From Mobula birostris (taxonomy: Eukaryota): a stretch of DNA of 64,000 nt. Both the position numbers and the translations under genes were made by a program. The stretch is taken from NCBI RefSeq assembly GCF_030028105.1, contig NC_092379.1, forward strand, positions 21,491,309 through 21,555,308, given 5' to 3'. Shown one piece after another: positions 1 to 64,000 of this stretch. The notes below the pieces were generated by a model that was not told where the DNA came from, ran no database searches, and saw only the letters and a list, made by a program, of their open reading frames with translations. Position 1 is the first letter of the stretch; each line of letters starts with the position of its first letter.

Positions 1-1362
1 TCGAGAGATTGGTTATGGCACACATCAACCACAGCCTACCGGTCAACCTCGATGCTTTGCAATTCACCTACCGGAGCAACAGGTCAACGGCAGATGCCAT
101 CTCTCTGGCCCTACATTCCTCCTTAGATGACCTGGAGAATAAAGATGCATACGTAAGGCTCCTTTTCATTGACTACAGCTCTGCCTTTAATACCATCATT
201 CCAAATAAACTGATTCCTAAACTCCGGAACCTGGGCCTTAGCATTCCGATCTGCAGCTGGATCTTCAACTTCCTCACAGACAGGACCCAGGCTGTAAAAA
301 TACGGGACAAGCTCTCCTCTACAATCACTCTGAGCAACGGTGCCCAACAAGACTGTGTACTCACTGCACACCCATGATTGTGTAGCCAAGTTTCCATCAA
401 GCTCAATATAAAAGTTTGCTGATGACACAACAATTGTAGGCCATATCTCAGGAAATGATGAGTTTGAGCACAGACAGGAAATTAAGAACCTGGTGGCATG
501 GTGCGAAGACAATAACTTATCCCACAGCGTCAGCAAGACGAAGGAATTGGTTGTTGACTTCAGAAGGAGTAGCAGACCGCACGACCCAATTTACGTCGGT
601 GGTGCACAAGTGGAACAGGTCAAAAGCTTTAAATTCCTCGAGGTCAATATCATAAATGACCTGATTTGGTCCAACCAAGCAGAGTTCACTGCCAAGAAGG
701 CCCAACAGCACCTTTACTTCCTGAGAAAACAGAAGAAATTTGGCCTGTCCTCTAAAACCCTCACTAATTTTTATAGATGCACCGTAGAAAGCATTCTTCT
801 AGGGTGCATCACAACCTGGTATGGAAGTTGTCCTGTTCAAGACCGGAAGAAGCTGCAGAAGATCGTGAACATGGCGCAGCACATCACAGAAACCAATCTT
901 CCGTCCGTGGACTCACTTTACACTGCACGTTGTCGGAGCAGTGCTGCCAGGATAATCAAGGACATGACCCAACCAGCCAACATACTTTTCGTCCCTCTTC
1001 CCTCCGGGAGAAGGCTCAAGAGCTTGAAGACTCCTACGGCCAGATTTGGGAACAGCTTCTTTCCAACTGTGAAAAGACTGCTGAACGGATCCTGACCCGG
1101 ATCTGGGCCGTACCCTCCAAATATCCGGACCTGCCTCTCAGTTTTTTTGCACTACCTTACTTTCCAATTTTCTATTTTCTATTTATGATTTATAATTAAA
1201 TTTTTAATATTTATTAATTTTTACTATTTGTAATATTTAATATTTGTAATCCAGGGAGTGGGAAGCGCAGAATCAAATATCGCTGTGATGATTGTACGTT
1301 CTAGTACCAACTGTTTGGTGACAATAAAGTGTTAAGTACCATAAAGTATAAAGAATAAAGTA
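1..1362 (+). mobile_element. Rex1/Babar-like LINE, 3' part (RT C-terminus, 3'UTR, AATAAAGT-type tail); runs off window start
   Basis: ORFs 9-377 and 493-1095 give [18 protein letters not shown]...[11 protein letters not shown] and KKAQQHLYFLRK, typical of Rex1 RT; near-identical to 15850-17190. Confidence 0.85.
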
Positions 1363-1960
1363 TTTACCTAAATGCATTATCATGTATTTCCCAAGATTGT
1401 AATCCATCTGCCACTTTTTGCCCATTCTTCCAATTTATCTAAGTCATACTGCAATTGCATTGCTTCCTCAGCACCACCTACCCCTCCACCTATCTTTGTA
1501 TCATCCACAAACTTTGCCACAAAGCCATTAATTCCATTATCTGAATCATAACCAAACAATGTGAAAAGTAGCGCTCAATACTGACCCCTGAGGAACACCA
1601 CCAGTCAATGACAACCAACCAGAGAAGGCCCTTTTTATTTCCACTTTCTGCCTCCTGTCAGCCATTCTTCTCTCCATGCCAATATCTCTGCTGTAATGTT
1701 ATTCAATTCTATCTTGTAAAGCAGCCTCATGTGTTGCTCCTTATCAAATAACTTTTCAAAATCCAAGGAAATAACATTCACTGCCTCTCCTTCGTCCATC
1801 CTGCTTGTTATTTCCTCAAAGAACTCTAACAGATTTGTCAGGCAAGATTTCCCATTGCAGAAACTACGCTGACTTTGACATATGTTATCATTTGTCTCCA
1901 AATACACCAAAACCTCATCCTAAAGAAAGAGACTTCAACACTTCCCAACCACTAAGTTTT
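1363..1960 (-). mobile_element. CR1 LINE RT fragment
   Basis: ORF 1635-1910 GKSCLTNLLEFFEEITSRMDEGEAVNVISLDFEKLFDK (CR1 RT motif). Confidence 0.75.
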
Positions 1961-4035
1961 GGATAACTCGCCTATAATTTCCTTTATTTTGCCTTCCTCC
2001 CTTCTTAAAGAATGGAGGGTGTTTAAAGAGCAATTGCACACAGTACAGGAAAGGTATGTACCTGTTCGAAGGCAGGATGGGGATGGAAGTATAAGAGAAC
2101 ATTGGATATCCAGAGAGGTGATGAATTTAGTCAAGAAGGAAAAGAAGAAGTATGTAAAGTTTCAGATGTTCGGATCAAAGGAAGCACATGAGGAGTGTAA
2201 AGAAACGAGAACGAACTACTGGGAATGAGGGAAGCCAGGAAGGGCCATGAAAAGTCCTTGGCAAGTGGGATTAAGGTGAATCTCAGGGCATTTTATACAG
2301 ACACCAAGAGTAAGACAATAACTCAGGAGAGGGTGGGACCACTCAAGGATAAGTGGGGGGGGGGGGAGCAGTTGCTTGAATGCAGAGAATGTGAATGAGG
2401 TGCCAAGTGAGTACTTTGGTTCAGTATTTACCAAGGAAAAGGATATGGAGGACCAAGAGATCAGTGCTGAGTATATAATTACAGTAGGGTATTTAGAGGT
2501 CAAGGAGAAGGAAGTGTTGGGCCGCCTAATCATGATTAAGATTGATAAGTCCTCAGGGCCAGATGGGATTTACTCCAGGTTTTTGAAGTATGCAAAAGGT
2601 GAGCTTGCTGGGCCCTTGACCAGAATCTTTGTGTCCTCTCTCATTAATTTAAGAAGGGAACATGGGAAAATTCTGGGAACTATGGATCAGTAAATCTCAC
2701 TTCAATTGAAGGGAAATTGTCCAATAAAAATCATAAGGATAGGATATCTGAGCATTTGGAAAGCCATGATCTAATTTAGGGAGAGACAGCATGGCTTTAT
2801 GCGTGGCAGGTCAGCACTTACAACTTGATAGAGTTTTTTGACAAGGTGACAAGACAGATTGATGAGGGTAGGGCAGTAGTTGTTGTCTATGTGGATTTTA
2901 GGATGACATTTGACAAAGTCCCCCATGGGAGGCTAATCCAGAAGATTAAGATGCATGGGGTCCGTGGCAAACTAGCTGTTTGGATTCAAAATGGTCGCGC
3001 ATAGAAGACAGATGGTAATGGTTCAGGGGACTTGTTCAAGCTGGAGGTCTGTAATTAGTGGATTTCTGTAGGTATCTGTGCTGGGACTTCTGCTGTCTGT
3101 AATGTATATAAATGATCTGGATGAAAATGCAGACGGGTGGGTTTGTAAATTTGTGAATGATACCAAGAATGGTGGAGTTGTTGACAGTGTAGAAGACTGG
3201 CAAAGAATACAGCACAACATTGATCAGCTGCAGATGTGGACTGAGAAATGGCAGATGGAGTTTAATCCAGATAAATGCGAGGTGTCACATCCCGGGTGGT
3301 GCAAATGAAAAGAGACAGTACATTTTTAAGAGCAAGGTCTTTTACAGTGTTGTTAAGCAGAGAAATCTTGGGGTCCAAGTTCATACTCCTTGAAAGTGGC
3401 TACACAGGTCAATAAGATGGTTAACAAGGTTTAAAGAATGCTTTTTTTTAATATTCGAGGCACTGTCAGGTTATGTTGCAACTTTTATAAAACTCAGGTT
3501 AGATCAGACTGAAGTTCTGGTTGCCCCACTATTGGAAGGATGTTGAGGCTTTGGAGAGGGTGTAGAAGAGGTTTGCCAGGATGCTGCCTGGTTTCGAGGG
3601 AACATGCAATCAGGAGAGTCCACATAAACTTGGGTTGTTTTCTCTGGAGCGTTGGAGGCTTAGGTGGGGGGGTGCGTTCTGATAGAGGTTTGCAAGTTTA
3701 TGAGAGACAAAGATACGCTGGACAGAGAGTATCTCTGTCCCAGGGTTGAAATATGTATTACCAGAGGGAATGAATTTTAGGTGAAGCGGGAAGGTTCAAG
3801 GGGATATGAGGGGTGAGTTTTATAATCAGAGAGTGGAGGATGGCTGGAATGTGTTGCCTGCTGTGGTGGTAGAGGCAAATACATGATAGGTGTTTGGATA
3901 GGCAAGTGGATGTAGGGAAGAACAGGGGATATTGACATGGAGTAGGTGGGAGGGATTGATGTTGGGTGTTTTTGATTTCCTTTATCGCTGTTTTGGCACA
4001 ACAGTGTGGGCCAAATGGCCCGTGCTGTAGTAAAT
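1961..4035 (+). mobile_element. Degenerate CR1 ORF2 fragments through the 3' end
   Basis: KSSGPDGIY, YINDLDENADGWVCKFVNDTK motifs with many stops; CR1 3' end gggccaaatggcc..gtgctgta near 4010-4030. Confidence 0.75.
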
Positions 4036-4039
4036 TATT

Positions 4040-4710
4040 TTGGTGCCGCATCCCAAAGGAAAGAATTTGTAGAGTGCCTACGAGATTTTTTAAAGAGTAG
4101 GTGGTGAATGAGCCCACTGGGCAATTAGATATTCAGAATTGGGTGTGGTGCAATGAACCAGAATAGAGTGGAGAGTTTAAGGTAAGGGAATGCTTGGGAG
4201 CCAATGATTATAACATGATGTAATTCACACTACTATTAATTTGAAAAGGAGAATCTAAGGTCAGTATTAAAGTGGAGTAAAGGGAATGACGGAGGCATGA
4301 GAGAGGAGCTAGCCGAAATTGATTGGAAAGGGACACGAGCAGGGATGATGGCAGAGCAGAAATGGCTGGAGATCCTGGGAGCAATTTGAAAGACACAATG
4401 TAGGTGCATCCCAAAGAAGAAATATTCGAAAGGCAGGGTAACACCAGGCAGCATCTATGGAAAAGAGTAAACAAACGATGATTCAGGCCAAGATCTTACA
4501 TCAGTCTGAAACTTTGACGGTTTACTCTTTTTCATAGTTGCTACCAGACCTCCTGAACTCCTCCAGCATTGTGTGTGTATTGCCAAACACCCCATGGTAC
4601 TACAGGAGAGATACTAGCATGGATAGAACATTCTCTGATTGGTAGGAGGCACAGAGTAGGAATAAAGGGAGCATTTTCTGGTTAGCTGCTGTGTTGAAAC
4701 CACATCTTTT
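4040..4710 (+). mobile_element. CR1 fragments interrupted by a short fold-back element
   Basis: ggcatgagagaggagctagccgaaattgattgg matches the CR1 EN/RT linker also seen at 20580 and 38750. Confidence 0.55.
4445..4584. repeat. Short Penelope-derived fold-back element
   Basis: Arms catctatggaaaagagtaaac / gtttactctttttcatagttg; same family as the termini of 28597-29530. Confidence 0.55.
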
Positions 4711-4724
4711 CATGTAAAATGTCA

Positions 4725-5925
4725 ATAACCATATAACAATTACAGCACGGAAGCAGGCCATCTCGGCCCTTCTGGTCCGTGCCGAACTCTTAATCTCACC
4801 TAGTCCCTCCGACCTGCACTCAGCCCATAACCCTCCATTCCTTTCCTGTCCATATAGCTACCCAATTTAACTTTAAATGACAACACCAAACCTGCCTCAA
4901 CCACTTGTGTTGGAAGCTCGTTCTACACAGCTACCACTCTCAGAGTCAAGAAGTTCCCCCTCATGTTACCCCTAAACTTTTGCCCTTTAACTCTCAACTC
5001 ATGTCCTCTTGTTTGAATCTCCCCCACTCTCAATGGAAAAAGCCTATCCACGTCAACTCTATCTATCCCCCTCATAATTTTAAATACCTCTATCAAGTCC
5101 CCCCTCAATCTTCTATGCTTCAAAGAATAAAGACCCAACTTGTTCAACCTTTCTCTGTAACTTAGGAGAAGAAACCCAGGTAACATTCTACTGGATCTTC
5201 TCTGTACTCTCTCAATTTTGTTGACATCTTTCCTATAATTCGGTGACCAGAACTGTACACAATACTCCACATTTAGCCTTACCAATGCCTTGTACAATTT
5301 CAACATTACATCCCAACTCCTATACCCAGTGTTCTGATTTATAAAGGCCAGCATACCATAAGCTTTCTTCACCACCCTATCCACATGAAATTTCACCTTC
5401 AGGGAACTATGCACCATTATTCCCAGATCGCTCTGTTCTACTGCTTTCTTCAATGCCCTACCATTTACCATGTATGCCCTATTTTGATTAGTCCTTCCAA
5501 AATGCAGCACCTCACATTTATCAGCATTAAACTTCATCTGCCACCTTTCAGCCCACTCTTAAGTGGTCTAAATCTCTCTGCAAGATTTGAAAACCTACTT
5601 CATTATCCAGAACTCCACCGATCTGAGTATCATCTGCATACTTACCGATCCAATTTACCACCCCATCATCCAGATCATTAATATCTATGAGAAACAACAT
5701 TGGACCCAGTACAGATCCCTGAGGCACACCACCAGTCACCAGCCTCCAATCTGACAAACAGTTATCCACCAGTACTCTCTGGCGTCACCCATCCAAATCC
5801 ATTTTACCACTTCAATACTAATACTGAACAATTGAACCTTCCTAACTAACTTTCCATCTGGAACCTTGTCAAAGGCCTTACTGAAGTCCATATAGACAAC
5901 ATTCACCGCCTGACCCTCATCAACT
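4725..5925 (-). mobile_element. CR1 LINE 3' portion, 5'-truncated
   Basis: ORF 4923-5537 (204 aa) MKFNADKCEVLHFG...YCVQFWSP...RRLRGDLIEVFKIM; 3' tail at ~4725; sister copy at 24489-25280. Confidence 0.85.
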
Positions 5926-5929
5926 TTGA

Positions 5930-6860
5930 TTTGGATTACAAAATTGATGGCTTTTAGGGCCAAGTTTGTGGATGATACTGAGAGAGGTGGAAGGGCAGAT
6001 AGAGTTCAGAAAGCAGAGTGGCTACAGAAATACTTAGACAGATTTGGAGAATAGGCAATAGAGTAGCAGATATGATAAAGTGTTGGGAAGTGAATGATCA
6101 TACACCTTGGGAGAAGAAATAAAAGCATAGACTACTTTCTAAATGGGGACAAAATTCAGAAATCTGAGGTCCAAAGGGCCTTGTGTAGGATTCCATTCAG
6201 GTTAATTTGCAAGTTGAGTCTGTGGAATTCATTTCTAAAGGACTGAAATATGAAAGCAAGGATGCAATGTTCAGTTTTTAGAAGGCACTGGTGAGGTCTC
6301 AATTGTAGTACGGTGAACAGTTCTGGGCACCTTATCTAAGAAAGGATATGCTGACATTGATGAGGGTTCAAAGGAGTTTAACAAAATGGTTCTGGGATTG
6401 AAAGGCTTATCATATGAGAAATGTTTGATGGCTCAGGTCTGTATTCACTGGAATTCACAAGAATGAGGGGGGTATTTCATTGAAATCCATCGAATGTTGA
6501 AATTCCTCGACAGAGTGGATGTGAAGAGAATGTTTCCTCAGGTGGGGGAGTCTAGGATCAGAGGACACAGCCTCAGACTAGACGGTCGTCCATTTAGAAC
6601 AGAGATGAGGAGGAAATTCTTTTGCCAGAGAGGGGTGAATCTGTGTAATTTGTTGCCACAGGCAACTGTGGTGCCCAAGTCACTGGGTATATTTAAGGAA
6701 CAGGATGGTAGATTCTTGATTAGTCAGGACATGAAGGGATACTGGGAAAAGGCAGGTGACTGGGGCTGAGAGGGAAATTGGATCAGTCATGATGAAATAC
6801 TGGAGCCGACTCGAAGGTACAAATGGCCGAATTCTGCTCCAGTCTCTTATGGTTTTACTC
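5930..6860 (+). mobile_element. Degenerate CR1 3' portion
   Basis: LDRVDVKRMFPQVGESRIRGHSL and terminal ggccgaattctgctcc..tcttatggt. Confidence 0.75.
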
Positions 6861-8182
6861 AGGAACTAAAACATTCGCCCAACTGTGGATCATTCTAAAG
6901 TTCCCAACTGGTATTCAGATTTTTTGTTTCCGGTTGATTTTGGAGAATACTGACAGACACCTCTTCATGGGGTTTCATCTCCTGGAATGAGATGTTATTT
7001 AGTTCACCTGTCCTCACAGGTTAATGTCTGTGCTGCACCTTGTCACACACAATATCATACTCTCCTGTCTATATTTCAGGTTCAGCAGTGACCAGCAGAC
7101 ACACGCCCCACATTCAGTCAAGAGATCCCCGTATGGCTGCGATGTTTGGAAATGGAGTCTCCATCTCACTCACTCGGCAATCCGAGGCTACTGCACTGTA
7201 ACTGCTCATTTCAGGAAATAAACCTCTAAATGTACCGGGGATGCCAGATGGGAAATGGGGGCACAGAGCCGGTTCGGTGGGCGGAGGGACAGCGGTGGAT
7301 GATACATTGGGAAAATGGCAGGATATGTGACACTGGAGGGGGTTTACAGGAGGGGAGAGGAAGGCAGGGTTAAGGCTTGGGAATGGGGAGCAGGGGAATG
7401 GGGGTGTGTTTAGTGATGGAGAAGAGGGAGTTGAGGAAGTGGTTATTATTGTTATGGAGCAAGAAGTTGACATGGGGAGGGGGAGTGTGGTGGAGGATGT
7501 TCTGTCAAATTTTGTAAATCAGATGTTGTACAAATCATTGCCTATAGCTTTTCTTCCATTTTTCCACTGGAGTTTATGTCATGTCATGATTTGAAATTTT
7601 ATTCATTAAAAACAAAGAAAAGGAGAACATGAAGTGACTGGAGTTGATAAAACTGAGGGAAGCCATTCAGCCCATCTTAGTTCCCTCATCACTGCAGAGA
7701 TTCCATCTGCCTCCACGTACGAGTGGGTAATGCATCCCGGGACAAATATCGGAGAGATTCCCAGCCGGTAATATATGAGTGTAGCCCCACACGTACTGCT
7801 CATGTTCATAAGGGATTTCTCACAGTGGGAACACTGGGGTGCTGCACCCCAAGAAAGATATTCAGGAAAGCACAGAGGCTCATTGGAAGAGTTTCTCAGA
7901 ACCCCATTACACATCCCAGAGCAAGATGTTGATGGAATGTTTCATAATGAGTGTCTCAATCCATATTTCAACACATTATCCTAATCTCCACACTCCATGT
8001 CCTATAAAACCGTAGGTACAGGAGCTTCTCCATTGCACACACAATCTCCCTTCACTGTCTCAGCTGAAAGGCAGCACCTCTGTCCCTCTGTACTACAGTG
8101 AACAGCCAAGTCAGCCTGAAGTTCTGTTCTCACATCACTGAAACATGAATTAACAGCATCAGTGCCCTGAAACAGAACTCAC

Positions 8183-8219
8183 TGTGGGGACCAAAGCCTT
8201 TGGCCTGCTCGGTGTTTAG
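8183..8219 (-). other. Candidate 37-nt internal exon
   Basis: Minus strand gtttccttcag|CTAAACACCGAGCAGGCCAAAGGCTTTGGTCCCCACA|gtgagt: consensus acceptor and donor in non-TE sequence. Confidence 0.35.
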
Positions 8220-9207
8220 CTGAAGGAAACTTTGTGCATCCTGCAGCATCCCCCATCAGAGAGTGTGGAGCTGTTGGTACAAGTACAGGTGACTCAGAAC
8301 TGGAGATCGACCATGTACATGTTTTAATGTGATGTCAGCAGGAGAGAGCATTTTGAAAAAATATGTCAATGCAGGAAAATACAACAGATACTGGGGTAAA
8401 CACATTAGGAGTAGAAAACATTAAACAGTTACTAATCAATGCAAACCAAGAATAGAACAGAACAGTTATTTAGATGATGGGCACCAGCACCTGACTTGAG
8501 CAGAGTAAGTCCAAGAAACAGGCATTGCAGGAAGGAACACAGGACCAGATATTGAAGGAATACATTCCAGGAATAGACATTGGGGAAAACTATGAAGGAC
8601 CAGCCAACGGGAAAAATACCCCTCCACAGAACCAGAAATTGTGGTTAATTCTCAACTTTGTTCATGAGGGAATACGACAGAGATTGGGAATACACGACTG
8701 ATCTTCAGGAAGGTTGTGATTCCCATGTATAAGAAACAATTTTAAAATCAGTTATTTGGAAGAATCTGGGAATCAGATTCCAAACCCCAGATCTCAGGGA
8801 TGCACCATGTCAGTCATATGGGAAAATATATGCCGAGCAGATTTTAGAAACTGCACCCAAAGTCACAGGTTGTAGGAGTTTCCCTGTGCCCATAACCTGG
8901 AGTGCAGAGCAGGTCATGAGGGTGCATGGCACTGAATCAGATACTGGGGACGTTATTGCAGGGAAAGGAGATGACTTGGGACCAGCTCCAAATTTAATTA
9001 AAAATTAATTAAGAATTAAGTCACAGTTACATGTTTAATCAACTGACTTTAAACATCCCCGCAGCCATGATGTGATCTGAACTCAGCTATCTACGTCACA
9101 AACGCAGCTTCTTGATTCCATATGTTTTGCTCAGCAACCAGTCTCCCTCCCAGTCTCACAGTCCAGCCAACTAGAAAGCCAGGATGTGCAACAACTGAGG
9201 ACCTTAC

Positions 9208-9350
9208 CTTCTCACTGGCCTCTGCTCCGCTCTGGGAATGTCGGCTCCCGACACTGATCTGCCCACTCCTTCTTTCCCTCCCTGATTTCGTGCTGCCAGT
9301 CCTCCAGCATATCTTACACCCTTCACTGCTCACAGTAACAGCATTGCCTT
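9208..9350 (-). other. Candidate first (probably non-coding) exon of an unidentified gene; 5' limit approximate
   Basis: Strong donor AAG|GTAAGG at 9208/9207; no in-frame ATG; lies downstream of the conserved Ets module. Confidence 0.4.
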
Positions 9351-9890
9351 CTGCTTCCTGTTTGTGTCTCTGCCTCTCTCTCTCTCAGCTAATGGCTCTG
9401 ACAGTCTGTTTGTACAAAGTGCAGGCAGCTTGTCAGAGCCAGCATCTGACCCTGTGCTCTGTGGGGTGGGAGGGAGAAATGAGGCAGCAGATTGGAGGTT
9501 TGAGAAGTTTGAAATGAGCTGAGGGAAGGTGGAAGGAGAGAGAGAGAAGCAGGAAGGGCAAGGAGAGAGAGATCACAGGGTAAGAGGGAGAGACTCTCCA
9601 AGGTCAGGATACCAGACTAATATCCAAATCTGTGCCATGTTCCTCACTTCCTGCTCTGCACCCTGTGTTCCAGACACTGGGAATCTCCCCGACTTTGTGA
9701 ATGTGTGGCTCTCCAAAATCTGATCCAAGTATATTTTTGTACAATACTGCATTTGGGGGCATTCCCACAGAGACGGACTGAGAATTATTCCTTTCAATCT
9801 CATCCAAATGACTGCTCTTACCTGGATGAAGGAAGCCTCTCATTGATGGGAATAGATCCCATATTCCTGAGTATTAGATGACAGGTGACA
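9351..9890 (-). promoter_or_regulatory. Putative promoter module, copy A
   Basis: Non-TE; tandem GGAA site CAGGAAGTGAGGAAC (9639-9653), second ACAGGAAGC near 9355, GA-rich tract; paralog at 63510-64000. Confidence 0.4.
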
Positions 9891-12125
9891 CTAAAACAGA
9901 TGGTATTGTAGGGAGTGAAGAAGGTTAGCAACAATTACAGTGGGATCTCGATCAGCTGGGTAGGTGAGATGAGGAATTACAAATAGAGTATTATTCAGAT
10001 GAGGATGTCTCAGTGCGATTGCAGAACATTCTCAGTGAGGAGGGTGAGCAAACAGAAGTGGTTGCACACATTGGCTCAAATGACAATTGGAAGAAAAAAT
10101 GGATGTACTGCTGTGCAGTGAATATAGAGAGAAAGAAAAGATGTTTAAATGTAAGACCGCAACAGTGGTCATCTCTGGATTATTCCCAGTACCATGTGCA
10201 GGTGAAGTTGAAAATTGAACATATCATAGATTAGTACATTGCTGAAACCTTGCACAGGGAGCAGGAATTCAGTTCATTTCAGCAATTCAAAGGTTACAAT
10301 TAAAAATAAAATGTTGGGAACTATAGATGAGTAAATCCAGTATCTATGGTAGGAAGCTAATATAACAGAGCAAAAACTGGTGAGAAATTAGAATGGGAAG
10401 ATTTAGAAACATCAGAAGGCAATTTACAAAAACAAAGAGGCAAAACATTGAATACAAAAGTAAGTTAGCCAATAATATTGAAGAGGTTACCAAAAGATTC
10501 TACAGATACATAAAGTGTAAAAGAGAGGTGAGAATGGATATTAGACCACTGGAAAACATTGCTGGAGACGTAGTAATCAGGGACAAAGAAATGATGGACA
10601 AACTGAACAAGTATTTTCCATCAGTCTTCACTGTGAAAGGCACGAGCAGTATGGTGGAACTTCGAGAGTGTCGGGGGCAGGAGTGGGTGATGCTCCTGCT
10701 ACTTGGCTGAAGAGACTGTGGAGGCATTAGTAATGATCTTTCACGAATCAATAGATTCTGGAATAATTCTGGAAGACTGGAAATGTCCAAATGTCTCTCC
10801 ACTTTTCAAGAAGGAAAGAGGCAGAAGAAAGGAAATTGTAGGCCAGTTATTCTGACCTCAGAGGTCAGGAAGAAGTTGGAGTCGATTGCTAAGGTTGTGG
10901 TTTCCATATACTTGGAGGCACTTGATAAAATAGGCTGTAGTCAGCATGGTTTTCTCAAGGAACACCTTGCCTTAGAAATTTGTTGGAATTCTTTGAAGAA
11001 ATATCAAATAGAATACACAAAGAAGAATTGGTGGATATTGTGTACTTGGATTTTCAGAAGGCCTTTGACAAGTTGCTGCACATGAGGCTGCTTAACAAGT
11101 TAAGCGATCAAGATATTACAGCAAAGACACTGGCATGGATAAAGTGGCTGATTGACATGAGGTAAAGAATGGGAATAAAGGGAGCCTTTTCTGTTTGGCT
11201 GCCGATGACTAGTGGTGGGACTGCTCCCTTTAACATGAAATGTCAGAGTCTTGGATGACAGGATTGATGGCTTTGTTGCAATGTTTGCACATGATACAGG
11301 ATGGGTGGAGGGGCAGGTAGTTTTGATGAAGTACAGAGGCTACAGAAGGTCAAAGCCAGATTGGTAGAATGGGCAATGAACTGGCAGATGGAATACAACG
11401 TTCCGAATTGTACGCTCATGCACTTTGGTAGAAGAAATAAAAGGACAGACAATTTTCTAAATGGACAGAAAATTCAAAAATCTGAGGTGCAAATGAACTT
11501 GGGAGTCATTGTGTGGGCTTCCCTAAAGGTTAATTTGCAGGTTGAGTGGGTGGTGATGAAGGCAAAAGTGATGACAGCATTCATTTGAAGAGGACTACAA
11601 GATAAAAGCAAGGATGTAATGTTGAGGCTTTACAAAGCACTGGTGAGGCCTAACGGAGTACTGTGAGCAATTTTGGGCCCCTTATCTGAGAAAAAATGTG
11701 CTGACTTAGTGGAGAGTTCAAAGGAGATTCTCAAAAATGATTCTGGGATTGAAAGGCTCGTCACATGATGAGCATTTCACGTGCTCACTGGAATTCAGAA
11801 GAATGAAGGGTGACCTATTGAAACCGATCAAATGTTGAAAAGCCATGTTAAGAGTGGATGTGGAGAGGATGTTTCCCATGACTGGAGAGTCTAAGACCAG
11901 ATGGCACAGCCTCGGAATAGAGGGGTTTATTTTAGAAGATGAATTCACTGCCACAGGCGGCTGTGGAGGCCAAGTCTCGGCATATTCAAGGTAGAGGTTG
12001 ATAGATTCTTGATTAATCAGGGTATGAAGAGATATGGGTAGTAGATAGACAATTGGGGCTGAGAGGGAAAATGGATCAGCCATGATAATAAAGGCGAAAC
12101 AAACTCAATGGGCCAAATGGCCTTG
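9890..12125 (+). mobile_element. CR1 mosaic of segmental unit A
   Basis: RT piece fused to an esterase piece at cagatgaggatgtctc (~10000), then EN-linker/RT/3' end fragments; same junctions in copies B and C. Confidence 0.75.
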
Positions 12126-12760
12126 GGGTAGATTAGGATTAGTGAGCAAGGCTCTGTGTGTGAGAGATTATGTCTCATCGATTTCCTCTGTTTAGTCCTG
12201 TTCCACCTTCCATAAGACCGAAAGGTTTCTCTCTTTCTGTGCCCATTAGTTCATTCCTCATCTATTAGGGCATAGTAGTTCAGTAGGAATGGCTCCAGGG
12301 GCACTCTGTGTGGGATGTGGGAAGTCTAGGAGACTCCAGTCTCCCAGGTGAACACATCTGCTCCAGGTGCACCGAGTTGCAGCAACTGAGAGAATGTATT
12401 GAGGAATTAGAGCTGCAGCTCGATGACCTTCAACTCATACGGGAGAATGAGGAGGTGATCGACAGGAGGTACAAGGAGGTAGTTACCCTTAGGTTGGGGA
12501 AGACAAATAACTGGGTGAATAGCAGGCAAAGAAAGGGAAACGGACAGCTTCTGCAGAGAACACCTGTGGCTGTTCCCCTCAATAATAAGTATTTAACTTC
12601 AGATAATATTGGGGGGCTGACCTGCCAGTGGGGAACCAGAGGGACCGGGTCTCTGGCACTGATCTGGTGATGAGGCGCAGAAAAGCAGAGAGGTGAAGAG
12701 GAATGCAGTGATGATAGGAGATTCCTCAGACAGCGGGACAGAGACAAGGTACTGTGGGCA
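12125..12760 (+). mobile_element. CR1 5' region/ORF1 (Cys motif, leucine zipper, start of SGNH esterase)
   Basis: HICSRCTELQQLRECIEELELQLDDLQLIRENEE and gtgatgataggagattcc (VMIGDS). Confidence 0.7.
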
Positions 12761-12764
12761 CGAT

Positions 12765-12880
12765 TGAACGACCCAGGCTGCAACTATCAGGACTGCTATC
12801 ATCCAGTACCATCCAGTATCGGGAGGACTGTGATGGTATCAGTCACTACTTCCGATCCCACTGATTCATCGGTCAGTTCA
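12765..12880 (+). mobile_element. Chromoviral Gypsy gag/pro junction fragment (unit A)
   Basis: cccaggctgcaact...ccagtatcgggaggac..gtgatg..gtcactact matches 56915-57005. Confidence 0.55.
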
Positions 12881-12996
12881 ACATCCAGAATCAGAATTAG
12901 ACTCAGGTTTATTATCACCGGCATGTGTCGTGAAATTTGTTGACTTAGCAGCAGCAGCAGTTCAATGCAATACATAATATAAAAGAAAAAATAAAT

Positions 12997-13222
12997 ACTT
13001 TATACTTTATTGTCACCAAACAATTGATACTAGAACACACAATCATCACAGCGATATTTGATTCTGCATTTTCCACTCCCTGGAGTACAAATTGATAGTA
13101 AATATTAAAAGTTTAAATTATAAATCATAAATAGAAAATAGAAAATGGAAAGTAAGGTGGTGCAAAAAATCCGAGAGGCAGGACCGGATATTTGGAGGGT
13201 ACGGCCCAGATCCGGGTCATAA
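12997..13222 (-). mobile_element. 3'UTR-only fragment of the Rex1-like family at 1-1362
   Basis: Reverse complement of 1095-1330 (gacccggatctgggccgtaccctcc...acaataaagt). Confidence 0.8.
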
Positions 13223-13576
13223 TAAATAAATAAATTTCAGGGTATGTATATTGAATAGATTAAAAATCATGCAAAAACAGAAATCATATATATTAAACAA
13301 GTGAGGGAGTGTTCGAGGGTTCAATGTCCATTTAGGAATTGGATGGTAGAGGAGAAGAAGCTGTTCCTGAATCGCTGAGTGTGAGCCTTCAGGCTTCTGT
13401 ACCTCCCACTGATGGTAAAAGTGAGAAAAGGGAATGGTCTGGGTGCTGGGTGTCCTTAACAATGGACGATGTCTTTCTGAGACACCACACCTTGAAGATG
13501 TCCTGGGTACTTTGTAGGCTCATACCCAAGTTGGATCCAACTAAATTGACGACCCTTCCTTCAGTCCTGTGCAGTT

Positions 13577-16500
13577 TGTCGAAGATGGCGCCGGTAACTG
13601 GTGACTTTGCGTCAGCTGTCCCGAGCAAACTGCCCTCTCCACTGTCCTGTAACTGAGAAACTAAAACTCCAATTTAGAAAGATAAAGCTCAACAGCACCC
13701 TGGCGAAGCTACTGACCCAGCTGGAGACCACCGCGCCAGAACTGCTTCTTAAACTCCGGACTGCACCTGGACCCGACCAATGTTCCCGGAGACCCGCGGT
13801 CTGCTACCGTGCCGGAGCGCTTGGAGACACGGCCCATTCCGACCAGCACCTCTCCGGAGCAGACGACCACACAGAAGTGACGGCGGAGACCTCAAGGCGC
13901 CCCAGACGCTTCCCCGGAGCGACCACCGTGAAGCTCCATTGGTGGTCACCCACAGCTGCTGGAAGATGAGACCTCCACCGCCAACTTCAGAAGTTGAGCC
14001 CGAGGCTCGGCTGGAGTGGAGGCCTCCGCAACCGTGACTCAGTTTACAGACTTGTTTGAGCCAGGAGCCCGGCCATCCGGGATTAAGTGTCGGCTTCGGG
14101 GTCCGACCCAATTGACAGCCCTGGCCCCCGGCAGCTGGAAGTGGCAGCGAAGACTCCCCAACTCGGCTCGACCCAGACTGTCCAACGACGCGACCAGCCG
14201 ATCGATCTCCGCAGGATGCCTCCACCTATCTCAAACAGCTGACTACAACACACTGCATCGATGGAAACCTGGAAAGATGCACTATTTACCGAGGAAGCGT
14301 GGGAAAAGAGCTGGGCTGCTGGTCAGACTGAAGCTGAGGGGCTTCAGGGTCCCTATGCCCACCACCCTACTCGCTAATGTGCAAGCCATAGAGAACAAGA
14401 TGGATGATCTTAAAGGGAGATTCACCTACTGCAGGGAGATGAGGAACTGCTGTGTATTCTGTTTCACTGAGACCTGCCTCTCCCCTGCCACCCCCGACTG
14501 TGCCATCTGACTGGAGGGATTTTCGGTCCATCGGATGGACCACACGGCGTCTTCGGGCAAGATGAGGGGAGGTGGTGTCTGCCTACTGATCAACACTGGG
14601 TGGTGATCGGACACAGTGGCACTGACAAGCTCCTGCAGCCCAGACCTGGAACACCTGTCGGTGAACTGTCGTCCCTACTATCTGCCATGGGAATTCACCT
14701 CGGTCATACTGACAGCAGTCTACATTCCCCCCCAGGCAGACATGGAGTGTGCTCTGAACATACTGTATGCCAACATAAGTGAACTTGAGACCAGGTATCC
14801 GGAGGCTTTGCTCATTACAGCTGGGAACTTTAACCAGGCCAACCTCAGAAAGGCGCTGCCAAAGTTATCCCAGCATGTCTCCTGCCCCACTAGAGGCCTG
14901 AATATACTTGACCACTGCTACACAGCAGTGAAGGATGCCTACCGTTCCGTCCCAGGACCTCACTTCAGAAAATCGGACCATCAGGCCGTACTCCTCCCGG
15001 CTTACAAACAGAAACTGAAGCGGGAGGTCACGGTGTCAAAAGTAGTGTCGCGTTGGACGGAGGAAACGGATGAGGTCCTCTGTGACTGCTTTGAATCGGT
15101 GGACTCGTTAGTATTCAAGGACTCGGCAGCTAACCTCGATGAGTATGCCTCAGCTGTCACGGACTTTATTTGGAAATGCACGGAGGACTGTGTGTCTCGC
15201 AAGACGATCCAGGTATTCCTTAACCGGAAACCTTGGATGAATGAGGAGGGCAAGTCCCTTTTAAAGGCTAGAGCTGCGGCTTTTAGGTCCGGGGATACCA
15301 GTCGCTACACGGAATCCAGGCGTGAACTCCGGAAGGCCATTAAGGGTGCCAAGAGGCAATATCGAGCCAAATTGGAAGCCCAGGCTAACCAAAGGGATGC
15401 CAGTAGAATATGGCAGGGTCTAAATGAGATCACTGGGCGCAAAGAAAAGGCTGGGAATATTAATAACTGTGGCGCTTCTCTTCCTGACGAACTTAATGTA
15501 TCCTACGCAAGATTCGAACAGAAGAGGAGCATCCCGCTCCCTCCGGATGAACCAGACCTGGTGGCATCGAGATTCATCGTCACCGAGGACGACGTTAGAA
15601 GGGCCTTCCTGAAGATAAATCCAAGGAAGGCGACGGGCCCAGATGGCGTCCCAGGACGGGTTCTCCGGGCCTGTGCAAGCGACCTAGCTGGAGTGTTTGC
15701 TGACATCTTCAACTGCTCCTTGCTTCAGTCGAACATCCCCTCGTGTTTTAAGAAGGCAACGATAATCCCAGTGCCGAAGAAGAGCAAGGTGGCATGCCTG
15801 AATGACTATCGACCTGTGACTCTGACATCAATTGCTATGAAGTGCTTCGACAGATTGATTATGGCACACATCAACCACAGCCTACCAGTCAACCTCAACG
15901 CTTTGCAATTCGCCTACCGGAGCAACAGGTCAATGGCAGTTCCTCCTTTGAACACCTGGAGAATAAAGATGCATATGTAAGGCTCCTTTTCATTGACTAC
16001 AGCTCTGCCTTTAATACCATCATTCCAAATAAACTGATTCCTAAGCTCCGGAACCTGGGCCTTAGCACTCAGATCTGCAGGTGGATCTTCAATTTCCTCA
16101 CAGGCAGGACCCAGGATGTAAAAATAGAGATCAAGCTCTCCTCTACAATCACTCTGAGCACCGGTGCCCCACAAGACTGTGTACTCAGCCCCCAGCTGTA
16201 CTCACTGTACACCCATGATTGTATAGCCAAGTTTCCATCGAACTCAATATATAAGTTTGCTGATGACACAACAATTGTAGGCCGTATCTCGGGTAATGAT
16301 GAGTTTGAGTACAGAGGGGAAATTAAGAACCTGGTGGCATGGTGCGAAGACAATAACTTATCCCTCAATGTTAGCAAGACGAAGGAATTGGTTGTTGACT
16401 TCAGAAGGAGTAGCAGACCACACGACCCAATTTACATTGGTGGTGCGCAAGTGGAACAGGTCAAAAGCATTAAGTTCCTCGGGGTCAATATCACAAATGA

Positions 16501-17192
16501 CCTGACTTGGTCCAACCAAGCAGAGTTCACTGCTAAGAAGGCCCACCAGTGCCTTTACTTCCTGAGAAAACTAAAGAAATTTGGCCTGTCCCCTAAAACC
16601 CTCACTAATTTTTATAGATACACCGTAGAAAGCATTCTTCTAGGGTGCATCACAACCTGGTATGGAAGTTGTCCTGTCCAAGACCGGATGAAGCTGCAGA
16701 AGATCGTGAACACGGCGCAGCACATCACACAAACCAATCTTCTGTCCGTGGACTCACTTTACACCGCATGCTGTTGGAGCAGTGCTCCCAGGAGAATCAA
16801 GGAAACGACCCACCCACCCAACATACTTTTCATCCCTCTTCCCTCTGGGAGAAGGCTCAGGAGTTTGAAGACTCGTACGGCCAGATTTGGGAACAGCTTC
16901 TTTCCAACTGTGATAAGACTGCTGAACGGATCCGGACCCGGATCTGGGCCGTACCCTCCAAATAGCCGGACCTGCCTCTCGGTTTTCTTGCACTACCTTA
17001 CTTCCCATTTTTCTATTTTCTATTTATGATTTATAATTTAAATTTTTAATATTTACTAATTTTAACTATTTTTAATATTTTTATATTTAATATTTGTAAT
17101 CCAGGGAATGTGAGGTGCAGAATCAAATATCACTGTGATGATTGTACGTTCTAGTACCAATTGTTTGGCGACAATGAAGTATAAAGTAAAGT
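13577..17192 (+). mobile_element. Apparently full-length Rex1-like LINE (~3.6 kb)
   Basis: GC-rich 5' end starting gtcgaagatggcgccgg; APE, RT, 3'UTR and aagtataaagtaaagta tail. Confidence 0.9.
14355..17029 (+). pseudogene. Rex1-like APE-RT polyprotein, disrupted
   Basis: [46 protein letters not shown]; TGA stops at ~14508 and ~14603; 22-nt deletion near 15938 relative to the copy at 91-112 causes a frameshift. Confidence 0.7.
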
Positions 17193-17834
17193 ACTCCCCC
17201 AATACCAGACAGTGATTAGTCTGTCAGACTGCTCTCCACAGTACAGCAATAGAAGTCTCTGAGCATTTTTCTTGACAGACCAAATCTCTTCAAACTCTTC
17301 AGCTAAATCTCTTCAAGTATATTCACTATCTTGCCTTCATTGTAACTGAATCGATATGTTGGGACCAGGTTAGATCCTCAGAGATCTTGACAGTCAGGAA
17401 CTTGAAACCGCTCAGTCTTTCCACTTCTGCTCCCTCTATGCGGATTGGTATGTGTTCCTACGTCTTACCCTTCCTGAAGTCCACAGTCAGCTTTTTAATC
17501 TTACTGATGTTGAGTGCAAGGTTGTTGCTGTGACACCACTCCCCTGGTTGGTGTATCTCGCTCCTGTACGCCCCCTCACCTCCATCTGAGATTCTACCAA
17601 CAATACAATGGTTGTATCATCAGAAAATTTATGGATGGTATTTGAGCAATGCTGAGCCACAGTCATGGGTATAGAGAGGGTAGAGCAGTGAGCTAAGCAC
17701 ACACCCCTGAGGTGCCCCAGTGTTGATCATCAGCGAGGAGGAGACATTATTGCCAATCCACACAGATTGGTTTTCCAGTTAAGAAGTTGAGCATCTAATT
17801 GCAGAGGGAGGTACAGAGGCCCAGGTTCTGTAAC

Positions 17835-20101
17835 TTATCTCCCACTGCGAAAGTTGAGCCAACCCATGCCTGCAACTGTCTTGGACGGTTGCCCACTCTG
17901 TTCCGGGTGGAGCCAGCAACAGACTGTGGATTTGCAGATGAGGATATGGGATTATGTGGAAGAGAGGACCAAAGAGATTCCCGAACATTCTGGGGAACTT
18001 GCAGCCAAGCTTAAGAACACAGCCACCAGGTCTCAAGTAATGGAACAGACTCCATTATGCCGAGCTTTGAAGCCTATTTGCTGGAGGGAACGTACCCTCA
18101 GTAAAGTCTTGCTGCCGTCACCTGAGGATTCCGATTGGGATTTGGACTCTGATTTGGCCTGTTTCCACAAATGAGTTTCATGAGCCTAGGGAGCAGACCC
18201 TGAGGTTGGTTGAATCACCCTGCCACCTGAAAAACCAAAGGGGTCATCCTCGAAAGAAGATCCCGAGGGGTTAGCACACCCAAACCCGTTGAAAGTGCTT
18301 CCATCTACAAGGACATGGAGGAGGTCTTCAGCAAGGGAAAGGCATCAACTCTTCCACCACACCAACCCCACAACTGTGCGATAGACCTGCAGACCGGTAC
18401 CTGTCCCCCAAGGGGTTGATTGTATGTGCTCTTGGGCCCAGAGAGAAGTGTAATGGAAGAGTATATCAAGGGGTCTCTTGCCACAGGCTTCATTCAGCCC
18501 TCCACCACACCTGCTGGCACAGGCTTCTTCTTTGCACAAAAGAACGATGGGAGCCTGCAACGATGCATTAATTATAGGGAATTCAACTGCAAGATGGCCA
18601 AAAATCACTATCCCCTACCACTCATGAAAATAGACTTCGAGATGCTCCAAGGAGCAAGAGTATTCAGAAATCTGGAACGGCAATCGGGTCCATATAAGGG
18701 AAGGTGATGAGTGGAAGACTGCATTCAATACAACGATGGGACACGACGAGTACCTGAGCAACCTACCCCCATTTTGCCACATAATCAGGGTGCTCGTGGC
18801 AATTTGTTGGGGAATCGACACTCTTGTTCACAAGGGCCCAAGTGCAGGGGGGATTTCTAAGAACTACACTCCGGGTCAGCTCTTTGTCCCAAGTTCAATC
18901 TGGTCACAGGTCCTCCAGTGGGGTCATTCGTCAAGAATGACCACACTGCCAGGGATTGCCTCAGGTTTATCAAGAGGAGATACTGGTGGCCCAGAATGAT
19001 GAAAGAGGTTCGGCACTACATGCAGGCATGTGAGGAGTGCGACCAGAACAAGGAGCCTGGTACCCAACCTCAAGGGCTTCTCCACTCCAACCTGTTCCGG
19101 AAAGATGTTGGACACAGACCTCCATGGAGTTTATCACGGGTAATTGACGAATGGTTTTCGAAAGTCTGTAAATTCATTGCCTTGGAGAAGCAACTATCTG
19201 CAGTTGAGACGGCTGAAATTGTCCTGGTCCTGGTCTTCAGGATCCACAGATTCCCGGTGGAAGTTGTCTCACATTGTGGTCCACAATAAATATCACATTT
19301 TTGGAGAGCGTTCTGTAAACTGACAGGGGCAACAGTAAACGATTCCTCTGGGTTTCACCCGCAATCCAAAGTTCAGACGGAGTGAACCAAACAAGATTTA
19401 GATGCCTGGCCTCGAAAAGACCTGATAAGTGGTGTGACCATTTGATGTGGGTCACCCACAACACCATACAGCATTCAGCGCATGGGTTGTCACAGTTCAA
19501 GTGACAGTTTGGTTATCCTCTGCCTCTCTTTCCATACAAGGAGGCAGAGGTTGGGGTCCCTGAGGCCAAAGGTTTCATCCAACGCTGCAAGCAGAAATGG
19601 ATTAGAACAAGAGAAACTTTGCAGCTCCCCAAAACTCCAAAGATCAATCCCACCTTCCAAATCTCTAAATTAAAACTTGTCTGCATCAGCCCCTTAGCCC
19701 CACCACCATCAGCCCCGCTGCCCCGGTGAGAAGACTTTTGTACTTGCGTACTGCTCTGGGTATTTGACAATACCTCATGGACTGGGAAGTATTCGGACTC
19801 CAGGAGAGGTGCTGGGTTCCTGATAGAGATATCTGAGATGCTGCTCTCTTCCACAACTCTCATCACTGCCTCTCCAAGCAGCCAGGGTCGTCAGACATCA
19901 GCGTACATGATGGGTCCTGTTACGAGACGCACCCAACAGCCCCAGCTTCCGGAAAATCGACTCTGACTCTTCGCAGTGCAGATAGCTGGTGCAGCCCCTT
20001 TAAGGATTCTGGATGGTCCTACTAATTGGTAATGATGTTTTGGGCACAAAGATACCCCAGCAACTGGGTCCAAACCATCCTCATCAAGGACTCTCGTCAC
20101 A
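17835..20101 (+). mobile_element. Degenerate, internally deleted chromoviral (sushi-like) Gypsy: pro-RT-IN-chromodomain plus 3' LTR 19918-20101
   Basis: GFIQPSTTPAGTGFFFAQKNDGSLQRCINYR (RT); RYWWPRMMKEVRHYMQACEEC (IN zinc region); QYLMDWEVFGLQERCWVP (chromodomain, ~19770-19820); TGT..CA LTR. Confidence 0.8.
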
Positions 20102-20106
20102 GTCTT

Positions 20107-22790
20107 TGTACATATTGGCACAAATGACATAGGTAGATATGGTGAGGTGGTCCCAAAGAGAGATATTAGGAAGCAAGGTAGAAAGCTGAGGAACAGAACC
20201 TCCAGGGTAGTAATCATTGGATTGCTGCCTGAGCCACATGTCAATGAGGGTAAGAATAGGCTGATTTGCAGGTGAATGTCTGGCTCAGGAACTGGTGCAG
20301 GAGGCATGGGTTCAGATTTATGGATTATCAGGACCTCTTCTGGGGAAGATATAACATGTACAAAAGAGATAGGTTACGCCTGAGCCTGAGAGGTCCCATA
20401 TCCTTGCAGGCAGATTGACTATTCTGTATTGGGTATTGTACAATGAACTGGAATTGATTAGAGAGTTTAAGGTAAAAGAACCCTGAAGGGCTAATGATCA
20501 TAAAATGACGACATTCACCGTGATATTTGAGAAGAAGCTAAAGTTAGATGTATCAGTATTACAGTGGAGTAAAGGAAGTTATAGAGGCATGAGAGAGGAG
20601 TTAATTGCTATAATGGATTGGAAAAGAACACTGGCAGGGATGATGGTAGAACAACAATAGCTGGAATTTCTGGAAGCAATTCAGAGGGCAAAAGATCTAT
20701 ACATTCCAAAAAGGAAAAAGTATTCTAAAGGCAAGGTGACTCAGCCATGCCGAACAAGGAAAGTCAAGGCCAACATAAAGTCAAAGAGAGGGCACATAAC
20801 TGAGCAGAAATTACTGAGAAGTTAGTGTTATAAGCTGGGCATGGATGGCGGACCCAAAAGCAAGACAGAGACTAGGTTTATCGAGATAGGAAGGTGAGTA
20901 AGGAAGAAACAACACTGGACATTGACACAGGCCCTGGATGAGACTAGGATTCAGGGCCTGGGCTAGGACTTGGATTAGAAACAGAGGACCTGGACGGGGA
21001 ACTAGAAACGAGGAGCCTGGACTGGGAACACGGAACTCCAGAAACAGAAACTGGACAAGGACCCGGAACCTGGGTCTTGACTCGGAACTGGAACCCGGGT
21101 CTAGGCTGGAACTCGGGACTAGCATCTTGGCAAGGACATGACGTGGCTACAGGACAGCATGGGATACACCAACGCTGGGCAAGGAACCAGAACTAGATAA
21201 GGACATGAAGCTCAGATTTGGACCAGGCTGGAACACAGCGCCTGGACTTGGTCTTGGAGCACAGAGCCTTGGAATTGAACTGTACACTCAGAGCCTTGGA
21301 CTTGAATTGGACGAGGTACTCCAGGACAGGACGTGTCTCTTCAACTCGGCTTGGTTAAGCTCTGGGACACAGGGCCAGGACCCTCTCTGCCGAGGACACT
21401 TGCCGAGGGAACTGCCGAAGTAAACTGCCAAGGGACTCCTGGACTGGACAAGAACAGGAAGCCTAGACTTGGACAGGACTGGAACACAGCACCTGGAACT
21501 TGGAACACAGAACACAGAGCCGGAACCCCTCCTTGGGGACAGGACCGAGGGTCAGGACTCGTCTTTGACACAGTCACTAAACACGGTGAAACAAAGAGAT
21601 AGTTCCACACTCAACAATAAATAGTTCCTTATCTTGGCATGGCAAGGCTCTGGTCTCACTCTGGCAGTTGAACTTGACGGGGATGCAGGCAGGGCTTCAG
21701 AAGGAAGGGGGAGGGAACAGTCCAGCAGAGAATTCTTGGTTTGAGAGGTATTTATGTGCCAGCCCAAAACAAGAATCAGGTGCGTCAGTTAAGGCACCCA
21801 ATGGAACTGGGGAAAACAGGGAAAACCCGGAATACGGATTGATGGACCGGTCCGTGAACCGGAATGCTGACTTCACGGACAAGACCATGACAGTTGGAGG
21901 ACTGGGAAGCTTTTGAGAACCAGCATAAGGTAACTAAAAAAGTCTGTAAGAAGGTAAAGGTGGAATACGAAAGTAAGCAAGCCAATAATATTAATGAGGA
22001 TACCAACAGTCTCTTCAGATATATGAAGTGTAAAAGAGAGGTGAGAGGTCATATCGGCCCACTGGAAAACGATGCTGGGAGGGTGGTAATGAGGGACAAG
22101 GAAATGGCCGAAGAACTGAATAAATACATTTCATCAGTCTTCACTGTGGAAGACACAATCAGCATGGTAGAAGTTCCAGGTGTCAGGGGTCATGAAGTGT
22201 GCTACCATTACCATGGAGAAGATTCTTGAGAAACTGAGGTAGATGAGTCACCTGGAGCAGATGGTGTACACCACAACATTCAGAAAGAGGTGGCTGAAGA
22301 CAATATAGAGGCATTAGTAATGATCTTTCAAGAAGCACTGGATTCTGGAATGGAGGACTGGAAAATTGCAAATGTCACTCCACTCTTCAAGAAGGGAGAG
22401 AGAGAGAAGAAAGGAAATTATTGGCGAGTTTGTCATGGGGGAGGGGCAGGTAGTTTTTAGGGAGGCTGCAGAAAGACTGAAGCAGATTAGCAGACTGGGC
22501 AAAGAAGTGACAGATGGAATACAGTGTCAGCAATTGTATGGTCATGCTCTTTGGTAGAAGAAATTAAAGCTTTAACTTTTGACCAGGTGGACAGAAAATA
22601 CAAAATTCTGAGGCACAAAGGAATTGAGAGCCCTTGAGCGGGATTCTCTGAAGGTTAATTTGCAGGTTGAGTCTGTGGTGAGGAAGGCAAATAAGATGTT
22701 AGCATTTATTTCCAGAGGACTGGAATATAAAAACAAGGATGTAATGTTGAGACTTTATAAAGCACTGTTGAGGCCTCACTTCATCTTCCA
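20107..22790 (+). mobile_element. CR1 fragments (esterase end, EN linker, RT pieces) hosting a solo LTR
   Basis: VHIGTNDIG at 20107; KVEYESKQANNINEDTNSLFRY after 21893. Confidence 0.65.
20826..21892 (-). mobile_element. Solo LTR (1067 bp) with internal short tandem repeats
   Basis: Minus strand TGTCATGG...TTATAACA; 5-bp TSD gttag/gttgg with one mismatch; host CR1 resumes on both sides. Confidence 0.8.
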
Positions 22791-23109
22791 TCAGATTCCA
22801 TTATCTTCAGCCTTTTGTCACTCCCACCCATCACCTACCAGGGGGCACAGTTTTCAGGACAGAGTTAAAAGATTTGATGGGAACAGAAGGAACAAGTTTT
22901 TCAACCAGAGGACGGTCTGCATATGGAATCAGCTGTCTGATGATGTGGGTGAGGCAGCTCCAAGAACAACACTAAAAAAACACTTGGACAAGTACATGAA
23001 TTGATAGGATTCAGAGCAGGGGTTCCTAACCTTCGGTACATGGACCCCTTCCTTAACGGTATTATCAGAGTACATAGATGCCGCCATACACTACCCTGAG
23101 ATTTATTTC

Positions 23110-23760
23110 AGACCATGAGACATAGGAGCAGAATTAGGCCATTTGGCCCATCTAGTCTGCTCCACTGTTCAATCATGGCTGATCCTTTTTTTATCTCCTC
23201 CTCAACCTCAGTTCCCAGCCTTCTCCCCACAACCTTTGATATCATGTCCAGTCAAGAACCTATCAATCTCTGCCTTAAATACACACAAAGTTCTGGCCTC
23301 CACAGCTGCATGTGGCAACAAATTCCACAGATCCATCACCCTCTGGCTGAAGAAATTTTTCCACATCTCTATTTTGAATGGACGTTCTTCTATCCTGAAG
23401 CTGTGCCCTCTTGTCCTAGACTCTCCCATAATGGAAAACAGCCCTTCCACATCTACTCTGTCTAGGCCTTTCAATTTTCAAAAGGTTTCAATGAGATTCC
23501 CCCTCATCCTTCTGAATTCCAGCGAGTACAGACACAGAAGCATCAAGTGCTCCTCATATTATGACACTTTCAGTCCTGGAATTATCCTTGTGAACTTCCT
23601 CTGGACCCTCTCCAATGCCAGCACATCTCTTCTAAGATGATGAGCCCAAAACTGTACACAATATTCAAGGTGAGGCCTCACCAGTGCCTTATAATGCCTC
23701 AGCATCACATTCCTGCTCTTGTATTCTGGACCTCTTGAAATGAATGTTAACATTGCATTG
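23110..23760 (-). mobile_element. CR1 3' fragment
   Basis: KGLDRVDVEGLFSIMGESRTRGHS; HLEYCVQFW; terminal gctcctatgtctcatggtc. Confidence 0.8.
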
Positions 23761-24488
23761 CCCTCCTCACCACCGAATCATCCTGGCGGAGAAACTCACC
23801 TGGTCCCTCAACACCAGCTCCATAGCAAAGAAAGCCCAGCCTTCTCTGCGAAGGCCGAGAAAAGTCCATCTCACAACCCCCATCCTCACCACAGTCTACA
23901 GAGGTTGTATTGAGAGCATCCTGAGCAGCTGCATCACTGCCTGGTTCAGAAATTCCATCATCTCGGATCGCAAGACCCTGCAGCGGATAGTGAGGTCAAC
24001 TGAGAAGATCATCAGGGTCTCCCTTCCCACCATTACAGACATTTACACCACGCACTGCATCCGTAAATCAAACAGTATTATGAAGGACTACACGCACCCC
24101 TCATACAAACTCTTCTCCCTTCTGTAATCTGGCAAAAGGCACCGAAGCGATCAGGCTCTCACGACCAGACTATGTAACAGTTTCTTCCCACAAGCCATCA
24201 GACTCCTCAATACCCGGAGCCTGAACTGACACCAACCTACTGCCCTCTACTGTGCCTATTGTCTTGTTTATTATTTATTGTAATGCCTGCACTGTTTTGT
24301 GCACTTTATGCAGTCCTGGGTCGGTCTGTAGTCTAGTGTAGTTTTTGTGTTGTTTTACGTAGTTCAGTGTAGTTTTTGTATTGTTTCATGTAGCACCATG
24401 GTCCTGAAAAACGTTGTCTTGTTTTAACTGTGTACTGTACCAGCAGTTATGGTCGAAATGACAATAAAAAGTGACGATTTGACTTGAA
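23760..24488 (+). mobile_element. Rex1-like LINE 3' fragment
   Basis: KLTWSLNTSSIAKKAQ..YRGCIESILSSCITAWF; acaataaa + gacttga tail. Confidence 0.75.
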
Positions 24489-25280
24489 AGTTTACCTTTA
24501 TATTTTGGAAGGACTAATCAAAATAGGACATACATGGTAAATGGTACGGTACTGAAGAATCCAGTAGAACAGAGTGATCCAGGAATAATGGTGCATAGTT
24601 CCCTGAAGGTAGAATCTCATGTGGATAGGGTGGTGTAGAAAGCTTTTGGTACGCTGGCCTTTATAAATCAGAGCATTGAGTATAGGAGATGGGATGAAAT
24701 GTTAAATTGTACAAGGCATTGGTGAGGTCAAATTTGGAGTCTTGTGTACAGTTCTGGTCCCCGAATCACAGAAAAGATGTCAACAAAATGGAGAGGGTCC
24801 AGAGAAGAGTTAGTAGAATGTTACCTGGGTTTCAGCACCTGAGTTACAGAGAAAGGTTGAACAAGTTAGGTCTTCATTCTTTGGAGCGTAGAAGGTTGAG
24901 GGGGGACTTGATAGAGGTATTTAAAATTATGAGTGGGACAGATAGAGTTGACGTGGATAAGCTTTTTCCATTGAGAGTAGGGGAGATTCAAACAAGAGGA
25001 CATGAGTTGAGAGTTGGGGGCAAAAGTTTAGGGGTAACACGAAGGGGAATTTCTTTACTCAGAGAGTGGTGGCCGTGTGGAATGAGCTTCCAGTAGAAGT
25101 GGTAGAGGCAGGTTCGATATTGTCATTTAAAGCAAAATTGAATAGGTATATGGACAGGAAAGGAATGGAGGGTTATGGGCTGAGTGCAGGTCGGTGGGAC
25201 TAGGTGAGAGTAAGCGTTTGGCATGGACTAGAAGGGCCGAGATGGCCTGTTTCAGTGCTGTAATTGTTATATGGTTATAG
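24489..25280 (+). mobile_element. CR1 3' portion, same young family as 4725-5925
   Basis: ORF 24707-25096; tail gctgtaattgttatatggttata. Confidence 0.85.
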
Positions 25281-26890
25281 GGTCTTCTGCAAAAGGCCTC
25301 GCAAGTCCCTTTCATCTCAGATTTTTGGATTTTGTCCCTGCTTAGAAAATACTCCACTTATTTATTTCTACTACCAAAGTGCATGATCATGCATTTTCCA
25401 ACATTATATTTCATTTGCCACTTTCTCGCCCATTCTCCAAATCCATCTGTCCTTCTGCATCATACCCATTTCCTCAACACTACCTGTTCCTCCACCAGTC
25501 TTTGTATCATCTGCAAACTTGGCAACAAAGCCATCTATTTCATCATCTAAATCATTTAGATACAGCATAAAAAATGTGGATCCAACACTGATCCCTGCGG
25601 AACACCAATAGTCACTGGCAGCCAACCAGCCAAGGATCCTTTTGTTCCCACTCGCTGACTTCTTCCAATCAGCCAATGCTCCACCCATCCTAGTAACATT
25701 CCTGAAATACCATGGGCTCTTAACTTGTGAAGCAGCCTCATGCGTGGCACCTTGTCAAAGGCCTTCTGAAAGTCCAAATATACAACATCCACTACATCCC
25801 CTTTATCGATCCTCCTTTTAATCTCCTCAAAGAATTCCAACAGGTTCGTCAGGCAGGGTTTTCCTTGATGGAAACCGCGCCGACTTTGTCCTATCTTGTC
25901 CTGGGTCACCGAGTACTCCGTCACCTCGTCCTTAACAATTGACTCGAACATCTTCCCAACCATTGAGGTCAGGCTAACGTTTCTATAATTTCCTTTCTGC
26001 TGCCTTACTCCTTTCTTAAGGAGTGGAGTGACATTTGCAATTTTCCAGTCCTCTGGCACCTTGTCAGAATCCAATGATTTTCGAAGGATCATTTCCACTG
26101 TCACCACAATCTCTAATGCGACCTCTTTCAGAACGCTAGGGTGCAGTTTCTCTGGTCTGGGTGACTTATGATCTTTTCGGTCTTCAGCCTTCTCCCTTGT
26201 AATAGTAACAGCACCCACTTCTCTTCCTTCCCACACTACAACATCAGGCATACTGCTGGTGTCTTCCACAGTGAAGACTGATGCAAAATTTTCATGTAAT
26301 TCATCTGCCATCTCCTTGTTCCCCATTATTATTTCTCCTGCCTCATTTTGTAGCGGTCCTGTATCCACTCTCATTTCTCTTTTAATTTCTACATACTACA
26401 AAAAGCTTTTGCTATCCACTTTGATATTATTTTTAGCTTGCTTTTGTATTTTATCTTTTCCCTTCTAATGATTCTTTTCGTTGTTCTCTGTAGGTTTTTA
26501 AAAACTTCTCAATCCTCTGTCTCCCAATCATTTCGCTTTGTTGTATGCCCTCTCTTTTGTTTTTACATCAGCTTTGAATTCCCTCGTCAGCCACAGTTGT
26601 ACTATTTTACCATTTGAGTATTTCTTCATATTTGGAATACACATGTCCTGCAACTTCCTCATTTTTCCCAGAAACACATGACATTGCTGCTCTGCTGACA
26701 TCCCTGCTCGCAGCTCCTTCCAATTTACTTTGGCGAACTCCTCATACCACTGTAATTTCCCCTACTCCACTGAAATATTGCTATGTCAGACTTTACTTTC
26801 TCCCTATCCAATTTCAAGTTGATCTCAATCACATTGTGATCACTAGTTCCTAAGGGTTCTTTACCTTAAACTCCCTGATCACCTCCGGTT
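25281..26890 (-). mobile_element. CR1 ORF2 fragment (EN linker + RT)
   Basis: ORF 25556-26374 (272 aa) DWKIANVTPLLKKG..YLDFQKAFDKVP..GVPQGSVL. Confidence 0.85.
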
Positions 26891-28595
26891 CAGAATCAGA
26901 ATCAGAATCGGGTTTGTTATCACCAGCATGTGACGTGAGACTTGTTATCTTCACAGCAGCAGTTCAATGCAATACATAATCTGGCAGAGAGAGAAAAAAA
27001 TATAACAATAAATAAAATAAAACATAATAAACAAATAAGTAAATCAATTACGTATATTGAATATAATATTTAAAAATGCGCAAAAAGAAAAATACTGTAC
27101 ATGAAAAATGTGAGGTAGTGTCCAAAGCTTCAATGTCCATTTAGGAATCGGATGGCAGAGTGGAAGAAGCTGTTCCTGATCGCTGAGTGTGTGCCTTCAG
27201 GCTTCTGTTTCTCCTACCTGATGATAGCTGCTCCGGCCGATGGTCATACCACACTTAGATCCCCTCCAGTTTGCCTACCAGCCCCGACTGGGAGTTGAGG
27301 ATGCCATCGTCTACCTGCTGAGCCATGTCTACGCCCACCTGGACAAGCCAGCGAGCACTGTGAGGGTCATGTTTTTTGACTTCTCCAGTGCGTTCAACAC
27401 CATCTGCCCTGCTCTGCAGGGGGAGAAGCTGACAGTGATGCAGGTGGATGCTCCCTTGGTATCATGGATTCTTGATTACCTGACTGGCAGACCACAGTAC
27501 GTGTGCTTGCAACAACGTGTGTCCGACAGAGTGATCAGCAGCACTGGGGCTCCACAGGGGACTGTCTTGTCTCCCTTTCTCTTCACCATTTACACCTCGG
27601 ACTTCAACTACTGCACAGAGTCTTGTCATCCTCAGAAGTTTTCGAATGACTCTGCCATAGTTGGATGCATCAGCAAGGGAGATGAGGTTGAGTACAGGTC
27701 TACGGTAGGAAACTTCGTCACATGGTGTGAGCAGAATTATCTGCAGCTTAATGTGAAAAAGACTAAGGAGCTGGTGGTAGACCTGAGGAGAGCTCAGGTA
27801 CCGGTGACCCCTGTTTCCATCCAAGGGGTCAGTGTGGACATGGTGGAGGATTACAAATACCTGGGGATATGAATTGACAATAAACTGGACCCGTCTAAGA
27901 ACACTGAGGCTGTCTACAAGAAGGGTCAGAGCCGTCTCTATTTCCTGAGGAGACTGAGGTCCTTTAACATCTGCCTGACGATGCTGAGGATGTTCTACGA
28001 GTCTGTGGTGGCCAGTGCTATCATGTTTGCTGTTGTGTGCTGGGGCAGCAGGCAGAGGGTAGCAGACACCAACAGAATCAACAAACTCATTCGTAAGGCC
28101 AGTGATGTTGTAGGGATGGAACTGGACTCTCTGACGGTGGTGTCTGAAAAGAGGATGCTGTCCAAGTTGCGTGCCATCTTGGTCAATGTCTCCAATCCAC
28201 TACATAATGTAGAGTACATTCAGCCAGAGACTCATTCCTCCGAGATGCAGCACAGAGCATCATAGGAAGTCATTCCTGCCTGTGGCCATCAAACTTTACG
28301 ACTCCTCCCTTGGAGGGTTAGACTCCCTAAGCCGATAGGCTGGTCCTGGATTTATTTCATAACTTACTGGCATAATTTACATATTACTATTTAACTATTT
28401 ATGGTTCTATTACTATTTATTATTTATGGTGCATCTATAACGAAAACCAATTTCCCCCGGGATCGATAAAGTATGACCATGACTATGACAATGACTATGA
28501 CTCTGATCACAGTGAGAAAAGTGCAAGCCCTGGGTGCTGCAGGTCTTTAATAATGGACGCTGTCTTCCTGAGACACCACGGAACAACTACAGAAG
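26890..28595 (-). mobile_element. Rex1-like 3' tail (same family as 12885), split by the element at 27236-28503
   Basis: cagaatcagaatcagaatc tail; gaagctgttcctga..ccttcaggcttctg block shared with 13355-13400. Confidence 0.6.
27236..28503 (+). mobile_element. Rex1-like LINE, 5'-truncated, (GACTAT)n-like tail
   Basis: LDPLQFAYQP..FFDFSSAFNTI..PQGTVLSPFLF; KKGQSRLYFLRRL; aataaa-like signal then gaccatgactatgacaatgactatgac. Confidence 0.85.
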
Positions 28596-28700
28596 TTTTT
28601 GCAAACACGAGGAAACCTGCAGATGCTGGAAATTCAAGCAACACACACAAAAACTGCTGGTGAATGCAGCAGACCAGGCAGCATCTATAGGAAGAGGTAC

Positions 28701-28736
28701 AGTCGACGTTTCAGGCTGAGACCCTTCGTCAGGGCT
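28701..28736 (-). ncRNA. Minimal type I hammerhead ribozyme motif, core intact
   Basis: agcc-CTGACGA-agggtctcagcct-GAA-ACGT-C-gact; one stem I mismatch. Confidence 0.6.
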
Positions 28737-29431
28737 AACTGAAAGAAGAGATAGTGAGAGATTTGAAAGTGGGAGGAGGGGGAGATCCGAAATGTTAGGA
28801 GAAGACAGGAGGGGGAGGGATTGAGCTAAGAGCTGGAAAGTTGATTGACAAAAGGGATATGAGGCTGGAGAAGGGAGAGGATCAGGATTAGGGAGAAAGA
28901 AAGGGGGAGAGGAGCCCAGAGGATGGGAAGGCTGTCCGCCAGAGAAAGCAGGATCTCCCAGTGGCCATACATTTTAATTCCACATCCCATTCTCATTCCG
29001 CTATGTCTATCCACGGCCTCTTCTACTGTCAAAATGAAGCCACACTCAGGTTGGAGGAACAACACCTTATATTCCAACTGGGTAGCCTCCAACCTGATGG
29101 CATGAACATTGACTTCTCTAACTTCCGTTAATGCCCCACCTCCCATCCCTTATTTATTTATTTATTATTGTTATTGGTTTTTTCTCTCTCTTTTTTCTCC
29201 CTCTGTCCCTCTCACTATAACTCCTTGCCCATCCTCTGGGCTCCCCTCCCCATTTGTTTCTCCATCGGCCTCTCATCCCATGATCCTCTCCCTTCTCCAG
29301 CCTCGTATCCCATTTGCCAATCAACTTTCCAGCTCTTAGCTCCATCCCTCCCCCTCCTGTCTTCTTCTATCATTTCGAATCTCCACCTCCCCCTCTCACT
29401 TTCAAATCTCTTACTATCTCTTCTTTCAGTT

Positions 29432-29467
29432 AGTCCTGACGAAGGGTCTCAGCCCGACACGTCGACT
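29432..29467 (+). ncRNA. Minimal hammerhead motif, core mutated (GAA>GAC)
   Basis: agtc-CTGACGA-agggtctcagccc-GAC-ACGT-C-gact; stem I agtc/gact perfect. Confidence 0.5.
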
Positions 29468-29595
29468 GTACCACTTCCTATAGATGCTGCCTGGTCTGCT
29501 GTGTTCACCAGCATTTTTTGTGTGTGTTGTATAGAAGCTTTTGAGCGTATTTGTTGAAATGCCAAATCGCTTCAAACTCCTAATAACGTATAATC

Positions 29596-30010
29596 TGTCA
29601 TGGTCCGGTCCATGAAGTCTGCATTCCGGTTCACAGTCCGGTCCGTGGACTCCAGACTCCGGGTCTTCCGGCTGTCCCTTGTTTCAGTTGGGCTTAATCA
29701 TAGGCACCTGATGCTTGTCTTGGGGGCTGGGAATATAAGTGGCCCTGGGATCGAGTGTGGGTGCTGGTTTTTCTTGTTAGTATCCCCTTAGAGCAACCTG
29801 CTGGTGGAAGGCTAGAGCAGCCATTCATGATTTCTGGGCCTTTATGGAGGACCACTGCTTCATGGAACCTTGTCTGTAGTTGGAGCAGTCATCGTGGTAT
29901 GGATTTGGCCATTTCCGGGGCCAGCTGAGTGGCCCTGCCACTCTGAGCTAGATATGGATTCGGCTGTTTCCGTAGCCAGCCAAGGTTGCTGGCCACCCTG
30001 AGATCATCGA
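29596..30010 (+). mobile_element. 5' part of an LTR related to 20826-21892
   Basis: tgtcatggtccggtccatgaagtctgcattccggttcac vs tgtcatggtcttgtccgtgaagtcagcattccggttcac. Confidence 0.7.
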
Positions 30011-31395
30011 TTTTATCAATTTTATCAGTTTATTACAGAACACCCAATCCAGTATCGCTAATCTCCTGGTAGGCTCAATGACAAACTGTTCTAAAAGCCA
30101 TCTCCCAGGCATTCAACAAACTCACTCTCTTGAGATCCATTACCAACCTGATTTCACCAATTGACCAGCCTGTTAAAATCTCTCATGACTATCATAACAT
30201 TGCCCTTTTGACACACCTTTTCTATTTCCTGTTGTAATCTGTGGTCCACCTCCTAACCACTGTTGGGAGGCCTGTATATAACTGCCATCAGGGTCCTCTT
30301 ACCCTTGCAATTTCTTAACTCAACCCACAAGGATTCAACATGTTCTGATCCTATGTCACATCTTTCTACTGATTTGATGCCATTCTTTACCAGTAGAGCC
30401 ACACCACCCCCTCTGCCTACCTTCCTATCCCTCCGATACAATGTGTAACCTTGGACATTCAGCTCCCAACTACAACCATTCTTCAGCCATGATTTAGTGA
30501 TGGCCACAACATCATACCTGGCAATCAGTAGCAGTGCAACAAGATCATCCACCTTATCTCTTATACTCTGCACATTGAGATACAACACCCTGAATGCTAT
30601 ATTTGCTACCCTTTTTGATTTTGCATCCCTAACGTTTTGATACTCAGCCTGTTAGCTGTGACAATATCCCATCACCTGCCTGCCCTTCCTGACGGTGACT
30701 GCACACTATATTCACTTTTTCACCATCCGTCCTATCCTGAGTCCTATCACTCCGGTTCCCACTCCGCAGCCAAATTAGTTTAAATCCTGCACAATAGCTC
30801 TAACAAACCTGCCCACGAGAATACTGGTCCCCTTCGGATTCAGATGCAACCCGTCGCTTTTGAACAGATCACACCTCCTCCAGAAGAGATCCCAACGATC
30901 CAAGAACCTGAAGCCCTGCCCCCTGCACCAGCTTCTCAGCCACGCATTTATCTGCCAGATCATCCTGTTTATACCCTCACTGACACGTGGCACAGGCAGT
31001 AATCCAGAAATTAATACCCTGGGGATCCTGCTTCTCAGCTTTCTGCTTTGCTCTCCAAAATCTCTTTTCAGGACCTCTTTGCTTTTCCTTCCAATGTCAT
31101 TGGAACCAATATGTATCAAGACATCTGGCTCCTCTCCCTTCCCCTGCAAAATGTTGTGGACACAATCTGAGACGTCCCTGGCCCTGGCATCTGGGAGGCA
31201 ACATACCATCCGGGTGTCCCATTCACGTCCACAGAATCTCCTGTTGGTTCCCCTCACTATTGAGTCCCCGATCACTACCACTCCCTTCTTCTCTCTCTTT
31301 CTTTCCCTTCTGCACCACAGACCCATGCTCAGTGCCTGTAACCCGCTTGCCGTGGCATTCCTCCGGGAGGTCATCCCCACAAAAGTATCCAAAGT
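30010..31395 (-). mobile_element. CR1 5' half: ORF1 SGNH esterase and start of ORF2 endonuclease
   Basis: VVVIGDSIVRG..VLIHIGSNDIG..DGLHLN; LYLNVQSIRDK..YRPPNS. Confidence 0.85.
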
Positions 31396-31399
31396 GGTA

Positions 31400-32470
31400 T
31401 ACGGATTTTCTGGAGGTAGTCACAGTAAATATTTAAAAAACAGAATAGATTCAACAAAAATCTGCAAACAACGAAGATGGATAATGCACCAATGTTCAAA
31501 TGACAAGAAAATATGCAAATATGAAAAATAAATCAAAATAATAAGTAAGTAATATTGTGACCATCAGTTGTAGAGTCCTTGACAGTGAGTCCACAGGTTG
31601 TGGAGCAGACTCGATGGGCCGAATGGCCTTACTCTGCTCCAATATCTTAATGGTCTCATGGAATCAGTTTGGTTGTTGGGGTAAGTGAAGTTACCCACTC
31701 TGGTTCAAGAGCATGATGGTTGAATGGTAATAACTGTTCCTGAACCTGGTGGTCTGGGACACAAGGCTTCTGAACCTTCTTCCTGATGGCAGCAGTGAGA
31801 AGAGAGCATGTCCTGGATGGTGGATGTGCTCGATGATGGATGCTGCTTTCCTGCAACAGCACCCCTTGGAGATGTGCTTAACCGTGTGGATGGCTGTGAG
31901 GACGTATTCTGGAGTGATGGTATGTAGTAAATACTAATTTCAACAGTAACCAGTCTTCAAATTGAACATGGATTGTAGATTCAGTTTAAATTGCACCCAG
32001 AACAATGGTGTTCTTGGAGCTGCAAAATGGGGTCGATTGCAAACAAGGAAACTCCAGATTCGACCCCAGATACTTGCATGAGCATGAATGTGGCCCAGAG
32101 TCAGGGGACTTAACATTCATTTTGGGTGTCTGGAGTGTGGATGTGAAGATGGAGGTATTTGAAAATTATATATGATTCAAAGGGAGCATTCTGGATGCAT
32201 TGTAAATACAGAATTGTCCTGCTGTTACATTTCATATTTAGCATATAAAAATGTCATGTAATATTGGGTCAGGCAGGCCTCTTTTTCCAAGAGTGTCTGG
32301 AGTATGATGCCTGCTGCTTGTTTTGCTGAATAAAGACTTCTATCACCACCAGCTTCAGTGTCTCCCTGGTGACTTCGTTCACAGTCACAACAAGGGCTTT
32401 ACCTGTAATGGAGTGGACTGTATCCATGCATTTTTGTGGGCTTTTCTATTCAAGGGTGTTTCCATACCAG
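31400..32470 (-). mobile_element. Degenerate LINE 3' region hosting a solo LTR
   Basis: gaacctggtggtctggg..ggcttctgaaccttcttcctgatggcagcagtgagaagagagcatg block; resumes agggctttacctgt at 32393. Confidence 0.55.
31895..32392 (+). mobile_element. Probable solo LTR (498 bp)
   Basis: TGTGAG...CACAACA; TATAAAAA 32244; AATAAA 32329; flanks atggc/agggc (4/5). Confidence 0.55.
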
Positions 32471-32479
32471 TCCGTGACA

Positions 32480-32750
32480 CAACCCACACACTCATCCCAC
32501 TGGTTCCCGTCCCCACTACTCCCCTCTGCCCTCCGCACCTCCCTCCCTTTAGTTCATGCTCCACCTTCCTCTCCCATCAGATTCCATTATCTTCAGCCTT
32601 TTGCTACTGTTCCATTCCCCATCTGCCCGTCCACCCGCTCACCTGGTGGCCCCTATCACCTGACAGCACCTGCTCTACCCCTTCCCTCGCCTCTTTACCC
32701 CGGTCACCTCCCCTCTGTCTTTTAGTCCACATGAAAGATCTCAACCCTAC
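32480..32750 (+). repeat. Degenerate Penelope pLTR-like pyrimidine-rich fragment
   Basis: ccatcagattccattatcttcagcc also at 22790; ends in decayed hammerhead-like tagtccacatgaaagatctcaaccc. Confidence 0.35.
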
Positions 32751-32759
32751 TTCGTCTCC

Positions 32760-33380
32760 AGTTCCACTCGAGATAGAGCTTATTCTACGCGCAGAGGCGC
32801 TTGGGTACGTAGTGTCTCCATTTCATTATTTGGAAGAGAATCGCAACTGCCATTAAACATCGTTTTCTTTTTTAAAAACAACACAACATGTGACCATCAA
32901 ATGGCAAATTCGCTCCCAATGTTCCTCGAGGCTTCAGAAATACCGTGCGGAAATAATAATTCAACCTCCGCATGACTTAAAACAATTTGACCAGTGGCAG
33001 AGCAAGTCGTATGACGGCTCTGCGCGCAAAACAATGGGTGGGAAGGTGCCGCCTCCAAGCAACCAACAGCGGCAGGCGGTCTGTATGTGTCTCTCATCCT
33101 CTGTAAAACAGGTGGGAGGGCCGCAGCAACGCACATCAAAGTTGCTGGTGAACGCAGCAGGCTGGGCAGCATCTCAAGGAAGAGGTACAGTCGACGTTTC
33201 GGGCCGAGACCCTTTGTCAGGACCCGTAGGTCCTTTTAAACAATGGCGGTAAGGAACGGAACAGGAAGCTGGACGTCTGGTTCACCGTATCTGCCTGACG
33301 TTTACTCTGTTGCTGCCTTATTCGCTCTTCTTTGGGCAAACGGCGAAAGGCGGGAATGGTCTGGGTATGTTTACATCCCG
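32760..33380 (+). promoter_or_regulatory. CpG-rich island; candidate promoter/first exon
   Basis: Dense CpG; aaacaATGGCG|GTAAGG at 33244-33255 (YY1-like motif plus donor); Ets-like ACGGAAC/ACAGGAAGC just downstream. Confidence 0.4.
33189..33224 (-). ncRNA. Minimal hammerhead motif in a Penelope pLTR fragment (33127-33223); G8 mutated
   Basis: ggtc-CTGACAA-agggtctcggccc-GAA-ACGT-C-gact. Confidence 0.5.
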
Positions 33381-33444
33381 ACACTCTCGCAAACATCCTC
33401 TGCACATCAACCCCATCGAGGCCTTTCAATAGCCGATAGGTTTC

Positions 33445-34840
33445 TGAGGCGTTTATGGCGGTTGGTAAAAAGCTTTAAGGTCCATTGCTGCGCCTTCTGA
33501 ACTGGAGTGTGGGTCAACGAATTTTAACCCACATATTTATATTTGTATCAATTTTTAGAAAAAAAAGACCTGTGCTCTGAAGTAACTGCACTACTATTTA
33601 AAGCAATAATCCTGTGATTCTTTCAGGAAAATGCTGTTAATTTTAAATCGTATTTTATTCTGTGATAACTTTTAATTGGTCTATTCGCTTTTCTGATTAT
33701 GTCTTGTTGATTACAATATTCACACCTCCCATTTTTTGTATTATGAAAAACAATGCACTTTAACCCTCTGTGCCCAAACCTCAGTCTCGATATTATCACT
33801 TCCTCCCTCCTGCTCTTTCCTGCGTTCCTCAACCATCCCACTTCTCTCTGGATACCATTTCAAGTCGAAATAAGGTTTGTATTATCCCACATACAATGTA
33901 TTTGCCACTGAATGTAAATCTTTTAGACTCCTGATTGTTGTGCTTGAATCAGACAATATTACAAATCTCGTCAGACTCGCTTCCTCCACCCACTGCAAAG
34001 GGAATACTGTAGTCCAGCTGTCATTTCACCTGTATACACTGAGAAATCATCATTTATCCTCACCTGCTTTTTCATGTTAAAATCAGGCACTACCAGTCCT
34101 ACCCCTAATCTACTATTACTGTTTTTGAAACATCTGTGTAATTTTGTAAATATCCATAATTATTATTGTTTACGTAACATTCAACTATATCTTGATTTAA
34201 GTTGACTTCTCTACTTTTCCATCTCTTTCTGAATAATTTAGGATCCACCTCTGATGCTTCACACAGTCATGGAGTCAGCCCAGGAAAAGGTACTGTATCA
34301 CTCGCTGCCTTGTTACTAATTCCTATCCTTTCTGCTTTCCCTTCAATAGTCCGTGCAAAATTTCTGAATTTCCTTCTTTCCTTTTCCCAGCATCGGTCTA
34401 AAAGCTGTTTACTTGTATGATGTTCTCCAGGCCCTTGTAGGTTTACCCAATATGTTAACACAAGCTGTGACCTTCTCAGTTCCAGAGGTGTCTCTCCCAA
34501 CTCCACCTGCATTGCCACCACTGCTGTTGTCCTCATTGCCCCACTGATTAACCTTAATGCTTGAATTTGAAATATATCCAGTTTATTGAGCACACAGTGT
34601 GATGCTGGTCCATATACCATACTTCCTTAGTCCAGTATTGATCTTATTAATCCTATATATTGCTTTCAAGGGTTTCCTATCAGCTTCCCATTCCTTTCCT
34701 GTTAAACACCTCATAACATTTTGCACTTTCTGACTTTTGGTTATTATTTCTTTAATATGTGTTGACCATTTGAGTATTTTATCAAACTAAATTCCTAAAA
34801 ATTTAATGGTATCCGCAGTTTCTAATTCTAATAGATAATT
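33445..34840 (-). mobile_element. I/Nimb-clade LINE 3' part (post-RT, degraded RNase H, Cys motif)
   Basis: QALRLISGAMRTTAVVAMQVELGETPL; EEVIISRLRFGH..GRCEYC; 3' motif cacactccagttcagaaggcgcagcaatggacc..ccaaccgccataaa resembles Nimb ends as I recall them. Confidence 0.7.
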
Positions 34841-36030
34841 AAATGGAGAGAGAGAAGGGTGAGGATCGAGTTGTTGGTTTACAAACAAAGGCAGTGTTTG
34901 TGAGACTGCTAGCAAGCAGAGGCTGATGACAGGGCAAAACTGCAGTCAATGGGATGAGTTGCAATGCAAAAGGGGTACAAAAATCAAAAAAATGTGATGA
35001 ATACAGGATTGAAAGAGTTATCTTTGAATTCAGACAGTATACGGAATAAGGTAGATCAACTTGTAGCACAGCTACAGATTGGCACGTATGACATTGTGGG
35101 CATCACTGAATCATGGCTGAAAGAAGATTATAGCTGGGAGCTTGATATACAAGGATACACATTGTATCGAAAGGACAGGCAGGTAGGCCGAAGGCGTGGT
35201 GTGGCTATGTTGGCAAAAAATTAAATCGAATCATTAGAAAGAGGTGACATATGGGAAGGTGTAGAATCATTCTGGGTACAGCTCGGAGTATTATGGGTAA
35301 GGGTGATGAAATTAAAGCATCGATTAGAACATGAAACTACGATGTTATAGCCATTACTGAAATTTGGTTGAGAGAGGGGCAGGAATGGGTGATTAATGTA
35401 CCAGGTTTGTGAAGTTTTAGAAAAGATAGAAGAGGAGATAAAGAGGGGGTGTGTTGCATTACCAGTCAGGGACAATATCACAGCTGCACTCAGAGGAGAC
35501 ATAATGGAGAGGTCAAAAACTGAGTCCATTTCAGTGAAACTCAGGAATAGGCAGGGTGCAATCACACTGATGGGATTGAAGGGATTGAATGAGGGGACAT
35601 AGCCTCAAGATTTGGGGGAGTAGATTTAGGATGGAAATGAGGAGGAACTGCTTTTCCCTGGAGAGTGGTGAATCTGTGTGAATTCTCTGCCCAATGAGCA
35701 GTGGAGGCTACCTCAGTAGATATATTTAAGACAAGGTTGGATAGGCTTTTGCATAGTCGTGGAATTGAGGGTTATGGGGAAAAGGCAGGTAGGTGGAGAT
35801 GAGTCCATGGCCAGATCAGCCATGATCTTATTGAATGGCAGAGCAGGCTCGACGGGCCAGATGGCCTACTCCTGCTCCTATGTGTTGTGCACTACAGACC
35901 CCCTAATAGCCACCAGGACATTGAGGAACAGATATGCAATCTGATTAAGGAAATGTGTAAAAATAATGGGGTTGTTGACATGGGAAATTTAAAATTCCTG
36001 AATATAAACTGAGACCTTCTTAGTGTTTTT
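34840..36030 (+). mobile_element. Concatenated CR1 endonuclease and 3'-end fragments
   Basis: YDIVGITESWLKEDYSWELDIQGY; CR1 3' end 35640-35890. Confidence 0.7.
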
Positions 36031-37073
36031 CCCACCCGCTTACTTGTAAAAATGCAATCCCCTTCTCTCAATTCCTCTGTCTCCGCCGTATCTGCTCTCA
36101 GAATGAGGCTTTTCATTCCAGGACGAAGGAGATGTCTTCCTTTTTTAAAGAAAGGGGCTTCCCTTCCTCCACCATCAACTCTGCCGTCAAACGCATCTCT
36201 CCCATTTCATGCACATCTGCTCTCACCCCATCCTCCCGCCACCCCACTAGGAATAGAGTTCCCCTTGTCCTCACCTACCACCCCACCAGCCTCTGTGTCC
36301 AACACATAATTCTCTGTAACTTCTGCCATCTCCAACGGAATCCCACCACCAAGCACATCTTTCCCTCCCCCTCCCCACTTTCTACTTTCCGCAGGGATCG
36401 CTTCCTACGCAACTGCCTTGTCCATTCAACCCCCCTCCCCGGTCCCTTCCTGTCCCTTCCCGCCAATCTCCCTCCTGGCACTTATCCTTGTAAGCGGAAC
36501 AAGTGCTACACCTGCCCTTACACTTCCTCCCTCACCACCATTCAGGGCCCCAGACAGTCCTTCCAGGTGAGGTGACACTGCTGGTGTGATATACTGTGTC
36601 TGGTGCTCCGAGTGTGGCCTTCTATATATTGGTGAGACCCAACGCAGATTGGGAGACCATTTTGCTGAACACCTACGCTTTGTCCGCCAGAGAAAGCAGG
36701 TTCTCCCAGTGGCCACACAGTTTAATTCCACGTCCCATTTCCGTTCTGATATGTCTACCCACGGCCTCCTCTACTGTCAGGATGAAGCCACACTCAGGTT
36801 GGAGGAACAACACCTTATATTCCGTCTGGGTCGCCTCCAATTTGATGGCATGAACATTGACTCTCTAACTTCCGTTAATGCCCCACCTCCCCTTTGTACC
36901 CCATCCGATATTTGTTTGTTTATTATTATTAATTTTTTTTCTCTCTCTCCATTTTCTTCTTGTGTCCCTCTCACTGTACTCCTTGCCCATCCTCTGGGCT
37001 TCCCCCTCCCCCTTTCTTTCTCCCGAGGCCTCCCGTCCCATGATCCTCTGGTATCCCTTTTGCTAATCAACTT
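36030..37073 (+). mobile_element. Penelope-like element, RT C-terminus + GIY-YIG endonuclease, pLTR cut by a CR1
   Basis: IYCVWCSECGLLYIGETQRRLGDHFAEH...LRLEEQHLIFRLG; upstream CKRNKCYTC. Confidence 0.85.
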
Positions 37074-40000
37074 TCCGCAATGGCAGACCACATTGAGCAG
37101 CTGGAGCTGCGACTGGATTCATACGGGAGCATCCGCGATGCTGAGAAAGTCGTGAATATCGCGTTCAGTGAGTTGGCCACACCGCAGGTAAAGGCTACAC
37201 AGGCAGAAAGGGAATGGGTGGCCACTGAACAGCACAGCAGTAGGCAGGTAGTGCAGGAGTCCCCTGAGGTCATCTCCCTCCTAAACAGATATACTGTTTT
37301 GGATACTGTTGGGGGAGATGTCTCATCAGGGGAAGGCAGCAGCAGCCGAGCTCATGGCACCATGGATGGCTCTGCGGCACAGGAGGGAAGGAAAAGGAGT
37401 GGGAGAGCTGTAGTGATAGGGGATTCGATTGTAAGGGGAATAGATAGGCGTTTCTGCGGCTGCAAATGAGGCTCCAGGAGGGTATGTTGCCTCCCTGGTG
37501 TAAAGGTCAAGGATGTCTCTGAGCGGCTGCAGGACATTCTGGAGTGGGAGGGTGCACATAGGTACCAACGATACAGGGAAAAAAATGGGATGAGGCCCGA
37601 CAAGGTGAATTTAAGGAGTTAGGAGGTGAACTAAACAGTAGAACTACAATGGTAATAATCTCTGGATTACTACCAGTGCCACGTGCTAGTCAGAGTAGAA
37701 ATAGGAGGATATTTCAGATGAATATGTGGCTTGAAATTTCAAATTTCTGGGGCAATGGGACCAGTTCTGGAGGAGGTGGGACCGTTACAAACAGGACGGT
37801 CTGCACCTGGGCTGGACTGGAACCAATGTCCGAGGGGGAGCGTTTGCTACTGTTGTGCAGGAGGATTTAAACTAATGTGGCAGGGGGATGGGAACAAGTG
37901 CAGAGAGACAGAGGGGTGTAAAATGAGGGTAGAAGCAAAAAGTAGTAAGGTGAAAAGTAAAGTGGCAGGCCGGCAAATCCAGGGCAAAAATCAAGAAGGG
38001 CCACTTTTCAAAATAATTATATAAGGGCTAAGAGTGTTGTAAAAGCAAGCCTGAAGGCTTTGTGTGTCAATGCAAGGAGCATTCGTAACAAGGTGGATGA
38101 ATTGAATGTGCAGATTTAATGAATATGATATAGTTGGGATCACAGAGACATGGCTCCAGGGTGACCAAGGATGGGAGCTCAACATTCAGGGATATTCAGT
38201 ATTCAGGAGGGATAGACATGAAAGAAAAGGAGGTGGGGTGGCATTGCTGGTTAGAGAGGAGATTGACGCAATAGAAAGGAAGGACATTAGCCAGGAGGAT
38301 GTGGAATCGATATGGGTAGAGCTGCATAACACTAAGGGGCAGAAAACGCAAGTGGGAGTTGTGTACAGGCCACCTAACAATAGTAGTGAGGTTGGGGATA
38401 GCATTAAACAGGAAATTAGAAATGCGTGCAATAAAAGAACAGCAGTTATAATGGGTGACTTCAATCTAAATATAGATTGGGTGAACCAAATTGGTGAGGG
38501 TGCTGAGGAAGAGGATTTCTTGGAATGTATGCGGGATAGTTTTCTGAACCAACATGTTGAGGAACCAACTAGAGAGCAGGCCATTCTAGACTGGGTACTG
38601 AGCAATGAGGAAGGGTTAGTTAGCAATCTTGGCGTGCGAGGCCCCTTGGGTAAGAGTGACCATGATATGGTGGAATTCTTCATTAAGATGGAGAGTGATA
38701 TTGTTAATTCAGCAGCAAAGGTTCTAAACTTAAAGAAGGGTAACTTTGAAGGTACGAGATGTGAATTAGCTAAGATAGACTGGCAAATGATACCTAAAGG
38801 GTTGACGGTGGATATGCAATGGCAAGCATTTAAAGATCGCATGGATGAACTACAACAATTGTTCATCCCAGTTTGGCAAAAGAATAAACCAGGGAAGGTA
38901 GTGCACCCGTGGCTGACAAGGGAAATTAGGGATAGTATCAATTCCAAAGAAGAAACATACAAATTAGCCAGAAAAAGTGGCATACCTGGGGACTGGGAGA
39001 AATTCAGAGTCCAGCAGAGGAGGACAAAGGGCTTAATTAGGAAAGGGATAAAAGATTGTGAGAGAAAGCTGGCAAGGAACATAAAAACTGACTGTAAAAG
39101 CTTTTATAGATATGTGAAGAGAAAAAGATTGGTTAAGGCATATGTAGGTCCCTTACAGACAGAAACAGGTGAATTGATCATGGGGAACAAGGACATGGCA
39201 GACCAATTGAACAAGTACTTTGGTTCTGTCTGCAGTAAGGAGGACATAAATAATCTTCTGGAAATAGTAGGGGACTGAGGGTCTAGTGAGATGGAGGAAC
39301 AGAGGGTAACACATGTTGGTAGGGAAGTGGTATTAGGTAAATTGAAGGGATTAAAGGCAGATAAATCCCCAGGGCCAGATGGTCTGCATCCCAGAGTGCT
39401 TAAGGAAGTAGCCCAAGAAATAGTGGATGCATTAGTGATAATTTTTCAAAACTTTTTAGATTCTGGTTTAGTTCCTGAGGATTGGAAGGTGGCTAATGTA
39501 ACCTTGCTTTTTAAAAAAGTGGGGAGAGAGAAACCGGGGAATTATAGACCCGTAAGCCTGATGTTGGTGGTGGGGAAAATGCTAGAATCAGTTATCAAAG
39601 ATGTGATAACAGCATATTTGGAAAGCGGTGAAATCATCGGACAAAGTCAGCATGGATTTGTGAAAGGAAAATCATGTCTGACAAATCTCATAGAATTTTT
39701 TGAGGATGTAACTAGTAGAGTGGAGAGGGGAGAACCAGTGGATGTGGTATATTTGGATTTTCAAAAGGCTTTTGACAAGGTCCCACACAGGAGATTAGTG
39801 TGCAAACTTAAAGCACACGGTATTGGTGGTATGGTATTGATGTGGATAGAGAATTGGTTGGCAGACAGAAAGCAATGAGTGGGAATAAATGGGACCTTTT
39901 CAGAATGGCAGGCAGTGACTAGTGGGGTACCGCAAGGCTCAGTGCTGGGACCCCAGTTGTTTCCAATATATAGAAATGACTTAGGCAAGGGAATTAAATG

Positions 40001-40650
40001 CAGCATATCCAAATTTGCGGATGACATGAAGCTGGGCGGCAGTGTTAGCTGTGAGGAGGATGCTACGAGGATGCAGGGTGACTTGGATAGGTTAGGTGAG
40101 TGGGCAAATTCATGGAAGATGCACTTTAATGTGGATAAATGTGAGGTTATCCACTTTGGTGGCAAGAACAGGAAAACAGGTTATTATCTGAATGGTGGCT
40201 GATTAGGAAGAGGGGCGGTGCAACGAGACCTGGGTGTCATTGTACACCAGTCATTGAAAGTGTGCATGCAGGTACAGCAGGCGGTGAAAAAGGCGAATGG
40301 TATGCTGGCATTTATAGCGAGAGGATTCAAGTACAGGAGCAGGGAGGTACTACTGCAGTTGTAAAAGGCCTTGGTGAGACCGCACCTGGAGTATTGTGTG
40401 CAGTTTTGGTCCCCTAATCTGAGGAAAGACATCCTTGCCTTAGAGGGAGTACAGAGAAGGTTCACCAGATTGATTCCTGGGATGGCAGGACTTTCATATG
40501 AAGAAAGAATGGATGAACTGGGCTTGTACTCGTTGGAATTTAGAGGATTGAGGGGGAATCTGATTGAAACGTATAAGATACTAAAGGGATTGGACAGGCT
40601 AGATGCAGGAAGATTGTTCCCAATGTTGGGGAAGTCCAGAACGAGGGGTG
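37074..40650 (+). mobile_element. Near-full-length CR1 LINE (ORF1 esterase + ORF2), both ends truncated
   Basis: AVVIGDSIVRG; APE ORF 38106-39278; RT ORFs 39291-40640; breaks at acgaggggt into Gypsy sequence. Confidence 0.9.
38040..40650 (+). pseudogene. CR1 ORF2 (APE-RT) with several stops/frameshifts
   Basis: GITETWL, YRPPN, GDFN, KSPGPDGLHP, YLDFQKAFDKVP, GVPQGSVLGP, KFADD. Confidence 0.75.
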
Positions 40651-40816
40651 GGAGCCCGTACCAGCTGTGCCAAGTCTACATGGGCCAGTTTGAGTCGGTC
40701 CACTGTGAAAACCTCCTCTGTTCCCCCAATGTCCAGCACGAACGTGGACCCGTTGTTCCTGATCATCTTAAACGGCCCCTCGTCGGGCCGCTGTAGCGGT
40801 GCCGGTGTCCGCCCCG

Positions 40817-41875
40817 TCATACAAAAAGAAACTTACAGTTCTGCAGATCTTTGGGTACGCAGGTCGGGCTCTGTCCGTGCTGTGAAGTGGGTATGGGGTC
40901 CAGGTTACTGAGCCTGTCACGTAGTCTGGCCATGACTGTTGCGGGTTCTTCCTCTTGCTCCCTTGGGGCTGGTGTGAACTCTCCTGGGACTACCAGGGAT
41001 GTGCCGTACACCAACTCGGCCGACGAGGTGTGTAGATCCTCCTTGGGCGCCGTGCGGATTCCGAGCAGGACCCAGGGAAGTTCGTCCACCCAGTTAGGCC
41101 CTCCCAAGCGGGCCATGAGAGCCGACTTCAGGTGACGGTGGAAACGCTCCACTAGTCTGTTCGACTGTGGGTGGTAGGCAGTTGTGTGGTGTAGCTGTGT
41201 TCCTAAAAGGCTGGCCATAGCTGACCACAGGCTGGAGGTGAACTGGGCGCCTCTGACGGAGGTAATGTGGGCTGGTACCCCGAAGCGGGCTACCCAGGTT
41301 GCGATCAGTGCTCGGGCGCAGGATTCAGAGGTGGTGTCGGGGAGCGGGACCGCCTCTGGCCATCTGGTGAACCGGTCTATCATAGTTAGGAGGTAGCGCG
41401 CTCCTCGCGACACTGGCAAGGGCCCCACGTTATCCACATGAATGTGGTCGAACCTCCGGCGGGTGGGTTCGAACTGCTGTGGCGGAGCCTTGGTGTGCCG
41501 CTGCACCTTGGCTGTTTGGCACTGCATGCACGCTTTGGCCCATTCACTGATCTGTTTACGAAGTCCATGCCACACGAACCTGTTGGCGACCAGCCGGACA
41601 GTTGTCTTGATGGAGGGGTGCGCTAAGTTGTGAATGGAGTCGAAAACTCGCCGCCGCCATGCTGCCGGGACGATGGGGTGGGGTTGGCTGGTAGCTACAT
41701 CACACAGTAGGGTCCTCTCACCTTGGTCTACGGGGAGGTCTTGGAGCTGCAAACCGGAGACCGCAGTTCTGTAACTAGGGATCTCATCGTCTGCCTGCTG
41801 TGCCTCCGCCAGCGCTGCATAGTCCACCCCCTGGGACAGGGCCTGTATGGTAGGTCTGGATAGTGCGTCCACCAC
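40817..41875 (-). pseudogene. Gypsy integrase, second catalytic Asp replaced
   Basis: H-H-C-C zinc region; HIHVDNVGPL, HITSVRGAQF (D>V), ERFHR. Confidence 0.8.
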
Positions 41876-41972
41876 GACGTTGCCCTTTCCCGAGACATGC
41901 CAGATGTCCGTCGTGTATTCGGAGATGTAGGACAGATGTCACTGCTGGTGGGACGACCAGGGGTCGGACACC

Positions 41973-42962
41973 GTGAACGCAAATGTAAGCGGTTTGTGGT
42001 CCGTGAACATGGTGAAGGGCCTACCTTCTAAGAAGTATCTGAAATGCCGGATTGCCAGATATAGTGCCAATAGCTCTCAGTCGAAAGCACTGTTTTGGAG
42101 TTTGGGTGGTCGTAGGTGTTTGCTGAAGAACGCCAGGGGTTGCCAGCGACCCTCAATGAGTTGTTCCAGCACGCCATCGACTGCTGTGTTGGATGCGTCC
42201 ACCGTGAGGGCAGTAGGAACGTCCGTTCTGGGATGCACTAGCATTGTGGCGTTTGCCAAGGCTTCTTTGGTTTTAATGAAAGCGGCCGCGGCCTCTTCAT
42301 CCCAGGTAATGTCCTTGCCCTTACCCGACATCAGGGTGAACAGGGGGTGCATGATTCGGGCTGCTGAGGGGAGGAAACGGTGTTAGAAATTCACCACATC
42401 CACAAATTCCTGCAGGCCTTTGGTTGTGTTGGGTCGTGGGAAGTGGCGGACCGCGTCTACCTTGGCGGGCAGAGAGGTTGCCCCGTCTTTAGCAATCCTG
42501 TGGCCCAGGAAGTCGATGGTGTCGAGTCCGAATTGGCATTTGGCCGGGTTGATTGTAAGGCCGAATTCGCTCAGTCGGGCGTAGAGTTGACGGAGGTGGG
42601 ACAGATGCTTCTGACGACTACTGCTGGCTGTGAGGATGTCGTCCAAATAGATGAATGCAAAGTCCAGGTCGCATCCCACTGCGTCCATTAGCCGCTGGAA
42701 CGTCTTTGCGGCATTCTTTAGGCCGAGTGGCATTTGGGGGAATTTGAAAAGGCCGAACGGGGTGATGAGTGCTGTTTTGGGGATGTCGTCCGGATGTCCC
42801 GGGATTTGATGGTAGTCCCCGGATGAGGTCTACCTTGGAAAAGATCCTTGCGCCGTGTAGGTTTGCTGCAAAGTCTTGAATGTGTGGCACAGGGTAGCGG
42901 TCTGGAGTTGTAGCCTCGTTCAGCCTGCGATAGTCGCCGCATGGTCTCCAGCCCCCGCAGCC
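41973..42962 (-). pseudogene. Gypsy RT/RNase H, fragmented
   Basis: GGWRPCGDYRRLN, MPLGLKNAAKTFQR, FIYLDDIL, LTVDASN. Confidence 0.85.
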
Positions 42963-43062
42963 TTTTTTTTTACAAAATTCTTTATTACAAATGTCGGTGC
43001 TATACAATATTTACAAACCCAGTGACTAACACATTTACTACACTACAAACAGACAATACATG

Positions 43063-46000
43063 TTAAACCAATATATTGCCATCCTCATCAATGATGGCAT
43101 TTACACCTCGCGGAGCCCAACGGTCCTGGAACATCTTGACGGTCGCCGTGGACTGTGCGTATTCCTTTTCAATATTCACCCGGGCACGAACATACCCCCT
43201 AAACATAGCCAGGCAGTCTGCCCGGGGAGAACCTCCTGCCACCCTTTTCCAGGAGCCACGGATGGCAATTTTCGCCAGCCCCAGGAGCAAGTTGACAAGG
43301 ACATCCTCATCCCTCTGTGCCCCCCTCCTTACTGGATGACCATATATGAATAGGGTGGGACTGAAATGCAACCAGAAGGCGAGAAGCAGCCCACGCAAAA
43401 ACGCGAAAAGGGGCTGCAGCCTCACACACTCCACGTACATATGGTACACGGTCTCCTCCAGCCCGCAGAAGTGACACGCGGCTGGGAGATCCGTGTACAG
43501 ACTAAAGAACTTCTTGCAGGGCACCGCTTTATGCAGCACCCTCCAGCCGAGATCCCCAAGGTGCATGGGAAGGACTCCCTTGTAAAGGGACTTCCACTGG
43601 GGACCCCCCTCACCTCCAGGTGGAAAGACCGACCGCCATGGCGTGTCGGGATGGTGGACAAATGCTAGGAAGTGGAGGGTGTGGAGCAGCAGCCCATAAA
43701 GGTACCTCCTGCCTGCATCCCTGAATGGGATTGTGGGTGTCGATGAAAGACGGCTCAAGTTGTGTGGATTCGTCTCTCGGGCAAGGCTGCGGGGCCTGGG
43801 CCCGACGAGCAGCTCAGCCCGAGTCGTTCCACACACCTGAGCCGCACTGACATCCGTTGAGACAGGACAAGGGTCGGCCAGGACCCCGCCCTCTGCCAGA
43901 GGAGGGGATTCCCGGCCTGAGGCAACCATGTTCCAGACTCTCAGTAGGTCCTGATAGAAGCCGGGCAGCCTCTGCAAAGCAGCACGGCTGACGCCCGCCG
44001 GTGGTAGCTGCATATCTTCGGCAAGACAGCAGCCCCTCCGGAGGAAGAAAGTCGCCAACACGTGCCACCTGGGAGGGTGCTCGGCGTACAGGAATCTCTG
44101 CAGAGTCCTGAGGCAGAGAGCCGCCAGTCGTATGCGTGCACACACCAGCGACTGTCCGCCCTCTCCTTCTGGGAGACTCCGAACCGCTGCAGAGACCCAG
44201 TGCTACCTGTTTCCCCAGAAAGAAGTCCACTAGCTTCCTCTGCATTCTTGCGACAAAAGGGTCGGGGGGGGGGTCAAGGTGACCATCCGGTACCACAACA
44301 TGGAGGCCACCAGCTGGTTTATGACCACCACCCTGCCTCGATAGGAAAGCACCCTGAGAAGGCCTGACCAGCGCCCTAGCCGGGCCATGACCTTTGTCTC
44401 CAGGTCCTGCCAGTTCGCCAGCCAGGTCTCCCCAGAAGGACTCAGGTAGACTCCCAGATAGAGAAGACGTCTGGTGCTCCACTCAAAAGCTCTCATCTCC
44501 TCCAGCAGGGAGTCCACCTGCCACTGGCCTACTAAGAGTCCGGAACATTTCGCCCAGTTGATCCTGGCGGAGGATGCCGCCGAGAAAACATCTTGGCACT
44601 CGCGCATCCTCCGCAGGTCACAGGGGTCTGTCATCTTGAGGAGTACGTCATCGGCGTAGGCCGAAAGGACGACCCCCATGTCCGGTTCGCGCAGAACCAG
44701 ACCTGTCAGCCTTCGCCGAAGAAGGCCGAGGAATGGCTCGACACAGATCGCATACAGTTGACCGGACATGGGGCACCCTTGACGCACTCCTCTTCGGAAG
44801 TGGATAGGTCCTGTCAATGATCCGTTAATCTTAACTGGGCACTCTGCGGCAGAGTACAGGAGCCGAACTCGGGCCACAAAGTGTGGTCCGAGCCCAAAAG
44901 CCTGCAGGGTGCCCACCAGGAAACTGTGGTTCACCCGGTCAAAAGCCTTCTCCTGGTCAAGAGAAAGAAACGCTGCCGGGGTCCCAGTCTCCTGGAGTAG
45001 GTGGATCAGGTCCCGTACTAGGTGGACATTGTCCTGGATGGAGCGGCCCGGGACTGTGTAAGATTGGTCAGGATGGACCACCTGTCCAATTACCGAACCC
45101 AGACGGTTGGCCATTGCCCGGGCGAAGATCTTGTAGTCTGCGCACAAGAGGGAGACTGGCCGCCAGTTCTTTAGCAGGCGGAGGTCTCCCTTCTTAGGCA
45201 GTAGGACCACAACAGCTCTTCGCCATGAGAGGGGCATTTCTCCGGTGGCTAGGCTCTCCCCTAGGACAAGGCTGTAATCATCCCCCAGGACATCCCAAAA
45301 AGCCTGATAAAACTCAACACTCAGTCCATCCAAACCAGGGGACTTGCCCCTCCGGAGTTGCCGAAGGGCAGTGGACAGCTCCTCCCGAGTCAGGGGGGCA
45401 TCCAGACGCACTGCGTCCTCTGGGCTGACCTTAGGCAAATCCTTCCAGACCTCATTACACGCCTCCGCATTTGACGGATCAGGCGAGAATAAGGACCGAT
45501 AGAATGAACGGACCTCGTTGTTAATTCCATCAGGGTCCGTGATGGAGGAGCCATCGGCAGCCAGCAGCTCCACTAGCTGCTTTTGAACTCCCCGCCACCT
45601 TTCCAACGAGTAGAAGAAGGGTGAGCCACGGTCCAAATCCTGCAGCATTTGGATCCGTGACCTCACGTACGCACCTCGGGACTGCTGAAGCTGCAGGTTC
45701 CTTAGTGCGTCCTTCTTCTCCTGGTATTCTTGCCACAGCTGCTGGTCTCCAGCGGTCGGACCGAGGCGGGACTCCAGGTCGAGCAACGCTCTCTCAAGCC
45801 GCTCAACCTCAGAGCTCCGCCTCTTTGTCGACCCCCTAGTGTACTCCCGACATAAAAACCGGATGTGGGCTTTGCCCACATCCCACCATAGCCGTAGGGA
45901 GCAGAAGTCTCTCCGCCTCTCCTTCCAGGAGACCCAGAAAGCTCGGAACGAATCCCGGAATCGGCTGTCCTCCAGCAGCCGGTTGTTAAAATGCCAATAC

Positions 46001-46728
46001 CCGGATCCCACCCGAGGGTGTAGTGGAATAAATTCCATCCACACAAGGTGATGATCCGAGCACGACACCGGCCGCATGGAGGACGCCGACACGCGGGAGA
46101 CGAAGGCCCGAGAGATGTAAATGCGGTCTATCCTGGAACCTCCTTCTCTAGACCTTCTCGAGAAGGCGCTAGAGTTGGGGTGAAGATTCCGCCAGCTGTC
46201 CACCAAGTCAAAGGAGCCGACTAGCTCCTTTAACTTTTTTGTCGATGCTGGGTCGCGTTGGAGGCCCGAACGGTCCTCCGCCTCGAGGGTACAATTGAAA
46301 TCTCCCCCGAGGATGACGCAATCCCCACGATCGATGGAGCTCAGCAAGGTGGACAGCTGGCAGAATAGGCGCGTCTGCATCACACCGCGCCTGGGAGCAT
46401 ACACATTGATAAAATGCAATGGTACGCCATCCAGGCGCACAACCAGGTGGAGCAGACGGCCGGGTACAACGTCCTGGACTCTTTTAATTACTGGCTGGAA
46501 GGTCGGGGCCAACAGGATCGCCACCCCGCTAGAAATGGAGCTGAGGTGGCTCATGTGGACCCCGCCCCGCCACTCCAGGAGCCAAGCAGACTCGTCCCCA
46601 GGGATGGTATGGGTTTCCTGCAGGAAACTCACCGTATACCGCCCATCCCTGAGGACTGAGAGATTGTTATGCCTGCGAAGAGGACCCTTGCTGCCGTTTA
46701 CATTGAGACTAGCTATGGTAAGCTTCAT
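43063..46728 (-). pseudogene. Tx1 ORF2 (APE-RT-Cys domain)
   Basis: MKLTIASLNVNG, FLQETH, GGDFN, KSPGLDGL, LDQEKAFD, AYADDV, CHFCGLEETVYHMYVEC; two compensating indels and an in-frame TAG within 44203-44273. Confidence 0.85.
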
Positions 46729-46816
46729 GGCGGGAGCACACTAGGTCTCAGCAGCTGTGCCCATTTCGGTGAGAGCGGAGGCGTCCTCCACCACACTGTC
46801 CGGAAAGAAAACAAGG

Positions 46817-48756
46817 TTACTTTTTGCCTTCCGGGCTCGAGCGGTACCAGCGACACCCTGGAGCGAGGCTGCTTCTCCCTCTGATGTCCCTTACTAGGTC
46901 ATCTAGGAAAGATTTTAGTTGCCGTCTGTCGTTCCCCGCCACCGCATTCCTCTTTCCCTTTCGTCCGAGGATGACTCGCAGGGACCTCACCAGCCTCGGC
47001 ATGCTGGGCCAGCGAAGCGAGGCTAGTTGAGGCCGGTGCTTGGCACCCTCAGAGGTGAGAATAAAATGCTTAATTTTCTCTACAGGTATCAATGGGGACT
47101 TCTCAGGAGGGGTGAGGATGTCCATTATTTCACTATCGAAAGAGTCCCCCTCCAACCCGTCACTGCAGACAGAATCCCCATCGGCCTCCCCGCATGTTCC
47201 AAAAGATGGCTGCGCTTGTGACCCATACCGCGCAGCGGGCACCTCGCTCTTACCTGCCCGCTCCACCGTCGCATCAGCCTCATCCACATTTGCGACAGTG
47301 GAGGGACAATCCCCAGGGACTCCCTGCAAGTCATTAATTGCTGGGGTCGACGTGCACAGAATATCGGCCTCCCCAGGGGGCAGGCATAGAGGGAAACCCG
47401 GCACCTTTGGTCCAAGGGATTCACAAGCAGCCTGGTGCTGAGAATGAGAGAGCTTTGTCTCGTCTCCTCTTACATTATTCGGTACACTGGCCTCCAGAGA
47501 GGCGCTGACTTGTAGGTCCTGGGTGGAGGCCTCCAGGGCTGCCTCATTTGTGCAAACAGGGCTATCACAAGCTTTTTGCACAACCACACCATCTACCCCA
47601 GGACTGGTGGCTACATCTGGGGACTCAGGTTTAGAACCAACCCCTACCCGGATTCCCACCCCTTCCTGGGACTCCCCCGCATCTACATCCCCTGCCCTCT
47701 TGCGGGAACGTTCCCTTCTCCTCTTCACGCCGGAGGAGCACACAGGTGCAGGCTTCACCGATGGGACGGCGCTTTCTGTTTCCATCGCCCCGTCTGCTTG
47801 CGCACCTCCCCGAGTCCCACGCTCCACTTCAGGCGAAATGGGCGTGAGCTCTGCGGCCTCAAAGGCCCGCTTCTTACTGTGTTTGGATTTCCCCTTTGCC
47901 TTCTTACTCCGCACAGACTCCACCCCGTCCCCCACCTGAACCACAGGGAGAGGAGCAGGGACCGACCCAACCGTAGGAGTAGGGGTAGGGGCAGGGTGAG
48001 GGGCTGGGGCAGGATCACGGGCGGGGCAGGGTCAGATGCAGGCGCAGACGCACGCGCAGGAGTAGGATCAGGAGCAGAGGTAGCTGGGGCACTGGTGCCC
48101 GAAAAGGGCTCCCTCGGGTTCCGGGCGGCAGGACAGTCCCTCCGAAAGTGCCCCACCTCCCTGCACGCATGGCACCGCGGGCGCTCGGAGCTCCAGTACA
48201 CCTGATAATCCACTCCCTCGTGCCGGACAGTAAACCGGACCTCAACATCGTCCTCTCTTTCCAGCTGCATGAATACCTGACGCCGGAAAGAGATTATGGT
48301 GCGGAGGGTGCGTCTCTTAAATTTGCGTCGGATGGCAGTGATCTCCGACCTTACTTGCCCTAAACGGGCCAGTGGGGGAAGCAAGTCCTCATTTGGAATG
48401 AAAGGCTTAACATGCCCAAGCACGATACGTTGCGTGGGGGCCGTCACCAGCTCCATAGGTAAAAAGATGTTGTCTTCCGTGACTCCCCTGCTTAGGGCCC
48501 GGTGCACTAGCTCTTCATTCGCCAGATAAAACACCGCCTTTCCGAACTCCTTCTCGGTGACCAGAATACCACCTTTCCCAGCAAGGTCCTCCATTGCCTC
48601 CGTACACTTTTCTAGTGTCATTCCAGGGCGCAAAATACATTGCACCCCACGTTCCACCTTCACCGACCGAAACAGGGCGTTGTCCGAGGCCGGGGAGGCA
48701 GCCGCCCTTGCGTAACACCCCGAAGGCCCGCGACTCTCTGGAGACCGGTCCGGCAT
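46817..48756 (-). pseudogene. Tx1 ORF1 with CCHC zinc knuckle; one frameshift near 48020
   Basis: ATG 48756; CHACREVGHFRRDC; Pro/Ala linker; continues in the frame of ORF 46817-47944. Confidence 0.8.
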
Positions 48757-49277
48757 GCTGGCGCTCTTTCCAGTCCGAGAATCCTAAAGCGGTGCCGGTT
48801 AGAAGTCCTGGAACGAGTCGAATAACTGGCCGGGAAAGTTTGCAGTCGACAGTTCCTCGCTGGCTCGGCGCCAGGAAAGGCTCCGTCGGACTTGCAGAGA
48901 CCCAGGCCGGGAGAGGCCGAAACGTCCTTCCAGATGCTCCGGCACCAACACCGGACGAAAATCAGGAAAACAATGGAGGAGGAACGTTGCCCCGATGTCA
49001 ATGGGGGGGAACGACGGCGTTTGCCTCCGGTTTTGGAGCGAACCGGCTTCCTGGCGAGTTGCCAGCGGCCGCAGCTGGGAGCTACGCAGTTAGCAGCCGC
49101 CAACAAACCCAGCCCAAACCGGCAGTAAAACTCCACACCGAGTTGCCACACCAGCGCCGTCACTCACTCAGTTGTCCAAGAGACTTTTAGAGCCACCTCC
49201 AAAGTATTCCACGAACTTTATCCAGTAGTTTTGCCTCGATTTCTCCCAGCTCAGTCAGCACAGCTCCCCAAGAAGAT

Positions 49278-50611
49278 GGGAGGGAGGCCCATCGGCTGTT
49301 GGAGCATTGTATGATCCCCAATTCCTCCATCTTCTTGAACTCCTCCTTCGCCAGTCGGAGCTTGTCCGGTGGGAGCCTTCGAGTACGGGCGTGGAGGGGT
49401 AGTCCCTGGGTCGGGATGTGGTGCTGTACTCTGTGTCTGGGCATGGCTGCCGTGAACTGCGGTGTCAGAACTGATGGGAAATCCACCAAGACCCTGGTGA
49501 ATTCGTCGTTGGACAGCGTGATGAAGTCCAGGCGTGGGCCTGGCAACTTGGCTTCACTTAGGGAGAATGTTTGAAAAGTCTTGGCGTGGACTAGTTGCTT
49601 CCGTTGCAGGTCGACCAGCAGGCTGTGAGCTCGCAGAAAATCTGCCCCCAGGAGTGGTTGGGCCACGGCTGCCAGTGTGACGTCCCACGTGAACCGGCTG
49701 GAGCTGAACTGTAGCCGCACCGTGCGGGTGCCGTCGGTCCGTATTGTGCTGCCATTTGAGGCCGTCAGGGTGGGTCCCAGTTCTCTGTTGCGGGTGTTGT
49801 AACTGGGAGGTAAAACGCTGATCTTCGCTCTGGTGTCGACCAAAAGGCGGCGTCCTGACTGCTTGTCCCAGACATACAGGAGGCTGTCCTGATGGCCAGC
49901 CGCCGTAGCGATCAGCGGCGGCTGCCCTGCGTTTCCCGGGAATTTGCTGGGTGGTCGACAGCGGCGGGCCTCTGTGTCCCACCACTGGTGGTAGAAGCAC
50001 CATTGGTCGTTGGGCTCCTCACTCCCGTCGCCGGGTTTTGTAGGCTCTGCTGCCGGGCCTGGTCTGGTCTGCCGTTGGGCACGCGGCTTGGTGATCTGTG
50101 CAGACGCCCCTCTCTCCTTCCTGGCATTCCACAGCACATCTGCCCGGGCCGCCACCTCCCGGGGGTCGCTGAAATCTGCGTCGGACAGCAGCAGGCAAAT
50201 GTCCTCGGACAGTTGCTCTAGGAACACCTGCTCAAACATGGGGCAGGGTTTGTGTCCTTCAGCCAGGGCCAGCATTTCGTTCATTAATGCCGACGGCAGC
50301 CTGTCGCCCAGACCATCCAGGTGCAGTAAGCGGGCAGCTCGCTCGCGCCGTGAGAGTCCAAAAGTCCTTATGAGCAGGGCTTTGAATGCTGTGTATTTGC
50401 CGTCCTCCGGGGGCAACTGTATAAACTCCTCAACTTGTGCAGCTGTCTCCTGGTCGAGCGAGCTCACCACGTAGTAGTAATGAGCGGAATCGGAGGTTAT
50501 CGGCCGAATGTGGAATTGGGCTTCTGCTTGTTTGAAGCATAAGCGGGGTCGCAGCGTCCAGAAGCTTGGCAGTTTTAACGAAACTGCATGAACAGATGCG
50601 GCGTTGGTCAT
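49278..50611 (-). pseudogene. Gypsy gag-protease-RT start, open up to the Tx1 junction
   Basis: MTNAASVHAVSLKLPSFW; CFYH-x9-C-x3-S; LLVDTRA (protease DTG>DTR); LGIIQCSNSRWAS. Confidence 0.85.
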
Positions 50612-50635
50612 CTCTGGTCCAAATATCGTTTGGGC

Positions 50636-50649
50636 CGTCAGGGTCACCA
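50636..50649 (-). promoter_or_regulatory. Primer-binding site complementary to tRNA-Trp
   Basis: TGGTGACCCTGACG, 2 nt after the LTR, vs TGGTGACCCCGACG expected from the eukaryotic tRNA-Trp 3' end (13/14). Confidence 0.75.
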
Positions 50650-50651
50650 AT

Positions 50652-50938
50652 TGTAGCGGTGTGCTACACACAGCGCTAGAATAACGACACGTAGTCGGTG
50701 AGTTGGAGTTGCGATAAAAAAGATTTATTCAAACTTCGCGGCCTCCTTTAAAGCCTTCCCCTTCCCGCCCTCCCCGGGCCGGACTGCTGTGGGGAATGCA
50801 TATTCCCAGACCGTTTCGCGCACGGGATTTTCCCGCACTGGTGAAGATGGCCTGGCGCCCTTTTTGGGGGCCGGCCTCTCTGCCGGCGCGCGTCGTTTTG
50901 TGAGCCGGTTCGTGTGTGCTGGAAAGTGGGTCCCCACA
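50652..50938 (-). repeat. 5' LTR of the CsRN1-like Gypsy (287 bp)
   Basis: TGTGGGGA...CCGCTACA; AATAAA at ~50724-50729; CpG-rich. Confidence 0.85.
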
Positions 50939-53900
50939 ATATTGTGGGGAGTGAAAAAGGTTAGCAACAATTACAGTGGGATGTTGATCAGCTGAGTAGG
51001 TGGGCTGAGGAATTACAAATAGAGTATAATTCAGATGAGGATGTCTCTGAGCGATGGCAGAACATTCTCAGTGAGGAAGGTGAGCAGATTGAAATGGTTG
51101 AACACATTGGCTGAAATGACAATAGGCAGAAAAGTGGATGTGCTGCTGTGGGGTGAATATGGGGAGTTGTAAAACAGGTTAAGATGTAAGACTCCATCAG
51201 TGATAATCTCTGGATAATTCCCAGTGCCGTGTGCTGGTGAGGTTAAAAATTTGACATATTGTAGATGAGTACATTGCAGAGACCTTGCACAGGGAGCAGG
51301 AATTCAGTTCTCCGGACCTTTCAGATGTATTCTGGGACAGACGTAATGTGTACGGATAATTTTGCACCTTAACTTAAGAAGGGCTGCAAATAAAAATAAA
51401 ATGCTGGGAACTATGGACGAGTGAACCCAATATCTGTGGAATGAAGTTAATGTAATAGAGCAAAAATCAGTGGGAAGTTAGTTTGGGAAGATTTAAAAAC
51501 CACCAGAAGTCAACAATAAAAGTCTTAAAGAAGCTAAAGATGGAATATGAAAATAAGCTAGCCAATAATATTAAAGAGGATACCAAAAGTGTCTTCAGAT
51601 ACATAAAGTGTAAAGAGAGGTGAGAGTGGGTATCAGACCACTGGAAAATAATGCTGGAGAGGTAGTAATGGGGATAAGGAAATGGTGGACAAACTGTACA
51701 AGTATTTTGCATCAGTCATCACTGTGGAAGACACTAGCAGTATTGTGTAAGTTCGAGAGGGTCGGGGGCAGAAGGGAGTGAAGCTGCCATTACTAGGGAG
51801 AAAGTTCTTGACAAACCGAAATGTCTGAAGTTAAATAATTCACCTGGACCGATGGTGCACACCCCAGGGATCTGAAAGAGGTGGCTGAAGGGATTGTGGA
51901 GATATTAGTGATGATCTTTCAGGAATCACTAGATTCTGAAATGGTTCCAAAAGCATAGAAGATTGCAAATGTCACTCCACTCTTCAAGAAGGGAGAGAGG
52001 CAGAAGAAAGGAAATTATAGGCCAGTTGGTCTGACCTCAGTGGTTGGGAAGATGTTGGAGTTGATTCGTTTTGGAGTACTTGGAGGCACAAATAGGCACA
52101 GTCATCAAGGTTTCCTCAATTGAAAATCCTGACTGATGAAACTTGGAATTCTTCAAAGAAATACAAAGCAGAAAAAACACAGGAGAATTAATGGATGCTG
52201 TGCATTTGAAATTTCAGAAGGCCTTTGACAAGGTGCCACACATGAGGCCGCTTAACAAGTTACGAGCCCATTGTATTTCAGAAAAGATATTAGAATGGCT
52301 GATTGGCAGGAGGCACAGAGTGAGAAGAGGAGCCTTTCTGGTTGGCTGTGGGTGACTGGTGGTGTTCCACAGGGTTTTGTGTTGGGACTGTTTCATTGAA
52401 CATGTAATGTGTAACGTAACCGGCAACAATGAATATCAATCGAGACAGGTTATATAAAAACAACCAAACATTTATTAAACATGGATAAACGATAAGGGAA
52501 AAAATAAACAAAATCTTTAACTGGAAGTTAACAGATATGCAGCCGTTCACCAGCTCGCCAGTCGGCTCTGGTTCTTAAAGCGTTAAATGCAAAAACAGTT
52601 CTTAAAGTGATACAGTCAGATGTAGTTCTTAAAGCGATAACTTCGAAAGTCCAACAGTTTTACACGTTCAATTGGGAGAGACTTCTCTGGAGAAGGATTT
52701 CTTCACACATGCAACTTTCCTGCTGGTTCTGTCCACAGGATTCACGATGTCGAAAATGAATAGTTTATATCAACTGACCTTAAGTTCCTTTAGAGAGAGA
52801 GAGCACCTTTTTGCATGAACTCCTTTCTGTTTTTGGCAAGAGTTATCTCGATGCAGGTCGTACTTCTCCAACGGAGACTCAGTAAGGTCGATCCTTAAAC
52901 TGCCAAACGATGCCGACTTCTCTCGATCCTTCGATTCTGTACTTTGATAAATTCTTCACCCTCCCTTCTACTGTTGGAATTGGGTAAATCAACACATCTA
53001 GCAAAAATTTCCAGTCCAACAATATGGTATTTTTCTAGAGAACGCAGTACTCCGTTTTAAACATGAAACTGTGTCACAAAAACAAACGCGCAACAGAAAC
53101 GGAGACACAACACGCTCTACGTGGAAATCTACAAACTAAAAAACCCTACTGCGTCACCTGGGTCGACCCTTATATAGTCATGGGTCACGTCATCACGTGA
53201 CCTCACATCGATGGGAAAATCACATCAGGTGACCTCCAAAAGACCATTACATCATTCTCACAGAAAAGAAGCACATCTCCTTGAGTATGTAACAAATGTC
53301 GATGACTGGGACGATGGAATTGATGGCTTTGTTGTGAAGTTTGCAGATGATACGAAGATAACTGAAGGGGCAGGTAGTTTTGAGGAATTACAGAGGCTAC
53401 AGAAGGATTTAGCCAGATTAGGAGAATGGGCAATGAAATTGCAGATGGAATATAGTGGAATTCAGTGTCTGGAAGGGTTTGGTTATGCACTCTGGCAGAT
53501 GAAATAAGAGGATAGACTATTTTCTAAATGGAGAGAAAATTCAAAAATCTGATGTGCAAATGGACTTGGGAGTCCTTGTGCAGGATTCCTTAAAGGTTAA
53601 CTTGTATGTGGCATCATTGGTGAGGAAGGCAAATGTGATGTCAGCATTCATTTCAGGAGGTCTAGAAGGTAAAAGCAATGATGTAATGTTGAGACTTCAG
53701 AAAGCACTGGTGAGGCCAACTTGGAGTATTGTGAGCAATTTTGGGCCCCTTATCAAAGAAAGGATGTGGTGACATTGGAAAGGATTCAAAGCAAATTCAT
53801 GAAAATGATTCCGGGATTGAAAGGCTTGTCATATGAAGACCGTTTGATGGCTTTGGGCCTGTGCTCAGTGGATTTCAGAAGAATGAGGGGTGATCTCATT

Positions 53901-54300
53901 GAAACAGATCGAATGTTGAAAAGCCTCAATGGAGCGGCTGTGGAGAGGATGTTTCCAATGGTGGGAGAGTCTTTAAGACCAGAGGACACAGCCTCAGAAT
54001 AGAGGGGTGTCCTGCCAGAACAGAGGTGAGGACAAAATTCTTTCAGAGAAGTGGTGAATCTGTGGAGTTCGCTGCCACAGACGGCTGTAGGGGCAAAGTG
54101 TTTTGAGGCAGATGTTGATAGATTCTTGACTAGTTAGGGCAAGAAGGGATACGGGAAGCAGACAGGAGATTGGGGATGAGGGAAAATCGATCAGCCATGA
54201 TGAAGTGGCAAAGCAGATTCGATGGGCCAAATGGTCTAATTCTACTGTTATATCTTAAGCTTTTAACGTAGGAGTTCTGAGAGTTAAGAGCTATTTCAGA
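50939..54300 (+). mobile_element. CR1 mosaic of segmental unit B
   Basis: Collinear with 9910-12125, including the RT/esterase junction at ~51035. Confidence 0.8.
52410..53294 (-). mobile_element. Solo LTR (885 bp)
   Basis: TGTAAC...GTAACA; perfect 4-bp TSD aatg (52406-52409 / 53295-53298); minus-strand TATA ~53170 and AATAAA ~52472; empty site in copy C. Confidence 0.85.
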
Positions 54301-55482
54301 AAACTGGGGTAGATTAGGATTAGTGAGTAAGGCTCTTCGTGTGGGAGATTATGTTTCATGAGTTTCCTCTGTTTAGTCCCTGCTTCACCTTCCGTAAGAC
54401 CATAAGGTTTCTCTCTTTCTGCTCTCATTTCTTCATTACTGATCTATTAGGACTAGTAGTTTAGTGGGAATGGCTCCAGGAGCAGTGTTTTGCATTCTGT
54501 GTGGGATGTGGGGTGTCTGGGAGACTCCAGTCTCCTAGGTGAACACATCTGTACCAGGTGCGCCCAGTTGCAGCAACTGAGAGAATGTATTAAGGAACTG
54601 GAGCTGCAACTCGATGACCTTCGACTCGTACGGAAGAATGAGGAGGTGAAAGACAGGAGCTACAGGGAGGTAATAACCCCAAGGTTGCAGGAGACTGTCA
54701 GGAGGTTGGGGCTGAGAGAGAAAATGGATCAACCACGATGAAATGTCGAAGCAGACGCGATGGGTCAAAATGGCCTAATTCTGCTATATCATGATTTTAA
54801 TGGAGGAGTTCTGAAGCTTGAGAGCTATTTCAAAAAACTGGGGTAGATTAGGATTAGTAAACAAGGTTGTGTGTGTGGGAGATTATGTCTCATGAATATG
54901 AACATTTGATCTGTTTCAATGAGGTCATTTTTCTGAAATCCACTGAACACAGGCCCAAAGCCATCAAACGGTCTTCATATGACAAGCCTTTCAATCCAGG
55001 AATCATTTTTGTGAATCTCATTTGAACCTTTTCCAATGTCACCACATCCTTTCTTTGATATGGGGCCAAAATTCTCACAATAATCGAAGTTGGCCTCACC
55101 AGTGCTTTCTGAAGTCTCAACAACTGGGTGACTGTCAGGAGAAGGAGGGGAAATGCACAACCAGTGCAGAGAGCACCTGTGGCTGTTCCCCTCAATAATA
55201 AGTGTTTAACTTTTCATACTACTGAGGGGTCGACCTTCCAGTGGGGAGCCAGAATGACCGGGTCTCTAGCACTGAGTCTGGTGATGTGGCTCAGAAGAGC
55301 AGAGATATCAAGAGGTCTGCAGTGTTGATAGGAGATTCCTCGGTCAGAGAAACAGAGATGAGGTTCTGTGGGCGCAGTAGAGACATGCAGATGGTAGGTT
55401 GTATCACTACTGCCAGGCTTAGGGATGTCTCAAATTGTGCCCATGGCAATCTCAAGGGTGAGGGTGAGCAGCCAGAAGTCTT
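54300..55482 (+). mobile_element. CR1 5'/ORF1 region of unit B with a complex templated insertion
   Basis: HICTRCAQLQQLRECIKELELQLDDL; VLIGDS; ends at gaagtctt before the Gypsy LTR. Confidence 0.7.
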
Positions 55483-55663
55483 TGCTATGAGACACTCCCA
55501 ACTGCACCAACTTCCGGGATCTAGGCACACGAACACTCGGGAGTACGGATAGCTGGCACGGCCCCTTTTAGGATTCAGGATGATCCCGCTAATTGGTAGT
55601 CCTGGTTTTGGTGCTAAGAATTGACTATATAATGAATGACTGAACAGATATTTGATGCCACAT

Positions 55664-55851
55664 GGAATATCATCAAGCAACGCACAGAAAATCCTGGAGG
55701 AACTCAGCAGGCCAAGCAGCATCTATGGAAAAGAGTATAGTTGACGTTTCAGGCTGGGACCCTTCATCATGGTGAGGGGTCTGCTGAGTTCCTCCAGAAT
55801 TTTGTGTGTGTTTCTTGGATTTCCAGCATCTGCAGATTTTCTCTTGTTTGT
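55664..55851. repeat. Penelope-derived fold-back element with decayed hammerhead, inside the LTR
   Basis: Arms ctggaggaactcagcag / ctgctgagttcctccag; ATGATGA-agggtcccagcct-GAAACGTC on the minus strand. Confidence 0.65.
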
Positions 55852-57230
55852 AAGGAGCAGCTGATTAGTTTTGGTGCTCAATTGTAAGGTGACTAGTGAT
55901 ATCATCTCGTGTTTGCTTTGTGTCCAAATCTAGTTTGATACAGCGTATAAAATCTTGCTTCGCATACCCCAGCAATTGGTCCAAACCATCCTCATCAAGG
56001 ACTCTCATCTCAGTACGATTGAGCCACATGGACCCAGTGGGATATCAAAATCTTTCCTGCACTGTGGCCAGCTGCAGTGAAATGATTTCCAGACAAGGTC
56101 TGGAGATCCAGAACCTCCAGGTAACCATACATCAACTTGCATAAAGAGGAAGCCAAGTTCACTCAGGAGAGCCAGTCAGTTCTTCTGTGGAGCCAGCACT
56201 TCTTCCATCCTTGGAAAGATTCGATGGTACCCAGGTTCTTGCCACAGCTTCCTCACACAATACTCATTAGTGTTTAAACTACAGCCATCCCAGTTCCCTT
56301 CAGAGCACGGAAAAGTGGCCTTCATTACCTCTCTCGTGTCTGGAAGACCCTGACCTGGGCTACTATGCACTGGGGACTCAGTCAGAGATCTGCTCGGATT
56401 CAGAGGAATTCATGGCCGCCATGAGGAAGGTATTTCATCACCCCAGAGGAGCCTGCGAGCCTCGGGCCGCCTGATGAAGATTCAGCACGGGGTATAGTCC
56501 ACGGCCGACTACACAGTCGAATTTTGGATCTTGGCCCAGGAAAGTGGTTGGAACAGGGAGATCTTGGCCGTCACGCCGCCATGAATTCCAAGATGAACTG
56601 AAGTATTCCCTCGCCTCAACAGAGCCAGCAGAGAACTCAAAAGTTCTGATTGACCAGTCCATCCATCTCAATAATTATCTGTCAGAGCGAAAGTGGGACC
56701 ACTTCAGGAAATCAAAGGGAGCCACTCCAAGGCCGGTTCCTACACATCGTAGTTCCACTCCCCAGCCTTAGACCATAACCAGCCTGTCACCTGCTCAAGG
56801 TCCAGTCAAACCCATGCAGCTCAGTTGCATGAGACTCTCTGCCGATGAGAGATCCCGGGATCGGAATCGAGATCGCTGGTTTACCTGCAGGGAAGTATGT
56901 CACCAGCGGGCCGTATGTCCCAGGCTGCAACTGTTGGGACGGCTAAGACGTCCAGTATCGGGAGGACAGTGATGCTGGTAGTCACTACTCCCTTCCCACT
57001 GATTCTGGGTTCGTGCTGAAGGCAGAGTTTTCCAGGGTAACAACTTAAGGCAAGTGGGGACTTCAGTGTACTAGGGCAGCGGGTAATTTTTTGGATTTAA
57101 GAACAGCCCATTGGTTCAACATACTGCAGCGAGAGTTGAGTCAACCCATGTCTGCAAATGTCTTGGACGGTCGTCCTCCAGGTTCTGGACAGATCCAGCT
57201 GTGGACAGACTGTGGATTTGCAGATGAGGA

Positions 57231-57793
57231 CAGATAGAGAGATGGATACTTTATTGATCCCAAAGGAAATTACAGTGTCACAGTAGCATTACAAGTGCAC
57301 AGATATAAATATTAAAAGCAGAAAGAATAAAAAATAAGTTACCTCAAACTGTCTATCAGGAGGGAGCCATCACTTCCCTGGCTATAGGTTGACTCATTAT
57401 AGAGCCCAATGGCCGAGAGTATGAATGACCTCATGTAGCTCTGTTTGCAGCAGCACACTAGTCTTAGTCTACCACTAAAAGTGCTCCTCTGTTCAGCCAA
57501 GGTGGCATGCGGCGGGTGAGAAACATTGTCCAGAATTGCCAGGGTTCTCCGATGGGTCCTTTGTTCCACCACAGCCTCCAGTATATCCAGTTGGACTCCG
57601 ATAACACAGCCAGCCTTTCTCATCAGTGCACTGAGCCTGTTAGTATCACCCGTGTTGATGTCATTGCCCCTGGACACCACCCCATAGAAGACTGTACTGG
57701 CAACAACAGACTGGTAGAACATGTGAAGGAAAGGCCTGCATCCTCCAAAGGATCTCACTCTCCTCAGGAAGTAGAAGTAACTCTGGCCCTCTT
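57231..57793 (-). mobile_element. Rex1-like 3' fragment inserted in the Gypsy protease (copy B)
   Basis: GQSYFYFLRRVRSF..FYQSVVAS; gatcaataaagtatcc tail. Confidence 0.8.
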
Positions 57794-58157
57794 TGTGGAA
57801 GACATTAGTTTCTACATTATTGACTCTCCACTCATACCCCTGATCCTTGGGTCCCCTTGGCTGTCCCAGAATAACCCATCCAATAAATGGAGGGAGGGGA
57901 GAATCATTGCTTGGTCCAGTCATTGTAAGACAGTTTGTTTGTGGCATGGTGTTCCAAGTCCCGGACTCTCCTGTGACCAACAACCAGTAATGGGGCAGCC
58001 TTAGAGCTTCTGGACACCTAGTCCTGCCCTCAAGGATGGACAAGCCGGTTCCAGCAAATGGGACTGTGTGGGTCCTGACACTCTCGAGTCGGGATCCCAC
58101 AGGAACCGGAGAGAGGGAAACTCTAGTTCAGGAGAGGACCAAAGAGATGCCCAAACA

Positions 58158-59564
58158 AAGAGTCCACCTTGAGATTGCCACTGGAGATGACGAACCTCGA
58201 GAATGAAACAGTCATCACGTGAAACTCGGAGTTCTCCAACTTGACATAAAGTTCATGCTCTGGAAATCTCTTTAAAATGTCCCTTCATAAACAACGTTCT
58301 CCTTCATGGGTTTTGGGAAGATAAAGATGTTGTCCAAGTCAACTAAGGCATACTTATGGAGAGGATCCTGGAGCATGTCATTTGTAAATGGCTGCAGCAT
58401 TCACAAGGCTGAAGGGCATAACCAGGTACTCGTCGTGCCCCATCAGTGTACTGAATGCAGTTTTACACTCATCGCCTTCCCTTATATGGACCAGATTGTA
58501 TTCACTCCGTACGTCCAGTTTTGTGAACACGCTCGCTCCGTGGAGCATCTCGAATGCCGTTTTCATGAATGGTAGTGGGTAGTGATTTTTGGCTGTCATG
58601 CGGTTTAATCCCTTATAAGCAATGCACGGCCGCTGGGTCCCACCCTTGCTTTGTACGAAGAAGAAGCCTGCGCAGGCAGGTGAGGTGGAGGGCTGAATGA
58701 AGCCCATGGCAAGACCCTCCTTCATATGGTCTTCCATTACACTTCTCTCTGGGCCCAAGAGCAGGTACAATCAATTCTGCGGGGTAAAGAAATGAGCAGC
58801 AGGTCAATCGCACAGTCGTAGGGTCAGTGCGGGGGAAGACGTGAGGCCTGTCTCTTGTCAAAGACCTCCTGAAACTCCTTGTGGAATGAAAGGATTTCGA
58901 CCCTTTTGGGTGTTGCTCTCTCCTTCAGACCTTCCTGTGAGAATGACTCCTGAGCCTTGGGCAGCATGAGTGATTCAATCGACCTCAGAGACCCCTCCCT
59001 ATGCTCAAAGATCATTCATGGAAACGGGCCAAATCGGAGTCCAAATCCCCGTCTAAATCCTCAGGCAATGGCAGCAAGGCATTACAGAGGGTTCCTTCCC
59101 TCCTGGAAATTGGTTTCATGGTTCAGTGTAAAGCAGTCTTTTCCCTTCCTTGAGACCTGGCACCTGGATTCCTTAAACTTGTCTGCAAGTTCCCCAGACT
59201 GTTTGGGCATCTCTTTGGTCCTCTCCTGAACTAGAGATTCCCTCTCTCTAGTTCCTGTGGGATCCCGACTCAAGAGTGTTCAGGACTCTCACAGTCCCAT
59301 TGGCTGGAACCAGCTTGTACATCCTTGAGGGCAGGACTAGGTGTCCAGAAGGTCTGAGGCTGCCCCATTACTGGTCATTGGTCACAGGAGAGTCTGGGAC
59401 TTGGAATACCATGCCACAAACAAACTGCCTTACAATGACTGGACCAAGCAATGATTCTCCTCTCCCTCCGGTTCATGGATGGGTTATGCTGGGACAGTCA
59501 AGGGTAACCGAGGATCAGGGGTATGAGTGGAGAGTCAATAATGTAGAAAGTAATGTCTTCCACA
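58158..59564 (-). mobile_element. Chromoviral Gypsy copy C: protease-RT
   Basis: [54 protein letters not shown]. Confidence 0.8.
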
Positions 59565-60036
59565 GGAAGGGCCAGAGTTACTTCTACTTCCTGAGGAGAG
59601 TGAGATCCTTTGGAGGATGCAGGCCTTTCCTTCACATGTTCTACCAGTCTGTTGTTGCCAGTACAGTCTTCTGTGGGGTGGTGTCCTGGGGCAATGAGAT
59701 CAATATGGGTGATGCTAACAGGCTCAATAAACTGATTAGAAAGGCTGGCTCTGTTATAGGAGGGAGTCAAAGTGGATATACTGGAGGCTGTGGAAGAGCA
59801 AAGGGCCCATCGGAGAATCCTGGCAATTCTGGACAATGTTTCTCACTCTCCACATGCCACCTTGGCGAAACAGAGGAGCACTTTTAATAATAGACTAAGA
59901 CAAGTGTGCTGCTGCAAACAGAGCTGCATGAGGTCATTCATACCCTTGGCCATTGGGCTCTATAATGAGTCAATCGATAGCCAGGGAAGTGATGCCCCCT
60001 CCTGGTAGACAGTTTGAGGTAACTTATTTTCTATTC
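59565..60036 (+). mobile_element. Rex1-like 3' fragment (copy C, paralog of 57231-57793)
   Basis: Reverse complement of 57322-57793. Confidence 0.8.
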
Positions 60037-60045
60037 GTTCATTCT

Positions 60046-61895
60046 TTTTCCAATATTTTTATTAAATTTCATATACATAAATACAGAATTCATAAGGATA
60101 CTTATTATAAATCAGTATAAGGTAGCACATAATGCACTATATATAAATCACACTGATACCATCCTGGTTTCCCATATTCATGATCAATCAAATTAAATAA
60201 ATTGAATTATGAAATACAATAATATAGTTAATTATGTTATAAAAAGATCTACAACCCCTACCAAGACAAAGCTGGGTGGTTAAAAAAAAACAAAAAAATA
60301 GAGTACGATATAGTGTTTTATAATAGTAGACCAGATCTATATTTTAATAACAATAACAATTCAAAGATTTTCAAAATAGTTCAGAAAGGGTCCCCATAAC
60401 GTTTGAAAATCTTGATTAGAATCAGAAATCAAACAACGAATCTTCTGTAAATTTAAACATGACATAATATCGCATTACCATTGAGCATGTGTGGGGGGGA
60501 GCAACCTCCTTCCATTTAAGCAAGATCGCCCTCCTAACCATATGAGAAATAAAAGCCAGTACCCTCAAATGAGAAGGCTCCAAAATTATAGTCTTTCTTC
60601 AACGATACCAAATAAGGCAGTCAAAGGATTGGGTTTAAAATTAACTTTAAAAAGTACAGAAAAAGTTTGGAATACATCTTTCCAACATTTTTCAAGGCTT
60701 GAATATGACAAAAACATCTGAATTAATAAAGCTTCTCCATTATTACATCTGTCACGTAAAGGAGATATATCTGCAAAAAAACGAGAGAGCTTGTCTTTAG
60801 ACATATGAGCCCTCAGTACCACTTTAAATTGTGGGAGGGAATGATGAGCACGTAATGATGAAGAGTTAACTATTTTGAAAACAGCCCTCCAGATCTCATC
60901 AGATAATGAAGTCTGTAAATCCTTTTTCCAATCTTTCTTTAATTTTGTCTAAAGGAGCCATTCTCAGTCCCAACAACAGACCATAAATATAAGATATTGA
61001 GCCAGTATCAAAAGGTTTCAAGTTAAAAATTACGTCTATTATGTTCTTTTCCGGGCTGGTGGGAAATGTATGTAGTTTAGATCTTAAAAAATCTCTAATC
61101 TGTAGATATTGAAAAAAGTGGGTATTTGATGTTATATTTCACTGAGAGCTGCTCAAAAGAAGAAAAATACCCTCCAACAAACAGATCCTGAAATCGTTTA
61201 ATGCCTAATCTATCCCATTCTCTAAAATACAGATCGGTTGTAGATGGTTAAAAAAAATTAGAAAAAAATAGGACTAGAAAGATAAAATCTCAATAAACTT
61301 AAATGTTTTTTAAACTGTAGCCAGATCCTCAAAGTGTGTTTAACCACCAAACTGTTAGTTAATTTATTTAAAGATAAAGGAAGAGAGTATCGAAGAAGAG
61401 AGATAATAGAAAATTTTGCAACAGAGCTGGCTTCCAAAAAAGACCCATATTGGACAATCCTCACAATCAATATAATATAACCAGAACGTGAGCTTTCGTA
61501 TGTTAATTGCCCAATAATATAACCCAAAATTGGGCAGAGCAAGGCCTCCATTCTTTTTAATTTTTTGAAGGTGCGCTTTATTTAATCGAGGTTTTCTGTT
61601 CTTCCATATATAAGAAGAAAGAATCGAATCTAAAGAATCAAAAAAAGATTTAGGAATAAAAACAGGTGCAACTAGAAAAAGGTATATAAATTTAGGTAAA
61701 ATATTCATTTTAATAGAATTAATTTGACCAATCAATGATAAAGAGAGAGGCAACCAATTAGAAAGTGTCTTTTTCACATAAATCATTGAGGTTAGAAAAT
61801 TTTCTTTGAACAGATCTTTATAATTCTTTGGAATTGTTACACCCAAATATGTAAATTGTTTTCTTACAATTTTAAAAGGAAGGTTAATATTGAAT
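60046..61895 (-). mobile_element. L1-clade LINE, 5'-truncated ORF2 C-terminus + 3'UTR
   Basis: LPLSLSLIGQINSIKMNILPKFIYLF..GGLALPNF..YYWA; AATAAA near 60060; 9-bp TSD gttcattct (60037-60045 / 61896-61904). Confidence 0.85.
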
Positions 61896-63510
61896 GTTCA
61901 TTCTCCTAATCTGACTAAATCCTTATGTAGCCTCTCTACTTCCTCAAAACTACCTGCCCCTTCACCTATCTTCATATCATCTGCTAACTTTGCAACAAAG
62001 CCATCAATTCCGTCATCCAAGTCATCAACATTATATGTTCCATGAAACAGTCCCAACACAGAACCCTGCAGAACACCACTAGTCACCGACAGCCAACCAG
62101 AAAAGGCTCCTCTTCCCACTCTTTGCCTCCTGCCAATCAGCCACTTTATCCATGCTAATATCTTTCCTGAAATACCATGGGCTCGTAACGTTTTAAGCAG
62201 CCTCACATGTGGAACCTTGTCAAAGGCCTTCTGAAAATCCAAGTGCACTTCATCCACTAATTCTCCTCTGTCTTTTCCGCTTTGTATTTCTTTGAAATTC
62301 TAGCAGATTTGTTAGGCAAGATTTTCACTTGAGGAAACCATGCTGACTGTGCCTATTTTATCATGTGCCTCCATGTACTCCAAAACGAATCAACTCCAAC
62401 ATCTTCCCAACCACTGAGGTCAGACCAACTGGCCTATAATTTCCTTTCTTCTGCCTCTCTCCCTTCTTGAAGAGTGGAGTGACATTTACCATTTTCCATG
62501 CTTTCGGAATCATTTCAGAATCTAGTGATTCCTGAAAGATCATCACTGATATCTCCACAATCCCTTCAGCCACCTCTTTCAGAACCCGGGGGTGTACACC
62601 ATCGGTCCAGTTGAATTATTTACATTCAGACCTTTCAGATTCTCAAGAACCTTCTCCCTAGTAATGGCAGCTTCACTCACTTCTGCTCCCGACACTCTCG
62701 AACTTCCACAATACTGCTTGTCTCTTCCATAGTGACGACTGATGCAAAATACTTGTCCAGTTTGTCCACCATTTCCTTGTCCCCATTACTACCTCTCCAG
62801 CATTGTTTTCCAGTGGTCTGATATCCACTCTCACCTCTCTTTTACACTCTATGTATCTGAAGACACTTTTGGTATCCTCTTTAATATTATTGGCTAGCTT
62901 ATTTTCATATTCCATCTTTTGCTTCATTAAGATCTTTTTCGTTTACTTCTCCTGGTTTTTAAAATCTTCCCAATCTAACTTTCCACTGAATTTTGCTTAA
63001 TTATATTAACTTCCTACCATTGATATTGGGTTCACGGTCCATAGTTCCTCGCATTTTTTTTTGCAACCCTTCTTAAATTAAGGCCCAAAATTATCCGAAC
63101 AGACCCCAGAAAACATCTGAAAGGGCGGAGAACTGAATTCCTGCTCCCTGTGCAAGGTCTCAGCAATGTATTAATGTACAATGTGTTAAATTTTTAACCT
63201 CCCCAGCACACGGCATTGGGAATTATCCAGAGATTATCACTGATGGAGTCTTACATCTTAACCTGTTCTCCAACTCCCTATTTTCACTCCACAGCAGCAC
63301 ATCCATTTTTCTGCCTATTGTCATTTGAACCAATGTGTGCAACCACTTCTATCAGCTCACCCTCCCCACTGCGAATGTTCTGCCATCACTCAGAGACATC
63401 CTCATCTGAATTGTACTCTATTTGTAATTCCTCAGTCCACCTACTCAGCTGATCAAGATCCCGCTGTAATTGTTGCTAACCTTTTTCACTGCCCACAATA
63501 CCGTCTATTT
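61896..63510 (-). mobile_element. CR1 mosaic of segmental unit C (inverted)
   Basis: Reverse complement of 50940-52409 joined to 53299-53430, and of 9890-11380. Confidence 0.8.
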
Positions 63511-64000
63511 CAGTGTCACCTGTCATCTAATATTCAGGAATATGGGATCAATTCCTATCAGTGAGATGACTTCTTCATCCAGGTATCAGCAGTCATTTGG
63601 ACCAGGATAAGATTCAAAGGAACAATTCTCAGTCCATCTCCAGGGAAATGCCCCCTAATTCAGTGTTGTGTGAAAATATAATTGGATACGGTTTTGGACA
63701 CACACACACACACATTCAGATAGTGGGGGAGATTCCCAGTGCTAAAACACAGGTTGCAGAGCAGGAAGTAAGGAACGTGGCTTGGATTTGTATATTAGTC
63801 CAGTACATTGGCCGTGGAGGGTCTCTCCCTTTTACTCTGTGATCTCTCCCTTCATTCCCTTCCTTGCATTTTTCTCTCAAACTGACCTTTCTCTCTCTCT
63901 TTCCACCTTCTCAAAGCTCATTTAAGACTTTTCAAACCTCCTATTTTTTGCCGCATTCCTCCCTCCCGCCCCATAGCACACGGGGACAGGAGCTGGCTCT
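63510..64000 (+). promoter_or_regulatory. Putative promoter module, copy C (runs off window end)
   Basis: Reverse-complement paralog of 9435-9890; CAGGAAGTAAGGAAC at 63762-63776. Confidence 0.4.

What the first reader, a model, noticed from the sequence alone, without database searches (positions are those of the whole stretch)
9435..64000. One gene-front cassette triplicated: A (+), B (+), C (-)
An unusual CR1 RT-to-esterase fusion (cagatgaggatgtctc) recurs at ~10000, ~51035 and ~63400 (reverse). It is followed by the same ordered CR1 pieces and the same chromoviral Gypsy (the Gypsy beyond a deletion in C). Shared junctions indicate segmental duplication rather than independent insertion. 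The unit carries a promoter module in A and C, so this looks like a birth-and-death gene cluster with TE-rich duplicons: A fires left, C fires right, B has lost its front end.
Basis: partly seen in the sequence, partly recalled or inferred. Interest (0 to 1): 0.7.

Follow-up and report, generated by a model that had tools for sequence, protein, structure and literature searches.

The report
Old duplicated stretch of transposon debris
A several-kilobase patchwork of dead transposon pieces in a manta-ray chromosome was copied twice as plain DNA, the second time as a fold-back mirror copy; this is ordinary genome wear, and nothing shows it carries a promoter or belongs to a gene.

Summary
The 16-mer is exact at 9996(+), 51032(+) and 63393(-). 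It marks a non-canonical join of a CR1 reverse-transcriptase tail to the middle of a CR1 ORF1 esterase.

- **Shared structure.** All three copies also share a second odd join, esterase to mid-ORF2 with the endonuclease missing. A and B are colinear in seven blocks. B and C share one 5'-truncated LINE insertion at the same site.
- **Divergence.** It is uniform across unrelated pieces: K2P about 0.22 for A versus B/C, and about 0.10 for B versus C.
- **Copy number.** Public contigs put the join region at roughly 5-10 single-locus equivalents. The adjoining CR1 body reaches thousands.
- **Reading.** These are DNA-level segmental duplications. First A split from the B/C ancestor. Then a fold-back inverted duplication made B and C, with its centre at 58157/58158.

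The gene-front or promoter reading is not supported. The shared front piece diverges at the neutral rate and is CpG-poor. It has no octamer, and no recombination signals or Ig-like reading frames occur in the window. All 276 long reading frames with a Pfam hit are transposon domains.

The "Gypsy" shared by B and C is mostly an L2-like LINE fragment. No chromodomain was found.

Unchecked notes from this scan report similar duplications around IgW clusters on this chromosome.

The parts
9435..9886 (+). Copy A, front piece. It is low-copy and does not look like a transposon. It matches only C 64000-63553, and that match runs to the window edge.
   Evidence: K2P to C is 0.222. CpG observed/expected is 0.06-0.26.
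9887..9999 (+). Copy A, old CR1 RT C-terminal fragment, ending at join J1 (RT to esterase; motif at 9996-10011).
10000..10390 (+). Copy A, CR1 ORF1 esterase from its middle to its end. It is followed by join J2, which leads to mid-ORF2 with the endonuclease missing.
   Evidence: equivalent to 37509-37702 of the in-window CR1. One search shows J2 aligned in A, B and C.
10391..12123 (+). Copy A, CR1 ORF2 from the post-endonuclease region through RT to the true CR1 3' end.
   Evidence: One search shows two other CR1 copies ending at the same point.
12124..12867 (+). Copy A, 5' part of a second CR1 (5'UTR, ORF1 N-terminus, esterase GDS block), then short block r (12772-12867).
12868..17846 (+). 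Extra block of nested transposons found only in A. It includes an L2-like LINE at about 13750-17188. B has 124 bp at this position.
17847..19290 (+). Copy A, Gypsy-type LTR-element remnant. Block q is 17847-17944. The RT N-terminal region matches C. An integrase zinc domain lies at 18861-19286.
50940..52410 (+). Copy B, RT fragment, J1 (51032), esterase, J2 and the first half of the CR1 ORF2. B has no front piece.
   Evidence: It is 88.7% identical to C.
52411..53294 (+). 885-bp insertion found only in B, with a short duplicated target (ATGTAA..ATGT).
53295..57230 (+). Copy B: the rest of the CR1, the second CR1's 5' part, and blocks r and q. It holds two stretches found only in B (54695-55119 and 55373-56919).
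57303..58131 (-). Copy B, piece P: a 5'-truncated L2-like LINE 3' fragment lying antisense to the unit. A lacks it.
58132..58157 (+). Copy B, the last 26 bp of Gypsy flank before the fold-back breakpoint at 58157/58158.
58158..59225 (-). Copy C, Gypsy RT region. It forms the roughly 1-kb unpaired spacer of the B/C palindrome. Positions 59225-58423 match A 17962-18756.
59200..60062 (+). Copy C, piece P: the same LINE fragment at the same site as in B, 90.9% identical.
60063..61898 (.). AT-rich repeat (31% GC) found only in C. It replaces the equivalents of A 11371-17944.
   Evidence: Summed contig depth is 100-550 times a single locus.
61899..64000 (-). Copy C: the first half of the CR1 ORF2, J2, esterase, J1 (63393-63408), RT fragment and front piece. 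It runs off the window end.

Best explanation
A, B and C are three copies of one ancestral stretch of at least 5.5 kb of intergenic DNA. That stretch was already a patchwork of dead retroelements.

**Order of pieces in the ancestral stretch.**
1. A low-copy front piece.
2. A fragment of an old CR1 RT.
3. A CR1 copy that is 5'-truncated inside its ORF1 esterase and lacks its endonuclease.
4. The 5' part of another CR1, butted against the first one's 3' end.
5. A Gypsy-type element.

**Order of events.**
1. The stretch was duplicated as DNA, giving A and the B/C ancestor.
2. In the B/C ancestor an L2-like LINE fragment (P) inserted into the Gypsy.
3. A fold-back type inverted duplication then made B and C. 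They form a palindrome with a spacer of about 1 kb and a breakpoint at 58157/58158.
4. Each copy then changed on its own.
   - A gained 5 kb of nested elements.
   - B gained an 885-bp insertion with a target duplication. Its front now ends against a 10-kb retroelement.
   - C lost about 3.9 kb.

**Shown and inferred.** The copies, the joins, the order of events and the low copy number are shown. The fold-back mechanism is inferred. So is the conclusion that the unit has no function of its own and is a passive duplicon in a region rich in duplicated IgW antibody gene clusters.
For: - **Motif and joins.** The motif is exact three times against 0.08 expected. J1 and J2 align in all three copies. 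By the canonical CR1 layout the esterase ORF1 lies upstream of the APE-RT ORF2 (PMC13343379), so both joins are non-canonical.
- **Colinearity.** Seven A/B blocks are colinear and in the same orientation.
- **Front piece.** It is shared only by A and C and matches nothing else in the window.
- **Piece P.** P is a LINE fragment. It sits at the same site in B and C, with the same 5' truncation. A is uninterrupted at that site, with 18 bp in its place.
- **Fold-back breakpoint.** It can be read base by base.
- **Divergence.** It is uniform by block. A versus B/C is 0.15-0.27, and B versus C is 0.05-0.12.
- **Tree of the CR1 body.** (B,C) has support 100/99. A is its sister with support 80/84.
- **Copy number from contigs of four runs.** The esterase and join bins hold about 5-10 single-locus equivalents. 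The front piece holds 4-8. The adjoining CR1 ORF2 holds 5,000-20,000. Three related species show the same pattern.
Against: - Summed contig depth is only a rough guide to copy number. It still suggests more copies of the front piece (4-9) than the two seen here, so further copies lie elsewhere and their locations are unknown.
- In the CR1 body alone, A is barely closer to B/C than an unrelated local copy is (D, 21897-22434). The case for A therefore rests on the joins, the front piece and the colinearity.
- The A-C match runs off the window, so the true left end of the unit is unseen.
- Probable RNA runs hold 20-29% of the sampled words of 6900-9900. This could not be localised.
Confidence: 0.8

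Rival explanations
1. The unit is a low-copy composite mobile element. It would be either a rearranged CR1 derivative mobilised in trans, or the cargo of a larger transposon. A, B and C would then be separate insertions.
For: The front piece and esterase bins reach 4-10 single-locus equivalents, which is more than the copies seen here. CR1 3' ends can be mobilised in trans; this rests on established knowledge of LINEs.
Against: - Homology crosses the CR1 3' end into unrelated elements, in the same order.
- B and C share a secondary LINE insertion and flank each other as a palindrome with a readable breakpoint.
- No termini or target duplications were found for the unit.
- Divergence is equal across unrelated pieces.
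Confidence: 0.1
2. This is the first reader's view: a gene-front cassette. On this view the front piece is a promoter or first exon of paralogous genes lying left of A and right of C, in a birth-and-death cluster.
For: - An IgW gene lies about 22 kb left of the window, and other IgW clusters lie nearby (unchecked scan notes).
- Probable RNA runs hold 20-29% of the words of 6900-9900.
Against: - The front piece evolves at the neutral rate (K2P 0.222).
- It is CpG-poor.
- There is no octamer near A or C and no recombination signal or Ig-fold pattern.
- Every Pfam hit among the 276 reading frames of 76 aa or more is a transposon domain.
- No Rfam family matches.
- The 9.4 kb left of A holds only transposon fragments and featureless DNA.
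Confidence: 0.06
3. The resemblance is chance co-occurrence of abundant transposon families, or an assembly artefact that duplicated one locus.
For: The CR1 ORF2 and piece P belong to families with thousands of copies.
Against: - The joins are low-copy and identical in the three copies.
- The copies differ by 10-22%, so they are not collapsed or duplicated reads.
- An independent public contig covers C 62896-63155, across J2, with one mismatch (record 7).
Confidence: 0.02

Closest known systems
Ancient segmental duplications (low-copy repeats) in vertebrate multigene regions
   Same: - Blocks of several kilobases built from unrelated repeats are copied with their internal joins intact.
- Copy number is low.
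- Divergence is uniform within each duplication event.
- Lineage-specific insertions and deletions came later.
   Different: - A versus B/C is only about 80% identical, far below the 90% operational threshold used for segmental duplications. B versus C sits at about 90%.
- No gene is carried within the part seen.
Fold-back (inverted) duplications, meaning palindromes with an unpaired spacer
   Same: - B and C are inverted arms.
- They are separated by about 1 kb present only in the C orientation.
- There is one sharp breakpoint, at 58157/58158.
   Different: - The mechanism is inferred from the structure alone.
- The arms have since diverged by 10% and are heavily remodelled.
Canonical CR1 LINE: esterase-type ORF1 upstream of APE-RT ORF2 (PMC13343379, PMC3905857)
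   Same: Every coding piece of the mosaic maps onto a CR1 ORF1 or ORF2. A nearly complete CR1 with the canonical order lies in the same window, at about 36571-40700.
   Different: In the mosaic the order is RT tail, then mid-esterase, then mid-ORF2, with the endonuclease absent. The 5' end of a second CR1 then follows the 3' end of the first. It is debris from nested insertions, not an element.

Membership tests
Segmental duplication | Homology spans several unrelated sequence elements, in the same order and orientation, with shared internal joins. | tested here: met
   J1, J2, the CR1 3'-end to CR1 5'-end join, and blocks r and q. There are seven colinear blocks in A/B and three in B/C.
Segmental duplication | Low copy number in the genome. 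| tested here: met
   The join and front bins hold about 4-10 single-locus equivalents. The adjoining CR1 holds 5,000-20,000. This is a rough measure.
Segmental duplication | At least 1 kb at 90% identity or more (the usual operational threshold). | tested here: inconclusive
   B/C are 89-92% identical. A versus B/C is 78-87%. The A split is older than the usual definition covers.
Segmental duplication | Equal divergence of unrelated pieces within one duplication event. | tested here: met
   K2P by block is 0.15-0.27 for A versus B/C and 0.05-0.12 for B versus C.
Dispersed composite transposon | Many copies on many chromosomes. | tested here: not met
   Depth over the joins is low. Where the extra copies lie on the chromosomes could not be tested.
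Dispersed composite transposon | Defined termini with target-site duplications. | tested here: inconclusive
   No termini were found. The left end runs off the window in C and is cut in B. The right end is cut by the fold-back.
Promoter or gene-front module | An adjacent gene or first exon. | tested here: not met
   There is no host domain among 276 reading frames. There is no Ig pattern or recombination signal.
Promoter or gene-front module | Conservation above the neutral rate. | tested here: not met
   Front piece K2P is 0.222, against 0.22-0.27 for the dead transposons beside it.
Promoter or gene-front module | Transcription starts there. | not testable with these tools
   Probable RNA runs were found, but the single read-laying run had already been used.
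Chromovirus (Gypsy with a chromodomain) | A chromodomain at the integrase C-terminus. | tested here: not met
   Only RVT_1 and Integrase_H2C2 were found in the A and C remnants. No Chromo hit appears anywhere in the window. The remnants are heavily deleted, so this is weak evidence.

The most novel reading that the evidence does not exclude
The unit may belong to a small family of duplicons. Contig depth suggests about 4-9 copies of the front piece. These duplicons may flank the duplicated IgW antibody gene clusters on this chromosome. If so, its dated joins and nested insertions would trace the order in which ray antibody clusters were born. The shared front piece might then be a retained regulatory or transcribed element.
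Probability: 0.1. Interest if true: 0.5.

Novelty: new member of a known kind. Interest (0 to 1): 0.2.

Why it matters
Mostly it does not matter. It is a well-resolved example of how transposon-rich intergenic DNA is copied and reshaped.

Its modest value is as a marker. The shared joins and the nested LINE insertion give a clear relative timeline: the A split, then the LINE insertion, then the fold-back, then private changes. This lies in a chromosome region that holds several IgW clusters. If the further copies prove to flank those clusters, the unit could help reconstruct how cluster-type antibody loci expand in cartilaginous fish.

Tried and rejected
- **Circular permutation.** I tested whether the mosaic is one CR1 cut once and circularly permuted. 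The breakpoints fall close together, at 37478-37565 of the in-window CR1. But in B the second CR1's 5' part overlaps the first piece's start by about 60 bp, at only about 65-70% identity. They are therefore two different CR1 copies.
- **A second CR1 continuing after the Gypsy.** I tested whether the second CR1 resumes after the Gypsy in A, at 20044 and beyond. The overlapping stretch is only about 50% identical to B's, so this is rejected.
- **LTRs.** I searched for LTR pairs around the 40.8-50.9 kb retroelement and found none.
- **Protein search across J1.** The search with the reading frame spanning J1 found no candidate.
- **Exact look-up.** Ten local reading frames were looked up in the public protein collection. 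None was present.
- **The scan's own index.** The search by sequence was blank.
Full report
**Setting**

The window is transposon-dense DNA with no assembly gaps. Unchecked notes from this scan say the genome is a manta ray. They place an IgW antibody gene about 22 kb left of the window, and further IgW clusters 140 kb to the left and 0.37-1.2 Mb to the right.

I scanned the 276 stop-to-stop reading frames of 76 aa or more against Pfam. Every hit was a transposon domain, apart from one weak match to a domain of unknown function (DUF6346, E = 0.00019):
- reverse transcriptase;
- endonuclease;
- integrase and RNase H;
- GDSL esterase;
- zinc knuckle;
- the LINE C-terminal domain PF09004;
- DUF7041.

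The window has no Ig-fold pattern, no recombination signal sequence and only one octamer, at 31513. No Rfam family reaches its threshold.

**The observation**

The 16-mer is exact at 9996(+), 51032(+) and 63393(-), against 0.08 matches expected by chance.

In frame, all three copies read from a CR1 RT C-terminal motif straight into the middle of an SGNH esterase. Mapped onto a nearly complete CR1 in the same window (about 36571-40700), the esterase starts at the equivalent of 37509. The RT piece is only about 110 bp long. Canonical CR1 elements carry the esterase ORF1 upstream of the APE-RT ORF2 (PMC13343379). This join (J1) is therefore not part of a normal element.

A second odd join (J2) follows. 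The end of the esterase runs into ORF2 after the endonuclease, with the endonuclease missing. J2 also aligns in all three copies.

**Extent and order**

Sensitive self-comparison gives seven colinear A/B blocks in the same orientation, spanning 9904-17944 in A and 50940-57230 in B.

B/C blocks:
- 50940-52410 = 63500-62028;
- 53295-53428 = 62032-61899;
- 57303-58157 = 60062-59200.

A/C blocks:
- 9435-10712 = 64000-62651;
- 10704-11371 = 62572-61899;
- 17962-18756 = 59225-58423.

Order of pieces in the unit:
1. The front piece.
2. The RT fragment.
3. The esterase.
4. CR1 ORF2 through to its true 3' end. Two other CR1 copies end at the same point.
5. The 5'UTR and ORF1 N-terminus of another CR1.
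6. Short blocks r and q.
7. A Gypsy-type remnant.

The front piece (A 9435-9886, C 64000-63553) matches nothing else in the window. The A-C match runs to the window edge, so its true end is unseen.

- The 0.86-kb piece shared by B and C is not Gypsy. Its reading frame is 51-52% identical to proteins carrying PF09004. It also aligns with the C-terminus of an in-window L2-like LINE ORF2.
- This piece, P, lies antisense to the unit, inside the Gypsy remnant.
- In A the site is uninterrupted and holds 18 bp where B and C have P. In B and C the two flanks of P match the two sides of A's site. P has the same 5' truncation in both.
- Real Gypsy sequence (RVT_1, integrase zinc domain) is in A and C. 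B keeps about 100 bp before P and 26 bp after it.
- No chromodomain was detected.

**The palindrome**

After those 26 bp, B meets the far end of C's Gypsy RT region on the opposite strand, at 58157/58158. This leaves about 1 kb (58158-59199) as an unpaired spacer. The structure is what a fold-back inverted duplication leaves. The mechanism itself is inferred.

**Timing**

K2P distances by block:
- A versus B/C is 0.15-0.27 for seven of the eight blocks longer than 100 bp, including the front piece at 0.222. The eighth, the 113-bp A/C RT fragment, is 0.139.
- B versus C is 0.09-0.12.
- The roughly 100-bp RT fragment gives lower values, on few sites.

On the CR1 body, (B,C) is a clade with support 100/99. 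A is its sister with weak support (80/84). An unrelated local copy, D (21897-22434), falls just outside. The CR1 body alone would therefore not prove that A is a duplicate. The joins, the front piece and the colinearity do.

Private changes followed the duplications:
- B has an 885-bp insertion with a duplicated target.
- B also has a 424-bp complex insert that holds a second copy of the CR1 3'-to-5' join.
- A has a 5-kb nested block.
- C has a deletion of about 3.9 kb, with a 1.8-kb AT-rich repeat in its place.
- B's front is missing beyond 50940. There a retroelement with a DUF7041 gag, an integrase and an inserted full-length LINE begins. It has no LTR pair.

**Is it a dispersed composite?**

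I laid Logan contigs of four DNA runs on 58001-64000 at 80% likeness or more. One run is of this species and three are of relatives.

The locus's own contigs have depth of about 22 in run X1. In multiples of that depth, summed depth is:

| Region | Single-locus equivalents |
|---|---|
| Esterase and J2/J1 bins (63001-63400) | 5.6-9.7 |
| Bin with the RT fragment | about 41 |
| Front piece | 4-8 |
| CR1 ORF2 (61801-63000) | 5,000-21,000 |
| Part of P | about 2,700 |

- Hundreds of contigs leave the window's sequence at 62919-62920 and continue with a different consensus. That is where the abundant CR1 family departs from this mosaic.
- The three related species show the same profile.
- Summed contig depth is not a true copy number. 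Some of the esterase depth may come from canonical CR1 ORF1 copies.
- The result rules out a high-copy composite. It also suggests a few more copies of the front piece than the two seen here.

**The promoter claim**

- The front piece shows no excess conservation.
- Its CpG observed/expected is 0.06-0.28.
- It has no octamer.
- No gene lies within the 9.4 kb to its left.
- One loose end remains. Runs that are probably RNA hold 20-29% of the sampled words of 6900-9900.

**Verdict**

The finding is real as an observation, and the inference of segmental duplication is correct. The functional reading as a gene-front cassette has no support. It is an ordinary, old, well-resolved pair of duplications in transposon debris.

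Unchecked notes from this scan report inverted segmental duplications around IgW clusters on the same chromosome piece (s1-145680, s1-146207). They also report a thrice-repeated CR1 composite 1.9 Mb away (s1-146189). The pattern may therefore be regional. I could not test that.

Noticed in passing
window 36571-40700 (+): A nearly complete canonical CR1: ORF1 N-terminus, esterase (37290-37895), endonuclease (38106-39275) and RT. It is cut near 40800 by the neighbouring retroelement. I used it as the reference for mapping the mosaic.
   Followed up: partly
window 40817-50940 (-): A retroelement with a DUF7041 gag-like ORF (49187-50671) and an integrase (40817-41875). It is split by a LINE with long open ORFs (832 aa endonuclease-RT at 44230-46728; CCHC ORF1). 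No LTR pair was found in 39800-51300.
   Followed up: partly
window 6900-9900: Runs that are probably RNA, from this species and a close relative, hold 20-29% of the sampled words of this otherwise featureless, unrepeated stretch left of copy A. Which part they hold is unknown.
   Followed up: no
window 19918-20043 and 55483-55611: A roughly 126-bp element (74% alike) lies next to a CR1 esterase in both A and B, but on opposite sides of it and out of colinear order. This is unexplained.
   Followed up: partly
window 54699-55122: Inside B's second CR1 there is a 424-bp insert. It is made of a second copy of the CR1 3'-end to CR1 5'-end join (54699-54895) plus an inverted CR1 RT piece (54901-55122, 89.6% identical to 53687-53917).
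   Followed up: partly
window 10001, 12772, 20044, 55470: Four separate CR1 breakpoints fall within about 90 bp of each other in the ORF1 esterase, at the equivalent of 37478-37565 of the in-window CR1. This could be chance or a fragile or preferred truncation site.
   Followed up: partly
window 28597-29530: Another note calls this a Penelope element with hammerhead ribozymes. The Rfam scan of the whole window at gathering thresholds found no family. Inverted arms 28639-28931 / 29529-29223 are present.
   Followed up: partly
window 1-1338 vs 15847-17188; 4725-5503 vs 25278-24502: Two further pairs are about 89.5% identical, close to the B/C level. The first pair is an L2-like LINE RT. They are probably transposon family copies rather than part of the duplication.
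   Followed up: no
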